Assembly: GCF_036323395.1 (NCBI RefSeq)
Contig: NZ_AP028907.1
Coordinates: forward strand, 450,001 to 482,000
Direction: 5' to 3'
DNA: 32,000 nucleotides
Source of the DNA: Pyrodictium abyssi
GTDB taxonomy: Archaea > Thermoproteota > Thermoprotei_A > Sulfolobales > Pyrodictiaceae
Positions 1 through 32,000 of the stretch are shown piece after piece (within the stretch, counting starts at the first letter, position 1; each line of letters starts with the position of its first letter). The notes beneath the pieces were generated by a model. The model worked only from the letters and a program-made list of their open reading frames with translations, did not search any database and had not been told where the DNA came from. The position numbers were made by a program, and so were the translations under genes.

Positions 1-60
1 GCTGTGGGCTCGGTCCTCGGTGCTGGGAGGATGGGGGAGAAGGAGGAGGGGGGCGGCGGG

Positions 61-91
61 CTGTGGGGCGGCGAGGGCGGCAGCCGGGGCT
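61..91. repeat. Third copy of the GC-rich intergenic motif (core gcgagggcggcagccggggct, 71-91), also found at 25895-25915 and inverted at 23607-23631
   Basis: Read directly. The 21-nt core is identical to 25895-25915. Flanking similarity extends to about 61-91 vs 25888-25915 with one mismatch and a 3-nt indel. It lies about 180 nt beyond the 3' end of the KaiC-like pseudogene. Confidence 0.85.
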
Positions 92-269
92 CCTCCGCGT
101 TCTTCTGGCGGGCTGTTCCGCCGGGTGCTAGTGTTCTGGTCCTGGGTGCTAGAAAACATGGGCGGAGGAATTGCCTTACATGACATGTTCCGCAAGTTTT
201 AACAAGACGGCTCCTCTATATGGCTGGGTGTTCCTTGTCTACATGAGGTGTTCCGTCTGGGGCCGGTTC

Positions 270-1748
270 CTAGTATATGCAGCGTTCCTCCAGTAGCAGG
301 TCTAGCCGGTACTCCTCTATCACGGATAGCCCCGCGGTGGGTGTGGCCACGTTGAGGCGGAACCGGTGAACCGTCTCCTTCCGGCCCTGCTCTGTGAGCC
401 TCACGTCAACCCCTAGCGAGTCTACGTCTAGCCTTATGTCGGCTATGGAGCGGAGTACGCGTAGGAGCTTCTTCTCCTCGGGGGCGGCGTCCACGGAGTA
501 GATGTAGAAGGTTGTTACTCCCTCGCTGCGTAGCCGGAGCAGTGTGTTGATGAGCGGGTTCTCGGCCTCGCTGCCGTATAGGCTCTCTACCAGCTCTATG
601 CCGTCTAGAATAAGTATTGTGGGTGCTTCTCTCTCGACGAGGGAGGCTACTAGCGGAGGTATATGGGCGGGGATGTGCGCGGTCGGGTTAACCGTCTCGA
701 GGACTATCTCTTCGCCGGGTTTCTCTGTCGGCTATTATCCTGTAGATGCAAGACACCATCTTGCCTAGGAACCGCAGTGAGGACCGGAAGCTCATGATAG
801 CCACTTTCCCATTGCTGCACCGCTGTAGTGTGGCCGCGAAGAACGGTACTATGAAGCAGCTCGAGGTGCTCTCGGAGAGGGATACGAGCACCTGGGCGCC
901 CGGGTAGAAGTGCACTGAGGCCATGAGGTCTGGGGGCGCGGGGCCGCCGGTGAGTGTGAGCACTCTGGTTATGAACTCCCGCCTCCCCTCGCGGGCGACG
1001 CGCATCATGTCTAGCAGGCTGTAGCTTCTTTCGGCTTCTGTAGCGGCTTCTCTCCCCGGCTCCTCGGGCGCGACCACCTCTATGACCTTGCTGGGGACTA
1101 TCTCGAAGGGGAGTTCCACCTGGTGTATGGGGCCTAGCGCGCCTTGCGCAGCTCCATTATGCGGTAGGCCTTGCCCCGTAGGGTTGTGAGGCGGAGCACT
1201 ATGACAGCGTCTACTACGAACTCCTTGACGCCGTAGCCGACTGTCTTGGCGCCGTAGGGGTGCTCCGCTATGAGCAGGGTTACGACGCCTAGCTTCTTCA
1301 TAGCGTTTACGAAGAAGTTCTGCATGAACTCGCGGGCACGGGTCTTGTCGCCCACCATCTGTAGTATGACCGTAACGCTGTTGACCACGAGCCTCCGTAT
1401 ACCGTGCTCCTCGACGAATTGGGCCATCTCCTCTAGCTGGGCTATCAGCGCCTCCTCGTCAACGACCGTGAGCGCCTCCATGTAGTGTACTAGGCCCTTC
1501 TCCTCGTAGGACCGGAGGTCCAGGCCGAGCCGCTTCATGTGCTCGAGGAACTCGTCGTGGGGCTCCACGAAGCTCACGTAGAGTCCGGGTTCGCCCCTCC
1601 GGGCCCCTCGTAGATGAACCGGGCTGCGAAGCTGGACTTACCCGTACCCGGGTTACCGGCCACAAGCACGATAGCGCCGCGGGGCACGCCGCCTAGCAGG
1701 CGGTCTAGCTCCTCAATACTCAATACCTATGTTCACGAACCTTGTCAT
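270..1748 (-). pseudogene. Decayed two-domain KaiC/RecA-like ATPase paralogue
   Basis: Minus-strand fragments 1134..1577, 688..1119 and about 715..270 are collinear with the intact paralogues at 23924..25399 and 28544..30091 (EALTVVDEEAL, LLIAEHPYGAKTVGYG, ELRKAR, ELPFEIVP, C-terminal EERCIY vs ERRCVY). Walker A GNPGTGKS is readable at about 1634-1660 but in a different frame. Lesions seen: 7-bp tandem duplication at 1713-1726; 1-nt loss within 1591-1606; in-frame TAG at 1134-1136 where the paralogues have Trp (KARW); 1-nt loss at about 1128-1133; frameshift at about 715-726. Confidence 0.85.
1713..1726. repeat. Perfect 7-bp tandem duplication (tcaatac x2) disrupting the 5' end of the KaiC-like pseudogene
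   Basis: The plus strand reads c-tcaatac-tcaatac-c. On the coding strand this turns the expected GIEELDRLL (compare GIEGLDKLL in KaiC-A) into GIEY-stop. Confidence 0.9.
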
Positions 1749-2421
1749 TGCGTAGCCGCACCTCCACTAGCGCCGGGTACCGGAGGGGCTCCGAGCCGCG
1801 CTCCGGGGGCCGGGGGGCCTTGGCTAGGGCCCTTCCAGCTAAGCCCGGCCTCTCCAGCCCTAGGCGGGTCTGTACAGTTTCTAGCCTCCGAAATATAGGG
1901 TGTAGCCCACGTGGCTTCTGTACGCGGCATGTATGATACTTATGCGTAGGCTGTTACCTGTGGCACTAGACCATTATAGGTTAGGTGTCTGGCTTACGCT
2001 CGTGTGAGCTGTACACGGGCTAGCTCCTGTACGCCCAGCCCACATGGGCGCCCGTCTTGGGGTAATACCCAGGACGTGATTTAGGCGGGCATCTATGCGC
2101 GTGGAGCCCGGGAGCGGGGCACCCGCCCCAGGCCCATTCAGTCTCCATGGCGGGGTGTTGGGCGGGGAGGGGTGGCGGTAGACGCGCCCTGGGAGGCCGT
2201 GGCTATGGTGGCTAGGGGTCTTCGGGGCATGGTCGAGTTAACTCCCGGTTAACTTCACCGCCAGTAGATTTAACCACCCCGGGCGGATTCGAATGCACTG
2301 GGTGCCCGGCCCGGGGGCCTGGCCGTCGCCACGGGGAACCCGGAGCCCCGCAGATATGTGGCTCCTGGAACGTCCTAGCACGGGGGACGGGGCTGGGCTC
2401 TGTGTGGGCGGGCTCTAGGCT

Positions 2422-2904
2422 CTACTGTTTCTGCCTGGCTATTTCCCGGGCGTAGCGTGGTGGTGTGAGGACCTCTATCTGGAGCCTGGCTAGGCTGTCT
2501 AGGTCGTAGTCCCTGAGGCTCCACGAGAGCAGTATGACCCTCGGGTGGCGCTCCCGGAGGAGTGCTGATGCGACGAAGAAGGCGTCGTCGAGGTCTCTAA
2601 CGTATCTTGTTGCCTCGTGTAGGTACTCTCGTATCTCCTCGGTGCTTATCTGCCTTGCATCCGATAGGAGGAGTCTTGCAGCGTCGCGGAGGCTGTCGGG
2701 ATCCGCGTGGATTCTACTGGCTAGCTCTTCTAGGTGCTCCTCTACTTCTTCTAGCAGGACTTGAGGGTAGTATGTCGGCCTTGTCCTGGAGACTAGGAGT
2801 ACGAGTCTCCGCGTGAACCCGCTCCGTAGGAGCCAGGCTACGACTGTGTTAGTATCAAGGATAACCGCTTCCTCAGCCCCTCCTTCACCCTCTCCTCGAG
2901 CCAC
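2422..2904 (-). CDS. PIN-domain protein (VapC-like toxin candidate)
   Basis: 160-aa ORF with a PIN-type acidic signature: N-terminal VILDTNTVV, central EE, later DLDDAFF. It overlaps the small upstream ORF as toxin-antitoxin pairs do. Only an ATG start at 2904 is available in this frame. Confidence 0.6.
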   Translation of the reverse strand: MARGEGEGGAEEAVILDTNTVVAWLLRSGFTRRLVLLVSRTRPTYYPQVLLEEVEEHLEELASRIHADPDSLRDAARLLLSDARQISTEEIREYLHEATRYVRDLDDAFFVASALLRERHPRVILLSWSLRDYDLDSLARLQIEVLTPPRYAREIARQKQ

Positions 2905-3098
2905 TCGGCCTCCTCGTTGAGGCCCCCGTTCGGTAGCAGTTGTTCGATCAGCACGAGCTTCGTGGCGACGACTACGAGGTCCTCCTCTGGTAGACCGAGC
3001 TTCTCTGCCGCTCTACTCACCTCGTCTGGTAGAGTAACTCTGACTGTTCTCGCCACAGCAGAGCCCCATTCTACGGCTCGACAAGCCGCCCTCCTCAT
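2838..3098 (-). CDS. Small partner protein of the PIN gene (antitoxin candidate)
   Basis: 86-aa ORF immediately upstream of and overlapping the PIN ORF. It contains VRVTLPDEVSRAAEKLGL, typical of short RHH/AbrB-like antitoxin N-termini. The real start may be an internal GTG. Confidence 0.4.
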   Translation of the reverse strand: MRRAACRAVEWGSAVARTVRVTLPDEVSRAAEKLGLPEEDLVVVATKLVLIEQLLPNGGLNEEAEWLEERVKEGLRKRLSLILTQS

Positions 3099-3327
3099 CT
3101 CTGCTTCTGCGGGCGTCGATGGGTATACCGGGGCGCCCCTAGCGCTATGGCTCAGAGGTTTTGCGGCATGTTATGGGAATGCTGCTCCGGGCTCGCCAGT
3201 GGTGCTGCCGGGTCTCGTGGCTGGCCCCGATACGTTTCTGGAGGAGCGTGGCGGGGGTGTTCTCCGTTAGTGGGGCTGTGTAAAACCTTAGGTCGTGTGT
3301 GGAGCCCTGGGGGGCTTCGCCTCTCGG

Positions 3328-4284
3328 CTAGCTTACGCCTGCAACGCGTATGTCTATGTAGAGTGGGAGGGTGTCGAATAGGGCTCCTTCTCTTATCTCG
3401 TAGTAGACTATTGCGTCGAAGAATGCTGCTCCGCTAGACAAGTCGTTCTTATCAAGCACCATTACTGTAGTCGGCTCGTATATCCCGAAGACGGCCTTGA
3501 TCTCGCGCCCGCCTGTCCCGGATTTCGCTAGTACTATGTCTAGCTGGTTGAAGTAGCCGCGCAGCTGATCAGCATTGGTGAGCGTGAGCACGAGTTTCGC
3601 GACGTCTACACCAGTGTTAGGGGTTACTATGAGCCAGCCTGTTTTGACCAATTGGTCGGCTGCGCCCGCAGAGCCTTGTATCCTCAGTATATCGGTTGTA
3701 GCCACGCTCACCGGCTCGACTGTGGCGCTGGCTTCGCCTAGACCCCAGCCGGCTCCTGTCCCAGGCTCATCCCAATCTTCTCCTCCTAGGCCCTCTATGG
3801 GTGTCAACTCCTCGGGCTCCTCGCTTGGTGTTTCAGCCTCTACCGGGAACTCGTCGCTGTAGGTGTAGCTCTCTACCTCTGCAGGCTCCCATCCCTCCTC
3901 GCTGGGTTCGACAGACAGCATAGATTGGTCCCAGCATTCTCCGGCGCAGGCGCATTCACAGAGCTGAGCGTTATTGGTTTTATTCATGCAGTCGTGCCAG
4001 CACTTGTTCTGCATAATGCTGTACTCTTCGGAGCCGGGCTCTACGGCTTCCGGCAGTATTGGTCCGCAGATTTCCCGGATTTCCTCGTAAGAGAAGCCTT
4101 CTCCCTTGTACTCGGCCCAGCAGTCCCATGGCATCTCTTGCTCTATGCTGTATCCTTCTTCGCCTATGCTCCACTCCGGCTGGGTCATGTACTCATAGTC
4201 GCTGGCGAAGGCTCCTAGGAGGGCTAGGGCGGTGATGGATGTTACCAGTGCTGCCAGGCTGAGGAGTACTAGGTTGTTACGCAT
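3328..4284 (-). CDS. Secreted or membrane-anchored Cys-rich acidic protein with a beta-rich C-terminal domain; function unknown
   Basis: The ATG at 4284 is preceded by a strong SD (GGAGGTGGAGG, plus-strand 4292-4302, 7-nt spacer). N-terminus MRNNLVLLSLAALVTSITALALLGAFA is a signal peptide or TM segment. It is followed by a roughly 100-aa segment with 9 Cys (CWHDC, CECACAGEC), an acidic Glu/Pro linker and a roughly 125-aa C-terminal region of alternating hydrophobic pattern. The track ORF extends to a GTG at 4347, but that N-terminal extension is Pro/Gly-rich and lacks an SD. Confidence 0.65.
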   Translation of the reverse strand: MRNNLVLLSLAALVTSITALALLGAFASDYEYMTQPEWSIGEEGYSIEQEMPWDCWAEYKGEGFSYEEIREICGPILPEAVEPGSEEYSIMQNKCWHDCMNKTNNAQLCECACAGECWDQSMLSVEPSEEGWEPAEVESYTYSDEFPVEAETPSEEPEELTPIEGLGGEDWDEPGTGAGWGLGEASATVEPVSVATTDILRIQGSAGAADQLVKTGWLIVTPNTGVDVAKLVLTLTNADQLRGYFNQLDIVLAKSGTGGREIKAVFGIYEPTTVMVLDKNDLSSGAAFFDAIVYYEIREGALFDTLPLYIDIRVAGVS

Positions 4285-5074
4285 TTGGATGCCTCCACCT
4301 CCCCGTGGCTGGGGCAGGGGCGGAGGACCAGGGTTCTCTCTTGGCACCCCTATCCTTGCTGGGGGAGGGGGTGGCCTAAGAGATAGAACCCGGGGGGCTC
4401 CGCTCCCTGCGGTGTAGTGAGGGATCCGGCACCATACATAAAGGTATTGAATTTTATGCCATAGAGCAAAACATAAAAATCATGCCGGGTGTTAGCCGGG
4501 TCTTGGCCTGCATTCCTACATGCCTTTGCCGGGGCTTTCTCTCTAGTGCTCTGATTCATTGTGCAGGCCTCCTAGAGGGCCACGGGCTCTGGCTGGGGCT
4601 GGCCGCTGCGGAGTACGCGGCATGTAGTGGATATAGCGTATGTCTTGTGTATCTATGAGATGGCCTCGTTCTCGCGGAGTACTACGACTGCATCTGTGCT
4701 CTGTGCCTCTGTACTGGTAGGCTGCCTCTAGACTTCGGATGGTAGATACGGTTTGAGGTATGAGGTATTATGGTGAAGGAGATGTGGAGAGGATAGTTGT
4801 TGGGCCGCCGGGCGGTGGTGCATGGGGTTCTGGGCCCGGTCGGCCCAGGGGGTGAGGCGTTGCCTCGGCTGCCGCCCCCGCCCTGCTAGCCATGTAAACA
4901 TGGGTGAAAGCAGTGAGTTATAACCTTTATCGCGTGTTAACGGTGTTCAATAGTGTAGAACTGTGTAGTCGCCCTGGGGCCGCTTACCAGCCAACATCGC
5001 TTGAGCGGGGCTGTAGACTCTCATAACCCTGTACTTCGGGTTAATAGTTTTTGTGTTGCCGTGGCCTAGAGGGG

Positions 5075-6145
5075 CTATGAGCTGCTGGCCCAGTACCGCT
5101 TCTTTAGCTCCTCTAGGGCCTGGGGGAGGAGGGGGTCTACCACCCGGTACTCTCTACTGGGGGTCTTCTCCACGAAGCTGTATTTCACGAGGTTGTGGAG
5201 TAGCCGGTCGTACTTACTGTCGGGTATGCGGCCTACGAGGCCCTCGGCGTAGTGCTTTATGTCGCTCCAGGTGCGCAGCCCACGGGTGATGGCTGTCAGT
5301 ATGGCTAGGTATCTCCGCGGCGAGTGCTTGACGAGCTTCTCGAGCTCTCTTGCTAGGAGGTTCTTGGCGTCCTCTTCTAGCCTCTTTAGCGCGTCCCGGT
5401 GGGCTAGCCCGTAGGTCGTCCTGTAGTACCCGTAGTATGAGAGCCAGCCTACTATCCCGTCGAGCGTGTCTACAGCATCCTCTATCTCCTCCATGGTGGC
5501 TGGTAGCTTTGCTTCGCTAAAGCCTCTCTGGAGGTAGTCGATGGACTGGTCTCTGCTGAACCTCTCTAGGAGTATCTCTAGCCTTGGGCGGCCGAAGAGG
5601 GGTGACTCGGCCTCCTGGAGCCTCAGGAACTCGTTGAGGACGCCTATCTCGCTCCCAGTCACCACGAACGTGACATGCTCTAGGCTGTCTATGCTCCATG
5701 CTAGTATCCTTCTCCACGCCGGTATTACCCGGAGCTCTTGTGCCTCGTCGAGCACGATTACGAGCCTTGTCCCCCGTCTCCGTGCCCACCGGTCAACCTC
5801 CTCTAGGACGCTGGTGAGCAGCCTGTCCTCGCGCCTCGCCCTCCGGACTTTTATGCCTCCAAGCTCGATGCCGAGATCCATGGACTCTATGTACTCCATG
5901 ATGCTGTGTAGTGTCCCCCGGAGGGTCTTCAGCTTGTCAAGCTTCTTCAGGAAGTCCATGATAGCTTTCCCGATGACTTGAGGCGAGAGTAGTGATGGGT
6001 TCTCAGCGTACCTTCTCAAGTCTATGAAGAGAAATGGTACGTCTAGCTCGGTGAGGCCTACCCGGACGAAGCTGGTCTTCCCTATCCTGCGGACGCCGTA
6101 GACTACTATCAGTCCCTCTCCAGCATGTATGCCTCGGTAGAGCAT
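5075..6145 (-). CDS. Archaeal ATPase family P-loop NTPase (Arch_ATPase with C-terminal DUF234-like wHTH)
   Basis: Walker A GVRRIGKTS and Walker B VIVLDEAQ. The length (356 aa) and the C-terminal RRYLAILTAI...SDI segment fit the family. Confidence 0.75.
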   Translation of the reverse strand: MLYRGIHAGEGLIVVYGVRRIGKTSFVRVGLTELDVPFLFIDLRRYAENPSLLSPQVIGKAIMDFLKKLDKLKTLRGTLHSIMEYIESMDLGIELGGIKVRRARREDRLLTSVLEEVDRWARRRGTRLVIVLDEAQELRVIPAWRRILAWSIDSLEHVTFVVTGSEIGVLNEFLRLQEAESPLFGRPRLEILLERFSRDQSIDYLQRGFSEAKLPATMEEIEDAVDTLDGIVGWLSYYGYYRTTYGLAHRDALKRLEEDAKNLLARELEKLVKHSPRRYLAILTAITRGLRTWSDIKHYAEGLVGRIPDSKYDRLLHNLVKYSFVEKTPSREYRVVDPLLPQALEELKKRYWASSS

Positions 6146-6222
6146 GCCTAGCTCTCTATCACGGTCGTAGAAGTCCTCCCTCCGGGTCTTGGGGGCGCGG
6201 CTGAAGAGCAGGGGCTCGGCTC

Positions 6223-6251
6223 ACCCCCGGGTGTGTTACGCACCCGGGGGT
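6223..6251. promoter_or_regulatory. Perfect hairpin/palindrome (11-bp arms, 7-nt spacer) in a divergent intergenic region
   Basis: acccccgggtg-tgttacg-cacccgggggt read directly. It abuts the in-frame stop (6221-6223) upstream of the Arch_ATPase ORF. The sequence is certain; any function is unknown. Confidence 0.35.
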
Positions 6252-6455
6252 TAGTAATAGCTCTGCTGCCCCCGCCAGCCTTGGCTAGGCAGCCTAAGGC
6301 TACGGGCTATTGACGCGCGGCTAGCTCCGAGCTGCAGCGGCTGGCATCCAGTTAGCCTCTCATAAGCATGGGCCGTGGTGGGGGCAAGGCGCCCGGCGAG
6401 GTAGGGGACTATAGGGCTCTCCCCGCGACGCTATGCAGTAGGCCCGGAGGGCCTG

Positions 6456-7067
6456 GTGCGGGAGGCTTGGGCTATGTATTGCCAGCGTGGAGCCTCGGAG
6501 CATCTTGTAGCGCTAGCATTGGCCGTCACAGTGCTGCCATGGCTGGTGATAACCGTCTCGTGGAGTCTTAACCCGTGGTTTGACCCGTTACGGGGCGCGT
6601 ACAGCGACCTCGGCTCCCCCGGGGCGCGGTATCCCTGGGTGTTCAACCTGGGCATGATCGTGTCCGGCGCCCTCGTGGTGGCTCTGGGCATAGTGGTCTA
6701 CCGTGTCTCGGTGTCGAGGCTGGAGGCGGCTGGGGCGGCCCTCCTGTCGGAGGCTGGGGTCTTCCTGGCGCTTGTCGGCTTGTTCCCTGAGGGGACTAGG
6801 CCCCACAGCTTTGTGGCTACATGGTTCTTCCTCCAGCTATACGCGTCCTACGTGGTGCTCGGGGTGGCGCTCCGCCGGAGGGGGCTAGCGGAGGGGCTCG
6901 CCCTGGCAGCCGTGGGGGCGCTAGCGGTGCCGCTCGCAGGCCTGGTAGAGTTTCTCGTGGGCTGGCCCTCCGTGGCTGTGCTGGAGACCTATGCGGTGCT
7001 AGCAGCCGACGTGGGCGCAGTACTGCTCGCGACGGCCTACCGGCGGGCCCAGGGCCCCTGCAGCTAG
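6456..7067 (+). CDS. Polytopic membrane protein, DUF998-like
   Basis: 203 aa with about 6 hydrophobic segments. The motif AYSDLGSPGA...FNLGMIVSGAL resembles the DUF998 SDLG signature. Confidence 0.55.
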   Translation: MREAWAMYCQRGASEHLVALALAVTVLPWLVITVSWSLNPWFDPLRGAYSDLGSPGARYPWVFNLGMIVSGALVVALGIVVYRVSVSRLEAAGAALLSEAGVFLALVGLFPEGTRPHSFVATWFFLQLYASYVVLGVALRRRGLAEGLALAAVGALAVPLAGLVEFLVGWPSVAVLETYAVLAADVGAVLLATAYRRAQGPCS

Positions 7068-7232
7068 AACGCTAGCACGGTTAACGAGGCTGCGGGCCCA
7101 GAGCCGGAGTACACTACAAGTATGCCAGTCGCTCTGGACCAGGGTGGCGGGGCCGCCACCAGGTATTAGGCTGCTGGATGCGTAGTCCCCCGGGGATGCG
7201 GCGGAAAGCCGCTTCATGGAGGTGCATGAGGC

Positions 7233-7475
7233 GTGGCTCGTGTAATCGACCTGCGGGGTGGCGACTATGGGTGCCGCTCTAGCCCTATAGTCCTCCTCGT
7301 AGACCACATTTCGAGGATAAAGACGAGCGGTGAGCGGGGCCAGGAGTACGAGTTCATACTCGACAGCGATATGGCACCGCGTAGCCTCGTCGTAGATTAC
7401 ATCGAGCGCAGCGGCCTAGAGGTCCTGGAGGTCCGGGAGGAGGACAACACGCTCCGGATAAGGGTCCGGTACTAG
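7233..7475 (+). CDS. Small TusA/SirA-like protein with a degenerate active-site motif
   Basis: 80 aa with a GTG start. IDLRGGDYGCRSSP replaces the canonical DLRG..CP.P motif. The remaining pattern (EFILDSD...IERSG..V) is TusA-like. Confidence 0.35.
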   Translation: MARVIDLRGGDYGCRSSPIVLLVDHISRIKTSGERGQEYEFILDSDMAPRSLVVDYIERSGLEVLEVREEDNTLRIRVRY

Positions 7476-7503
7476 CCCTCATGGTCCTCTGGGGCCTGGT
7501 GCC

Positions 7504-8241
7504 TTGTGTGGTCTTCTGGGGTGTAGAGCTGGCTCCCTCCTACTCCTCCTGTATGCTGGCGTGTCGCTGCTGGTCGTGGCTGGGGCCGGGTACCGCTGGC
7601 TGCACGTCCTGGGCAGCATCGCGTACGTGGCGCTCGCTGTGCATAGTGCAGCTGTGGCCCACGGCTGGCGCCGGTTCCTCGTGGCGGCTAGCGCCGGGCT
7701 GGCTGTCGTCTTTGCGGCGGAGTACGCGGGTGTTAACTACTGCGTGCCCTTCGGCTGCTACAGCTACAGCCCGGCCATGAGGCCCATGGTGGCTGGTGTG
7801 CCGGTGCTCGTGGCCGCTATGTGGATAGCTCTCTCGTACCCGGTGTACCTCGCCTCGTGGTTGCTCCTCCGCCGGCCCCCTGGGCTTCTGGTGGTGGTCC
7901 TCGCTTCGGCGGCGCTGCTGACCCTAGTGGACGTGGCTATGGATCCTGCGCTCACGGGGCTGGGGCTCTGGAGGTGGGCCCAGGGAGGCCCCAGCTTCTA
8001 CGGTGTACCTCTGTCCAACTTCCTGGGCTGGTTCCTCGTGGGGCTTGTGCTCTACACGATCTACGGCCTCCTCCTAGGGAGGCCCTGGCCCGGCTGCACG
8101 TGGCAACCCCTGGCTGGCTACTCTGTGTTCACGGCCCAGCTCTCGCTGATAAACACCGAGCAGGGCTACGTGGCTCCCTCTGTCTTGGCGGCTCTGCTAG
8201 CGGTGCTCTACGCGCTGCTAGCTGTGGCTGTGCGCCGCTAG
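7504..8241 (+). CDS. Membrane protein, DUF422 (CruF / carotenoid-biosynthesis-protein-like) family
   Basis: 245 aa with a TTG start. It carries the motifs AEYAGVNYCVPFGCYSYS (E..G...PFG.Y.Y) and GVPLSNFLGWF. Confidence 0.55.
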   Translation: MCGLLGCRAGSLLLLLYAGVSLLVVAGAGYRWLHVLGSIAYVALAVHSAAVAHGWRRFLVAASAGLAVVFAAEYAGVNYCVPFGCYSYSPAMRPMVAGVPVLVAAMWIALSYPVYLASWLLLRRPPGLLVVVLASAALLTLVDVAMDPALTGLGLWRWAQGGPSFYGVPLSNFLGWFLVGLVLYTIYGLLLGRPWPGCTWQPLAGYSVFTAQLSLINTEQGYVAPSVLAALLAVLYALLAVAVRR

Positions 8242-8334
8242 TCCCCTCCACCGGAGCCCAGCAGGGGCACCATGGGCAGGCTGGAGTGCCTCTATGCTTA
8301 GAACCCTGGCCCGGTTCCCTACAGACCCATTGCT

Positions 8335-8634
8335 GTGGGGTGGTCTGTGGTGGCGCAGCAAGAGGGGGTAGTCGATCTGCGTGGCAGGATATGCCCGGAG
8401 CCCTACGTGCGGGCCATGAAGCTCCTAGAGCAGGCGCCCCGTGGCGCGGTGCTCCGGCTGCTCATGGACTCGTGGCGTTGCGTGATAATGCTGGTGTCGG
8501 CGGTCAAGGCGCTGGGCATGAAGGTGGACGTGGCCAAGCATGAGGATGGCAACAGCTTTCTGGTGACGATCGAGAAGACCGTTGGGGGAGAGGGCGAGGG
8601 TCAGCAGCCGGGGCAGCAGGGAGGAGGGGCCTAG
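8335..8634 (+). CDS. TusA/SirA-family sulfur-carrier protein
   Basis: VVDLRGRICPEPYVRAMKLL carries the canonical DLRG..CP.P motif. It has a Gly/Gln-rich C-terminal tail. The start may be an internal GTG. Confidence 0.7.
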   Translation: MGWSVVAQQEGVVDLRGRICPEPYVRAMKLLEQAPRGAVLRLLMDSWRCVIMLVSAVKALGMKVDVAKHEDGNSFLVTIEKTVGGEGEGQQPGQQGGGA

Positions 8635-9926
8635 GGCGGGCAGCGTAGCCGGTTCCTGGGCGGCGAGTCGCGCTCGGGCCGCGTGGTGACCCTCTTCTCT
8701 ATCTCGCGGCGGAACTGCTCCACTATTTCCTCGAGCACGTGGGCCTGCCCGTTCACAGCAGCGCGGTGGGCGTAGACTATCAGTGGGCGTAGCAGCTTCT
8801 TCACTAGGCTCTGGGCGAAGTCCCCGGTAACTGTCAGCGCGGCGCCGTTCACCCCTACGCCGCGTAGCCTGCTGTGTAGCTCCTGGAGCTCCTCGTCTAT
8901 GACGCGGCTCGCGTACTCCATCATGACGGCTATGGCCTCGTCGGCGGCCCTCCTCATCCACGCCTTCCTGAACAGAGAGAGCTGCTCGGCTATGATCTTC
9001 TCGGCCTTTGGGACCTCCTGGCGGCGGCGCTCCAGGGTCTTCTGTATCACCTTCTCGAGGCCCTGGAGCCCTATGTACCCGAGGTGCCCGGGCACAGGGA
9101 GCTCCACGGCCGACGGGTTCGAGACGTCTACCACCAGGGCGCCGGGCTTCATCCGCTCCAGGAGCTCCCTCGTGAGCAGAGGCTTCTCCACAGTCACGGC
9201 GGTGAAGACCACGTCGGCCTTCTCTAGGAGGGCTGGCAGCTCGTCGAGCCCGTAGGCCTCGCCGCCTAGCTTCCGGGCGAGCTCCTCCGCCCTCTCGAGG
9301 GTCCGGTTGGCTACCAGGAGGCGGGCGGTGCTGCTCTTCTGCCTGACGAGGCTTGCTATTATCGAGCCTGCCTCGCCCGCGCCCACCACCAGGACGACGC
9401 GGTCGTCGTAGCTGCCGAGTATCTTCTCGGCTGCGTGGACAGCGGCGCCCGGGGCACCCACGTTGCCGTAGGATATCATGGTCTTGCTGCGGACCAGCTT
9501 CCCGGTCTTAACGGCGTAGTGGAAGAGGAGGGACATGTACTTGCCCGCGTAGCCCCGGCTCCGGGCGGCCTCGTACGCCTTAGCCACCTGGCCTAGTATC
9601 TCGTTCTCGCCGAGTATAGCCGACTCGAGCCCAGCGGCGACGCGGAAGAGGTGGCGGGCAGCGTCGAGCCCCCGCCGCACATCGGCGTACTTGGAGGCGT
9701 CGCCTAGCAGGCTTTCGGCCTCGACGAGGAGCCGGGGCGACTCGAGCGCGTATATCTCGAAGCGGTTACAGGTGGCGAGAACGACTAGCTCGTCGGTGTA
9801 GGGGTAGAGGCGCTCATAGGCCTGCTCTACGAGGTTCTCTAGCGCCCCCACCACCTTCAGGGGGGCGTTACGGTGGTTGACCGTTATGAGTACGAGTTCG
9901 TCGAGAGACCTCGCCACGGGTACCAC
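8631..9926 (-). CDS. hemA: Glutamyl-tRNA reductase
   Basis: Catalytic motif LATCNRFEIY. NADPH Rossmann motif VVGAGEAGS. Length is 431 aa. Its end overlaps the TusA-like gene convergently by 4 nt. Confidence 0.9.
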   Translation of the reverse strand: MVPVARSLDELVLITVNHRNAPLKVVGALENLVEQAYERLYPYTDELVVLATCNRFEIYALESPRLLVEAESLLGDASKYADVRRGLDAARHLFRVAAGLESAILGENEILGQVAKAYEAARSRGYAGKYMSLLFHYAVKTGKLVRSKTMISYGNVGAPGAAVHAAEKILGSYDDRVVLVVGAGEAGSIIASLVRQKSSTARLLVANRTLERAEELARKLGGEAYGLDELPALLEKADVVFTAVTVEKPLLTRELLERMKPGALVVDVSNPSAVELPVPGHLGYIGLQGLEKVIQKTLERRRQEVPKAEKIIAEQLSLFRKAWMRRAADEAIAVMMEYASRVIDEELQELHSRLRGVGVNGAALTVTGDFAQSLVKKLLRPLIVYAHRAAVNGQAHVLEEIVEQFRREIEKRVTTRPERDSPPRNRLRCPP

Positions 9927-10132
9927 CAGCGGCGCGCTCCTGGCGGCCTGCTACAGCGGTGCTGGGTACACCATGAGCGTGTTCCGGGTGTAAATTAGTA
10001 ACAGCCCATCCCAATTAAATAGGTTAAACCGGCACGGGCCCGCCGGCCTAACGGCCGCGGCCCATGTACAGTATTACACGATTCCACAGTATTCCGTACA
10101 ACCTATTCATCCCACATCGAAGATACTATATG

Positions 10133-10139
10133 CATAAAT
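10133..10139 (+). promoter_or_regulatory. TATA-like box (cataaat) for the HTH_10 regulator gene
   Basis: AT-rich element about 45 nt upstream of the ATG at 10183. A GGAGG SD lies at about 10166-10170. Confidence 0.35.
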
Positions 10140-10182
10140 GTTTGCCCCGAAAACTCTCGGGCTCCGGAGGACCGGATAGTAC

Positions 10183-10977
10183 ATGCCCGGCGACCCTTTG
10201 ATAGTATTCGCTATCCGCTACAGCCGCGAGGACGACAAGTGCCTAGCCCAGCAGCTCATACGGAAGGCCGAGCAGCTCTGCAGCACCGGCAGCATAGTCG
10301 GCTGCAAGCTGGGCGAGGGTGGCCGCGAGCTCCTACGCCCAGTCATAGCGGCAAAGCCCCTCTACACAGCCCCCAGCCGCGGGGAGAACACCGAGGTCTG
10401 GCTCCGCGTAAGCGGCGAGCCCGAGGCCCTCCACGCGCTAGAGACGGTTATGAAGAGGGAGAAGGGCGTAAGCTTCCAGGTGGTCAGCGGCAACAAGTAC
10501 AACGCTATAATCCGGCTCATAGTGCCCAGGGAAAGGTGCTGCCGCGAGTGCAGCTGGTGCCCCCTAGTCGCAGCGCCCCCGGGCAGCATGGTGAAGAGCG
10601 TCGTTATAACAGGGAGCTTCTTCCTCGTGGAGCTGATAGTCGCTAAGCCCCAGGCCCTAAGAGCGCTCGAGAATAGCGGCTACACGGTCATCTACAGCAC
10701 CAGGGTAGACGAGGTGGACTACGCGCTCACTGTGAAGCAGGAGCTAGCCCTCGTACTAGCCTTCCTCTACGGGTACTACAGCTACCCCCGCCGGGTAAGC
10801 GTAAAGGAGCTCGCCGCGAGGCTCCGCATATCCAGCTCGGCGCTGGCAGAGCTACTCCGCAAGGCGGAGCTGAAGGTGATCACACGCTACGTCATGGAGG
10901 AGCTACCCCACTATCTCGTACAGCAGGTCATGTCCGCGGCCTCCGTCCTGCGCACCAGAGGCTCGGAGAAGGAGTAG
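10183..10977 (+). CDS. Bat-like HTH_10 family transcriptional regulator
   Basis: The C-terminal LTVKQELALVLAFLYGYYSYPRRVSVKELAARLRISSSALAELLRKAELKV matches the HTH_10 signature (LT.RQ...L..A...GY...PR..S..ELA..LGIS......LR.AE.K). Confidence 0.7.
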   Translation: MPGDPLIVFAIRYSREDDKCLAQQLIRKAEQLCSTGSIVGCKLGEGGRELLRPVIAAKPLYTAPSRGENTEVWLRVSGEPEALHALETVMKREKGVSFQVVSGNKYNAIIRLIVPRERCCRECSWCPLVAAPPGSMVKSVVITGSFFLVELIVAKPQALRALENSGYTVIYSTRVDEVDYALTVKQELALVLAFLYGYYSYPRRVSVKELAARLRISSSALAELLRKAELKVITRYVMEELPHYLVQQVMSAASVLRTRGSEKE

Positions 10978-11026
10978 GAGCAGCGGATGCAGACCGGCCG
11001 CCTCCGAGTCTTCTCTCCGCTGCTCC
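10977..11026. other. Inverted repeat (10-bp stem ggagcagcgg / ccgctgctcc, 30-nt loop) starting at the HTH_10 stop codon
   Basis: Read directly. No oligo-T tract follows, so a terminator role is uncertain. Confidence 0.3.
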
Positions 11027-11231
11027 TGCTAGCTGCTGGTTCTCCCTGGCTGCGTCTTAGCGGCTTCTTGGCCGGTGTGTGTACCAGTGTACTAGCCGGT
11101 ACATCCTGGGGCTTAGCAGCTGCCCGATAGGCGGGCCTAGGGCTATCCGGGTAAACATTGGCTTACCCTGTTACACGGATAGGTGCTTCTTTGGCTCCTC
11201 TGGGAAACCTTTAAGCAGCGGGCTCCTTCTA

Positions 11232-11238
11232 TTATATA
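11232..11238 (+). promoter_or_regulatory. TATA box (ttatata) for the tandem-DUF2795 gene
   Basis: Lies 63 nt upstream of the ATG at 11301. A GGGGGTG SD-like element lies at about 11287-11293. Confidence 0.4.
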
Positions 11239-11300
11239 CCTCCCTCTTACTAGTGTAATCGGGGCGTAGCGGGGACAGGAGCCGCGGGGGTGGGTAGCCC

Positions 11301-11786
11301 ATGCCGAGGAGGGGTATCAACTGGGCGGTGGAGGTCCTCAGGAGGATTAAGGGGCTAGAGTTCCCGGTGACGCGGGACCAGCTCCGCGAGAGGCTCCGGG
11401 ACTTCTACTACTACGGCATACCGGCGACGAGGATACTCGAGGAGGTCGAGAAGGAGAGCTTTGCAAGCCCTGCGGAGCTGCTACGGGAGCTGGCCGAGGC
11501 TATACGGAGGCTAGAGGAGCGCGGCGAGCTGCCCGTAACCGCTAGGAGGGGTATCAACTGGGCTGCTGAGGTGCTGAAGAGGATACGCGGCCTGAGCTTC
11601 CCCGTGACCCGGGAGCAGGTTAAGGAGAGGCTCGCGGGGCTAGCCTGGCACGGTGTCAGCATCGAGAAGATACTCGGCGAGGTCGAGAGGGAGAGCTTTG
11701 CTAGCCCCGCCGAGCTGCTGAGGGAGATAGCGGAGGCGATAAGGAGGCTAGAGGAGAGGGGCGAGCTACAGGCGGCCCACCAGTAG
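11301..11786 (+). CDS. Protein made of two tandem DUF2795-like domains
   Basis: Two 79-aa repeats each carry the pattern L.G..FPV.R.Q...........I.....E...F.SPAELL, as in DUF2795. Confidence 0.7.
   Translation: MPRRGINWAVEVLRRIKGLEFPVTRDQLRERLRDFYYYGIPATRILEEVEKESFASPAELLRELAEAIRRLEERGELPVTARRGINWAAEVLKRIRGLSFPVTREQVKERLAGLAWHGVSIEKILGEVERESFASPAELLREIAEAIRRLEERGELQAAHQ
11307..11780 (+). repeat. Intragenic tandem duplication, 2 x 237 nt
   Basis: Residues 3-81 and 82-160 align without gaps (RRGINWA.EVL.RI.GL.FPVTR.Q..ERL....GV....IL.EVE.ESFASPAELLRE.AEAIRRLEERGEL). Nucleotide identity is clearly lower than amino-acid identity. Confidence 0.85.
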
Positions 11787-11811
11787 CCCCTGGCCCCGCC
11801 CTTCCCGTCTT

Positions 11812-12171
11812 TTACACTTCCTCGTGCTCCTCGGTGGGGCACGTCTTGCCCATTAGGCTTAGTAGCCGGCGGCATATAGTGCACATGTCTATGGACTCGC
11901 TGGCTAGTAGGCGCTGGGCTATCCACTCTACGAGCCCCTGGAAGCCGGGCAGCTTCTCTAGCTCGTCTAGGCCCTGGGGGCGGCGGTGTCCGCGGAGCAC
12001 GTAGTTCAGCATTGGCTGCTGTACGCCGGTTAGCCGGGCGGCTTTTACCTGTGTTAGGCCGTGTCTCCGGACGAGGTGGACGGCGACTGCTATCCTTATG
12101 AGCCGGGAGTACCGGGCGGCGTACTCCTCGCAGAAGGACGGCGTTATCAGGGACTCATGGAGGGTGCGCAA
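11812..12171 (-). CDS. Small HTH (XRE-like) transcriptional regulator with a Cys-containing C-terminus
   Basis: HGLTQVKAARLTGVQQPMLNYVLRG is an HTH signature. The C-terminal CTICRR...KTCP could bind metal. The start is TTG. An AT-rich TATA-like element lies at about 12215-12235. Confidence 0.5.
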   Translation of the reverse strand: MRTLHESLITPSFCEEYAARYSRLIRIAVAVHLVRRHGLTQVKAARLTGVQQPMLNYVLRGHRRPQGLDELEKLPGFQGLVEWIAQRLLASESIDMCTICRRLLSLMGKTCPTEEHEEV

Positions 12172-12270
12172 GTGTTATCCCTCGGGGCCCCTGGGCCCCC
12201 GGGCCTATAGAGTATGGTGTGTATTCGTTTATTCATTTATCTCGATCGATTCTTGCGCCGTGTAGGCGGT

Positions 12271-13521
12271 TTACCCTGTAGCCCTGGCTAGCTTCTCTAG
12301 GGCCTCTGCTAGCCGGTCTATGTCCTCGGGCCCGTTGTAGATGTAGAAGCTAGCCCTCACGGTGCCCCTCTCGAGGCCTAGGCTGCGGTGCAGTGGCTCA
12401 GCGCAGTGGAAGCCAGCGCGCACAGCCACGCCCTCCATGCCCAGGGCCAGGGCTACGGCGTGGGGCGTATGTCCCTCCATGTTGAAGGCTACTATGCCCA
12501 GCCTCTCCGCCGTCTCGGTGCTCACGGGCTGGAAGCCCGGCACCTCCCCTAGCCTCCGGAGCGCGTACCCTAGGAGCGTCTTCTCGTGAGCCTCCACGCG
12601 CTCCATGCCTATCTCAGCTAGGTACTCTACCGCGGCTGCTAGGCCGACGGCCCCGGCTATATGGGGTGTACCGGGCTCGAACCTCCACGGCGACTCGGCG
12701 AGCTCGACGCGTAGCTCGCCCCCTTCGAGCCGCACGCTCTTGACTATGCCGCCGCCCTGGAACGGAGGCTCAAGCTCCTCTAGGCGGTCACCCCTTACCC
12801 AGAGCACTCCTATGCCGGTGGGCCCCAGCATCTTGTGGCCGCTGAAGAACAGCATGTCGGCCCCGAGGCTGTAGACGTCTAGCGGCATGTGGGGCGCGCT
12901 CTGCGCGGCGTCGACCACCACTAGGGCGCCGTGGCGGCGCGCCTCCCGGGCTATCTCCCGGACAGGGTTAACGTAGCCTAGCACGTTGCTAGCATGCGTG
13001 ACTGCCACCACGGCTGTCTCGTCGTCGACCATGCTGAGTAATACGTCAAGGTCTAGCCTCCCGTCCCGGGGGCGCACAGGGGCTAGCTCTAGCCGGGCCC
13101 CCGCGAGCCGGGCCACGGTCCTCCAGGGCAGCAGGTTACTGTGGTGCTCCATGACCGTCGCTATTATCTTGCTGCCTCTCCTTACCACGCCGCTCAGTAG
13201 CAGCATGTACGCGGCCATGTTGGCCGAGTCGCTGGCGCTCCGCGTGAACACTACCTCGCCGGGGCCACGGGCGCCTATGAAGCCCGCCACCTTCTCGTGG
13301 GCCTCCTCGTAGAGCCGAGTAGCCTCCACGGCCAGCTCGTAGAGCCCGCGGGCCACGTTAGCGTTACTACGCCGGTAGAACGCCTCCACAGCCTCTATGA
13401 CACGGCGGGGCTTCTGCGTAGTGGCGGCGTTGTCGAGGTAGACTAGGCCCGGCCTCTCCCGGAATATGGGGAAGTCGCTGCGGATACTCTCGTAGTCCAG
13501 TAGGAAGCCTACACCCGGCAC
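12271..13521 (-). CDS. sufS: Class V aminotransferase, cysteine desulfurase (SufS/CsdA-like)
   Basis: Motifs: NANVARG, HASNVLG, PLP-lysine motif FSGHKMLGPTGIGVLW, catalytic-Cys motif RAGFHCAEPL. Confidence 0.85.
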   Translation of the reverse strand: MPGVGFLLDYESIRSDFPIFRERPGLVYLDNAATTQKPRRVIEAVEAFYRRSNANVARGLYELAVEATRLYEEAHEKVAGFIGARGPGEVVFTRSASDSANMAAYMLLLSGVVRRGSKIIATVMEHHSNLLPWRTVARLAGARLELAPVRPRDGRLDLDVLLSMVDDETAVVAVTHASNVLGYVNPVREIAREARRHGALVVVDAAQSAPHMPLDVYSLGADMLFFSGHKMLGPTGIGVLWVRGDRLEELEPPFQGGGIVKSVRLEGGELRVELAESPWRFEPGTPHIAGAVGLAAAVEYLAEIGMERVEAHEKTLLGYALRRLGEVPGFQPVSTETAERLGIVAFNMEGHTPHAVALALGMEGVAVRAGFHCAEPLHRSLGLERGTVRASFYIYNGPEDIDRLAEALEKLARATG

Positions 13522-13568
13522 GGCGCGCGCACCCTAGGCGTGGTAGAGAAACGTCCCGGGGAGGGGGG

Positions 13569-13682
13569 TCACCCGCTGCTCTGGCTCCCGAAGTGCTCGT
13601 TGAGCTGCTCCACGTATTTGAAGCCGTTGTCGGGGAAGACGAGGACGTAGCCGCCCTTCTCCCGACCCCGCTCCCTATTCAC
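13569..13682 (-). pseudogene. Stranded 3' relic (37 codons plus stop) of an O-phosphoserine-sulfhydrylase-like gene
   Basis: The minus-strand translation VNRERGREKGGYVLVFPDNGFKYVEQLNEHFGSQSSG* matches the C-terminus of the intact gene at 26149..27246 (LEDGDYVLVFPDNGFKYVEQLNEHLGGHDTVGG*). The open frame is cut off by an in-frame TAA at 13683-13685, just inside the 3' end of the neighbouring wHTH gene, whose own stop codon (13679-13681) overlaps the relic. Confidence 0.75.
13593..13650. repeat. 58-bp perfect direct repeat, copy 1 (partner 26179-26236)
   Basis: gtgctcgttgagctgctccacgtatttgaagccgttgtcggggaagacgaggacgtag is identical at both positions in the same orientation. The flanks are recognisably homologous but diverged. 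Confidence 0.95.
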
Positions 13683-14095
13683 TTAAGCGCCTTCTCGCGC
13701 AGCCTGGTTACGAGCTTCTCGCCCTTCTCGCTGAACATGACTACGCCGTTCTCCACGCGCACAAGACCTCTCCTCTCCAGCTCCCGCAGCGCCTGGAGCA
13801 CCTTTTCCCTGCTGGCCCTCGTGTACACCTCCAGCTCCTCGAAGGGTAGCGCCTTCTTGCTGCCGAGCACCTCTAGAAGCCTCGCCTCGACAACCCTGCT
13901 GGCACCCCCTATCGGGGCACCGCTGTGGAGCGGCTCCTCGACCCACCCGGAGGCCGATCCCCTGCCCGGCGTCGAAACAGACTCGTCTTCCCGGCGCCGC
14001 CCGCTCTGGCTGGAGAGGAGCACGGCAAGCACAGTCAAGGCTGCTAGTGCGGCGAGGAGCGTGTAGAGCGCCGCTAGCGCGTCCATGGCCGTCAC
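13679..14095 (-). CDS. Membrane-anchored winged-helix (MarR/TrmB-like) protein
   Basis: N-terminal TM segment ALAALYTLLAALAALTVLAVLL, then a linker, then wHTH ARLLEVLGSKKALPFEELEVYTRASREKVLQALRELERRGLV. Its start overlaps the upstream stop (GTGA at 14092-14095), or an ATG at 14086 is used. Confidence 0.65.
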   Translation of the reverse strand: MTAMDALAALYTLLAALAALTVLAVLLSSQSGRRREDESVSTPGRGSASGWVEEPLHSGAPIGGASRVVEARLLEVLGSKKALPFEELEVYTRASREKVLQALRELERRGLVRVENGVVMFSEKGEKLVTRLREKALK

Positions 14096-16422
14096 CGTTT
14101 CCTAACAGCCCTTATGCTCGCCGCCAGCACGGCCAGCGAGACAGCGCCCGCAGTCCCCGCCACTATTGTTTGGCTTATCGGCATTTTACTGGCGCCCTCC
14201 TTCACCAGCAGCTGCAACGGCTCGGACTCGAGCTGCATCGAGGCTGCAACGGCTTTCACGCGGTACCTGCCAGGCTTGCCCGGCGCGGAGAAGACTAGCG
14301 AGGCTCTACCCTCCGCGTCTGTAAGCCCGGAGGCCACGGTGGCCCAGGAGTTGTTGCCCTCTGGGCTCAGCAAGAGGGTTACGGCTACGGGCTGCCTAGG
14401 GGGAGGCTCTATGGCTACTGCAGCGGTGACGCTGGCGCCTGTCGGCACTTCAGTGTTGCTCAGCGACAGTGTGAGCCTATGCTCACGTGCTTGGACGCTG
14501 AGTGTAGCGTTCACTCCTAGCTCCCTGAAGCCCTTAAGGCGCACGGATACCACGTAGTCTCCTGGTCTCTGCGGAGACCTTATCCTAACCCTTGCGGAGC
14601 CGTTTACTATGCTGACCTCCTCTGTCTCTAGGACCTCTCCTTTGGGCGTCAATACTTCCACAACGGCTCTCGCGTCCAGCGGAGGCGTGGTCGCTAGGAC
14701 GTACTCAACCAGCTCTCCGGGCCCAGCCGTGGCTCTTGAGGGCTCTATCCCGAGTACGGGGTTTGCGACGTGCACGGCCGCCTGGGATACAAGCGAGCGG
14801 TCCATGCACGTGACGTTGACCCAGACGTGGTATGCCCCGGGGGCCTCGGGGGCTATGATGCTCAGCCTAGCTATGCCGTTTAGCGTCGCTGCTACGAGCG
14901 AGGTATCCGTCCACTCGGGCCTCGCGGACACCCTGCACCCGTCGAGGCCAGGCTTAACAGCCACTTCCAGCTTCACCGGGCTACCGGGCGCAGCCGGACT
15001 GGGCTCTGCCTTCACGCTCAGCCTCGGCTCCGGCAGCACGGCTATGCTGATTGTGCTGCTTGCGAGCTTGTAGCCGCCGAGGCGTATGACGGCGCGTAGC
15101 AGCGAGGTGCCCCGAGGCAGCGCGCTCGATGGTACGCGGACGACGGCGCTGCCCCCGCACACGGTGGCCTCGGCTACGGTTCTCCAGGTGAGTGTTACCG
15201 GGTCAAACACCTCAACGTCTGCGGGGAGACATACGCCCAGGGAGGGCTCGACCCGTATTCTCACCGGGACCTCGCTCCCGGCGAACACAGCGCTTGGGGC
15301 TGCAGCGGAGACGCTGGCTACGCGCAGCAGCCGGGCAACAGGCTGCACGTGTAGTACCACCTCGTTGCTGGGGAAGCGCCTTTCGCTGCCCAGGGCTCTT
15401 AGAGCCACGACCGCTCTCACTCTATAGCTGGCCTCCTCCCCAGTCATGCCTAGGCGCATGCACCCGGTTACACTCCTCATCTCGGGGTCGTAGCTCGTGA
15501 CATAGAAGGGTGTCCACCCGGGGACAGTGCCGCCGAGGTACTCCATAACTATCTCTGCGCTCACGCCCCTAGGGAGCCCTTGGAGCCCCGGGTGGATCTC
15601 GAAGCACACCCTATCGCCCTCAAAGGCCTCGGTGCCGTTAACTGCTAAGAGGCGGGGACGAGGAGGCTCCACGGTAACCAGGAAGAGGCGTTTCTCACTC
15701 ACAGTCCTCGTCCCCACGCCGTAGGCCTCGGCCACTATCCTCAGCACGTGCACCCCCGGGCTTTCGGGCGCTCGTACATCTATACTCACGTTCTCCGTGG
15801 AGCCCGGCGGGAGGCTGGCCCCGAGCAGTTCCGTGTAGACTACATCGCCGTCGAGGTACACCCGGATCCTCGGCTGTACCGCAGCCACCTCGCCTATATT
15901 GGATACGGATACCCTTACCTCGACGGGCTCGTTGCTGACCGCGAGGAGAGACTGCCCGCTGTCCACAGACGCCGTGATCACTAGTGAGGGGGTGAGGGGA
16001 CCTATAGCGAGAGGAACCTTTACCTCCTTGACGGCCGTCTCCGAGCCGCGGTACACCCTAGCTCTGACAGTGAGGCTGCTGCCTAGCAGCGCTGCTGGTA
16101 TCACAGTTGATGCTTCGCTGCTGGTATCGCCGCGTAGGAAGCCGAGGTGCAGTGACCCCAGCGTGGTGTTGCCGTCGAGCAGCTCAACGCTCATGAAGAT
16201 CGGCGCGTTGGACGTATTGTAGATGAGCGACGCCTTTATCTTAACACCGAGCCCTTGTGGCAACACCTCGGTCTCGATGCTCACGCCGACGACGTATATG
16301 TCGCCGCCTATTCTGAAGTCGAGAGCATAGGAGAGTGGGGAGCTCTCACCAGTAGCCTTGGGGACCAGGAGCATGACGAAGACTGTGGCTGCTAGTGCTG
16401 CTAGAAGCCTAGCTTCCCTCAT
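14092..16422 (-). CDS. Large cell-surface protein with repeated CARDB/Ig-like beta domains and a C-terminal TM anchor
   Basis: 776 aa. Signal peptide MREARLLAALAATVFVMLLVPKATG. CARDB-like segment VEVRVSVSNIGEVAAVQPRIRVYLDGDVVYTELLGASLPPGSTENVSIDV. Several further beta-rich repeats follow. The C-terminal IVAGTAGAVSLAVLAASI is followed by RAVRKR. Confidence 0.75.
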   Translation of the reverse strand: MREARLLAALAATVFVMLLVPKATGESSPLSYALDFRIGGDIYVVGVSIETEVLPQGLGVKIKASLIYNTSNAPIFMSVELLDGNTTLGSLHLGFLRGDTSSEASTVIPAALLGSSLTVRARVYRGSETAVKEVKVPLAIGPLTPSLVITASVDSGQSLLAVSNEPVEVRVSVSNIGEVAAVQPRIRVYLDGDVVYTELLGASLPPGSTENVSIDVRAPESPGVHVLRIVAEAYGVGTRTVSEKRLFLVTVEPPRPRLLAVNGTEAFEGDRVCFEIHPGLQGLPRGVSAEIVMEYLGGTVPGWTPFYVTSYDPEMRSVTGCMRLGMTGEEASYRVRAVVALRALGSERRFPSNEVVLHVQPVARLLRVASVSAAAPSAVFAGSEVPVRIRVEPSLGVCLPADVEVFDPVTLTWRTVAEATVCGGSAVVRVPSSALPRGTSLLRAVIRLGGYKLASSTISIAVLPEPRLSVKAEPSPAAPGSPVKLEVAVKPGLDGCRVSARPEWTDTSLVAATLNGIARLSIIAPEAPGAYHVWVNVTCMDRSLVSQAAVHVANPVLGIEPSRATAGPGELVEYVLATTPPLDARAVVEVLTPKGEVLETEEVSIVNGSARVRIRSPQRPGDYVVSVRLKGFRELGVNATLSVQAREHRLTLSLSNTEVPTGASVTAAVAIEPPPRQPVAVTLLLSPEGNNSWATVASGLTDAEGRASLVFSAPGKPGRYRVKAVAASMQLESEPLQLLVKEGASKMPISQTIVAGTAGAVSLAVLAASIRAVRKR

Positions 16423-16625
16423 AGCTGGCCACGCCCTGGGTCTATGGTTGGGCGTGTGTTGCAGTTAGGTATTGCGAATCGTAGCCATGGCGGCGTTGGA
16501 TACGGGTTATAGTGGTGTTGGGTAGCCGCAGAAGGTGGCGGTAAACCCGCTATAGGAGAAGTGCGCAGCCACGGCTGCCGGGCAGCTACAGCTAGACGGT
16601 ATAGTGGAATCCGCGGTCCTATAGG

Positions 16626-18275
16626 CTAGGGGGCGCCGGTCAGTGGAGCTGTGGGCAGCATCATAGGGGCTATCACTAGCCGCGATATAATCTCCATGGC
16701 CTTTACGCCCGCTACGGTCACCACCGAGAGCACTGCCATGTGGAAGAGCGATGACTCCAGGATGCTCCCCCTGACATACGCAATTATCACGGAGTTTACG
16801 AGGGCCAGCATGGCCAGGAAAGCGGAGACCAGCCATGTTATAGTGCTTAGGTCTGGCAGGGTTATGGTAAACGGGAGGTAGCCCACAGCGCTGCTCTGGG
16901 AGAGGGAGCCCAAGGCCTCATAGTAGTGCCCGAACAACGCCAATATGTTTATTATGGCTGATGTTATCGCAGCTACAAGCGCCTGCATAAGGTACACCAC
17001 GGCCTCGAAGGTGCGGGCTACCCGCGACCTATCAGCCCGTAGATCGCTAAGACGGATAAACAGGTCGCTGAGGATGAGCCCCGTCTCCGCAGGGTCGCCG
17101 CCGGCTTCAACAGCGTCTACGAATACATTGTTGCCTCTCACTACATCACTGTTGCTCGTCTCGAGGCTAAGGTACCGGAAGGCTGTGCGCGGCTCCACGC
17201 CATTGGTCACCCTGGCGTAGAGCCTTCTAGCGTATACTGTCAGCGGGCCGTACTCCGCCGAGAGTACAGAGGAGAGCGCGCCCGCGTAGCTCGGGATTAC
17301 CGAGTACGTGAGGCCGAGGCTCCGGACGAACACCTGGTAGAAAGACCCCAGCCTAGCTATATAGCCTTCTACGCGTATAGCGTAGAAGCCCGGGATGAGC
17401 GCAGGGAGCGCTAGGCCTAGAATCGTGTAGCTCGGGTCCCCGGTAGCAAGGTACACCGCGGCCCCCCCGAGAGCTGAGAGCACGAGCCCGCCCCTTGTCA
17501 GCATCCTGAGCCTCGCCAGCGAGCGGTTCATAGAGGCGGCGCCGCGATAGACTACGGGGTCTCTAGGCGCAATATACCGTGCAGCGACGGCGAACACCGT
17601 TATCACGGCAAGGAGCGCGGTCATGGAGGCGGCCATGCTCCAGGTACTGCCCCCCATGAACACTGCCAGTACGGTAAACGTGAGGATTACGAACATCGAT
17701 GCGCTCATAAGGGTGGCGTAGAGCCCTAGGAATATCCTAAGCAGCTCTATAGACCTCATATAGCTGCTAGTGAACTGCCGCACAGAGGTGTCGAGCTCCA
17801 CACGGAGAAACTTGACCACGTCATCACCGGTTCTTAGGACCTCGCTTAGCCTGGTGAGGAAGTCGCGGAGATACCGGTTCGGAGCCTGTTTAGCGACGAG
17901 CCGTGTCGCCCGGACAAACCCGTAGCCCCACTCCACGGCCAGCACTGCTATGCGGCTCAGTGCCCGCCCATAGGCGCCGTAGTCCCCTACCAGGGGCCTT
18001 AGCTCGAAGAGGCGCCTCCTCTCGGGCCTACCCGTGGCCACGGCATACATGTGAGCCATCACGAATAGTAGGTCTATGTCGAGTCCTCCAGCGGCCCTCC
18101 TAGCAGCGGGCACTAGGACGCGCAGGAGAACCACCGGTAGGGGCAGTACTAGCCCTAGGTAGCCGAAGGGACCCGGCACCAGGATAGCCATCACGGCGGC
18201 TAGTACGAGGCCCGCGAGCACCACCGGGTCGAGTAGGATCCTTGAGGCGGGCTCGCCGCGCACGGCTGCTAGCAC
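16626..18275 (-). CDS. arlJ: Archaellum membrane platform protein ArlJ (FlaJ)
   Basis: 549-aa polytopic membrane protein. It is the last gene of the operon, 9 nt after arlI. Size and position match FlaJ. Confidence 0.85.
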   Translation of the reverse strand: MLAAVRGEPASRILLDPVVLAGLVLAAVMAILVPGPFGYLGLVLPLPVVLLRVLVPAARRAAGGLDIDLLFVMAHMYAVATGRPERRRLFELRPLVGDYGAYGRALSRIAVLAVEWGYGFVRATRLVAKQAPNRYLRDFLTRLSEVLRTGDDVVKFLRVELDTSVRQFTSSYMRSIELLRIFLGLYATLMSASMFVILTFTVLAVFMGGSTWSMAASMTALLAVITVFAVAARYIAPRDPVVYRGAASMNRSLARLRMLTRGGLVLSALGGAAVYLATGDPSYTILGLALPALIPGFYAIRVEGYIARLGSFYQVFVRSLGLTYSVIPSYAGALSSVLSAEYGPLTVYARRLYARVTNGVEPRTAFRYLSLETSNSDVVRGNNVFVDAVEAGGDPAETGLILSDLFIRLSDLRADRSRVARTFEAVVYLMQALVAAITSAIINILALFGHYYEALGSLSQSSAVGYLPFTITLPDLSTITWLVSAFLAMLALVNSVIIAYVRGSILESSLFHMAVLSVVTVAGVKAMEIISRLVIAPMMLPTAPLTGAP

Positions 18276-18284
18276 CCGGCAGCG

Positions 18285-20051
18285 CTACTTTATTAGCTCG
18301 CCGCGCTGTATCCTGCTAAGGGCTTCCTCGAGGGCCTCTACCACCGCGTAGGGGGCCTCCTCCTTGCTGACGCGGCGCGCGTGCTCTACTGTGAGCGCGT
18401 GTATCCTAGCCAGCGTGCGGAACACCTGGTAGTAGTTGAACACCTTTCTCTCTATCATGGCCCTTATTATCCGCGCTCTCAGCTCCAGCTCGTCGTATAT
18501 TATGAACATGTTCCGCCTAGAGAGGCCGCGTTTCACGCCTATCTTCTCCTCGAGGAGATAGCTGGTGCCCCTTCCGCGGAACGTGAAGCGGTCGCTAACA
18601 GGGTCCCAGGTGAAGGTGGGGACGTAGAGCGTCGAGCCGCTTTTCGGGTCGTACCCCATGATCTCGTTGACGCTGAGCACTCTGCGTACGAGCACGCCTT
18701 CGCGGTAGACGGCGCTCTGTATGACCACGAAGTTCAGATTGTCTAGCTGCGATTTGGGGACGTTTATCGGGGGAGATGTGAGCCTCTGTACGAGCCTCTC
18801 GACGCTCGCAGCGTGGAAGGTGGCTAGGACTGGGTGGCCTGTCTGCATCGCCTGGAACGCTATAAGACCCTCCGCCCCGCGTATCTCGCCGACGATTATG
18901 TAGTTAGGCCTCTGGCGGAGCGCGGCCTTGAGCAGGTCGAACATGGTTACGCTGGTCTCTGGGCTCCCCGTGTCGCGCGTGAGCTCCCGCACCCAGTTGG
19001 GGTGCGGCACGTTCAGCTCAGCAGTGTCCTCTATAGTCACTATCTTAGCGGTAGGGTTTATGAACGCCACGATAGCGTTGAGTGTGGTGGTCTTGCCGGA
19101 GGCTGTCTCGCCGGATACGAAGCCGCTGTTCCCCTCGAGTAGGAGCATCCACAGGTAGGCCGCTATGCGCTCGTCGAAGGTGTTCCAGCTAACGAGCTGC
19201 GTCACGCTCAGCGGTATCTTGGCGACACGGCGTATGGTGAAGTTGCTGCCCTGGAGGCTCACGTCTGTGCCGAAGACTATGTTTATCCTGCTGCCGTCGG
19301 GCAGCGTGGCGTCCACTATGGGCCTCGCGTGGCTCACGGGCTTCCCTATCCTCTCGCTAAGCTCTATGATGAACTTGTCGAGCTCCTCGTGGGTCTCGAA
19401 GCGGAGGCTTGTCTCGAGGGGGCCGAACACCTTATGGACTATGTATATGTTCCCGACGCCGGGGCAGGAGATGTCCTCTATGTAGGGATCCTTCAGCACG
19501 GGCTCCAGTATGCCTAACCCAGCCTTGTCCCTCAGCAGGTAGTACACCAGGTTCCTATAGTGCGCCTGGTAGACGGGCACCCTCCTAAGGCTGTGCACCC
19601 GGGGCAGCAGGGCACGGTAGTCCACGGGGCGGGGTACCCTCTCGGCTATCTCGCCCAGCTTCCGGAGCAGTATCCGCCTCCGCTCCTCCAGATCCCTCGC
19701 CACGTCGTTCTCTGTTATGACCGAGGCGAGCTTCTCCTCTACTAGGGCGAACAGCTCCCGGGGAGGCCTCTCCGGCTCCACAGCCACGTACTTCCTGTAC
19801 CCCGACTCACCGCCCCCCGGGGGCGTGTAGATGTGGATGAATATGCCAGCCTCCTCGTCCACCACGTACATGACGTTCAGCCTGGCGGCTTTCCGGAGGC
19901 TCCTCGGCAGCTCCCTCCCGTAGTACGCGGGAACGCCTACCCTCGCGGCGACAGCCCTAAGATAGCGGGCTAGGTGGGGGAACCTCCGCGCCAGCCTCCT
20001 CAGCTCCCCCGCCTCAGCGGCCTGCAGTGCGGCAGCCGCCATAGACGCCAC
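18285..20051 (-). CDS. arlI: Archaellum motor ATPase ArlI (FlaI; VirB11/PilT-type secretion ATPase)
   Basis: Walker A GETASGKTTTLNA. Walker B region PNYIIVGEIRGAEG. Also ATFHA. Length is 588 aa. Confidence 0.92.
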   Translation of the reverse strand: MASMAAAALQAAEAGELRRLARRFPHLARYLRAVAARVGVPAYYGRELPRSLRKAARLNVMYVVDEEAGIFIHIYTPPGGGESGYRKYVAVEPERPPRELFALVEEKLASVITENDVARDLEERRRILLRKLGEIAERVPRPVDYRALLPRVHSLRRVPVYQAHYRNLVYYLLRDKAGLGILEPVLKDPYIEDISCPGVGNIYIVHKVFGPLETSLRFETHEELDKFIIELSERIGKPVSHARPIVDATLPDGSRINIVFGTDVSLQGSNFTIRRVAKIPLSVTQLVSWNTFDERIAAYLWMLLLEGNSGFVSGETASGKTTTLNAIVAFINPTAKIVTIEDTAELNVPHPNWVRELTRDTGSPETSVTMFDLLKAALRQRPNYIIVGEIRGAEGLIAFQAMQTGHPVLATFHAASVERLVQRLTSPPINVPKSQLDNLNFVVIQSAVYREGVLVRRVLSVNEIMGYDPKSGSTLYVPTFTWDPVSDRFTFRGRGTSYLLEEKIGVKRGLSRRNMFIIYDELELRARIIRAMIERKVFNYYQVFRTLARIHALTVEHARRVSKEEAPYAVVEALEEALSRIQRGELIK

Positions 20052-20055
20052 CCCG

Positions 20056-20766
20056 CTAGGACTGAGCGAGCACTATAGGCACAATCTTTATCCCGAAGGC
20101 TGGGTCCACGTCGAATGCTACGCTCCCCTCAACCACGTCGGGGGCGCCCCGCGCCTTCACCACCCGGAGCACCCGCACCTGCTTGCCGCCAACGCTGGCG
20201 AGGCCCAGGCTGTAGTAGACATCGGCGGCCGCACGCAGCTCCAGCATAGCAGGCTCTCCGAGGACACCGGGATGCACCGTAGCGATGAACGAGACCCCGC
20301 GGGCCACGAGCCTGCGCGCCACGTAGACGAGCCTGCCCACAGCGCTGTCCCCAGCAGCGAGGGGGGTGAGAGAGTCCACGGCAATGGCGTCGAAGCCGCT
20401 GGCCCTCTCCGCCCAGGAGAGCAGCCGCTGCAGCAACACTCCGGGGGGCTCGTGCCTCACAGTGTAGGTGCTGTACACCCTAAGCGAGCCCTTCACGAAG
20501 TAGCGGACTAGGTCTATCCGCACACCCCGTGCCTGGAGGAGCAGGTGCCGCGCCGTGGACTCTGTAGTGAACAGCGCCACGCGGAGCCCCGAGGAGAGCA
20601 TGCCATAGGCTATCTGCAGCACGAGGGTCGTCTTAGCGGTGCCGTTACCCCCCTCCACAACTATGAAGGCTGGGTGCGGGACGCCGCCGCCTATACGGCT
20701 GTCCAGCTCCTCATTCCCAGTGCTGACTACCCGTATCACCCAGCTAGCCGGGGACAGGGAGCGCAT
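20056..20766 (-). CDS. arlH: Archaellum KaiC/RecA-like ATP-binding protein ArlH (FlaH)
   Basis: 236 aa, single RecA-like domain. Walker A VVEGGNGTAKTT and Walker B-like AIAVDSLTPL. It lies directly upstream of arlI (4-nt gap). Confidence 0.88.
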   Translation of the reverse strand: MRSLSPASWVIRVVSTGNEELDSRIGGGVPHPAFIVVEGGNGTAKTTLVLQIAYGMLSSGLRVALFTTESTARHLLLQARGVRIDLVRYFVKGSLRVYSTYTVRHEPPGVLLQRLLSWAERASGFDAIAVDSLTPLAAGDSAVGRLVYVARRLVARGVSFIATVHPGVLGEPAMLELRAAADVYYSLGLASVGGKQVRVLRVVKARGAPDVVEGSVAFDVDPAFGIKIVPIVLAQS

Positions 20767-21253
20767 AGCTGCAGCACACCCCCTCGCCGCTGCACACGAC
20801 GAGCCTAACCACCGAGCCGGGGTCGGGGGTGAGCGTCAAGTTGATCGCGAGCACCGCGGACTCGCCCGGCATTAGGGTGGCCGTGGAGCCCGGCCTAGCG
20901 CTGTAGGCCCTCCCACCCACGACCCTGTAGAGCACCCTCAGCCCCGCACCGTAGGGGAGCACATCGTGCCTGGTCACCCTGCCGCTGGTGTACACCGCCA
21001 CGGCTACCGCCCCCTCCCCTAGGCTGACCTCTACAGAGCCCTGGTTCTCCACGGTAACGTTGAGAGCCCCGCCCTCGATGGACGCGCCTACTACTGCTAG
21101 CTTCGCGCGGGCCCGGTACTCCAGGTACCCTGCGAGATCCCGGGCCTCCTCGAGGAACACAGTAGCATAGCCCGTCCAGGCCTCCACGAGCACCAGGGCG
21201 GCTGATACGAGGACTAGTACGCCGATAGCAGCGCCTATAGCGGCTGCCGACAA
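20744..21253 (-). CDS. arlF: Archaellum FlaF/FlaG-family protein (assigned ArlF by gene order)
   Basis: 169 aa. An N-terminal hydrophobic helix (IGAAIGVLVLVSAALVLV) is followed by a beta-rich domain. The start is TTG. The position between arlG and arlH matches the Sulfolobus order B-X-G-F-H-I-J. Confidence 0.6.
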   Translation of the reverse strand: MSAAAIGAAIGVLVLVSAALVLVEAWTGYATVFLEEARDLAGYLEYRARAKLAVVGASIEGGALNVTVENQGSVEVSLGEGAVAVAVYTSGRVTRHDVLPYGAGLRVLYRVVGGRAYSARPGSTATLMPGESAVLAINLTLTPDPGSVVRLVVCSGEGVCCSYALPVPG

Positions 21254-21260
21254 GCTCCTC

Positions 21261-21749
21261 TCACCCCGTGTAGCCCGCTTCGAGCCGGGACCCGCTAGGC
21301 AGCACCATCACTACCCGGTAGGGCGGCTCCACGCCTAGCGGCGGGCAGGCCTTCACCTCAAGGGTCTCCCGCTGCTCCCAGACCCCGTTAGGATTCTCGA
21401 TCTCCCGGTAGCTCCAGCAGCCCAGGCCCTGAGAGCAGTAGTCCATGTACTCTAGGAGGAAGGTCTCCGAGCCGTTGCCGAGGATGAGGGTAGCGTCCTC
21501 CACGCCCGCTATAGGCGCCTCGCCCACGTTCTTCAGGAACAGGTAGTGGCAGCCATCGCTCTCGTTGACGAAACCGTACACGAACACGGCCCGCTCCGAG
21601 AGCCCCCGCGCGGCGGCAGCGCTAGCCGAGGCTATGCGCCCGCCCAGGTAGGAGGCGTTGTACAGTATAGCGCTCGCCACTATCATAGTGGCTGTCACAG
21701 CGGCTATCACTAGTATGGCCTCCGCTATCGGTGTCGAGACTCCTCTCAA
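21261..21749 (-). CDS. arlG: Archaellum FlaF/FlaG-family protein (assigned ArlG by gene order)
   Basis: 162 aa. It has an archaellin-like N-terminus GVSTPIAEAILVIAAVTATMIVASA followed by a beta-rich domain. Its TTG start overlaps the arlX-like stop (TTGA). Confidence 0.6.
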   Translation of the reverse strand: MRGVSTPIAEAILVIAAVTATMIVASAILYNASYLGGRIASASAAAARGLSERAVFVYGFVNESDGCHYLFLKNVGEAPIAGVEDATLILGNGSETFLLEYMDYCSQGLGCWSYREIENPNGVWEQRETLEVKACPPLGVEPPYRVVMVLPSGSRLEAGYTG

Positions 21750-22405
21750 CCCCGCCTCTCCCCCAGAGCAGCCAGAGCGAGGGCGACACGCGGCTCCAAC
21801 CCCCTCTCCCTAGCCCGCTCGACAGCACGGGCTATGGCCGTGATACGCCTGGCCTCCTCCTCGGAGAGCACCCCGGCCCTAACGTACTCCCTCACTATCT
21901 CCTCAACGACGCCGGCCCCGCTCCTCTCCACGATCTCGCCGAGCGCCCTGATTGCGGCCTGAAGCCCCCCGTTGCCAGCAGTACCCGCCGGCCCGGCTAG
22001 GGGGTTGGAGGCCTCCGAGAGGGCCTCCCGCAGCTCGAGCACCACAGCCTCCACGCTGGAGACAAGCCCCTTGACCTCGTCGTGCAGCTTGTCCAGCTTC
22101 CCCTCGACGCCGGAGAGCCTCTCGAGGACGCTCCTAGCGCTCTCCTGGACCGCGCTCCTCACAGCGTCCACCACGTTCTCCGCCACCTTCTCCGCGACTT
22201 CGTCCACAGAGGGCACAGCCGCCGTCACCCCCACGGCCTCCTCCTGGGCCTCCACCTCCGGGCCAGCCTCCTCCCCCGCGGGCTCGCTAGCCTCCTCCGC
22301 CCCGGGCTCCGGGGACGGCCCGGGGCCCGCCTCCCCGCCGGCTCTACGCACAAGCGGCCACACGAGCAGCCTACAGATAGGGCAGCTACACCTCCATGCA
22401 GCCAT
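21746..22405 (-). CDS. arlX: ArlX-like (FlaX) coiled-coil protein lacking the expected N-terminal TM helix
   Basis: It occupies the crenarchaeal arlX slot between arlB and arlG. It has an acidic Pro/Glu linker, then heptad-like VDEVAEKVAENVVDAVRSAVQESARSVLERLSGVEGKLDKLHDEVKGLVSSVEAVVLELREAL. The N-terminus MAAWRCSCPICRLL carries a C.C..C motif and no TM helix. Confidence 0.55.
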   Translation of the reverse strand: MAAWRCSCPICRLLVWPLVRRAGGEAGPGPSPEPGAEEASEPAGEEAGPEVEAQEEAVGVTAAVPSVDEVAEKVAENVVDAVRSAVQESARSVLERLSGVEGKLDKLHDEVKGLVSSVEAVVLELREALSEASNPLAGPAGTAGNGGLQAAIRALGEIVERSGAGVVEEIVREYVRAGVLSEEEARRITAIARAVERARERGLEPRVALALAALGERRG

Positions 22406-22449
22406 GCAGCAGCGCCACCCCCTCGCCCCGGATGCACCCCTCCCCGGGG

Positions 22450-22743
22450 CTAGGCCCCCCGGAGGCTAGCAGCGCCCACGACGAGCCAGTGCAGGCCTAG
22501 CGCCAGCGCTAGCAAGCCCCCGCCCAGAGCCGCGTAGCCGCCCCCCAGCTCCCCCTCGAGCACCGCGTAGAGCACAAGCCCTCCTATCAGCGCCAGCACA
22601 GCGCCTATAGCCGTGAACACCGCGACAACCGCTCTCCCGCCCAAGGCTACGACAGCCTCCGCAAGGCAGCTGGAAAATGGTGCGCGGCCCGCTCGGCCGC
22701 GCCACGCGGAAAAACAGTGGGGCCGGGCTCCGGGGCTAGGCAC
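22450..22743 (-). CDS. Small two-TM membrane protein between arlB and the arlX-like gene
   Basis: It contains the hydrophobic segments AVVAVFTAIGAVLALIGGLVLYAVL and YAALGGGLLALALGLHWLVVGAA. The GTG at 22743 lies 10 nt after the arlB stop; an internal TTG start would give about 64 aa. The N-terminal third is Arg/Gly/Pro-rich and may not be translated. Confidence 0.45.
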   Translation of the reverse strand: MPSPGARPHCFSAWRGRAGRAPFSSCLAEAVVALGGRAVVAVFTAIGAVLALIGGLVLYAVLEGELGGGYAALGGGLLALALGLHWLVVGAASLRGA

Positions 22744-22753
22744 GGCCCACGGT

Positions 22754-23386
22754 CTAGCCGCCTACGATGAGGTCCACGAAGTCGCTGGTGAGTACCGGCG
22801 GTATCTCGTACCTCACGACCAGCGGCGCGCCTACCGGCGGCTTGATCTCTATCTGCACCTTGCTGTAAGGCGGGAGACCGTTAGTATCAGTAACGTTCAC
22901 CGCAAGCAGCATTACCTCACCAGGCTCTAGTAGTGTATTGTTGTTACCCTGGGCAGCGATCCATATGGCTTTGTAGGCTTGGACATTGTTTACAGCAGTT
23001 AGGTTTGTGGTATTGGTTATGTATATGTTTCCGTTTGCATCACGCTGTACTATATTGGCATTTGCGATGCTTGTGCCGTTTGGCTTTTGCACCAGCAGTG
23101 ATACTACTGTCTTATCTAGGTCTATTGGGTTAGTGCCTGCGGTGAGCTTTACCGGGAGGAATATCATGGTGGCCTGTCTCTCGCCGCTTATGGTCTGGAC
23201 CTCAGCTATGGCGTTACCTGCTACGTCTAGCGCTCTGGTGGCGGAGTCGTAGGCCTTGGCCATTACTTCTTTGCTCTTCTGGCTGGCGAACATGCCCATG
23301 TTTATCGCCACGAATGCTAGCGCGCTCGCCACTAGTACGAAGGCTATTAGGACGATCGCGGCCTCTATACCCACTATGGCTCTCAC
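22754..23386 (-). CDS. arlB: Archaellin ArlB (FlaB)
   Basis: N-terminus MRA/IVGIEAAIVLIAFVLVASALAFVAINMGMF is the class III signal and hydrophobic archaellin N-domain, with Gly at +3 relative to the predicted cleavage site. It is the first gene of the operon. The start is GTG, with a GGGGTGAG SD-like element 8 nt upstream. An in-frame stop at 23411-23413 prevents any longer leader. Confidence 0.88.
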   Translation of the reverse strand: MRAIVGIEAAIVLIAFVLVASALAFVAINMGMFASQKSKEVMAKAYDSATRALDVAGNAIAEVQTISGERQATMIFLPVKLTAGTNPIDLDKTVVSLLVQKPNGTSIANANIVQRDANGNIYITNTTNLTAVNNVQAYKAIWIAAQGNNNTLLEPGEVMLLAVNVTDTNGLPPYSKVQIEIKPPVGAPLVVRYEIPPVLTSDFVDLIVGG

Positions 23387-23606
23387 GCAGGGCTCACCCC
23401 TTGGGGGATCTCACCTTGTGTCTGGTGCTCGGGCCGTGTGGAGAGGCGGCCCGGCTGTTGGGGAAAAGCGACGTGAAGGCCCGGCCGGTTATGAGGCGCG
23501 TTGCGTATAGCCCCAGCGGAGCAGGCTAGGGGGCGGCTAGGTGCGCGGCCCATAGCCCCCGGGGCAAGGGTTAAGAGGGCGGTTCTGCACGATACTACAC
23601 GCGGGA

Positions 23607-23631
23607 CCAGGGGTAGCCCCGGCTGCCGCCC
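23607..23631. repeat. 25-bp perfect inverted repeat, left copy (partner 25899-25923)
   Basis: ccaggggtagccccggctgccgccc is the exact reverse complement of 25899-25923. It lies in the arlB / KaiC-A divergent intergenic region. Confidence 0.95.
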
Positions 23632-23720
23632 GAGGAGCCGGGCCCGGCAGCATTAATCAGAAACCGTTTCTCCCAACCCGTACCCCGGGCCCCGGCCCGC
23701 CCGCCCGCGGAGGACAACCC

Positions 23721-23927
23721 ATGAAGAAGCGGAGCCTCCTCGCCCGCGCTCTAGGCGTCGTAGCGCTCTTCGCCTCCATAGGGGTCTGGGCGGCTGGCGC
23801 GGCACCAGCCTCTATAGCGTTGCTAGCCGCCGCAGCGCTAGCCGTGCAAGACGGCTTCGAGGAGCCCGCGGCCGCTCTCCCAGGCCAGTGCCTCTCCTGG
23901 GAGCCCTGGAGGTGCGCACTGCTATGA
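23721..23927 (+). CDS. Small (68 aa) membrane or signal-peptide protein translationally coupled to KaiC-A
   Basis: The ATG is preceded by GGAGG (7-nt spacer). The sequence is MKKRSLLARALGVVALFASIGVWAAGAAPASIALLAAAALAV. Its TGA overlaps the KaiC-A ATG (ATGA at 23924-23927). Confidence 0.5.
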   Translation: MKKRSLLARALGVVALFASIGVWAAGAAPASIALLAAAALAVQDGFEEPAAALPGQCLSWEPWRCALL

Positions 23928-25399
23928 ACCTGGTGGAGTGGGGGATCGAGGGGCTGGATAAGCTGCTCGGCGGTGTTCCTCGTGGGGCTGTTGTGCTTCT
24001 CGCTGGGAACCCTGGTACTGGTAAGTCTACTTTCGCGGCGAAGTTCCTCTACGAGGGTGCGCGGCGCCTCGGCGAGCCCGGGGTGTACCTCAACTTCGTC
24101 GAGCCCCGCCAGGACTTCCTCAGCCACATGGCCATGCTCGGCATGGACTTCGAAAGCCTCGAAGAGAAGGGACTATTCCACTACGTAGAAGCACTAACAA
24201 TCGTAGACGAGGAGGCTCTTGTGGCTCAGCTGGAGGAGCTCGAGAGCCTCGTGCGCGAGACGGGCGCGAAGAGGCTGGTAGTAGACAGTATAACTGTCAT
24301 AATGCAGCTCGTGAATGGCGTTTCCAAGGCCAGGGAGCTGCTGCAGAACTTCTTCGTTAACGGGCTCAAGCCCCTCGGCGTCACCTCGATACTCATAGCG
24401 GAGCACCCCTACGGGGCCCGCATGGTAGGATACGGCATCGAGGAGTTCATAGTAGACGCCGTCGTTCTGCTCCGCTTCGAGAGCCACGCGGGGAAGATGC
24501 GGAGGGTGCTCGAGCTGCGTAAGGCACGCTGGGCCCCGATATACCAGGTGGAGCTGCCCTTCGAGATACTCCCCGGCAGGGTGGTAGACATTGCTGTGCC
24601 GGAGGAGCCGAAGTCCGTCCCAGCGCCGGTGGGGGAGAGGGTGTACAGCTTCGCAGACATAGCCCGTGCAGCCCGGCGGCCGGGGCGCCAGCCTCTCGTG
24701 CGCACGCTCCTCCCCTCGGGCTCGCCGCTGCCCGTAGAGGTAGCGAGCTCCGTCTACTTTTCGCAGGGCTCGCAGGTGCTCGTACATGTTAGCGAGAGCA
24801 TACACACGAGGTTCCTAGTAGCGTTGCTGGCAGCCACACTCCACGTGTACACCGGGGAGAAGGTGGCGGTATTCAGCTTCAAGTCGGCGCCGTCGCTGCT
24901 GGAGCGGATGACGCGCTGCGTATACTCGATCATGTCGGGTGCAGCGGGCCCCGGAGACGGCATAGTATTCGATGCGGTAAACCCCTCGGCCTACCTGCCG
25001 GAGCACATAGTCTCCCAGCTCCGCGGCCTCGTGGAGAGCGAGAAGCCCTCCCTCCTCTTCCTGGAGGGCATAGAGGGCCTAGAGGAGCTCTACGGTGCAG
25101 CCCTCCACAGCATGATGGTGAACGTGCCCTACATGCTGCGCCGGCTCGGCGTAACCACGCTGTACTTCTACGCCAGCGACGCGGCGCCGCAGGAGAAGCG
25201 CATGCTACGCCTCCTACGCATCGCAGCCGACATGAAGATAGACGTCTACCCACAGGCGCTCGAGACGAAGCTGGACCAGAGAGGCAGGAAGAGGCTCGTG
25301 CAAAAATACCGCATGTGGGTCAAGACGCCGACAGTACGCCTGGAGATAGTTAAGGAGTTCGACATGCAGCCCCTCATGGAGAGGCGCTGCGTCTACTAG
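23924..25399 (+). CDS. Two-domain KaiC-like ATPase, paralogue A (second domain lacks a P-loop)
   Basis: Domain 1 has Walker A GNPGTGKST and Walker B-like RLVVDSITV. Domain 2 is homologous in pattern but has GSQVLVHVSESIHTRF where a P-loop is expected. The preferred start is the ATG at 23924 (GGAGGTG SD upstream, ATGA coupling); the track ORF begins at 23888. Confidence 0.85.
   Translation: MNLVEWGIEGLDKLLGGVPRGAVVLLAGNPGTGKSTFAAKFLYEGARRLGEPGVYLNFVEPRQDFLSHMAMLGMDFESLEEKGLFHYVEALTIVDEEALVAQLEELESLVRETGAKRLVVDSITVIMQLVNGVSKARELLQNFFVNGLKPLGVTSILIAEHPYGARMVGYGIEEFIVDAVVLLRFESHAGKMRRVLELRKARWAPIYQVELPFEILPGRVVDIAVPEEPKSVPAPVGERVYSFADIARAARRPGRQPLVRTLLPSGSPLPVEVASSVYFSQGSQVLVHVSESIHTRFLVALLAATLHVYTGEKVAVFSFKSAPSLLERMTRCVYSIMSGAAGPGDGIVFDAVNPSAYLPEHIVSQLRGLVESEKPSLLFLEGIEGLEELYGAALHSMMVNVPYMLRRLGVTTLYFYASDAAPQEKRMLRLLRIAADMKIDVYPQALETKLDQRGRKRLVQKYRMWVKTPTVRLEIVKEFDMQPLMERRCVY
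23968..24216. repeat. 249-bp perfect inverted repeat, copy in KaiC-A (partner 29748-29996 in KaiC-B)
   Basis: Checked in 10-nt blocks: 23968-24216 equals the reverse complement of 29748-29996 with no mismatch. It covers about codons 16-98, including Walker A. The sequence diverges on both sides. Confidence 0.95.
24335..24459. repeat. 125-bp inverted repeat with 1 mismatch, copy in KaiC-A (partner 29505-29629)
   Basis: Block-by-block comparison found a single difference at 24422 (a vs g). It encodes ELLQNFFVNGLKPLGVTSILIAEHPYGAR.VGYGIEEFIVDA. It is separated from the 249-bp block by 118 diverged nt. Confidence 0.9.
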
Positions 25400-25695
25400 C
25401 GCCTACGCCGCCTGGCCGGCAGCGCGTAGAGCGGAACCCCGTCCACGATCCTCTTCTCCACAAGCCCCTGCCGTACAAGCTTCTTCAGCTTCCTCCAGGC
25501 AACGCTGCGGTGGACGCCTAGCTGCCTCGCTATCTCGCTCGCCCGGAGGGGCCTCCCGGACTCTGCGAGCACTCGTAGAATAGCCTCGTCCCTCTCATCA
25601 AGCCCGTTCTCCCCGACCACCGGCGCCTCGCCGCCCCGCCAGAGTTCCGAGACGATATCGAGTAGCCGGGATACACGGGAACGGAGAGACAGCAA
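25396..25695 (-). CDS. Small winged-helix transcriptional regulator (MarR/ArsR-like)
   Basis: 99 aa. DEAILRVLAESGRPLRASEIARQLGVHRSVAWRKLKKLVRQGLV. It is convergent with KaiC-A and overlaps its end by 4 nt. The start is TTG. Confidence 0.65.
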   Translation of the reverse strand: MLSLRSRVSRLLDIVSELWRGGEAPVVGENGLDERDEAILRVLAESGRPLRASEIARQLGVHRSVAWRKLKKLVRQGLVEKRIVDGVPLYALPARRRRR

Positions 25696-25898
25696 CGCCG
25701 AGACACCGTTCCATACCAGAAGCCAGCACGCCCCTTAGCTACCCGCGCAGAGGCGTATTACGACTCAAGCATAGGAGGATATATAGAGGGCGCGGAGCCT
25801 ACTGGCACGTATTAAAACGGCACTGTGGCAGGCCCACCATGCTAACCTCCGCTAACTATAAACGAGCGACAACAATCCCTACTACACCTGCGGGGCGA

Positions 25899-25923
25899 GG
25901 GCGGCAGCCGGGGCTACCCCTGG
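25899..25923. repeat. 25-bp perfect inverted repeat, right copy (partner 23607-23631)
   Basis: gggcggcagccggggctacccctgg read directly. The core is shared with 71-91. Confidence 0.95.
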
Positions 25924-26148
25924 ACCCTCGGCGGCGGGGACGGTGACCCCGCGCGTGGGGGAGGCCCCGCCGCCCACGCCTACCCTCTATGCTTCTTGCC
26001 TCCTCTCTCCCAGCACCCGGTCCGCTGCACCCCGGGTTCCCCGCGGGAGCCGCTTATAGACCAGTCTGCACCGGTAAATATGCCGCCGGGGGGGGGGGTA
26101 CTTTATGTATTTCGTATTCCGCTCTCCCCGCAGTACGAGAGAGCCGGC

Positions 26149-27246
26149 CTAGCCCCCGACTGTGTCATGGCCTCCAAGGTGCTCGTTGAGCTGCTCCACG
26201 TATTTGAAGCCGTTGTCGGGGAAGACGAGGACGTAGTCGCCGTCCTCCAGCTCCCCGCTGTCCAGCAGCCTCGTGAAGGCTGCGGCGACGGCTCCGCTGC
26301 TCATGCCGGGGAGTATGCCGTCCCGGCGGGCCACTGTCAGCAGCGCCTCTATCGCCTCGCGCCGGGTCACCTCTACCACGCGGTCGGGCTTGACCCAGTG
26401 TATCCACTTCATCCCGGTCTCTATCCTGCGTATGCCGGGTATGACCTCGCCCCGGGCGGGCTGCACTGTGTAGATCTTCACGCCGCCCACCCTGTTGCGG
26501 AAGTAGAATGTTATCGCGGCCATGTGGCCTGAGGTGCCGATGCCCCCGATTATGCCCCGAGGCTTTATACCGGCGTGGCGTAGCTGTAGCTCGAGCTCCT
26601 TGGCCATGTAGCGGAGGTGTACCAGGAAGTTGGCGTCGTTGCTGAACTGGTCTATGTGGAGTGCCCCGTCCCGGGCAGCATCCCTCTTCACGTCCTCTAG
26701 CAGCTCGACGGTGAGCTGCTTCCCGGCCCGGACAACCTCGGCACCCAGGGCCCGTAGCAGGGTATCGCTCGCCCGCTGTATGACCCGGGGGATGTAGAGC
26801 CTAGCCCGGAACCCGTATATAGCGGCCATAGCGGCGAGCGCCATGCCCGTATTGGTCGAGGTCGCCTCGTAGACTAGGCTACCCTGCCAGCCGTTCTCCA
26901 GCGCCCGGCGGACCATGTACCAGCCTACGCGGTCCTTGACGCTCATACTGTAGGGGTTGTACCACTCGAGCTTAGCCCAGGCCCTCACCCCGCCGCTGAA
27001 GAGGCTACGCAGCATGACAAGGGGCGTAGGCCAGCCGCGGTAGAGAAGCTCCAGCGTGTCCCGGAAAACCCTCATCGGCGAGGGGTCTATGTCCTCGTAG
27101 AACCCCATATCCTCGAGGCTAGCCTCCACGGGCACGGGGTTCTCCTGCGACACGGGTACACGGCGGACGCCGAGTAGCCGGAGAGCCCAGACTAGGCGGC
27201 GCGCCTCCTCGCCCACTACTCTAACGGATCCGTGTACTGGTATCAC
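26149..27246 (-). CDS. PLP-dependent cysteine synthase of the archaeal O-phosphoserine sulfhydrylase type
   Basis: Motifs: LEWYNPYSMSVKDR (PLP lysine), STNTG, GIGTSGHM, IPGIRRIETGM, GDYVLVFPDNGFKY. This motif set and the long N-terminal extension resemble the characterised Aeropyrum pernix O-phosphoserine sulfhydrylase, as I recall its sequence. Confidence 0.8.
   Translation of the reverse strand: MIPVHGSVRVVGEEARRLVWALRLLGVRRVPVSQENPVPVEASLEDMGFYEDIDPSPMRVFRDTLELLYRGWPTPLVMLRSLFSGGVRAWAKLEWYNPYSMSVKDRVGWYMVRRALENGWQGSLVYEATSTNTGMALAAMAAIYGFRARLYIPRVIQRASDTLLRALGAEVVRAGKQLTVELLEDVKRDAARDGALHIDQFSNDANFLVHLRYMAKELELQLRHAGIKPRGIIGGIGTSGHMAAITFYFRNRVGGVKIYTVQPARGEVIPGIRRIETGMKWIHWVKPDRVVEVTRREAIEALLTVARRDGILPGMSSGAVAAAFTRLLDSGELEDGDYVLVFPDNGFKYVEQLNEHLGGHDTVGG
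26179..26236. repeat. 58-bp perfect direct repeat, copy 2 (partner 13593-13650)
   Basis: Lies inside the 3' end of the intact cysteine synthase gene and is identical to 13593-13650. Confidence 0.95.
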
Positions 27247-27330
27247 TCCTCGATCCCCCGCTGCGGAGGAGAGCAGCTAGCAGGTCTAGCAGCTCCTCGA
27301 GCCCTGGAGCCTCTCCGGCATCAAGCTCCT

Positions 27331-27836
27331 CTATGGGCATGAGTGTATAGCCAGCCAACCCGGTGCACACCACCACTGCTCATGCGTGTACAGGGTCTCG
27401 GGATGGGGGTGTGGGCGCCCCTCCACACTCGGGTCTAGGGTAGATCCTCGAGAGGCGTATCTGCCCGGGGGCTCGAAGCAGACCCGGTGGCGGCTAGTCC
27501 TGGGCGGTAGGAGCTTGCCCTCGAGCCCAGCTCTAAGCACTGTAGCCTTGTCAACGTGTAGCCCGGGCCTCCACGAGCCGGCCTCTACGCACGGCGGGCT
27601 GTAGTCGACTAGTACTGCTGGTACACGGCGGGCGCCGAGGCGGCAGAGCGCCGACACCCGGTGGTGCCGTCGAGTATGACTAGTGTCTTCGTGTCTACCA
27701 GTACTGGGCGCTCTACCCGGCCTCTACGCCGTATATCCTCTACCAGCTTCTCAACCCTCTGCGGCTCAACTATCTCGTGGGCGCGTAGACGCTCTAGAGG
27801 GACTAGTGCCACCCTGTAGAGCCTGGCTACGCTCAT
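27331..27836 (-). pseudogene. ParB/sulfiredoxin-fold protein (SerK-like serine kinase candidate) interrupted by a frameshift in the DGHHR motif
   Basis: ORF 27609..27836 reads ...LERLRAHEIV...PVLVDTKTLVILDG and then runs out of frame. ORF 27331..27657, shifted by one nt, continues HHRVSALCRLGARRVPAVLVDY. Restoring one C in ggc(c)accacc at about 27663-27668 recreates ILDGHHRVSAL. The gene sits directly upstream of the cysteine synthase gene. Confidence 0.7.
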
Positions 27837-27862
27837 GCCTGCTAGCGCCTTGCACCCCAGCC

Positions 27863-27883
27863 GCCTATAACACTGTTATAGGC
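27863..27883. promoter_or_regulatory. 21-bp perfect palindrome gcctataaca-c-tgttataggc containing TATA-like cores
   Basis: Read directly. It lies 27-47 nt upstream of the SerK-like ATG (27836). That spacing is compatible with a TATA box for a leaderless or short-leader transcript overlapped by an operator. Confidence 0.45.
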
Positions 27884-28022
27884 TTAATTAGTGTTTCTCT
27901 CACTGATTACGAACCTAACGATAATATAGAGACTAACCCTCCCGGCCGGAGGCTAGGCACCCAGCGGCAGAGAGTGGCTCCCGCTAGCTCACCCGCCCAG
28001 AAGGTAACGCGCCCTGCAGGCG

Positions 28023-28337
28023 CTAGCCCGAGGCGCGCTGTATAAGCCGCTTAACCGGCTCCGGGTCCCCCTTCTCAAGCGCGGTGATAGCATTGAGGAC
28101 CTCGGGCGCGGACCGGGAGAACGCGAGCAACACGCTACGGAGGATGACGCGGGCCTTACGGGGGTCCCGCTGGTAGGAGAGGAGGACCCTGTAGGCGGCC
28201 AGGGGGTCGCGCACCAGGAGGGTGGCAAAGTCCACACGGTACGCGGCGAACGCCCTGTTATCAAGCACAGCGAGGGCACCCATAGCGACGGAGCGTAGCC
28301 GCTCACGGACAAGCTGTACCGCTCGGCCGCTCGGCAT
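28023..28337 (-). CDS. Hypothetical helical protein (104 aa) downstream of KaiC-B
   Basis: ATG-initiated ORF on the same strand as KaiC-B, with a plausible amino-acid composition. No family was recognised. Confidence 0.45.
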   Translation of the reverse strand: MPSGRAVQLVRERLRSVAMGALAVLDNRAFAAYRVDFATLLVRDPLAAYRVLLSYQRDPRKARVILRSVLLAFSRSAPEVLNAITALEKGDPEPVKRLIQRASG

Positions 28338-28543
28338 AAGCGTTCGGCCCCTCTACCATAATGTCTACGTCTACTATGATGCAGGCTCAGCCTACGCCGC
28401 TGGATGGTCTAGCACGAGCCAATTTAATAACAGCACGCAACAGCCCCGGCCCCTAGGGCTAACGACGGCCAGAGGCCCTCTCGTTGTCCCTCCCCGTCTA
28501 TGGCTGTGTGTAGTGGTGTAGTGGGCGGGCTTCCTGCGTGCCC

Positions 28544-30091
28544 CTAGCCTATGCAGTGCAGTTCTGCGAGCTTCTGTGTATTCACCGACATGTTAAAGTG
28601 TAGGTGTGCTAGCTGGTGGTAGACCTCCACAGCCAGGTCTAGTGTGAGCCCCTTGAACCTCTCCGCGGCGAGGTCTGATAGCCTGCAGGGGCTCGTCTCC
28701 ATGTACATGCCCATATCGAACATAGGCGCCAGGGCAAGCTCCGACATGGCTGAGCGTACTGGGAACGAGTAGATGTAGAACCCTGTTATCCCGTTCCTCT
28801 TGTTGCGCAGCAGCGTGTTGTACAGGTTGTAGGTCAGGTCCTTTGCCTCCACCATGGACTCGAGGATCTCGAGGCCCTCGAATATCGTTATCTCCGGCCT
28901 TATCTTCTGCATAGCCAGGTACATTATATCGTTGAGCTCGTTAACTGTGTACACGCTCGGGTTGAGCGACATCACGTGTAGCTGCTGGAGCCTCTTAATG
29001 GCTTCAACATCTTGCTCGGCGCCGGTGCCTAGTATGCAGCGCGCCATGTTTGATATAGCCTGGGGGCTCGACTTGAAGCTTATGACCAACACATCAGCCG
29101 GCGTGCCCATGATGAAGGAGGTCGCGAGCATCGAGGCGACGAGCCTGCTGTTTACAGTAGTCGAGAGGCCTATGAGCACCTGAGCGCCCCGCGGCACGGA
29201 GAGGACGCGGCAGAGCATGCCTAGAGCCTCGCGGGCCTCCTGCATCGAGCCGGGCACGCTGATGCGCACGATGTTCTTGCCGTCTACGCGTAGCGCGCCC
29301 AGCAGCTCGCAGAGGTTGTAGGTCTTAGTGACGTCGAATGGTGGTACCTCCTCGGGCTCCTCTGGCAGGCTTATCTCTATGACGACGCCGGGCCTCATGT
29401 AGAAGGGTAGCTCGGCCTGGTGTATGGGGGCCCAGCGGGCCTTACGCAGCTCTAGTATGCGCTGAAGCTTGCCCTGCTCTATCTGGAACCTGAGGATAAA
29501 CACCGCGTCTACTATGAACTCCTCGATGCCGTATCCTACCACGCGGGCCCCGTAGGGGTGCTCCGCTATGAGTATCGAGGTGACGCCGAGGGGCTTGAGC
29601 CCGTTAACGAAGAAGTTCTGCAGCAGCTCGCGTATCTTGGCCTTGTCTCGGACTATCTGGAGCATAGCCGTTATACTGTCTATTACTATCCTCTTGGCTT
29701 TGACCTCTTCTACGAGTTTTAGAACCTCCTCTAGCTGTGATATGAGGGCCTCCTCGTCTACGATTGTTAGTGCTTCTACGTAGTGGAATAGTCCCTTCTC
29801 TTCGAGGCTTTCGAAGTCCATGCCGAGCATGGCCATGTGGCTGAGGAAGTCCTGGCGGGGCTCGACGAAGTTGAGGTACACCCCGGGCTCGCCGAGGCGC
29901 CGCGCACCCTCGTAGAGGAACTTCGCCGCGAAAGTAGACTTACCAGTACCAGGGTTCCCAGCGAGAAGCACAACAGCCCCACGAGGAACACCGCCGTTGA
30001 GGAGCCTGTCGAGGCCTGGTATGCCTGAGGGCACAATCTCTATACGTTGGGTGGAGACGCCGAGGTCTTGCATCAGATCCCTGGTTTTCAT
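28544..30091 (-). CDS. Two-domain KaiC-like ATPase, paralogue B (second domain lacks a P-loop)
   Basis: Walker A GNPGTGKST and Walker B-like RIVIDSITA. The second domain has GAQVLIGLSTTVNSRL in place of a P-loop. The C-terminal half is visibly less GC-rich and strongly diverged from KaiC-A. Confidence 0.85.
   Translation of the reverse strand: MKTRDLMQDLGVSTQRIEIVPSGIPGLDRLLNGGVPRGAVVLLAGNPGTGKSTFAAKFLYEGARRLGEPGVYLNFVEPRQDFLSHMAMLGMDFESLEEKGLFHYVEALTIVDEEALISQLEEVLKLVEEVKAKRIVIDSITAMLQIVRDKAKIRELLQNFFVNGLKPLGVTSILIAEHPYGARVVGYGIEEFIVDAVFILRFQIEQGKLQRILELRKARWAPIHQAELPFYMRPGVVIEISLPEEPEEVPPFDVTKTYNLCELLGALRVDGKNIVRISVPGSMQEAREALGMLCRVLSVPRGAQVLIGLSTTVNSRLVASMLATSFIMGTPADVLVISFKSSPQAISNMARCILGTGAEQDVEAIKRLQQLHVMSLNPSVYTVNELNDIMYLAMQKIRPEITIFEGLEILESMVEAKDLTYNLYNTLLRNKRNGITGFYIYSFPVRSAMSELALAPMFDMGMYMETSPCRLSDLAAERFKGLTLDLAVEVYHQLAHLHFNMSVNTQKLAELHCIG
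29505..29629. repeat. 125-bp inverted repeat with 1 mismatch, copy in KaiC-B
   Basis: Reverse complement of 24335-24459 except for one position. Confidence 0.9.
29748..29996. repeat. 249-bp perfect inverted repeat, copy in KaiC-B
   Basis: Exact reverse complement of 23968-24216. Confidence 0.95.
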
Positions 30092-30346
30092 GGCTTTATC
30101 CCTCGCCTCATTATGTATTCACCCCGGTCGCCCCTAGCACCCGCGTAGTAGGGTACACAACTCTTGGGCGTTCTAAATCTTAGACAGTTGCACGCGCTCC
30201 TGGCCTCTGGAGGGCCAGGCTCTAGGGTGAAGCCGTGATAGTCTTGTTGGCCTCTGCGCGTGCTATGGCCTCATAGATAGCTTAGGCCGGCTGCTAGGAT
30301 ATATCTCCTTCTTTCTCTATTGCTCGCTGCTGCTGTGGGTTGAAGG

Positions 30347-31237
30347 CTAGCTGACTACAGCTGGCGAGGCCAGGTAGGCCAGTATACTAGCTATTGTAAG
30401 CGTTATTATGTACTTGGAGGCCATCAGTGTGTATCCGTGGACAACCCTGGCTATCACAATAGCTGAGGCTACCACTATCACGAGAAGGGAGTAGAAGTAG
30501 AGGCCTCCAAGCAGGTCCGGGTCTATCGCTGCGCCGAAGAGCCCGCCCCCAGCTACCCCTGCTACGAGCGCCTGGACAATGCCAGCAGCCACGGCGTACG
30601 TTAGCGAAGCCAGGGATACGACAAAGCTGTACTCCGATAGGCGGGACTGCGTGAGCTTCATCAGGCGGCGGCTCTCCCGGGAGTAAACCGCCGCGGAGGA
30701 GAGCACCTCGTGCACCATGCCGCCGCTCAGCGACGCGGCGACTATGCTGCGGGCTAGTAGCCTCACGCGGGGCGGGGCTCTCTTGAAGGCCTCCTCGAAG
30801 GCCTTCTCGAGGTCCCCGGTGGCGCGGTAGATGTGGGCCATGCGCTCCACGTAGGTGCCTAGCGGCGGTTTAATCATCTTCGCGGCCCTCAGCAGCGCCT
30901 CAGCCGTGGAGCCGCTTGACGCGGTCAGCCCAGCGTAGGTGGAGAGCAGCTCTGCTAGCTGCTCGTCGAAGATGTCCATGACCCTTACGAAGCGCCTAGC
31001 GTAGAGGTATACGGGTAGCGAGGCCGCCGCGAGGACCCCTGCTATGAGTATCATTGTCCCCTTGTCTGTGACCACTGGTATGAAGTGGAAGAGCTGCACC
31101 CGGTACCGGGGCGTAATCCAGTCGATGCCTAGTACAGTGGCCAGCTTGGGGGCTAGCAGCGGGTAGCCGGTTATCCAGGCTATGGCCAGCCCCACCGCGG
31201 CAGCGAGCACGAGGACTCTGGCTATGGCCCCGGTCAC
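30347..31237 (-). CDS. Half-size T2SSF-domain membrane protein (TadC/FlaJ-half-like platform subunit)
   Basis: 296 aa: TM, then a cytoplasmic helical domain FDEQLAELLSTYAGLTASSGSTAEALLRAAK...YRATGDLEKAFEEAFKR, then C-terminal TMs. The GTG start has a GGAGGGGAGG SD 12 nt upstream. Confidence 0.7.
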   Translation of the reverse strand: MTGAIARVLVLAAAVGLAIAWITGYPLLAPKLATVLGIDWITPRYRVQLFHFIPVVTDKGTMILIAGVLAAASLPVYLYARRFVRVMDIFDEQLAELLSTYAGLTASSGSTAEALLRAAKMIKPPLGTYVERMAHIYRATGDLEKAFEEAFKRAPPRVRLLARSIVAASLSGGMVHEVLSSAAVYSRESRRLMKLTQSRLSEYSFVVSLASLTYAVAAGIVQALVAGVAGGGLFGAAIDPDLLGGLYFYSLLVIVVASAIVIARVVHGYTLMASKYIITLTIASILAYLASPAVVS

Positions 31238-31256
31238 GGCGGCAGCGCCTCCCCTC

Positions 31257-32000
31257 CTAGATCCTTATCCTGGACACCATGGAGTCTACTATCACTATGA
31301 CGGTGGCGCTGAGCATTGGTATCACTATGAACGTGGAGAGGAACAGTATAGTATCTATGCTCAGCCCGGGCATCATCGGGGCGCCCTGGAAGCTGATGGC
31401 CAGGAGGAGGCCGACAACGCCTATAGCCACGGGGAGCATGACGCACGCTGCGACGAATATCTCTAGTATCGCGCCTAGGCTGTTCGAGAGCTTCTCTATC
31501 TCGACCTCGAGAGTGTAGAGGTACTCAGTTATAGAGGCCGTGATTATCTCGCGGACCCCGGTGCCCGTCCTTGCGGCGGCTGCTAGGCCCGCGAAGAGCC
31601 CCCGGAGGCTAGGAACGGGGGTGATGCGCGCCGCCTCCTCTAGGACCGTCTCTACGGGTATGCCGGCCTTTATCCCGGAGACAATGTACTCCATCTCGAG
31701 GAGGAACTCCTTCAGCTCCCTGGCATCCTTCTCGTAGAGCATGATGAAGGCCTCTGAGAGCCCAGCCCCCGCCAGGAGCTTGGTGGCAAGCGCCTCCGCG
31801 AAGAGCAAGAAGCGTGGCTCCAGCTTACCGCCCCGGCTCTTGTATGCGAGCATCGGGAGGGATATGTAGAGGGCCAGCATCAGCGTGAACGCGGTGACCG
31901 CGGCTCCTACGGCTACAGCTACCGCGACGGGCAGGGGTAAGCCGAGGCCAACGTGCATCATTATGAAGGCGGTTACGGCTATAGATGATACGACGATAAC
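31257..32000 (-). CDS. Half-size T2SSF-domain membrane protein (TadB/FlaJ-half-like), 5' end possibly beyond the window
   Basis: It has the same architecture: LEPRFLLFAEALATKLLAGAGLSEAFIMLYE...GIPVETVLEEAA... followed by C-terminal TMs. The reading frame stays open to position 32000. Confidence 0.7.
   Translation of the reverse strand, partial: VIVVSSIAVTAFIMMHVGLGLPLPVAVAVAVGAAVTAFTLMLALYISLPMLAYKSRGGKLEPRFLLFAEALATKLLAGAGLSEAFIMLYEKDARELKEFLLEMEYIVSGIKAGIPVETVLEEAARITPVPSLRGLFAGLAAAARTGTGVREIITASITEYLYTLEVEIEKLSNSLGAILEIFVAACVMLPVAIGVVGLLLAISFQGAPMMPGLSIDTILFLSTFIVIPMLSATVIVIVDSMVSRIRI

Follow-up and report, generated by a model that had tools for sequence, protein, structure and literature searches.

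A 12.6-kb archaellum block with hybrid junctions between a cysteine-synthase-like gene and sufS in Pyrodictium abyssi

In Pyrodictium abyssi, a 12.6-kb block carrying a whole archaellum operon lies between a cysteine-synthase-like gene (CysS) and its usual neighbour, sufS. The junctions of the block are hybrid, as in a Campbell-type insertion with att duplication. With a probability of roughly 0.5, we favour a Campbell-type integration of this archaellum segment into the 3' end of CysS, likely by a site-specific integrase. The segment would have entered the last ~30 codons of CysS via a single reciprocal crossover, with the archaellum operon, a CARDB protein, a membrane-anchored winged-helix (wHTH) protein, a KaiC-type ATPase and an Lrs14-like regulator as its cargo. 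The incoming DNA would have been circular, or cut within the segment, and would have borne ~112 nt resembling the CysS 3' end. A crossover inside the now-duplicated 58-nt stretch would have left CysS with its own body, reading into a tail and stop codon supplied by the insert, and would have stranded the original CysS tail 12.6 kb away, still joined to sufS. Positions below refer to the window, the whole 32-kb stretch of DNA that was analysed.

The block is bounded by two copies of a core repeat, both read on the minus strand: copy 1 (13593..13650, attR-like), within a stranded relic, and copy 2 (26179..26236, attL-like), in the CysS 3' end. They match at 58/58 positions in direct orientation, with a repeat period of 12,586 nt. 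The core has just these two matches in the window, even with 3 mismatches permitted, and 0/100 dinucleotide-preserving shuffles reproduced the match. Gapped local alignment extended the homology to ~91 nt with one 1-nt gap (13582-13672 against 26168-26259); the ungapped register gives 89% identity across 88 nt, and outside the ~91-nt homology the in-register identity is at background, with 0-4 matches per 10 nt. The left copy falls within a minus-strand open frame of 37 codons, VNRERGREKGGYVLVFPDNGFKYVEQLNEHFGSQSSG* (13569..13680, stop at 13569-13571), which starts immediately after the TGA (13679-13681) of a small gene with a membrane helix and a winged helix (TM-wHTH); its translation and the protein and DNA alignments identify it as a relic of the CysS C-terminus. 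The right copy belongs to the PALP-family gene 27246..26149, in which it encodes YVLVFPDNGFKYVEQLNEH close to the C-terminus. Upstream of the relic core, a stretch assigned to the insert from the local and DNA alignments (13651..13675, minus strand) retains partial CysS homology (17/23 nt plus one 1-nt gap) and ends 4-7 nt from the TM-wHTH stop. At the other end, the last codons now read by CysS form a replacement tail and stop, LGGHDTVGG* (26149..26178, minus strand), recognised from alignments with orthologue tails. A sequence-only reading of this DNA had described the perfect same-orientation repeat, the fading of homology around it and a 37-codon CysS relic at copy 1 bounded by the wHTH gene, and had asked for a formal alignment of the two regions; the alignments and shuffles bear out each of these points. 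It had also taken copy 2 for the 3' end of an intact gene: the 3' end stands, but the gene is frameshifted.

The main CysS frame (26149..27246, minus strand, 365 codons) encodes a cysteine-synthase/CysM-like PLP enzyme (Pfam PALP, 1.8e-51). A frameshift alignment revealed a net 2-nt deletion near codon 40, and the N-terminal ~47 codons (about 27247-27385) are out of frame; orthologues are about 403 aa long. In comparison with the orthologue on contig L001, dN/dS is 0.19. The NCBIfam cysKM and cysM models gave 143-151 bits, far under their curated cutoffs of 344-394. Judged by its sequence, the product is a clear PALP-domain protein that is cysteine-synthase-like, below a curated O-phosphoserine sulfhydrylase or CysM score. 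The ancestral downstream neighbour of CysS encodes a SufS-family cysteine desulfurase (12271..13521, minus strand; Aminotran_5, 7e-128), which matches the TIGR01979 sufS model at 4e-139 and 463.9 bits, slightly under the curated cutoff of 475.1 bits, and is 93% identical to its L001 counterpart. Upstream of CysS, a SerK-like ParB_N gene (27331..27836, minus strand) is broken by 1-nt and 2-nt deletions; its L001 orthologue matches the NCBIfam SerK model at 2e-19, also under the cutoff. The insertion probably split a serK-cysS-sufS unit. Two genes of this unit are frameshifted, which may tie the gain of the block to a decay of cysteine synthesis in the peptide-fermenting P. abyssi.

Within the block, the archaellum operon (16626..23386, minus strand) was recognised by matches to Arch_flagellin, KaiC-type ATPase, T2SSE and T2SSF families. 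It consists of arlB (22754-23386; Arch_flagellin, 1.7e-30), a small membrane ORF (22450-22743), arlX (21746-22405; syntenic, with no family match), arlG (21261-21749; syntenic, weak Arch_flagellin, 3e-06), arlF (20744-21253; syntenic, weak FlaF_Ig-like, E=0.05), arlH (20056-20766; KaiC, 1.1e-15), arlI (18285-20051; T2SSE, 1.8e-39) and arlJ (16626-18275; T2SSF, 1.1e-05). ArlX, ArlG and ArlF have syntenic homologues in relatives at 26-59% identity. ArlJ has a 100% identical match in a P. abyssi protein encoded on a 2.22-Mb contig. This is a crenarchaeal-type archaellum operon, with the archaellin, ArlH, ArlI and ArlJ genes all on one strand. After arlJ comes a 776-aa CARDB/PKD surface protein (14092..16422, minus strand; CARDB, 2e-08), syntenic in L005, L006, L010 and L083-L085, followed by the TM-wHTH gene (13679..14095, minus strand; weak MarR_2), whose product is a small regulator with a membrane helix at its N-terminus and a winged helix at its C-terminus. 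TM-wHTH closes the conserved archaellum module and holds the same position in L005, L010 and L083; in L006 it follows CARDB on the opposite strand. Divergent from arlB lies KaiC-A, a KaiC-domain ATPase gene (23888..25399, plus strand; KaiC, 1e-57), at the place where relatives have a 286-aa wHTH membrane regulator. The remaining gene of the block is that of an Lrs14/Sta1-like winged-helix regulator (25396..25695, minus strand) with matches to many Pfam wHTH families and to NCBIfam Sta1 and Lrs14 under cutoff. It is separated from the replacement tail by 453 nt of non-coding, insert-derived DNA (25696..26148), which is not alignable to the empty sites described below, includes a run of 12 G at about 26087-26098 and gave zero Pfam matches in six frames. 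Pfam matches confirmed the gene list that had been drawn up for the interval from the letters alone.

To place the block in its evolutionary context, we compared the locus with relatives. CysS is directly followed by sufS, with no block, in six metagenomic or MAG contigs from three lineages (L001, L002 and L125-L128), whose CysS is 89%, 80% and 71% identical to that of the window. On L001 the spacer between CysS and sufS is 57 nt, and the flanking gene order is that of the window on both sides, with proteins 82-96% identical. By blastn, window 6522-13655 aligns to L001 18317-11120 and window 26168-29103 to L001 11193-8282. L001 11120-11193 is therefore matched twice by the window, the blastn breakpoints fall at the core, and the interval between the two cores (13651..26178, 12,528 nt) is absent from the empty sites. 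DNA alignment placed the two halves of the ancestral site on different copies: upstream of the core, orthology to L001 and L002 is found only on the CysS-copy side, and downstream of it only on the relic side (tail, spacer and sufS), where a single blastn alignment with L001 runs through all three at 86.7% identity. The relic tail FGSQSSG is similar to the orthologue tails FESQST and FERQST. Over the first five codons it agrees with the orthologue tails at 13/15 nt, against 7/15 nt for the tail now in use. This replacement tail equals the orthologue tails in length and stop position, is identical to them at 16-17/30 nt, and is followed by DNA unrelated to the empty sites. The hybrid junctions indicate that the inserted DNA supplied ~112 nt resembling the CysS 3' end, including the replacement stop codon. 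Among the CysS 3' ends that we collected, none was closer than the others to the replacement tail as its source lineage, and no relative has a second CysS paralogue at the relic position. The direct repeats, an empty site with its breakpoint at the repeat and the hybrid junctions are features by which att-flanked islands are recognised. The sequence-only reading had proposed an insertion into the CysS 3' end that brought its own replacement terminus, and had asked whether sufS adjoins the cysteine synthase where the block is absent or located elsewhere. The junctions agree with the proposal, the empty sites show this adjacency, and the full-length second paralogue that would have spoken for another history is absent.

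Nor does the archaellum occupy this site in relatives. In nine relatives, the module from arlB to arlJ with CARDB and TM-wHTH is a conserved unit at other loci. The operon gene order is identical in these nine loci, a CysS fragment is absent from all nine, and the relatives' module has in addition a 286-aa and a 113-aa gene, both absent from P. abyssi. The 113-aa gene follows TM-wHTH in relatives, and we compared it with the wHTH gene of the block because a match would make the circular junction syntenic with relatives; no similarity was found. A homologue search for the usual archaellum locus of P. abyssi and the origin of KaiC-A, with a chimeric query built from the C-terminal half of KaiC-A, the wHTH protein and two neighbour proteins from L083, returned P. 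abyssi KaiC-A alone.

The core is the best-conserved 58-nt window of CysS in comparison with both L001 (58/58 within 6 nt of the register) and L002 (56/58). This conservation extends to synonymous codons: 16/17 are conserved in the core against 141/260 in the rest of the gene for L002 (Fisher p=7e-4), and 18/18 against 219/285 for L001 (p=0.01). It could instead stem from a promoter of sufS, or from an RNA element, that overlaps the end of CysS. Since the core is conserved between species, gene conversion is not required to explain the perfect identity of its two copies. Gene conversion is, nevertheless, demonstrably active in the window. KaiC-A and its paralogue KaiC-B share exact tracts of 249 nt and 87+37 nt and are otherwise 48% identical as proteins; the core repeat is likewise an exact tract amid much lower flanking identity, 10 kb from the KaiC tracts. 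Because no stretch of CysS is better conserved than the core and conversion patches occur between paralogues, the 58/58 identity is no evidence of a recent event; we attribute it to strong conservation and/or later gene conversion.

We searched the block for genes that could have moved it, running Pfam, NCBIfam and PHROGs models on the large ORFs across the window and on six-frame translations of the two largest gaps of the block. These searches found integrase, transposase, Cas1, replication or conjugation genes neither in the block nor in the rest of the 32-kb window, and the Pfam, PHROGs and NCBIfam scans found no capsid or other mobile-element families. The earlier remark that no integrase or transposase is visible holds after these scans. 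The window has no tRNA or Rfam family match, and the ends of the block carry no inverted repeats. A transposon or casposon with target-site duplication was rejected, as terminal inverted repeats, transposase and Cas1 are lacking and the duplication measures 58 nt, not <=15 bp. A 339-aa protein in a nearby indel, considered as an SSV-type integrase, is a relative of the cannula proteins (CanX/CanA). The composition of the block is native and indistinguishable from that of the flanks, with no sign of a distant donor: the tetranucleotide correlation is 0.966 between block and flanks and 0.952 between one flank and the other, and GC3 does not differ (Mann-Whitney p=0.90). The foreign signature that had been looked for in this comparison is thus not seen. 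A tetranucleotide tile test (p=0.008) was discarded because the flank tiles feed the flank profile against which they are compared.

Scans for further copies covered viral and metagenome contigs. Two degenerate core patterns in viral contigs and a long core pattern in metagenomes gave zero matches, and neither a free nor a second integrated copy of a block-like element was found. A second metagenome scan returned 37 loci, five of which have stranded CysS C-terminal fragments (L091, L104, L111, L115 and L118). One of these fragments adjoins a TnpB-like fragment, one follows ThiF, and none has an integrase beside it, so they do not demonstrate the CysS 3' end as a recurrent integration site. The fragment of L115 and L124 is about 75% identical and is found 73 kb upstream of the full CysS gene.

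The main competitor to integrase-mediated insertion yields the same Campbell-type topology by host homologous recombination over 58-112 nt. The donor would be circularised chromosomal DNA carrying a chance CysS-3'-like fragment, supplied either by a related Pyrodictium cell or by the genome itself; in the latter case the event would be an intragenomic relocation of the native archaellum module. We regard this as possible but doubtful. It would suit a window that holds no recombinase gene, a block of native composition and a cargo arranged as in the relatives' chromosomal module. The divergence of ArlI from relatives (83-84% identity) is about that of the window flank proteins from L002 (70-86%) and fits vertical descent, and short diverged repeats evidently recombine here, as the KaiC conversion tracts attest. 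However, such a donor needs a ~112-nt CysS 3' fragment ending at the stop and lying beside an archaellum module. This fragment occurs in 0/9 of the relatives' archaellum loci and resembles the attP of an element, and the synonymous conservation of the core in empty-site lineages would be left unexplained. Alternatively, the CysS 3' end could have been duplicated locally beforehand, as a long target-site or tandem duplication, with incoming DNA that held no homologous segment; the copies would then have diverged while gene conversion kept their middle identical. The activity of gene conversion in the window and the partial homology of both tails to orthologue tails are in keeping with this, yet the functional tail would have had to diverge more (7/15 nt) than the unselected relic tail (13/15). 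A 58-112-nt target duplication is also far above known transposase or casposase products, and the absence of terminal inverted repeats and of a transposase adds to the case against a local duplication, which we consider quite unlikely.

The direction of change could also be reversed, with the block ancestral between CysS and sufS and the empty sites produced by recombination between the repeats. A precise deletion would indeed give the layout of L001 and L002, namely CysS body, core, relic-type tail and sufS. Against this, three lineages at increasing distance (CysS 89%, 80% and 71% identical) are all empty, the relatives keep the module elsewhere together with the 286-aa and 113-aa genes that P. 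abyssi does not have, and an earlier insertion would still be needed to make the duplication; an ancestral block is accordingly highly improbable. Least probable of all is an assembly artefact, in which a separate 12.6-kb circle, or a block from elsewhere, was merged at the 58-nt repeat. Several window genes have small indels in comparison with orthologues, and sequence quality is not assured. Nevertheless, 58 nt is too short to mislead a long-read, complete-genome assembly (a 2.22-Mb single contig), the block has no replication gene, and the diverged partial homology inside both cores is a biological signature.

We return to Campbell-type integration. The crossover was most likely made by the tyrosine-type site-specific integrase of an integrative element whose attachment site is the conserved 3' end of CysS, and the integrase gene would since have been lost or would act in trans from elsewhere in the genome. 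The direct repeats could still let the block be lost precisely, which would bring CysS-sufS back together and abolish motility. Recombination between the 58-nt repeats is predicted to give non-motile deletion variants in which CysS is fused to the FGSQSSG tail, possibly accompanied by a 12.6-kb circle. A more far-reaching and rather unlikely proposal is that the archaellum module is a mobilisable, integrase-less 'motility cassette', inserted and excised at the 58-nt site by a recombinase encoded elsewhere. If true, this would explain the identity of the core at synonymous positions across Pyrodictium lineages, and motility could be turned off and on again, or handed from cell to cell, as a 12.6-kb unit. 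The conserved CysS 3' end is a candidate attachment site in Pyrodictiaceae. The transfer or relocation of motility operons is usually known from phylogeny alone; P. abyssi preserves the joint. Relatives' empty site, the hybrid junctions and the replacement gene end together fix at nucleotide resolution how a whole archaellum operon reached a new site in a hyperthermophilic crenarchaeote.

Comparable arrangements exist in bacteria and archaea. Phage 21 and e14 integrate in the 3' end of Escherichia coli icd and carry a diverged copy of its last ~165 nt, so that icd remains whole while its former end survives as a stranded pseudogene fragment. The P. abyssi block shares with them a target at the 3' end of a metabolic enzyme gene, a diverged gene end borne by the insert and a stranded old end; the icd case is bacterial, involves prophages with their own integrase and was demonstrated by experiment. 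Casposons in the 3' end of aEF-2 similarly combine insertion at the end of a conserved protein gene with a direct duplication, but they have a 14-15-bp target duplication, terminal inverted repeats, Cas1 and PolB, which the P. abyssi block does not. The 'trapped' elements of Sulfolobales and Thermococcales illustrate how a block between direct repeats can lose its integrase and stay fixed in place, as may have happened here; these target tRNA genes and still have recognisable genes of plasmids or viruses, or pieces of a split integrase, none of which is seen in the P. abyssi block. Some archaeal integrases, such as that of pTN3, recombine any identical ~100-bp segments, with an outcome like homologous recombination (PMC8371274). 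Archaeal integrated elements are also known to use 3'-distal parts of protein-coding genes, to be flanked by att repeats that can reach 69 bp and to provide a new stop codon (PMC6563490; PMC8371274). A close parallel is with the integrated mobile elements (iMGEs) of thaumarchaea, such as NitEve-E2 (Krupovic et al. 2019, PMC6563490). Whereas these iMGEs come with an integrase and other mobile-element genes, the P. abyssi block has neither and is a chromosomal-type archaellum module of native composition. Both are bounded by direct att-type repeats, the 58 nt found here being within the reported range, and both have the 3' end of a protein gene as target, a stop supplied by the insert, a displaced original end and a site validated by the empty site of a related genome. 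Integration into the 3' end of a protein-coding gene is a known phenomenon, and the P. abyssi locus is a further, new instance of it.

The two copies of the 58-nt core (13593-13650 and 26179-26236) are identical at 58/58 positions and lie in direct orientation, as the sequence-only reading had described. They are the only matches in the window at up to three mismatches, and no match was found in shuffled sequence (0/100 shuffles). A gapped local alignment widened the homology to 13582-13672 versus 26168-26259, beyond which identity is at background, in agreement with the fading noted earlier on both sides. The left copy lies on the minus (coding) strand inside a 37-codon frame (VNRERGREKGGYVLVFPDNGFKYVEQLNEHFGSQSSG, then a stop codon), the stranded C-terminus of a cysteine-synthase-like gene (the relic, 13569-13680). 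This frame starts directly after the stop codon of a small membrane-helix winged-helix gene (TM-wHTH, 13679-14095, minus strand), with 47 nt between its end and the start of sufS. Also on the minus strand, the right copy codes for the same 19 residues close to the C-terminal end of the PALP-family enzyme itself (CysS, main frame 26149-27246). In this CysS copy, an imperfect 17-nt dyad (26217-26233/26241-26257) with perfect 7-nt arms (GAGGACG and CGTCCTC) and a 7-nt spacer crosses the 5' edge of the core; its outer arm is missing from the relic copy, and the RNA fold of the region scores z=-2.5.

Pfam searches bore out the earlier gene list for the interval between the cores (13651-26178, the block): the TM-wHTH protein, a 776-aa CARDB protein, arlJ, arlI, arlH, arlF, arlG, arlX, a small membrane ORF, arlB, a KaiC-domain ATPase (KaiC-A, 23888-25399, plus strand) and an Lrs14/Sta1-like wHTH protein. 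The left flank encodes a SufS-family desulfurase. The window's ArlJ has a 100% identical counterpart in Pyrodictium abyssi, encoded on a 2.22-Mb contig; the genome of strain AV2 is NZ_AP028907.1 (GC 63.5%). We found no tRNA or Rfam family in the window, and no integrase, transposase, Cas1, replication or capsid gene among the large ORFs tested and the six-frame translations of the block's two largest gaps, consistent with the earlier impression that neither integrase nor transposase is visible. A run of 12 G (26087-26098) lies in non-coding, insert-derived DNA just downstream of the CysS stop codon.

Judged by gene order, the block is an insertion relative to every relative compared. The closest CysS orthologue (P0001, 89% identical) lies on the metagenomic scaffold L001, where sufS follows after 57 nt and the genes of the window's left flank continue in unchanged order; upstream, gene order is that of the right flank, with 82-96% protein identity over the flanks. 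Blastn of the window against L001 returned two long collinear alignments (6522-13655 to 18317-11120 and 26168-29103 to 11193-8282), which share L001 11120-11193, the duplicated segment. CysS and sufS are also direct neighbours, with no archaellum block between them, in a second lineage (L002, CysS 80%) and a third (P0005, 71%, on the four contigs L125-L128), as the sequence-only reading would have it. This adjacency is absent from Hyperthermus and Pyrolobus and is therefore a feature of the Pyrodictium-side clade. A separate 3.4-kb stretch (3107-6522) is missing from L001; it has lower GC (0.57) and no flanking repeats. Its products are a 339-aa protein, matched over its C-terminal 140 residues by the cannula proteins CanX and CanA (PDB 9h8b, E=1e-18), and an archaeal ATPase_2 protein that carries a winged helix of MCM type at its C-terminus. 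A 161-aa gene (11301-11786), conserved in L001 at 92%, is an internal tandem duplication with a period of 237 nt and copies 74-84% identical.

The junctions were read from a four-way alignment of the CysS copy, the relic copy and the empty sites of L001 and L002. Upstream of the core, the empty sites match the CysS copy only, and in the relic copy homology is weak and lasts for ~24 nt (17/23 matches with one gap) before giving way to the TM-wHTH gene. Downstream, the relic copy alone matches the empty sites, through the tail, the spacer and the sufS start; beyond its stop codon, CysS is followed by DNA unrelated to them. The first five codons of the relic tail are identical to the orthologue tails at 13/15 nt, whereas the present CysS tail (LGGHDTVGG, then stop) keeps their length and stop position at an identity of just 16-17/30. 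We interpret this pattern as the trace of one reciprocal crossover between the chromosomal site and circular DNA that carried a ~112-nt stretch similar to this gene end. A plain target duplication with later drift fits poorly: the tail of the selected gene would have to have diverged more than that of the unselected relic. Taken together with the empty sites, the hybrid junctions agree with the earlier proposal of an insertion into the CysS 3' end that brought its own replacement terminus, and we place the probability of a Campbell-type topology, one reciprocal crossover with a circle, at roughly 0.85.

From arlB to arlJ the inserted module forms one contiguous unit in nine loci of Pyrodictiaceae and relatives, none of which contains a CysS fragment (0/9), and the CARDB and TM-wHTH genes follow arlJ where the locus extends far enough (L005, L006, L010, L083, L084). 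Most loci (L003-L006, L009, L083-L085) carry upstream of arlB a divergent gene whose 286-aa wHTH product has membrane helices at its C-terminus, and several (L005, L009, L010, L083-L084) a 113-aa gene after TM-wHTH; L083-L085 have GatC-side genes on one side of the unit and a phosphatase/lactate-utilisation cluster on the other. In P. abyssi the stretch from arlB to TM-wHTH is retained exactly, and the 286-aa and 113-aa genes are missing, with KaiC-A and the Lrs14-like regulator in their stead, which suggests different regulatory wiring. The nearest ArlJ among 5.8 billion proteins reaches 60% identity; for ArlI, identity to its relatives is 83-84%. Should L083 and L002, which share a sample and have GC of 50% and 52%, belong to one organism, ordinary divergence of fast-evolving archaellum proteins could account for such values. 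They do not prove a foreign origin. Contigs labelled Chloroflexi, Dehalococcoidia or Anaerolineales (L027-L030, L053) also carry ArlI relatives (40-48% identity); archaellum-type ATPases are thus present in bacterial MAGs.

Of all 58-nt windows in P. abyssi CysS, the core is conserved best, both against L001 (58/58 when shifted by six nt, 57/58 in register) and against L002 (56/58; whole gene 77%). Where the amino acid is identical, codon choice also agrees at 16/17 core positions versus 141/260 elsewhere against L002 (p=7e-4), and at 18/18 versus 219/285 against L001 (p=0.01), with no such excess against Hyperthermus or Pyrolobus. This test is independent since the region was defined by the repeat and not by conservation. 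Silent-site conservation would fit a DNA-level role, such as that of a candidate attachment site; an equally good explanation would be a putative sufS promoter, or an RNA element, that overlaps the gene end. A TATA-like octamer in the core (minus strand, TTCAAATA, 13615-13622 and 26201-26208), which in the relic copy lies ~95 nt upstream of the sufS start, may be part of that promoter and another reason for the conservation.

KaiC-A and its inverted paralogue outside the block (KaiC-B), although only 48% identical as proteins, share exact tracts of 249 nt (23968-24216 versus 29748-29996) and 87+37 nt (24335-24459 versus 29505-29629) on opposite strands. They are gene-conversion patches, and conversion between diverged repeats therefore operates here; the 249-nt inverted repeat could also invert a 5.5-kb segment containing CysS. 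At a position that is Tyr (TAC) in orthologues, both core copies have His (CAC), in keeping with homogenisation. With the core conserved between species, gene conversion active and the His codon shared, the 58/58 identity is uninformative on the age of the insertion.

The sequence-only reading holds for the insertion into the CysS end, and needs correction on composition and on the state of CysS. Block and flanks are compositionally indistinguishable (tetranucleotide correlation 0.966, versus 0.952 between the flanks; GC3 equal, p=0.90). The block is thus native, from a close relative, or resident long enough to have converged on host composition. CysS, previously taken as intact, carries a net 2-nt deletion relative to L001 around 27262-27275, which leaves its first ~47 codons (27247-27385) out of frame with the main frame of 365 codons; the latter begins at an internal GTG. 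The protein database has no 100% self-match for CysS, which suggests annotation as a pseudogene; with a dN/dS of 0.19 in the comparison with L001, any inactivation is recent. Just upstream, the SerK-like ParB_N gene (27331-27836) has 1-nt and 2-nt deletions relative to its L001 orthologue, and a third KaiC paralogue (600-1900), likewise altered by small indels relative to L001, is in pieces in three or more frames. The frameshifts are either assembly indels or a sign that the serine-kinase/cysteine-synthase pair is decaying. Stranded CysS C-termini also occur in hot-spring metagenomes (L091 8895-9161, L104 2368-2595, L111 4674-4964, L115 554-694, L118 4750-5109), with an integrase beside 0/5; a ThiF gene precedes one, a TnpB-like fragment adjoins another, and one shares its contig with the full-length gene, 73 kb away, from which it differs mostly at silent sites.

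As to the agent of the crossover, we favour, at about even odds, an integrative element's site-specific integrase that has since been lost or acts in trans. We do so because a donor gene-end fragment ending exactly at the stop codon resembles an attP for a 3'-distal protein-gene target, because the repeat length falls in the archaeal range, and because core silent sites are conserved in empty-site lineages. Host homologous recombination with a circularised chromosomal fragment, the main rival, gains from the native composition and from the lack of any mobile-element gene, and ranks second at lower odds.

At this locus a complete archaellum module has genuinely been inserted into the CysS end, and the limits of the insertion are sharp. 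Thaumarchaeal iMGEs likewise occupy 3'-distal regions of protein genes and supply a new stop codon (PMC6563490), and archaeal att sites in protein genes have been reviewed (PMC8371274). Some archaeal integrases perform homologous-type recombination on ~100-bp identities. We take phage 21 and e14 in E. coli icd to be a further parallel. The locus has the structural features of integrated islands but shows no integrase in the ORFs and gaps scanned, and for that reason we file it as a new example of such an island, fossil or trans-dependent, and not as a demonstrated mobile element. This kind of insertion is already known; the cargo and the preserved joint are unusual.

Follow-up and report, generated by a model that had tools for sequence, protein, structure and literature searches.

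The connection of the KaiC family with archaellum and type IV pilus (T4P) loci has already been published (PMC4858521). ArlH, which is KaiC-like, gates the archaellum ATPase ArlI (PMC8978795), and in Haloferax the KaiC-like gene cirA lies inside the arl cluster in the opposite orientation and its product represses arl transcription (PMC10983859). A KaiC-based link to the archaellum, which the original prediction for the present locus had described as uncharacterised, is therefore not new as a concept; KaiC-like motility regulators, namely CirA and ArlH, are already known, and what is new here is a variant found in the position of the archaellum regulator ArnR, whose binding box in Sulfolobus acidocaldarius has the sequence TCGAC-N5-GTCGA (PMC6396743).

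The 32-kb stretch of the Pyrodictium abyssi genome analysed here (hereafter, the window; Table 1) encompasses an archaellum operon in which every reading frame is intact and the gene order is the same as in relatives. The layout given in the original prediction holds: an intergenic region of 334 bp precedes the divergently oriented KaiC-like gene (KaiC-A) next to arlB, and KaiC-A is convergent with the gene for a small winged helix-turn-helix (wHTH) protein. In all seven other distinct Pyrodictiaceae arl loci retrieved, the gene divergent from arlB encodes a protein of 284-316 aa with an N-terminal wHTH domain, two C-terminal transmembrane (TM) helices and a full-length match to the NCBIfam ArnR model (E-values of 1e-20 to 1e-27), and a palindrome, TCGCC-N5-GGCGA, is present upstream of arlB in 10 of 11 such loci. 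Neither an ArnR gene nor an ArnR-box-like palindrome was found in the window and, as predicted, nothing Arn-like was detected among the window ORFs scanned. Thus, the cassette indeed occupies the slot of a regulator, and KaiC-A together with the wHTH gene is a positional replacement of ArnR. The cassette shares with ArnR/ArnR1 of Sulfolobus the position divergent from arlB, but none of its components is homologous to ArnR. Given that the ArnR gene and its box are missing from the window and yet all arl genes are intact, some other control of the archaellum must exist; ArnR itself may be encoded elsewhere in the 2.2-Mb genome, outside the 32-kb window.

Table 1. Coordinates of the features discussed in the text (positions within the window)
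Feature	Position	Strand	Description
KaiC-A-type pseudogene	273-1717	-	two-domain KaiC, frame broken by at least 3 frameshifts; Pfam KaiC fragment, ORF fragments, tblastn
Direct repeat, left copy	13582-13669 (core 13593-13655)		relic 3' fragment of PLP-enzyme gene
Inserted block	13656-26178		about 12.5-12.6 kb; TM-anchored wHTH, CARDB protein, arlJ-arlB, small ORF, KaiC-A, wHTH
TM-anchored wHTH	13679-14095	-	138 aa; N-terminal TM helix, C-terminal wHTH resembling the ArnR HTH
Archaellum operon	16626-23386	-	arlJ, arlI, arlH, arlF, arlG, arlX, 97-aa TM ORF, arlB; Pfam/NCBIfam
arlB	22754-23386	-	Pfam Arch_flagellin, 1.7e-30
Divergent intergenic region	23387-23720		334 bp, GC-rich
Inverted repeat, left arm	23600-23631	+	32 nt; 90 nt upstream of small-ORF ATG; TACTACAC abuts at 23593
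Small hydrophobic putative ORF	23721-23927	+	68 codons; TGA overlaps KaiC-A ATG (ATGA)
KaiC-A	23924-25399	+	491 aa, two domains
KaiC-A N-domain	to 24610	+	CI-like P-loop ATPase
Conversion tract 1, KaiC-A/KaiC-B	23966-24216	+	251 nt, identical; spans Walker A region
Conversion tract 2, KaiC-A/KaiC-B	24335-24459	+	125 nt, 1 mismatch
KaiC-A C-domain	24611-25396	+	P-loop-less RecA-like pseudo-ATPase
wHTH	25396-25695	-	99 aa, convergent with KaiC-A; Lrp/AsnC/Lrs14-like type, effector domain absent
Inverted repeat, right arm	25899-25930	-	32 nt; 204 nt upstream of wHTH start; TACTACAC at 25880
PLP-enzyme gene	26149-27246	-	functional, CysK/M-like; hosts right direct repeat in 3' end
Direct repeat, right copy	26168-26255		within 3' end of PLP gene
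T4P-like operon tail	28023-31961	-	T2SSF_b 31257-31961, T2SSF_a 30347-31237, KaiC-B 28544-30091, o104 28023-28337; Pfam

The Pfam KaiC family (PF06745) is matched by aa 5-224 of KaiC-A only (9.8e-58; 195.7 bits, the cut-off being 26.6), and there is no Pfam match in the C-terminal 260 aa. A second RecA/KaiC-like domain is predicted in the C-terminal part (AF2 pLDDT 91.7, pTM 0.87), and a Foldseek comparison aligns about 500 columns of the model with full-length KaiC (TM 0.72-0.74). KaiC-A shares this two-domain architecture and fold with cyanobacterial KaiC, and its N-domain aligns to CI with E-values of 1e-38 to 1e-57, whereas its CII-equivalent lacks both Walker A and the S/T phospho-sites. 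The inference of an intact first P-loop and an inactivated second domain was correct: the N-domain contains Walker A (GNPGTGKS) and Walker B (VVDS) motifs, and the P-loop position of the C-domain reads VHVSESIHTR, without the GK[ST] signature that is found at this position in none of the family members. The N-domain is CI-like rather than CII-like (139.5 vs 55.6 bits), has EE where CII carries the phospho-sites, and retains one of the two CI catalytic glutamates. Considering that the CII-equivalent domain is dead and that only one of these glutamates is kept, KaiC autokinase signalling is doubtful, and canonical KaiC phospho-signalling is unlikely, contrary to the suggestion that the wHTH protein is controlled through phosphorylation. 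KaiC-A is not a canonical clock-type KaiC: the C-domain has neither GK[ST] nor a sequence match to CII, and the NCBIfam circ_KaiC score is 99 bits against a cut-off of 546. Neither KaiA nor KaiB was seen among the window ORFs scanned (no KaiB-like Pfam match); such a partner may be encoded elsewhere in the genome. The comparison with the curated archaeal KaiC subfamilies (TIGR03877/78/80/81) that had been proposed as a check yielded no assignment, with all scores below the trusted cut-offs (best, KaiC_arch_3, 118 bits vs 249).

ArlH resembles KaiC-A in the RecA/KaiC fold with a P-loop but is a single-domain, CII-like (by NCBIfam) protein encoded inside the operon (20056-20766), whereas KaiC-A is two-domain and CI-like; KaiC-A is not ArlH, with 45.9 bits against the NCBIfam cut-off of 215, two domains and a location outside the operon. 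KaiC-A is probably a hexameric KaiC-family protein in which a CI-type ATP-binding and hydrolysing N-domain is joined to a C-domain that most likely acts as a docking surface for partners. In the comparison of the C-domain with that of the ortholog, dN is 0.44 and dS about 2.2, indicating that purifying selection acts on the pseudo-ATPase domain.

The closest paralogs of KaiC-A belong to the T4P operon. The gene order ATPase-T2SSF-T2SSF-KaiC-o104, where the T2SSF genes are TadC-like and o104 encodes a 104-aa helical partner, was observed in seven complete and three partial Pyrodictiaceae loci, in locus L092, in one further population (L093-L096) and in L097, so that KaiC-B, located 3 kb from KaiC-A, is a conserved member of this operon. 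By description, the KaiC-B/o104 pair fits the previously delineated T4P-associated KaiC with a small alpha-helical partner (arCOG01174 and arCOG03758, T4P subclade 4B; Makarova et al. 2016, PMC4858521); structure prediction for o104 gave no confirmation of the DEATH-like fold of this partner (pLDDT 71.7, no significant Foldseek match). KaiC-A has the same fold and retains the core motifs of the KaiC-B-type C-domain (QVL, SFKS.P, NP.AY, KP...EG, Y.Y), but the C-domains are only 23% identical, and KaiC-A lies outside any T4P operon, whereas KaiC-B follows the T4P ATPase and two T2SSF/TadC-like genes. Furthermore, the small helical partner (104-128 aa) that is encoded after nearly all family members is missing after both KaiC-A and its ortholog. 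KaiC-A is an old, rare and diverged paralog of the two-domain KaiC-B family of the Pyrodictiaceae T4P operon.

The KaiC-A subfamily itself is nearly unique, with one intact ortholog (P0002, from a Hyperthermus metagenome-assembled genome) and one fragmentary relative (P0215). The neighbors of the intact ortholog are genes for a cellulase, a methyltransferase and a CBS protein, and no arl gene is present within about 6 kb, so that the conserved linkage to archaellum genes that the original prediction had set as a check was not borne out. Within the window, tblastn with aa 8-491 of KaiC-A detects a second KaiC-A-type gene, a pseudogene whose matches are spread across frames -3/-2/-1/-2. Two tracts of the KaiC-A N-domain region have been homogenized with KaiC-B by gene conversion: in the longer tract, 83 of the 84 third-codon positions are identical, compared to 41-53% outside the tracts. 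KaiC-B is the likely donor, and no conversion tract links the pseudogene to either KaiC-A or KaiC-B.

The arl operon and the cassette reside on an inserted block with the features of a genomic island: it is flanked by direct repeats, of which the right copy falls within the 3' end of the target gene, and the relative L093 has the corresponding empty site. At 89% identity, the repeat extends over 88 nt, including a 63-nt core that is 98.4% identical between the two copies (13593-13655 vs 26179-26241). The left copy is followed by the tail of the ancestral PLP gene and the ancestral PLP-SufS spacer, and this flank can be aligned with the DNA of L093 from the end of the PLP gene through the spacer to the start of SufS; in L093, the SufS-like gene lies 52 nt after the PLP gene. 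On the other side, L092 is collinear with the window from 26375 to 32000 (85% DNA identity). No integrase or recombinase family match was found on the block or in the window among the ORFs scanned, a set without short overlapping ORFs. Apart from the cassette, which is the only non-canonical content, the block consists of conserved arl neighbors of the relatives (the TM-anchored wHTH, the CARDB protein and the arl genes). The TM-anchored wHTH shares 32% identity with the ArnR-like HTH (pairwise E 1e-6), and in L098, a locus that has ArnR as well, the CARDB gene is followed by a homolog with 57% identity; the TM-anchored wHTH is a conserved neighbor at the other end of the arl cluster.

Within the cassette, the stop codons of the wHTH gene and KaiC-A overlap. 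The 99-aa wHTH matches many HTH families (best match, 2e-11), the solved HTH domains closest to it are of the Lrp/AsnC type, and the NCBIfam matches to Sta1 (2e-7) and Lrs14 (2e-6) are weak. Small wHTH proteins of the Lrs14/AbfR1 type, stand-alone domains of about 100 aa, regulate motility and biofilm formation in crenarchaea, and the 99-aa protein is of similar size and likewise stand-alone. It does not qualify as a member of the Lrs14 family (27.8 bits against a cut-off of 90), nor as ArnR (no match to NF041016; pairwise E 0.49), and a word-indexed search found no homolog. The putative 68-codon ORF in front of KaiC-A is hydrophobic over aa 4-42 and has a GGAGG in front of it; GC content by codon position does not settle whether it is coding, and it is missing upstream of the sole KaiC-A ortholog. 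All three genes form singleton clusters at 90% identity in the protein collection. The cassette that had been proposed is thus real as an arrangement in this genome, with a hydrophobic small ORF that is only a putative gene, but the three genes are not kept together elsewhere.

These three genes, and no others, lie between the two arms of the 32-nt inverted repeat, which show 94% complementarity; a 29-mer of the arm has two matches in the window vs none in 100 shuffles, and TACTACAC occurs on the plus strand only twice in 32 kb, once beside each arm. The arms are located upstream of the TATA-like elements of both inward-facing transcription units, and the sole AT-rich element of the region between arlB and the small ORF is CATTAATCA at 23651-23659.

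Judged by position alone, the cassette may be a substitute regulator, and we favor, tentatively, the explanation that it contributes to the control of archaellum production that the island brings along (probability of roughly 0.4). In this genome, the entire arl neighborhood is part of the block in the 3' end of the PLP-enzyme gene; KaiC-A and the orphan wHTH, possibly along with a small membrane peptide, take the slot of the divergent ArnR gene, and the arlB promoter has lost its ArnR-box-like palindrome and TATA box. Under the favored scenario, the target of the wHTH would be the upstream DNA shared by the genes, with the 32-nt element upstream of both inward-facing units as a candidate operator, and the nucleotide state of KaiC-A would modulate either the wHTH factor or the ArlH/ArlI motor, a genetic parallel being CirA. 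For Haloferax volcanii CirA, there is experimental proof that a KaiC-type protein controls arl transcription and motility; KaiC-A is likened to it by position and family, both being KaiC-family genes at an arl cluster in the opposite orientation (334 bp from arlB in the case of KaiC-A). CirA is euryarchaeal, and KaiC-A differs from it in having an extra, dead RecA-like domain, in occupying the ArnR slot and in residing on an inserted island. A role of the cassette in archaellum control is favored by its place in a regulator slot from which ArnR and the ArnR box are missing although all arl genes are intact, the KaiC-family precedents at archaellum and T4P loci (PMC4858521, PMC8978795, PMC10983859), the incorporation of the closest paralog family in the operon of a T4P machine, the purifying selection on the pseudo-ATPase domain, the inverted repeat that encloses exactly three genes, and the status of the cassette as the only non-canonical content of an arl-linked block. 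This interpretation is weakened by the lack of conserved arl linkage, the singleton status of the genes and the wHTH without a detectable homolog, as well as by the missing helical partner, the pseudogene copy, the dead CII-equivalent domain, the TM-anchored wHTH as another candidate for arlB control and the possible presence of ArnR elsewhere in the genome.

In a rather unlikely alternative, the three cassette genes are mere passengers that came to lie beside arlB when a rearrangement eliminated ArnR, and they contribute nothing to motility; arlB would then be controlled by the TM-anchored wHTH or by an ArnR encoded elsewhere, or be expressed constitutively. The subfamily is very small and not stable, with one unlinked ortholog, a fragmentary relative and a pseudogene in the window, the last of which makes the KaiC-A lineage look dispensable; the three genes are singletons that are not kept as a unit; and the conserved membrane-anchored wHTH on the island could alone take over the control of arlB. 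Such neutral cargo, however, is difficult to square with an intact reading frame and a C-domain under purifying selection, with replacement exactly in the regulator slot accompanied by the loss of the ArnR box, and with the arl linkage of the rest of the island. It is improbable that KaiC-A instead serves the neighboring T4P machine, for example, in mixed hexamers with KaiC-B, or cross-regulates pili and archaella, rather than being a dedicated archaellum regulator. KaiC-B-type genes are fixed in the T4P operon, the 251-nt and 125-nt tracts homogenize the oligomerizing ATPase domains of two genes 3 kb apart, and ArnR/ArnR1 and CirA tie pili to archaella in model organisms, but the C-domains have diverged to 23% identity and KaiC-A has no o104-type partner. 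Moreover, KaiC-A is inside the inserted block whereas the T4P operon is resident DNA; therefore, the proximity arose with the insertion, and the conversion may be a mere by-product. Finally, the two arms around a lineage-specific cassette, each accompanied by TACTACAC, could be recombination sites of a mobile or invertible 2.3-kb segment rather than operators. This is very unlikely: no transposase or recombinase gene was found in or near the segment, a canonical target-site duplication is absent, neither the 91 loci retrieved nor the metagenome scan contained a further copy of the arm, and inversion would not switch expression because both putative promoters are inside the arms.

In its most elaborate form, the favored role in archaellum control would involve a self-contained, horizontally movable archaellum island with its own control unit that replaces ArnR, made up of a small membrane peptide, KaiC-A and a minimal wHTH acting via the 32-nt operator; since its insertion beside the resident pilus operon, this unit would be undergoing rewiring by conversion with the pilus KaiC. 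We consider this full version quite improbable; if true, no KaiC-based transcriptional switch would have been known before for the archaellum of a crenarchaeon. In this version, the inverted tracts, identical over 251 bp, could even allow an inversion through which the archaellum-side and pilus-side KaiC genes exchange their C-domains.

Whatever the function of the cassette, the repeat-bounded 12.6-kb block and the empty site provide direct evidence that an archaellum cluster can relocate in its entirety, and the KaiC-A/KaiC-B tracts present a clean case of domain-restricted gene conversion between signalling paralogs. The control of the crenarchaeal archaellum is known almost only from the Sulfolobus Arn network, and this locus is a natural swap-out of the ArnR gene and the promoter box with the operon intact. 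If KaiC-A and the wHTH drive arlB, KaiC-type control of motility, represented by CirA in haloarchaea, would extend to the Thermoproteota in the form of a compact two- or three-gene module.

The archaellum operon in the window is complete, with all its genes on the minus strand identified by Pfam and NCBIfam matches, and the KaiC-A cassette lies divergent from arlB. The original prediction described KaiC-A as a two-domain KaiC-like ATPase with an inactivated second domain, flanked by a small membrane ORF and a convergent wHTH gene; the coordinates, the Pfam matches, the structure model and the missing second P-loop all agree with this description. The KaiC-A gene is preceded by GGAGGTG, 9 nt upstream of its ATG. 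The 68-codon ORF is best treated as only a putative gene: its composition is ambiguous, it is a singleton in protein clusters, and no counterpart was found upstream of the KaiC-A ortholog. Within the operon, the GC3 of arlB is 0.62, compared to 0.72-0.83 in the other arl genes.

Features of the archaellum block, the KaiC-A cassette and the neighboring pilus operon
Feature	Position	Strand	Remarks
Pseudogenized third two-domain KaiC, KaiC-A type	273-1717	-	four ORF fragments, at least three frameshifts
Direct repeat	13582-13669 and 26168-26255		63-nt core, 98.4%; 88 nt, 89%; bounds block 13656-26178
138-aa protein, N-terminal TM helix and C-terminal ArnR-like wHTH (TM-wHTH)	13679-14095	-	on the block, after CARDB gene downstream of arlJ
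arlJ	16626-18275	-	
arlI, arlH, arlF, arlG, arlX, 97-aa TM ORF	between arlJ and arlB, in that order	-	
arlB	22754-23386	-	
GC-rich spacer	arlB to small ORF		334 bp
Inverted repeat, 32 nt	23600-23631 and 25899-25930		94% complementary; encloses exactly small ORF, KaiC-A and wHTH
Hydrophobic 68-codon ORF	23721-23927	+	
KaiC-A	23924-25399	+	ATG overlaps small-ORF stop as ATGA
Tract 1 (KaiC-A / KaiC-B)	23966-24216 / about 29751-30001		251 nt, identical
Tract 2 (KaiC-A / KaiC-B)	24335-24459 / 29505-29629		125 nt, one mismatch
wHTH, 99 aa	25396-25695	-	convergent with KaiC-A; stop codons overlap
Pilus operon tail	28023-31961	-	conserved across relatives' loci L002-L013, L092-L097; helical partner 104-112 aa
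KaiC-B	28544-30091	-	3 kb from KaiC-A; directly after two T2SSF/TadC-like genes, then o104

For comparison, we collected, via ArlB homologs, the arl loci of Pyrodictium delaneyi (two assemblies), Pyrofollis japonicus, Pyrodictium sp. DIMAG01 and three metagenomic populations. At each of these loci, the product of the gene divergent from arlB is 284-316 aa long, with a wHTH at the N-terminus and two TM helices at the C-terminus. It matches the NCBIfam ArnR model over its full length (1e-20 to 1e-27) without reaching the equivalog cut-off, and is recognizable from its sequence as a distant homolog of ArnR, the Sulfolobus archaellum activator. Upstream of arlB, beside a TTAAAA box, 10 of the 11 loci (L081-L091) contain the palindrome TCGCC-N5-GGCGA, which closely mirrors the ArnR box of S. 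acidocaldarius, TCGAC-N5-GTCGA (PMC6396743). Neither an ArnR homolog nor an ArnR-box-like palindrome was found in the window, and the only AT-rich element of the spacer is CATTAATCA at 23651. Thus, ArnR and its box have been displaced; the place taken by the cassette is a genuine regulator slot, and the promoter of arlB has undergone remodelling. Derivation of the wHTH gene and the small ORF from a split ArnR was rejected given that they show no similarity to it and lie on opposite strands. The wHTH protein resembles the Lrp/AsnC/Lrs14 group at the HTH level only; a homolog search retrieved just the query itself, a singleton cluster. In P. delaneyi, Pyrofollis and L089, the gene after arlB encodes a protein of about 260 aa; this gene is absent from the window and from L085/L098.

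Comparison with two relatives delineates the inserted DNA that carries the arl cluster and the cassette. The first locus, L092, from a close relative, is collinear with window positions 26375-32000 at 85% DNA identity and encompasses two T2SSF genes, KaiC-B, its helical partner o104, a ParB_N-like gene and the gene for a CysK/M-like PLP enzyme. The second, L093, represents the empty site: a SufS-like gene starts 52 nt after the PLP gene, and the beginning of this gene is 87.5% identical at the protein level and 84% at the DNA level to window positions 12271-13521. In the window, the PLP and SufS-like genes are 12.6 kb apart. The left copy of the direct repeat is a relic 3' fragment of the PLP gene, after which come the tail of the ancestral gene and the spacer; the right copy is situated within the functional PLP gene, the end of which now has different codons. 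The boundaries of the block are therewith established, and this repeat structure is the hallmark of Campbell-type or site-specific integration at the 3' end of a gene. Among the ORFs scanned on the block and elsewhere in the window, no integrase was seen, and no tRNA that could have served as the att site was found. The block contains the TM-wHTH gene, the CARDB gene, the arl operon and the cassette. The TM-wHTH and CARDB genes are also arl neighbors in a relative that has ArnR (L098, TM-wHTH at 11993-12499), which leaves the cassette as the only part of the block that is non-canonical. The TM-wHTH protein is possibly a further archaellum-linked, membrane-bound regulator.

The KaiC-A family consists of two-domain KaiC proteins with a dead C-domain and is centred on Pyrodictiaceae. 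Its pilus-associated member, KaiC-B, belongs to a type IV pilus (T4P) operon with the gene order T4P-ATPase, T2SSF, T2SSF, KaiC-B, o104, which is found in 7 complete and 3 partial Pyrodictiaceae loci as well as in L092 and two further sampled populations (L093-L096 and L097); in the Pyrodictium relatives, the ParB_N-like gene and then the PLP gene follow the operon. KaiC-A descends from this pilus-machine KaiC family. The two paralogs share 80% identity in the N-domain and 23% in the C-domain, and the latter value, together with the existence of an ortholog in a Hyperthermus MAG, rules out a recent local duplication of KaiC-B as the source of KaiC-A. This ortholog, P0002, is the only other protein with a C-domain of the KaiC-A type (51% identity). 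When 1.84 billion representatives were searched by HMMER with the C-domain of KaiC-A, only short fragments of this type were recovered beyond the KaiC-A cluster, two of them from the window's own pseudogene and one foreign, the remaining matches being distant KaiC-B-type proteins. A metagenome scan with the C-domain alignment yielded at least 600 chance pattern matches, with none confirmed among the matches listed. A second KaiC of P. delaneyi (L016) was considered as an equivalent of KaiC-A and dismissed as a different KaiC in a different context. The pseudogene adjoins a PIN-domain gene (2422-2904) and a gene for an archaeal ATPase_2/MCM_C-wHTH protein (5075-6145), and a fragment resembling it, P0215, comes from another genome. 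Two giant proteins, P0216 (2787 aa) and P0217 (1966 aa), contain 4-5 repeated stretches that weakly match aa 48-135 of the pseudo-ATPase domain.

The pairing of KaiC-B with o104, an all-helical protein of 104 aa, fits by description the association reported for T4P subclade 4B (PMC4858521) between arCOG01174, a KaiC, and arCOG03758, an alpha-helical protein. More distant members of the KaiC family retain the small partner gene outside pilus operons. A 'DEATH-like' fold has been proposed in the literature for the partner; a single-sequence AlphaFold2 model of o104 contains six helices (pLDDT 71.7), and a Foldseek search with this model produced no significant match. At 27331-27836 on the minus strand, two overlapping ORFs form one ParB_N-like protein (..ILDG|HHRVSAL..) if a single lost base is put back; L092, L093, L094 and L097 have an intact version of this gene, which is here either a frameshift pseudogene or the product of a sequencing error. 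The repaired ORF has no Pfam match, and its intact homologs show a weak ParB_N match. The KaiC-B ortholog of a Pyrodictiaceae MAG (L012, 9917-11535) is split into two overlapping ORFs, suggestive of a frameshift.

The Pfam KaiC match in KaiC-A is confined to aa 5-224 (9.8e-58). The AlphaFold2 model, built from 43 family sequences (pLDDT 91.7, pTM 0.87), aligns with full-length two-domain KaiC with TM-scores of 0.72-0.74 across about 500 columns. The P-loop position of the second domain is occupied by VHVSESIHTR, and GK[ST] is missing from this position in all family members. The C-domain is constrained rather than decaying, given that between KaiC-A and P0002 its dN is 0.44 and its dS, at about 2.2, is saturated. 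The N-domain scores 139.5 bits against CI and 55.6 against CII, and can be classified on these scores as CI-like; it retains one (FVE) of the two catalytic glutamates (FEE) of CI, and the residues corresponding to the CII phospho-sites are EE.

Outside two tracts, the DNA identity between KaiC-A and KaiC-B is about 40-65%. Within the tracts, 83 of 84 and 41 of 43 third-codon sites are identical, compared to 41-53% elsewhere. Against a background of otherwise saturated divergence, this is recent, ongoing gene conversion. The tract protein sequences are 89-100% identical to KaiC-B orthologs and 73-76% to the KaiC-A ortholog, which makes KaiC-B the likely donor. The pilus and arl loci of DIMAG01 are about 150 kb apart, and no arl genes were found within 6-10 kb of six other pilus loci, indicating that the proximity of the two KaiC genes came with the insertion and, accordingly, that the conversion tracts most likely post-date it. 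Because KaiC-A and KaiC-B lie in opposite orientations, the tracts could mediate an inversion that would exchange their C-terminal halves.

The original prediction was that the cassette may control archaellum expression or assembly. We assign the reading of archaellum control a probability of about 0.4. It draws on the location of the cassette where a regulator is expected, the restriction of the rest of the block to arl-linked genes, the need of an intact arl operon for some input, and the precedents of the archaellum protein ArlH (PMC8978795) and the Haloferax motility regulator CirA (PMC10983859), both KaiC-like. The neighborhood survey, in which no conserved linkage of KaiC-A to archaellum genes was found, counts against it. 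Archaellum control is further weakened by the singleton status of the cassette genes along with the pseudogenization of the sister copy, by the loss of the partner protein from KaiC-A, by the dead domain at the kinase position, and by the presence on the island of the conserved TM-wHTH protein, which could act alone. The strongest rival reading, only somewhat less probable, is that the cassette is hitch-hiker cargo.

A pilus-side or cross-talk role of KaiC-A, a protein of pilus-machine ancestry that has lost the helical partner, is unlikely. The least probable alternative, that the cassette is a mobile or invertible element, involves the inverted repeat around it. The 8-mer TACTACAC lies in direct orientation beside each arm and has only two plus-strand copies in the 32 kb (spans 23593-23631 and 25880-25930); an exact search with the 25-nt core of the repeat in the fetched loci and metagenome contigs detected no other copy. 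Both arms are located upstream of TATA-like elements of inward-facing units, and the repeat may be either an operator or a recombination scar. An Rfam search, run on the entire window with gathering thresholds and on 23300-26250 with E<=1, yielded no credible match; the promoter and terminator scan employed bacterial models and is uninformative for an archaeon.

An independent case of a KaiC gene beside an archaellum cluster was observed in a Nitrososphaerota MAG (L022, 2037-11398), where it is located about 2 kb downstream of arlG-H-I-J. The association of the KaiC family with archaellum and T4P loci is already known, as is a KaiC-like motility regulator. The new elements are the specific two-domain subfamily, its replacement of ArnR, the setting on an island and the conversion tracts.

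Follow-up and report, generated by a model that had tools for sequence, protein, structure and literature searches.

Two inversely oriented KaiC-like genes of Pyrodictium abyssi, here called KaiC-A and KaiC-B, share two sharp-edged tracts of perfect or near-perfect nucleotide identity within their ATPase domains, and we consider it very likely that these are best explained by ectopic (interlocus), patchy gene conversion that followed insertion of the block carrying KaiC-A. Positions refer to the window, the 32,000-nt stretch of DNA that was analyzed, and the P. abyssi data consist of one assembly of the genome. The two genes and their tracts are located as follows.

23924..25399, plus strand: KaiC-A, 491 aa, with an N-terminal KaiC/RecA-like ATPase domain and a rare, A-type C-terminal domain; the maximal ORF begins at GTG 23888
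23968..24216, plus strand: tract 1, KaiC-A arm, codons about 15-98, from the Walker A region through DEEAL; 249 nt, perfect
24217..24334, plus strand: unconverted spacer of 118 nt, 58% identical to KaiC-B, with 6 of its 12 diagnostic sites in the A-type state
24335..24459, plus strand: tract 2, KaiC-A arm, 124 of 125 nt identical, mismatch at 24422
28544..30091, minus strand: KaiC-B, 515 aa, a KaiC-domain ATPase resident in a conserved operon of pilus type
29505..29629, minus strand: tract 2, KaiC-B arm, partner of 24335-24459
29748..29996, minus strand: tract 1, KaiC-B arm, exact reverse complement of 23968-24216

Base-by-base extension confirmed the exact inverted match of 249 nt that the initial annotation had claimed, as well as its second block with one mismatch, where KaiC-A reads ATG (Met) and KaiC-B reads GTG (Val). 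A repeat search drew the inverted arms more widely, at 23968-24238 and 29726-29996 (271 nt, 97%) and at 24324-24622 and 29342-29640 (299 nt, 80%). Both tract arms lie at in-frame, homologous codons of the two KaiC-domain ORFs. Outside the tracts the N-domains of KaiC-A and KaiC-B are about 55-64% identical, and identity in the C-terminal half falls to about 25-50% (0.23-0.64 per 15-codon bin), in line with the heavy divergence that had been described for the rest of the genes and for the C-terminal halves above all.

Chance is excluded as the source of the tract identity, because in 20,000 codon-column shuffles of the KaiC-A/KaiC-B alignment the longest identical run was at most 56 nt for the whole gene and at most 101 nt for the N-domain only, and the run observed in the codon alignment is 251 nt. 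Extreme purifying selection together with codon bias could in principle hold a conserved ATPase core constant without any exchange of DNA, and conserved motifs kept at the protein level in all homologs (Walker A, the LIAEHPYG region) do fall within the tracts. Synonymous sites speak against this: where KaiC-A and KaiC-B encode the same amino acid, the codon is identical at 117 of 118 positions in the tracts versus 38 of 63 outside them, and third-position identity runs for 83 and 41 codons, whereas orthologous pairs in the same windows share only about half of such codons (56/109, 49/98 and 38/87). Even the close ortholog in locus L005 is only 84% (tract 1) and 92% (tract 2) identical to KaiC-B. 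Purifying selection is ruled out as an explanation by the synonymous-codon test, and the probability that we leave to it is negligible.

KaiC-A and KaiC-B each contain one PF06745 domain (residues about 17-240), and reading of their C-terminal halves did not find a GxxxxGK[ST] motif. With a single P-loop KaiC domain and NCBIfam KaiC scores of 135.5 and 160.1 bits, far below the 408-bit cut-off, they were rejected as bona fide circadian clock KaiC proteins. The neighborhood of the pair includes the following genes.

273..1745, minus strand: KaiC-C, a third KaiC-like gene, an A-type pseudogene with at least three frameshifts and an in-frame stop
28023..28337, minus strand: hypothetical protein of 104 aa, always downstream of KaiC-B in relatives and a candidate partner (PMC4858521)
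30347..31961, minus strand: two T2SSF (TadC-like) genes, upstream of KaiC-B

Gene order marks KaiC-B as resident in a pilus-type operon that is conserved, T2SSE-T2SSF-T2SSF-KaiC-B-104 aa. The order T2SSE-T2SSF-T2SSF-KaiC-B followed by a protein of 104 or 112 aa occurs in loci L004, L005, L006 and L007, and it is kept in P. occultum and three uncultured Pyrodictium lineages; in the window the operon is seen without T2SSE, whose expected place is beyond 32000. Subclade 4B of the T4P systems pairs a KaiC-like ATPase with an alpha-helical protein (arCOG01174 / arCOG03758; PMC4858521), and the arrangement found here, a KaiC-like gene after a VirB11/TadC-type operon and then a small gene, has the same order. 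KaiC-B, after its T2SSE/TadC-like operon and ahead of the protein of about 104 aa, resembles the loci of that study, with putative arCOG assignment, and KaiC-A, which adjoins the archaellum operon, resembles its archaellum-linked KaiC-family ATPases. Compared with PMC4858521, both KaiC-A and KaiC-B are marked by a single KaiC domain with a C-terminal domain lacking a P-loop and by scores far under the circadian KaiC cut-off.

The C-terminal half of KaiC-A belongs to a rare type. An exhaustive search of 1.84 billion representative proteins with the A-type C-terminal domain gave only 14 matches, and the KaiC-A protein matched a Pyrodictium abyssi protein at 100%. Metagenome scans returned zero loci both with the A-type C-terminal profile and with degenerate DNA encoding RRLGEPGVYLNFVEP, a peptide specific to the tracts; a scan found no A-type genes in viral contigs, and exact-protein look-ups for KaiC-A, KaiC-B and P0004 of P. 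delaneyi returned no entries. A scan of genome contigs recovered two KaiC-B relatives only, P. abyssi itself not being among them. KaiC-A is surrounded by a 32-nt inverted repeat whose folding is unremarkable (z = -1.1) and which none of the five loci L001-L005 contains; Rfam gave no matches on 22-32 kb.

The affinities of KaiC-A change along its length. Within the tracts it is nearest to KaiC-B and next to the KaiC-B orthologs (84-91% to L005), and its identity to A-type references, one of them the KaiC-C pseudogene (273..1745), is 66-76%. In the C-terminal half it is nearest to P0002, a protein of the rare A type (57% identity at full length). Diagnostic sites in KaiC-A divide into 7 B-type, 2 A-type and 2 other in tract 1 and 8 B-type and 1 A-type in tract 2, compared with 3, 6 and 3 in the spacer and 6, 7 and 5 downstream of the tracts. 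Islands with sharp edges and lengths beyond chance, homogenization of synonymous and replacement sites alike, and this phylogenetic incongruence strongly support the gene conversion that the initial annotation had proposed. Its further statement that conversion homogenizes the P-loop core stands as to homogenization but not as to the core as a unit, since what is homogenized is two patches of a single KaiC domain.

The two tracts differ in what they reveal about direction. At tract 2 the unique sites of P. abyssi KaiC-B (5 versus 4 versus 5) reflect normal lineage-specific divergence, and these balanced KaiC-B changes show KaiC-B as the likely donor there, with tract 2 apparently copied from KaiC-B into KaiC-A. 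Tract 1 of KaiC-A also has a B-type backbone. KaiC-B, however, carries 31 lineage-specific substitutions in tract 1 versus 4 and 10 in sister lineages, and this excess runs about 200 nt upstream of the tract into sequence absent from KaiC-A, so the history of tract 1 is more complex than a single B-to-A event. Among these changes we found no enrichment for A-type nucleotides (16/31 versus 7/14 in controls), and therefore the A-to-B direction is not demonstrated for tract 1.

We also asked how KaiC-A came to lie near KaiC-B. The gene sits on a block with terminal repeats.

13582..13669: direct repeat, left copy, an orphan 3' fragment of a PALP gene (GGYVLVFPDNGFKYVEQLNEHFGSQSSG*) that adjoins the cysteine desulfurase gene
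13670..26167: inserted block of 12.5 kb, with a MarR-like gene, a CARDB/PKD surface protein, arlJ-I-H-F-G-X-B, a small ORF, KaiC-A and a winged-helix (wHTH) gene
26168..26255: direct repeat, right copy, 88 nt with a 59-nt perfect core, forming the 3' terminus of the intact PALP gene

No similarity was found between the two repeat copies beyond the repeat itself. The block is missing between PALP and cysteine desulfurase in two related Pyrodictium lineages, L006 (about 85% nucleotide identity) and L007 (about 74%). There cysteine desulfurase comes immediately after PALP, whose 3' end can be aligned to both copies in the window. Terminal direct repeats, a target gene reconstituted at one end and an empty site in relatives are the marks of a genomic island. 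By this comparison the target of insertion was the 3' end of the cysteine-synthase gene, and only the P. abyssi lineage received the block. The description of KaiC-A and KaiC-B as old paralogs is thus right about their deep divergence, but they are not simply a resident pair. Integration would most simply have been the single crossover of a circular molecule (Campbell-type), which would leave the 88-nt direct repeats. Because Pfam gave no integrase or other mobility gene among the block ORFs, the integration mechanism is deduced from the repeats alone.

Between the two tract arms lie three further genes, in addition to the 104-aa protein.

25396..25695, minus strand: winged-helix regulator, convergent with KaiC-A, Lrs14/Sta1-like but under family cut-offs
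26149..27246, minus strand: PLP-dependent cysteine synthase / O-phosphoserine sulfhydrylase-like gene (PALP), its N-terminal ~38 codons out of frame versus relatives
27331..27836, minus strand: ParB_N (SerK-like) gene, split by deletions of 1 nt and 2 nt relative to L005 and L006

The SerK-like gene that had been placed in this segment is indeed present, though frameshifted in the P. abyssi genome. Several apparent frameshifts in the window (KaiC-C, the SerK-like gene, the PALP N-terminus) could mean indel-prone sequence, and together with an identity that is absolute across 249 nt they raise the question of whether assembly or polishing created the tracts, either by correction of one copy with reads from the other or by collapse and re-expansion of a repeat. 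We judge this very unlikely. Each tract occupies exactly homologous codons in the same frame, between stretches that are 56-58% identical, so that reads would cross-map only if the copies were already near-identical; tract 2 retains one mismatch, and each copy has unique sequence on both sides that is collinear with relatives. The decay of KaiC-C is real, because that gene is also partly deleted in L006, and of the SerK-like indels one removes 2 nt and is not a homopolymer slip.

Gene conversion between the two loci would have proceeded as follows. KaiC-A would have arrived on the archaellum-containing block of 12.5 kb and come to lie near the resident KaiC-B, and the proximity of homologous ATPase domains may have allowed the general homologous-recombination machinery to form heteroduplex. 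Its mismatches may then have been resolved in short, uncoordinated patches, as demonstrated experimentally in Sulfolobus, giving two converted tracts, 118 unconverted nt between them and possibly one unconverted site at 24422. The exchange partners would be two inverted homologous genes 5.5 kb apart, with recent homogenization of patches in the N-terminal ATPase domain. In Sulfolobus acidocaldarius, conversion during homologous recombination is short-patch and discontinuous (PMC3367456). There, too, donor tracts are broken by recipient blocks and isolated sites stay unconverted, comparable to the 118-nt block and position 24422; that work, however, used transformation with marked pyrE DNA, whereas the KaiC pair would represent a natural, intragenomic exchange. 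The inverted tufA and tufB genes of Salmonella and E. coli evolve in concert by gene conversion and occasionally undergo inversion (PMC5485169, PMC6735719). They resemble the KaiC pair as inversely oriented homologs with non-reciprocal exchange by general recombination, whose repeats could in principle mediate inversion. Unlike KaiC-A and KaiC-B, which are deeply diverged, 5.5 kb apart and alike in patches of 249 and 125 nt, tufA and tufB are far apart and homogenized over almost their full length; the KaiC pair, moreover, belongs to an archaeon that PMC3367456 would place among those lacking MutSL homologs.

The initial annotation had also suggested that the segment at 24217-29747 inverts, and the geometry that it claimed is sound: the segment is flanked by inverted repeats, in frame at homologous codons, and simulated inversion leaves both chimeras translatable as intact ORFs of 498 aa and 508 aa. 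Recombination at tract 1 or 2 might then flip the segment repeatedly and exchange the promoters together with the N-terminal leaders, placing the B body under the arlB-divergent promoter and the A body under the pilus operon, with conversion as a by-product that keeps the repeats identical. Perfect identity over 249 bp is ample for homologous recombination, KaiC-A and KaiC-B each adjoin surface-filament operons, and recombination between inverted hsdS paralogs is a known bacterial switch design (PMC4948785, PMC6620402). Even so, we regard such switching as very unlikely. The single P. abyssi assembly offers no evidence of a second orientation anywhere; on the KaiC-B side its gene order is the ancestral one, and the two copies of the PALP repeat remain direct repeats. 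A Pfam scan of ten ORFs at 23.7-32 kb detected KaiC, wHTH, PALP and T2SSF domains only, neither a recombinase nor an invertase being among them, and likewise no dedicated site-specific recombinase among the other block genes. The segment holds unrelated cysteine-metabolism genes, some of them frameshifted, and since the KaiC-A/KaiC-B pair is at most as old as the lineage-specific insertion, there is no conservation suggesting selection for switching. L006 has the empty site without KaiC-A and the L005 and L007 contigs end before the KaiC-A position; relatives thus lack KaiC-A wherever a contig reaches it, and comparison with them cannot inform on flipping.

Invertible hsdS loci of type I restriction-modification systems, such as SpnIII of S. 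pneumoniae and others (PMC4948785, PMC6620402, PMC7394358), likewise have in-frame inverted repeats within paralogs, and inversion here would similarly give chimeric, translatable genes. Those loci differ in occurring in both orientations in clonal populations, in having silent partial copies and often an adjacent recombinase, whereas the KaiC pair is known from the sequence of one assembly. An invertible segment is, then, a geometric possibility only and is unsupported. A RadA-driven, recombinase-independent flip-flop that exchanges the promoters and leaders of archaellum-linked and pilus-linked KaiC-like regulators seems to us a shade less likely still. If it existed, it would let a hyperthermophilic archaeon change heritably and reversibly between programs of swimming and of adhesion, and the inversion would be a rare switch in Archaea driven by homologous recombination; nothing yet indicates inversion.

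We conclude that KaiC-A and KaiC-B represent clear but ordinary gene conversion, a process that is already known. The pair is a clean case, found in nature, of discontinuous gene conversion within the genome of a hyperthermophilic crenarchaeon, and it resembles the short-patch recombination seen experimentally in Sulfolobus. It also shows a newly inserted archaellum block that has partly merged with a resident homolog. For annotation and phylogeny it carries a warning, as a tree of these KaiC-like genes will be misleading if it is built from their N-terminal domain.

Two KaiC-like genes, KaiC-A and KaiC-B, lie in inverted orientation to one another in the window, which also holds a third copy, KaiC-C:

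23924-25399, plus strand: KaiC-A, 491 aa, Pfam PF06745; the maximal open reading frame starts at GTG 23888
28544-30091, minus strand: KaiC-B, 515 aa, Pfam PF06745
about 273-1745, minus strand: KaiC-C, an A-type pseudogene broken by an in-frame stop (TAG) and no fewer than three frameshifts

A repeat search returned two inverted pairs between KaiC-A and KaiC-B, one of 271 nt at 97% identity (23968-24238 and 29726-29996) and one of 299 nt at 80% (24324-24622 and 29342-29640). Base-by-base extension resolved these into tract 1, in which 29748-29996 is the perfect reverse complement of 23968-24216 over 249 nt, and tract 2, in which 24335-24459 differs from 29505-29629 by a single mismatch at 24422. 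The arms occupy homologous, in-frame codons of the two open reading frames. In a codon alignment the tracts were 100% identical, the remaining N-domain was 50-64% identical, and the C-terminal half fell to 23-60% nucleotide and 7-53% amino-acid identity. The initial annotation had described a 249-nt perfect arm, a second block with one mismatch and divergence elsewhere, and all three were borne out exactly by the repeat search, extension and codon alignment.

The longest identical run in this alignment was 251 nt, while 20,000 shuffles of codon columns gave runs of at most 56 nt across the whole gene and at most 101 nt when confined to the N-domain. When third codon positions were taken alone, two runs stood out, of 83 and 41 codons, and no other exceeded 5. 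Among codons specifying the same amino acid in both genes, 117/118 were identical inside the tracts and 38/63 outside; in the tract windows of orthologue pairs, only 56/109, 49/98 and 38/87 such codons were identical. Constraint at the protein level was therefore ruled out as the cause of the identity. An assembly or polishing artefact could also produce matching copies, but this is unlikely, as the matches sit at homologous codons with edges of about 57% identical sequence, one mismatch is kept in tract 2, and both copies have unique flanks that are collinear with relatives.

To assign direction, KaiC-A was compared with A-type references (the KaiC-C pseudogene and locus L003) and B-type references (L001, P. 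occultum and L005, an uncultured Pyrodictium lineage with the nearest KaiC-B orthologue). Where the two genes share tract sequence, identity to L005 is 84-91% and to A-type genes only 66-76%; diagnostic sites were distributed as follows.

Diagnostic sites in KaiC-A, by type
Tract 1: B 7, A 2, other 2
Spacer (118 nt between the tracts): B 3, A 6, other 3
Tract 2: B 8, A 1, other 0
Downstream: B 6, A 7, other 5

From the reference identities and the diagnostic sites, we conclude that both tracts are B-type backbone within an A-type gene. Lineage-specific changes, counted in a three-way comparison of the KaiC-B genes of P. abyssi, L005 and L006 (another uncultured Pyrodictium lineage), were balanced in tract 2 (5/4/5, respectively) and in the C-terminal half (38/44/53), and thus KaiC-B is the unchanged donor for tract 2. 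For tract 1, KaiC-B carries 31 lineage-specific changes in P. abyssi vs 4 and 10 in the other two. This excess extends about 200 nt upstream of the tract into sequence absent from KaiC-A. Over roughly 480 contiguous nt (30200-29721), spanning the promoter-proximal region, leader and tract 1, P. abyssi has 70 specific substitutions vs 15 in L005 and 31 in L006. The substitution pattern suggests that the 5′ end of KaiC-B was imported or is fast-evolving. Within tract 1, the protein differs from the nearest B orthologues at 11 amino acids, 7 of them A-type states; the nucleotide changes show no A-type enrichment (16/31 vs 7/14 in controls). Tract 1 could have either of two histories: KaiC-B may have had a divergent or imported allele in its 5′ part, later copied into KaiC-A, or the exchange could have been two-way. 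Short-patch, discontinuous conversion has been documented in Sulfolobus acidocaldarius (PMC3367456), and the present case resembles it in having two donor tracts split by 118 recipient nt and a lone A-type-like base at 24422.

KaiC-A and KaiC-B each match the PF06745 KaiC domain with E about 1e-57, and each has one N-terminal KaiC/RecA-like domain, with no P-loop in the C-terminal half when the sequences were read by eye. Both are KaiC-family ATPases. Identity as a clock KaiC was rejected: each has a single KaiC domain, and the two scored 135.5 and 160.1 bits with the NCBIfam circadian KaiC model, for which 408 is the cut-off. KaiC-A, which is 100% identical to a Pyrodictium abyssi protein, belongs to a rare type. 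A single full-length relative was found, the A-type protein P0002 (57% identity, unrelated gene context), and an exhaustive search with the C-terminal half against 1.84 billion representative proteins gave only 14 matches, mostly weak or fragments. KaiC-C shares no identity islands with KaiC-A or KaiC-B, and because L006 lacks an equivalent of 690-1669, its decay is real and old. Just upstream of KaiC-A, a 68-aa hydrophobic small ORF (23721-23927) without a family match has a TGA stop overlapping the KaiC-A ATG (ATGA), a pattern expected under translational coupling, although the ORF is putative and lies in a GC-rich region.

KaiC-B orthologues are numerous in Pyrodictiaceae, and the order T2SSE-T2SSF-T2SSF-KaiC-B-104 aa is kept in P. 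occultum, L005, L006 and L007, a further uncultured lineage. In subclade 4B of archaeal type IV pili, a KaiC-like ATPase is paired with a small helical protein (PMC4858521), and KaiC-B with the 104-aa gene fits this pair. L006 (about 85% nucleotide identity) and L007 (about 74%) share a collinear stretch with the window that takes in the T2SSF genes, KaiC-B, the 104-aa gene, the SerK-like gene (ParB_N) and, last, the PLP-dependent cysteine-synthase-like gene (PALP). An N run within KaiC-B of L006 (about 8181-8281 of the ENA scaffold), with ~50 nt duplicated on each side, is a scaffolding gap, and the gene there is not disrupted. In P. abyssi the SerK-like gene (27331-27836) is split by deletions of 1 nt (~27666) and 2 nt (~27471) relative to L005/L006, and two 1-nt deletions at about 27240-27360 put the first ~38 codons of PALP out of frame; these P. 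abyssi-specific frameshifts reflect either genuine decay or errors in the sequence. Elsewhere, a 161-aa DUF2795-like gene (11307-11767), conserved in P. occultum and L006, contains an internal tandem duplication with a 237-nt period and 74-84% identity.

At the far end of this collinear stretch, PALP in L006 and L007 runs straight into the cysteine desulfurase gene, leaving an empty site relative to the window:

12271-13521: cysteine desulfurase gene
13670-26167: inserted block, 12.5 kb, bracketed by 88-nt direct repeats of the PALP 3′ end

The last ~75-100 nt of PALP from L006/L007 align twice in the window, at 26168-26255 and 13582-13669. These form the 88-nt direct repeat, which is perfect over a 59-nt core and shows no similarity outside. 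The left copy, an orphan fragment of the PALP 3′ end, has a stop codon of its own. Given the empty site and these repeats, we conclude that 13670-26167 was inserted in the P. abyssi lineage alone. Its content comprises a MarR-like gene, a gene for a CARDB/PKD surface protein, the whole archaellum operon arlJ-I-H-F-G-X-B, and the small ORF, followed by KaiC-A and a winged-helix regulator (one of two in the block). At this locus the entire 11.8-28 kb stretch is missing from P. occultum and from a Hyperthermus MAG. No integrase is present on the block, which looks like an archaellum island integrated by a Campbell-type event without one; the simplest route would be a single crossover by a circular molecule bearing a PALP 3′ homologue, generating the repeats. 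A 32-nt inverted repeat within the island (23600-23631 and 25899-25930; 30/32 matching, none expected by chance) has its two arms placed exactly around the small ORF, KaiC-A and winged-helix gene. It has no Rfam match or special fold, is absent from the five loci compared (L001-L005), and could be left over from cassette mobility or serve as a shared regulatory site.

It had also been proposed that recombination between the inverted arms could flip 24217-29747. The geometry is as claimed, and an in-silico flip leaves both open reading frames intact (498 and 508 aa). With tract 1 the same in both genes, a crossover within it would exchange the promoters and, of the proteins, no more than the first 15 or about 30 residues. 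No recombinase domain was found by Pfam in the ten ORFs scanned across 23.7-32 kb, nor in other genes of the block. In the assembly the KaiC-B side has the ancestral arrangement, and the PALP repeats are still in direct orientation. For comparison, L006 is an empty site without KaiC-A, the L005 and L007 contigs end short of the KaiC-A position, and no further P. abyssi-like sequences were found in public assemblies or metagenomes. Inversion is speculation: its occasional occurrence as a recombination by-product is plausible, and a programmed switch is not supported.

The archaellum block with its direct-repeat borders is the most interesting by-product of the analysis. There is good support for a real, recent ectopic gene conversion in which a resident KaiC-like gene exchanged sequence with an incoming homologue. 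Such conversion is already known, with tufA/tufB an instance of the same phenomenon (PMC5485169), and the present case is in a hyperthermophilic archaeon.
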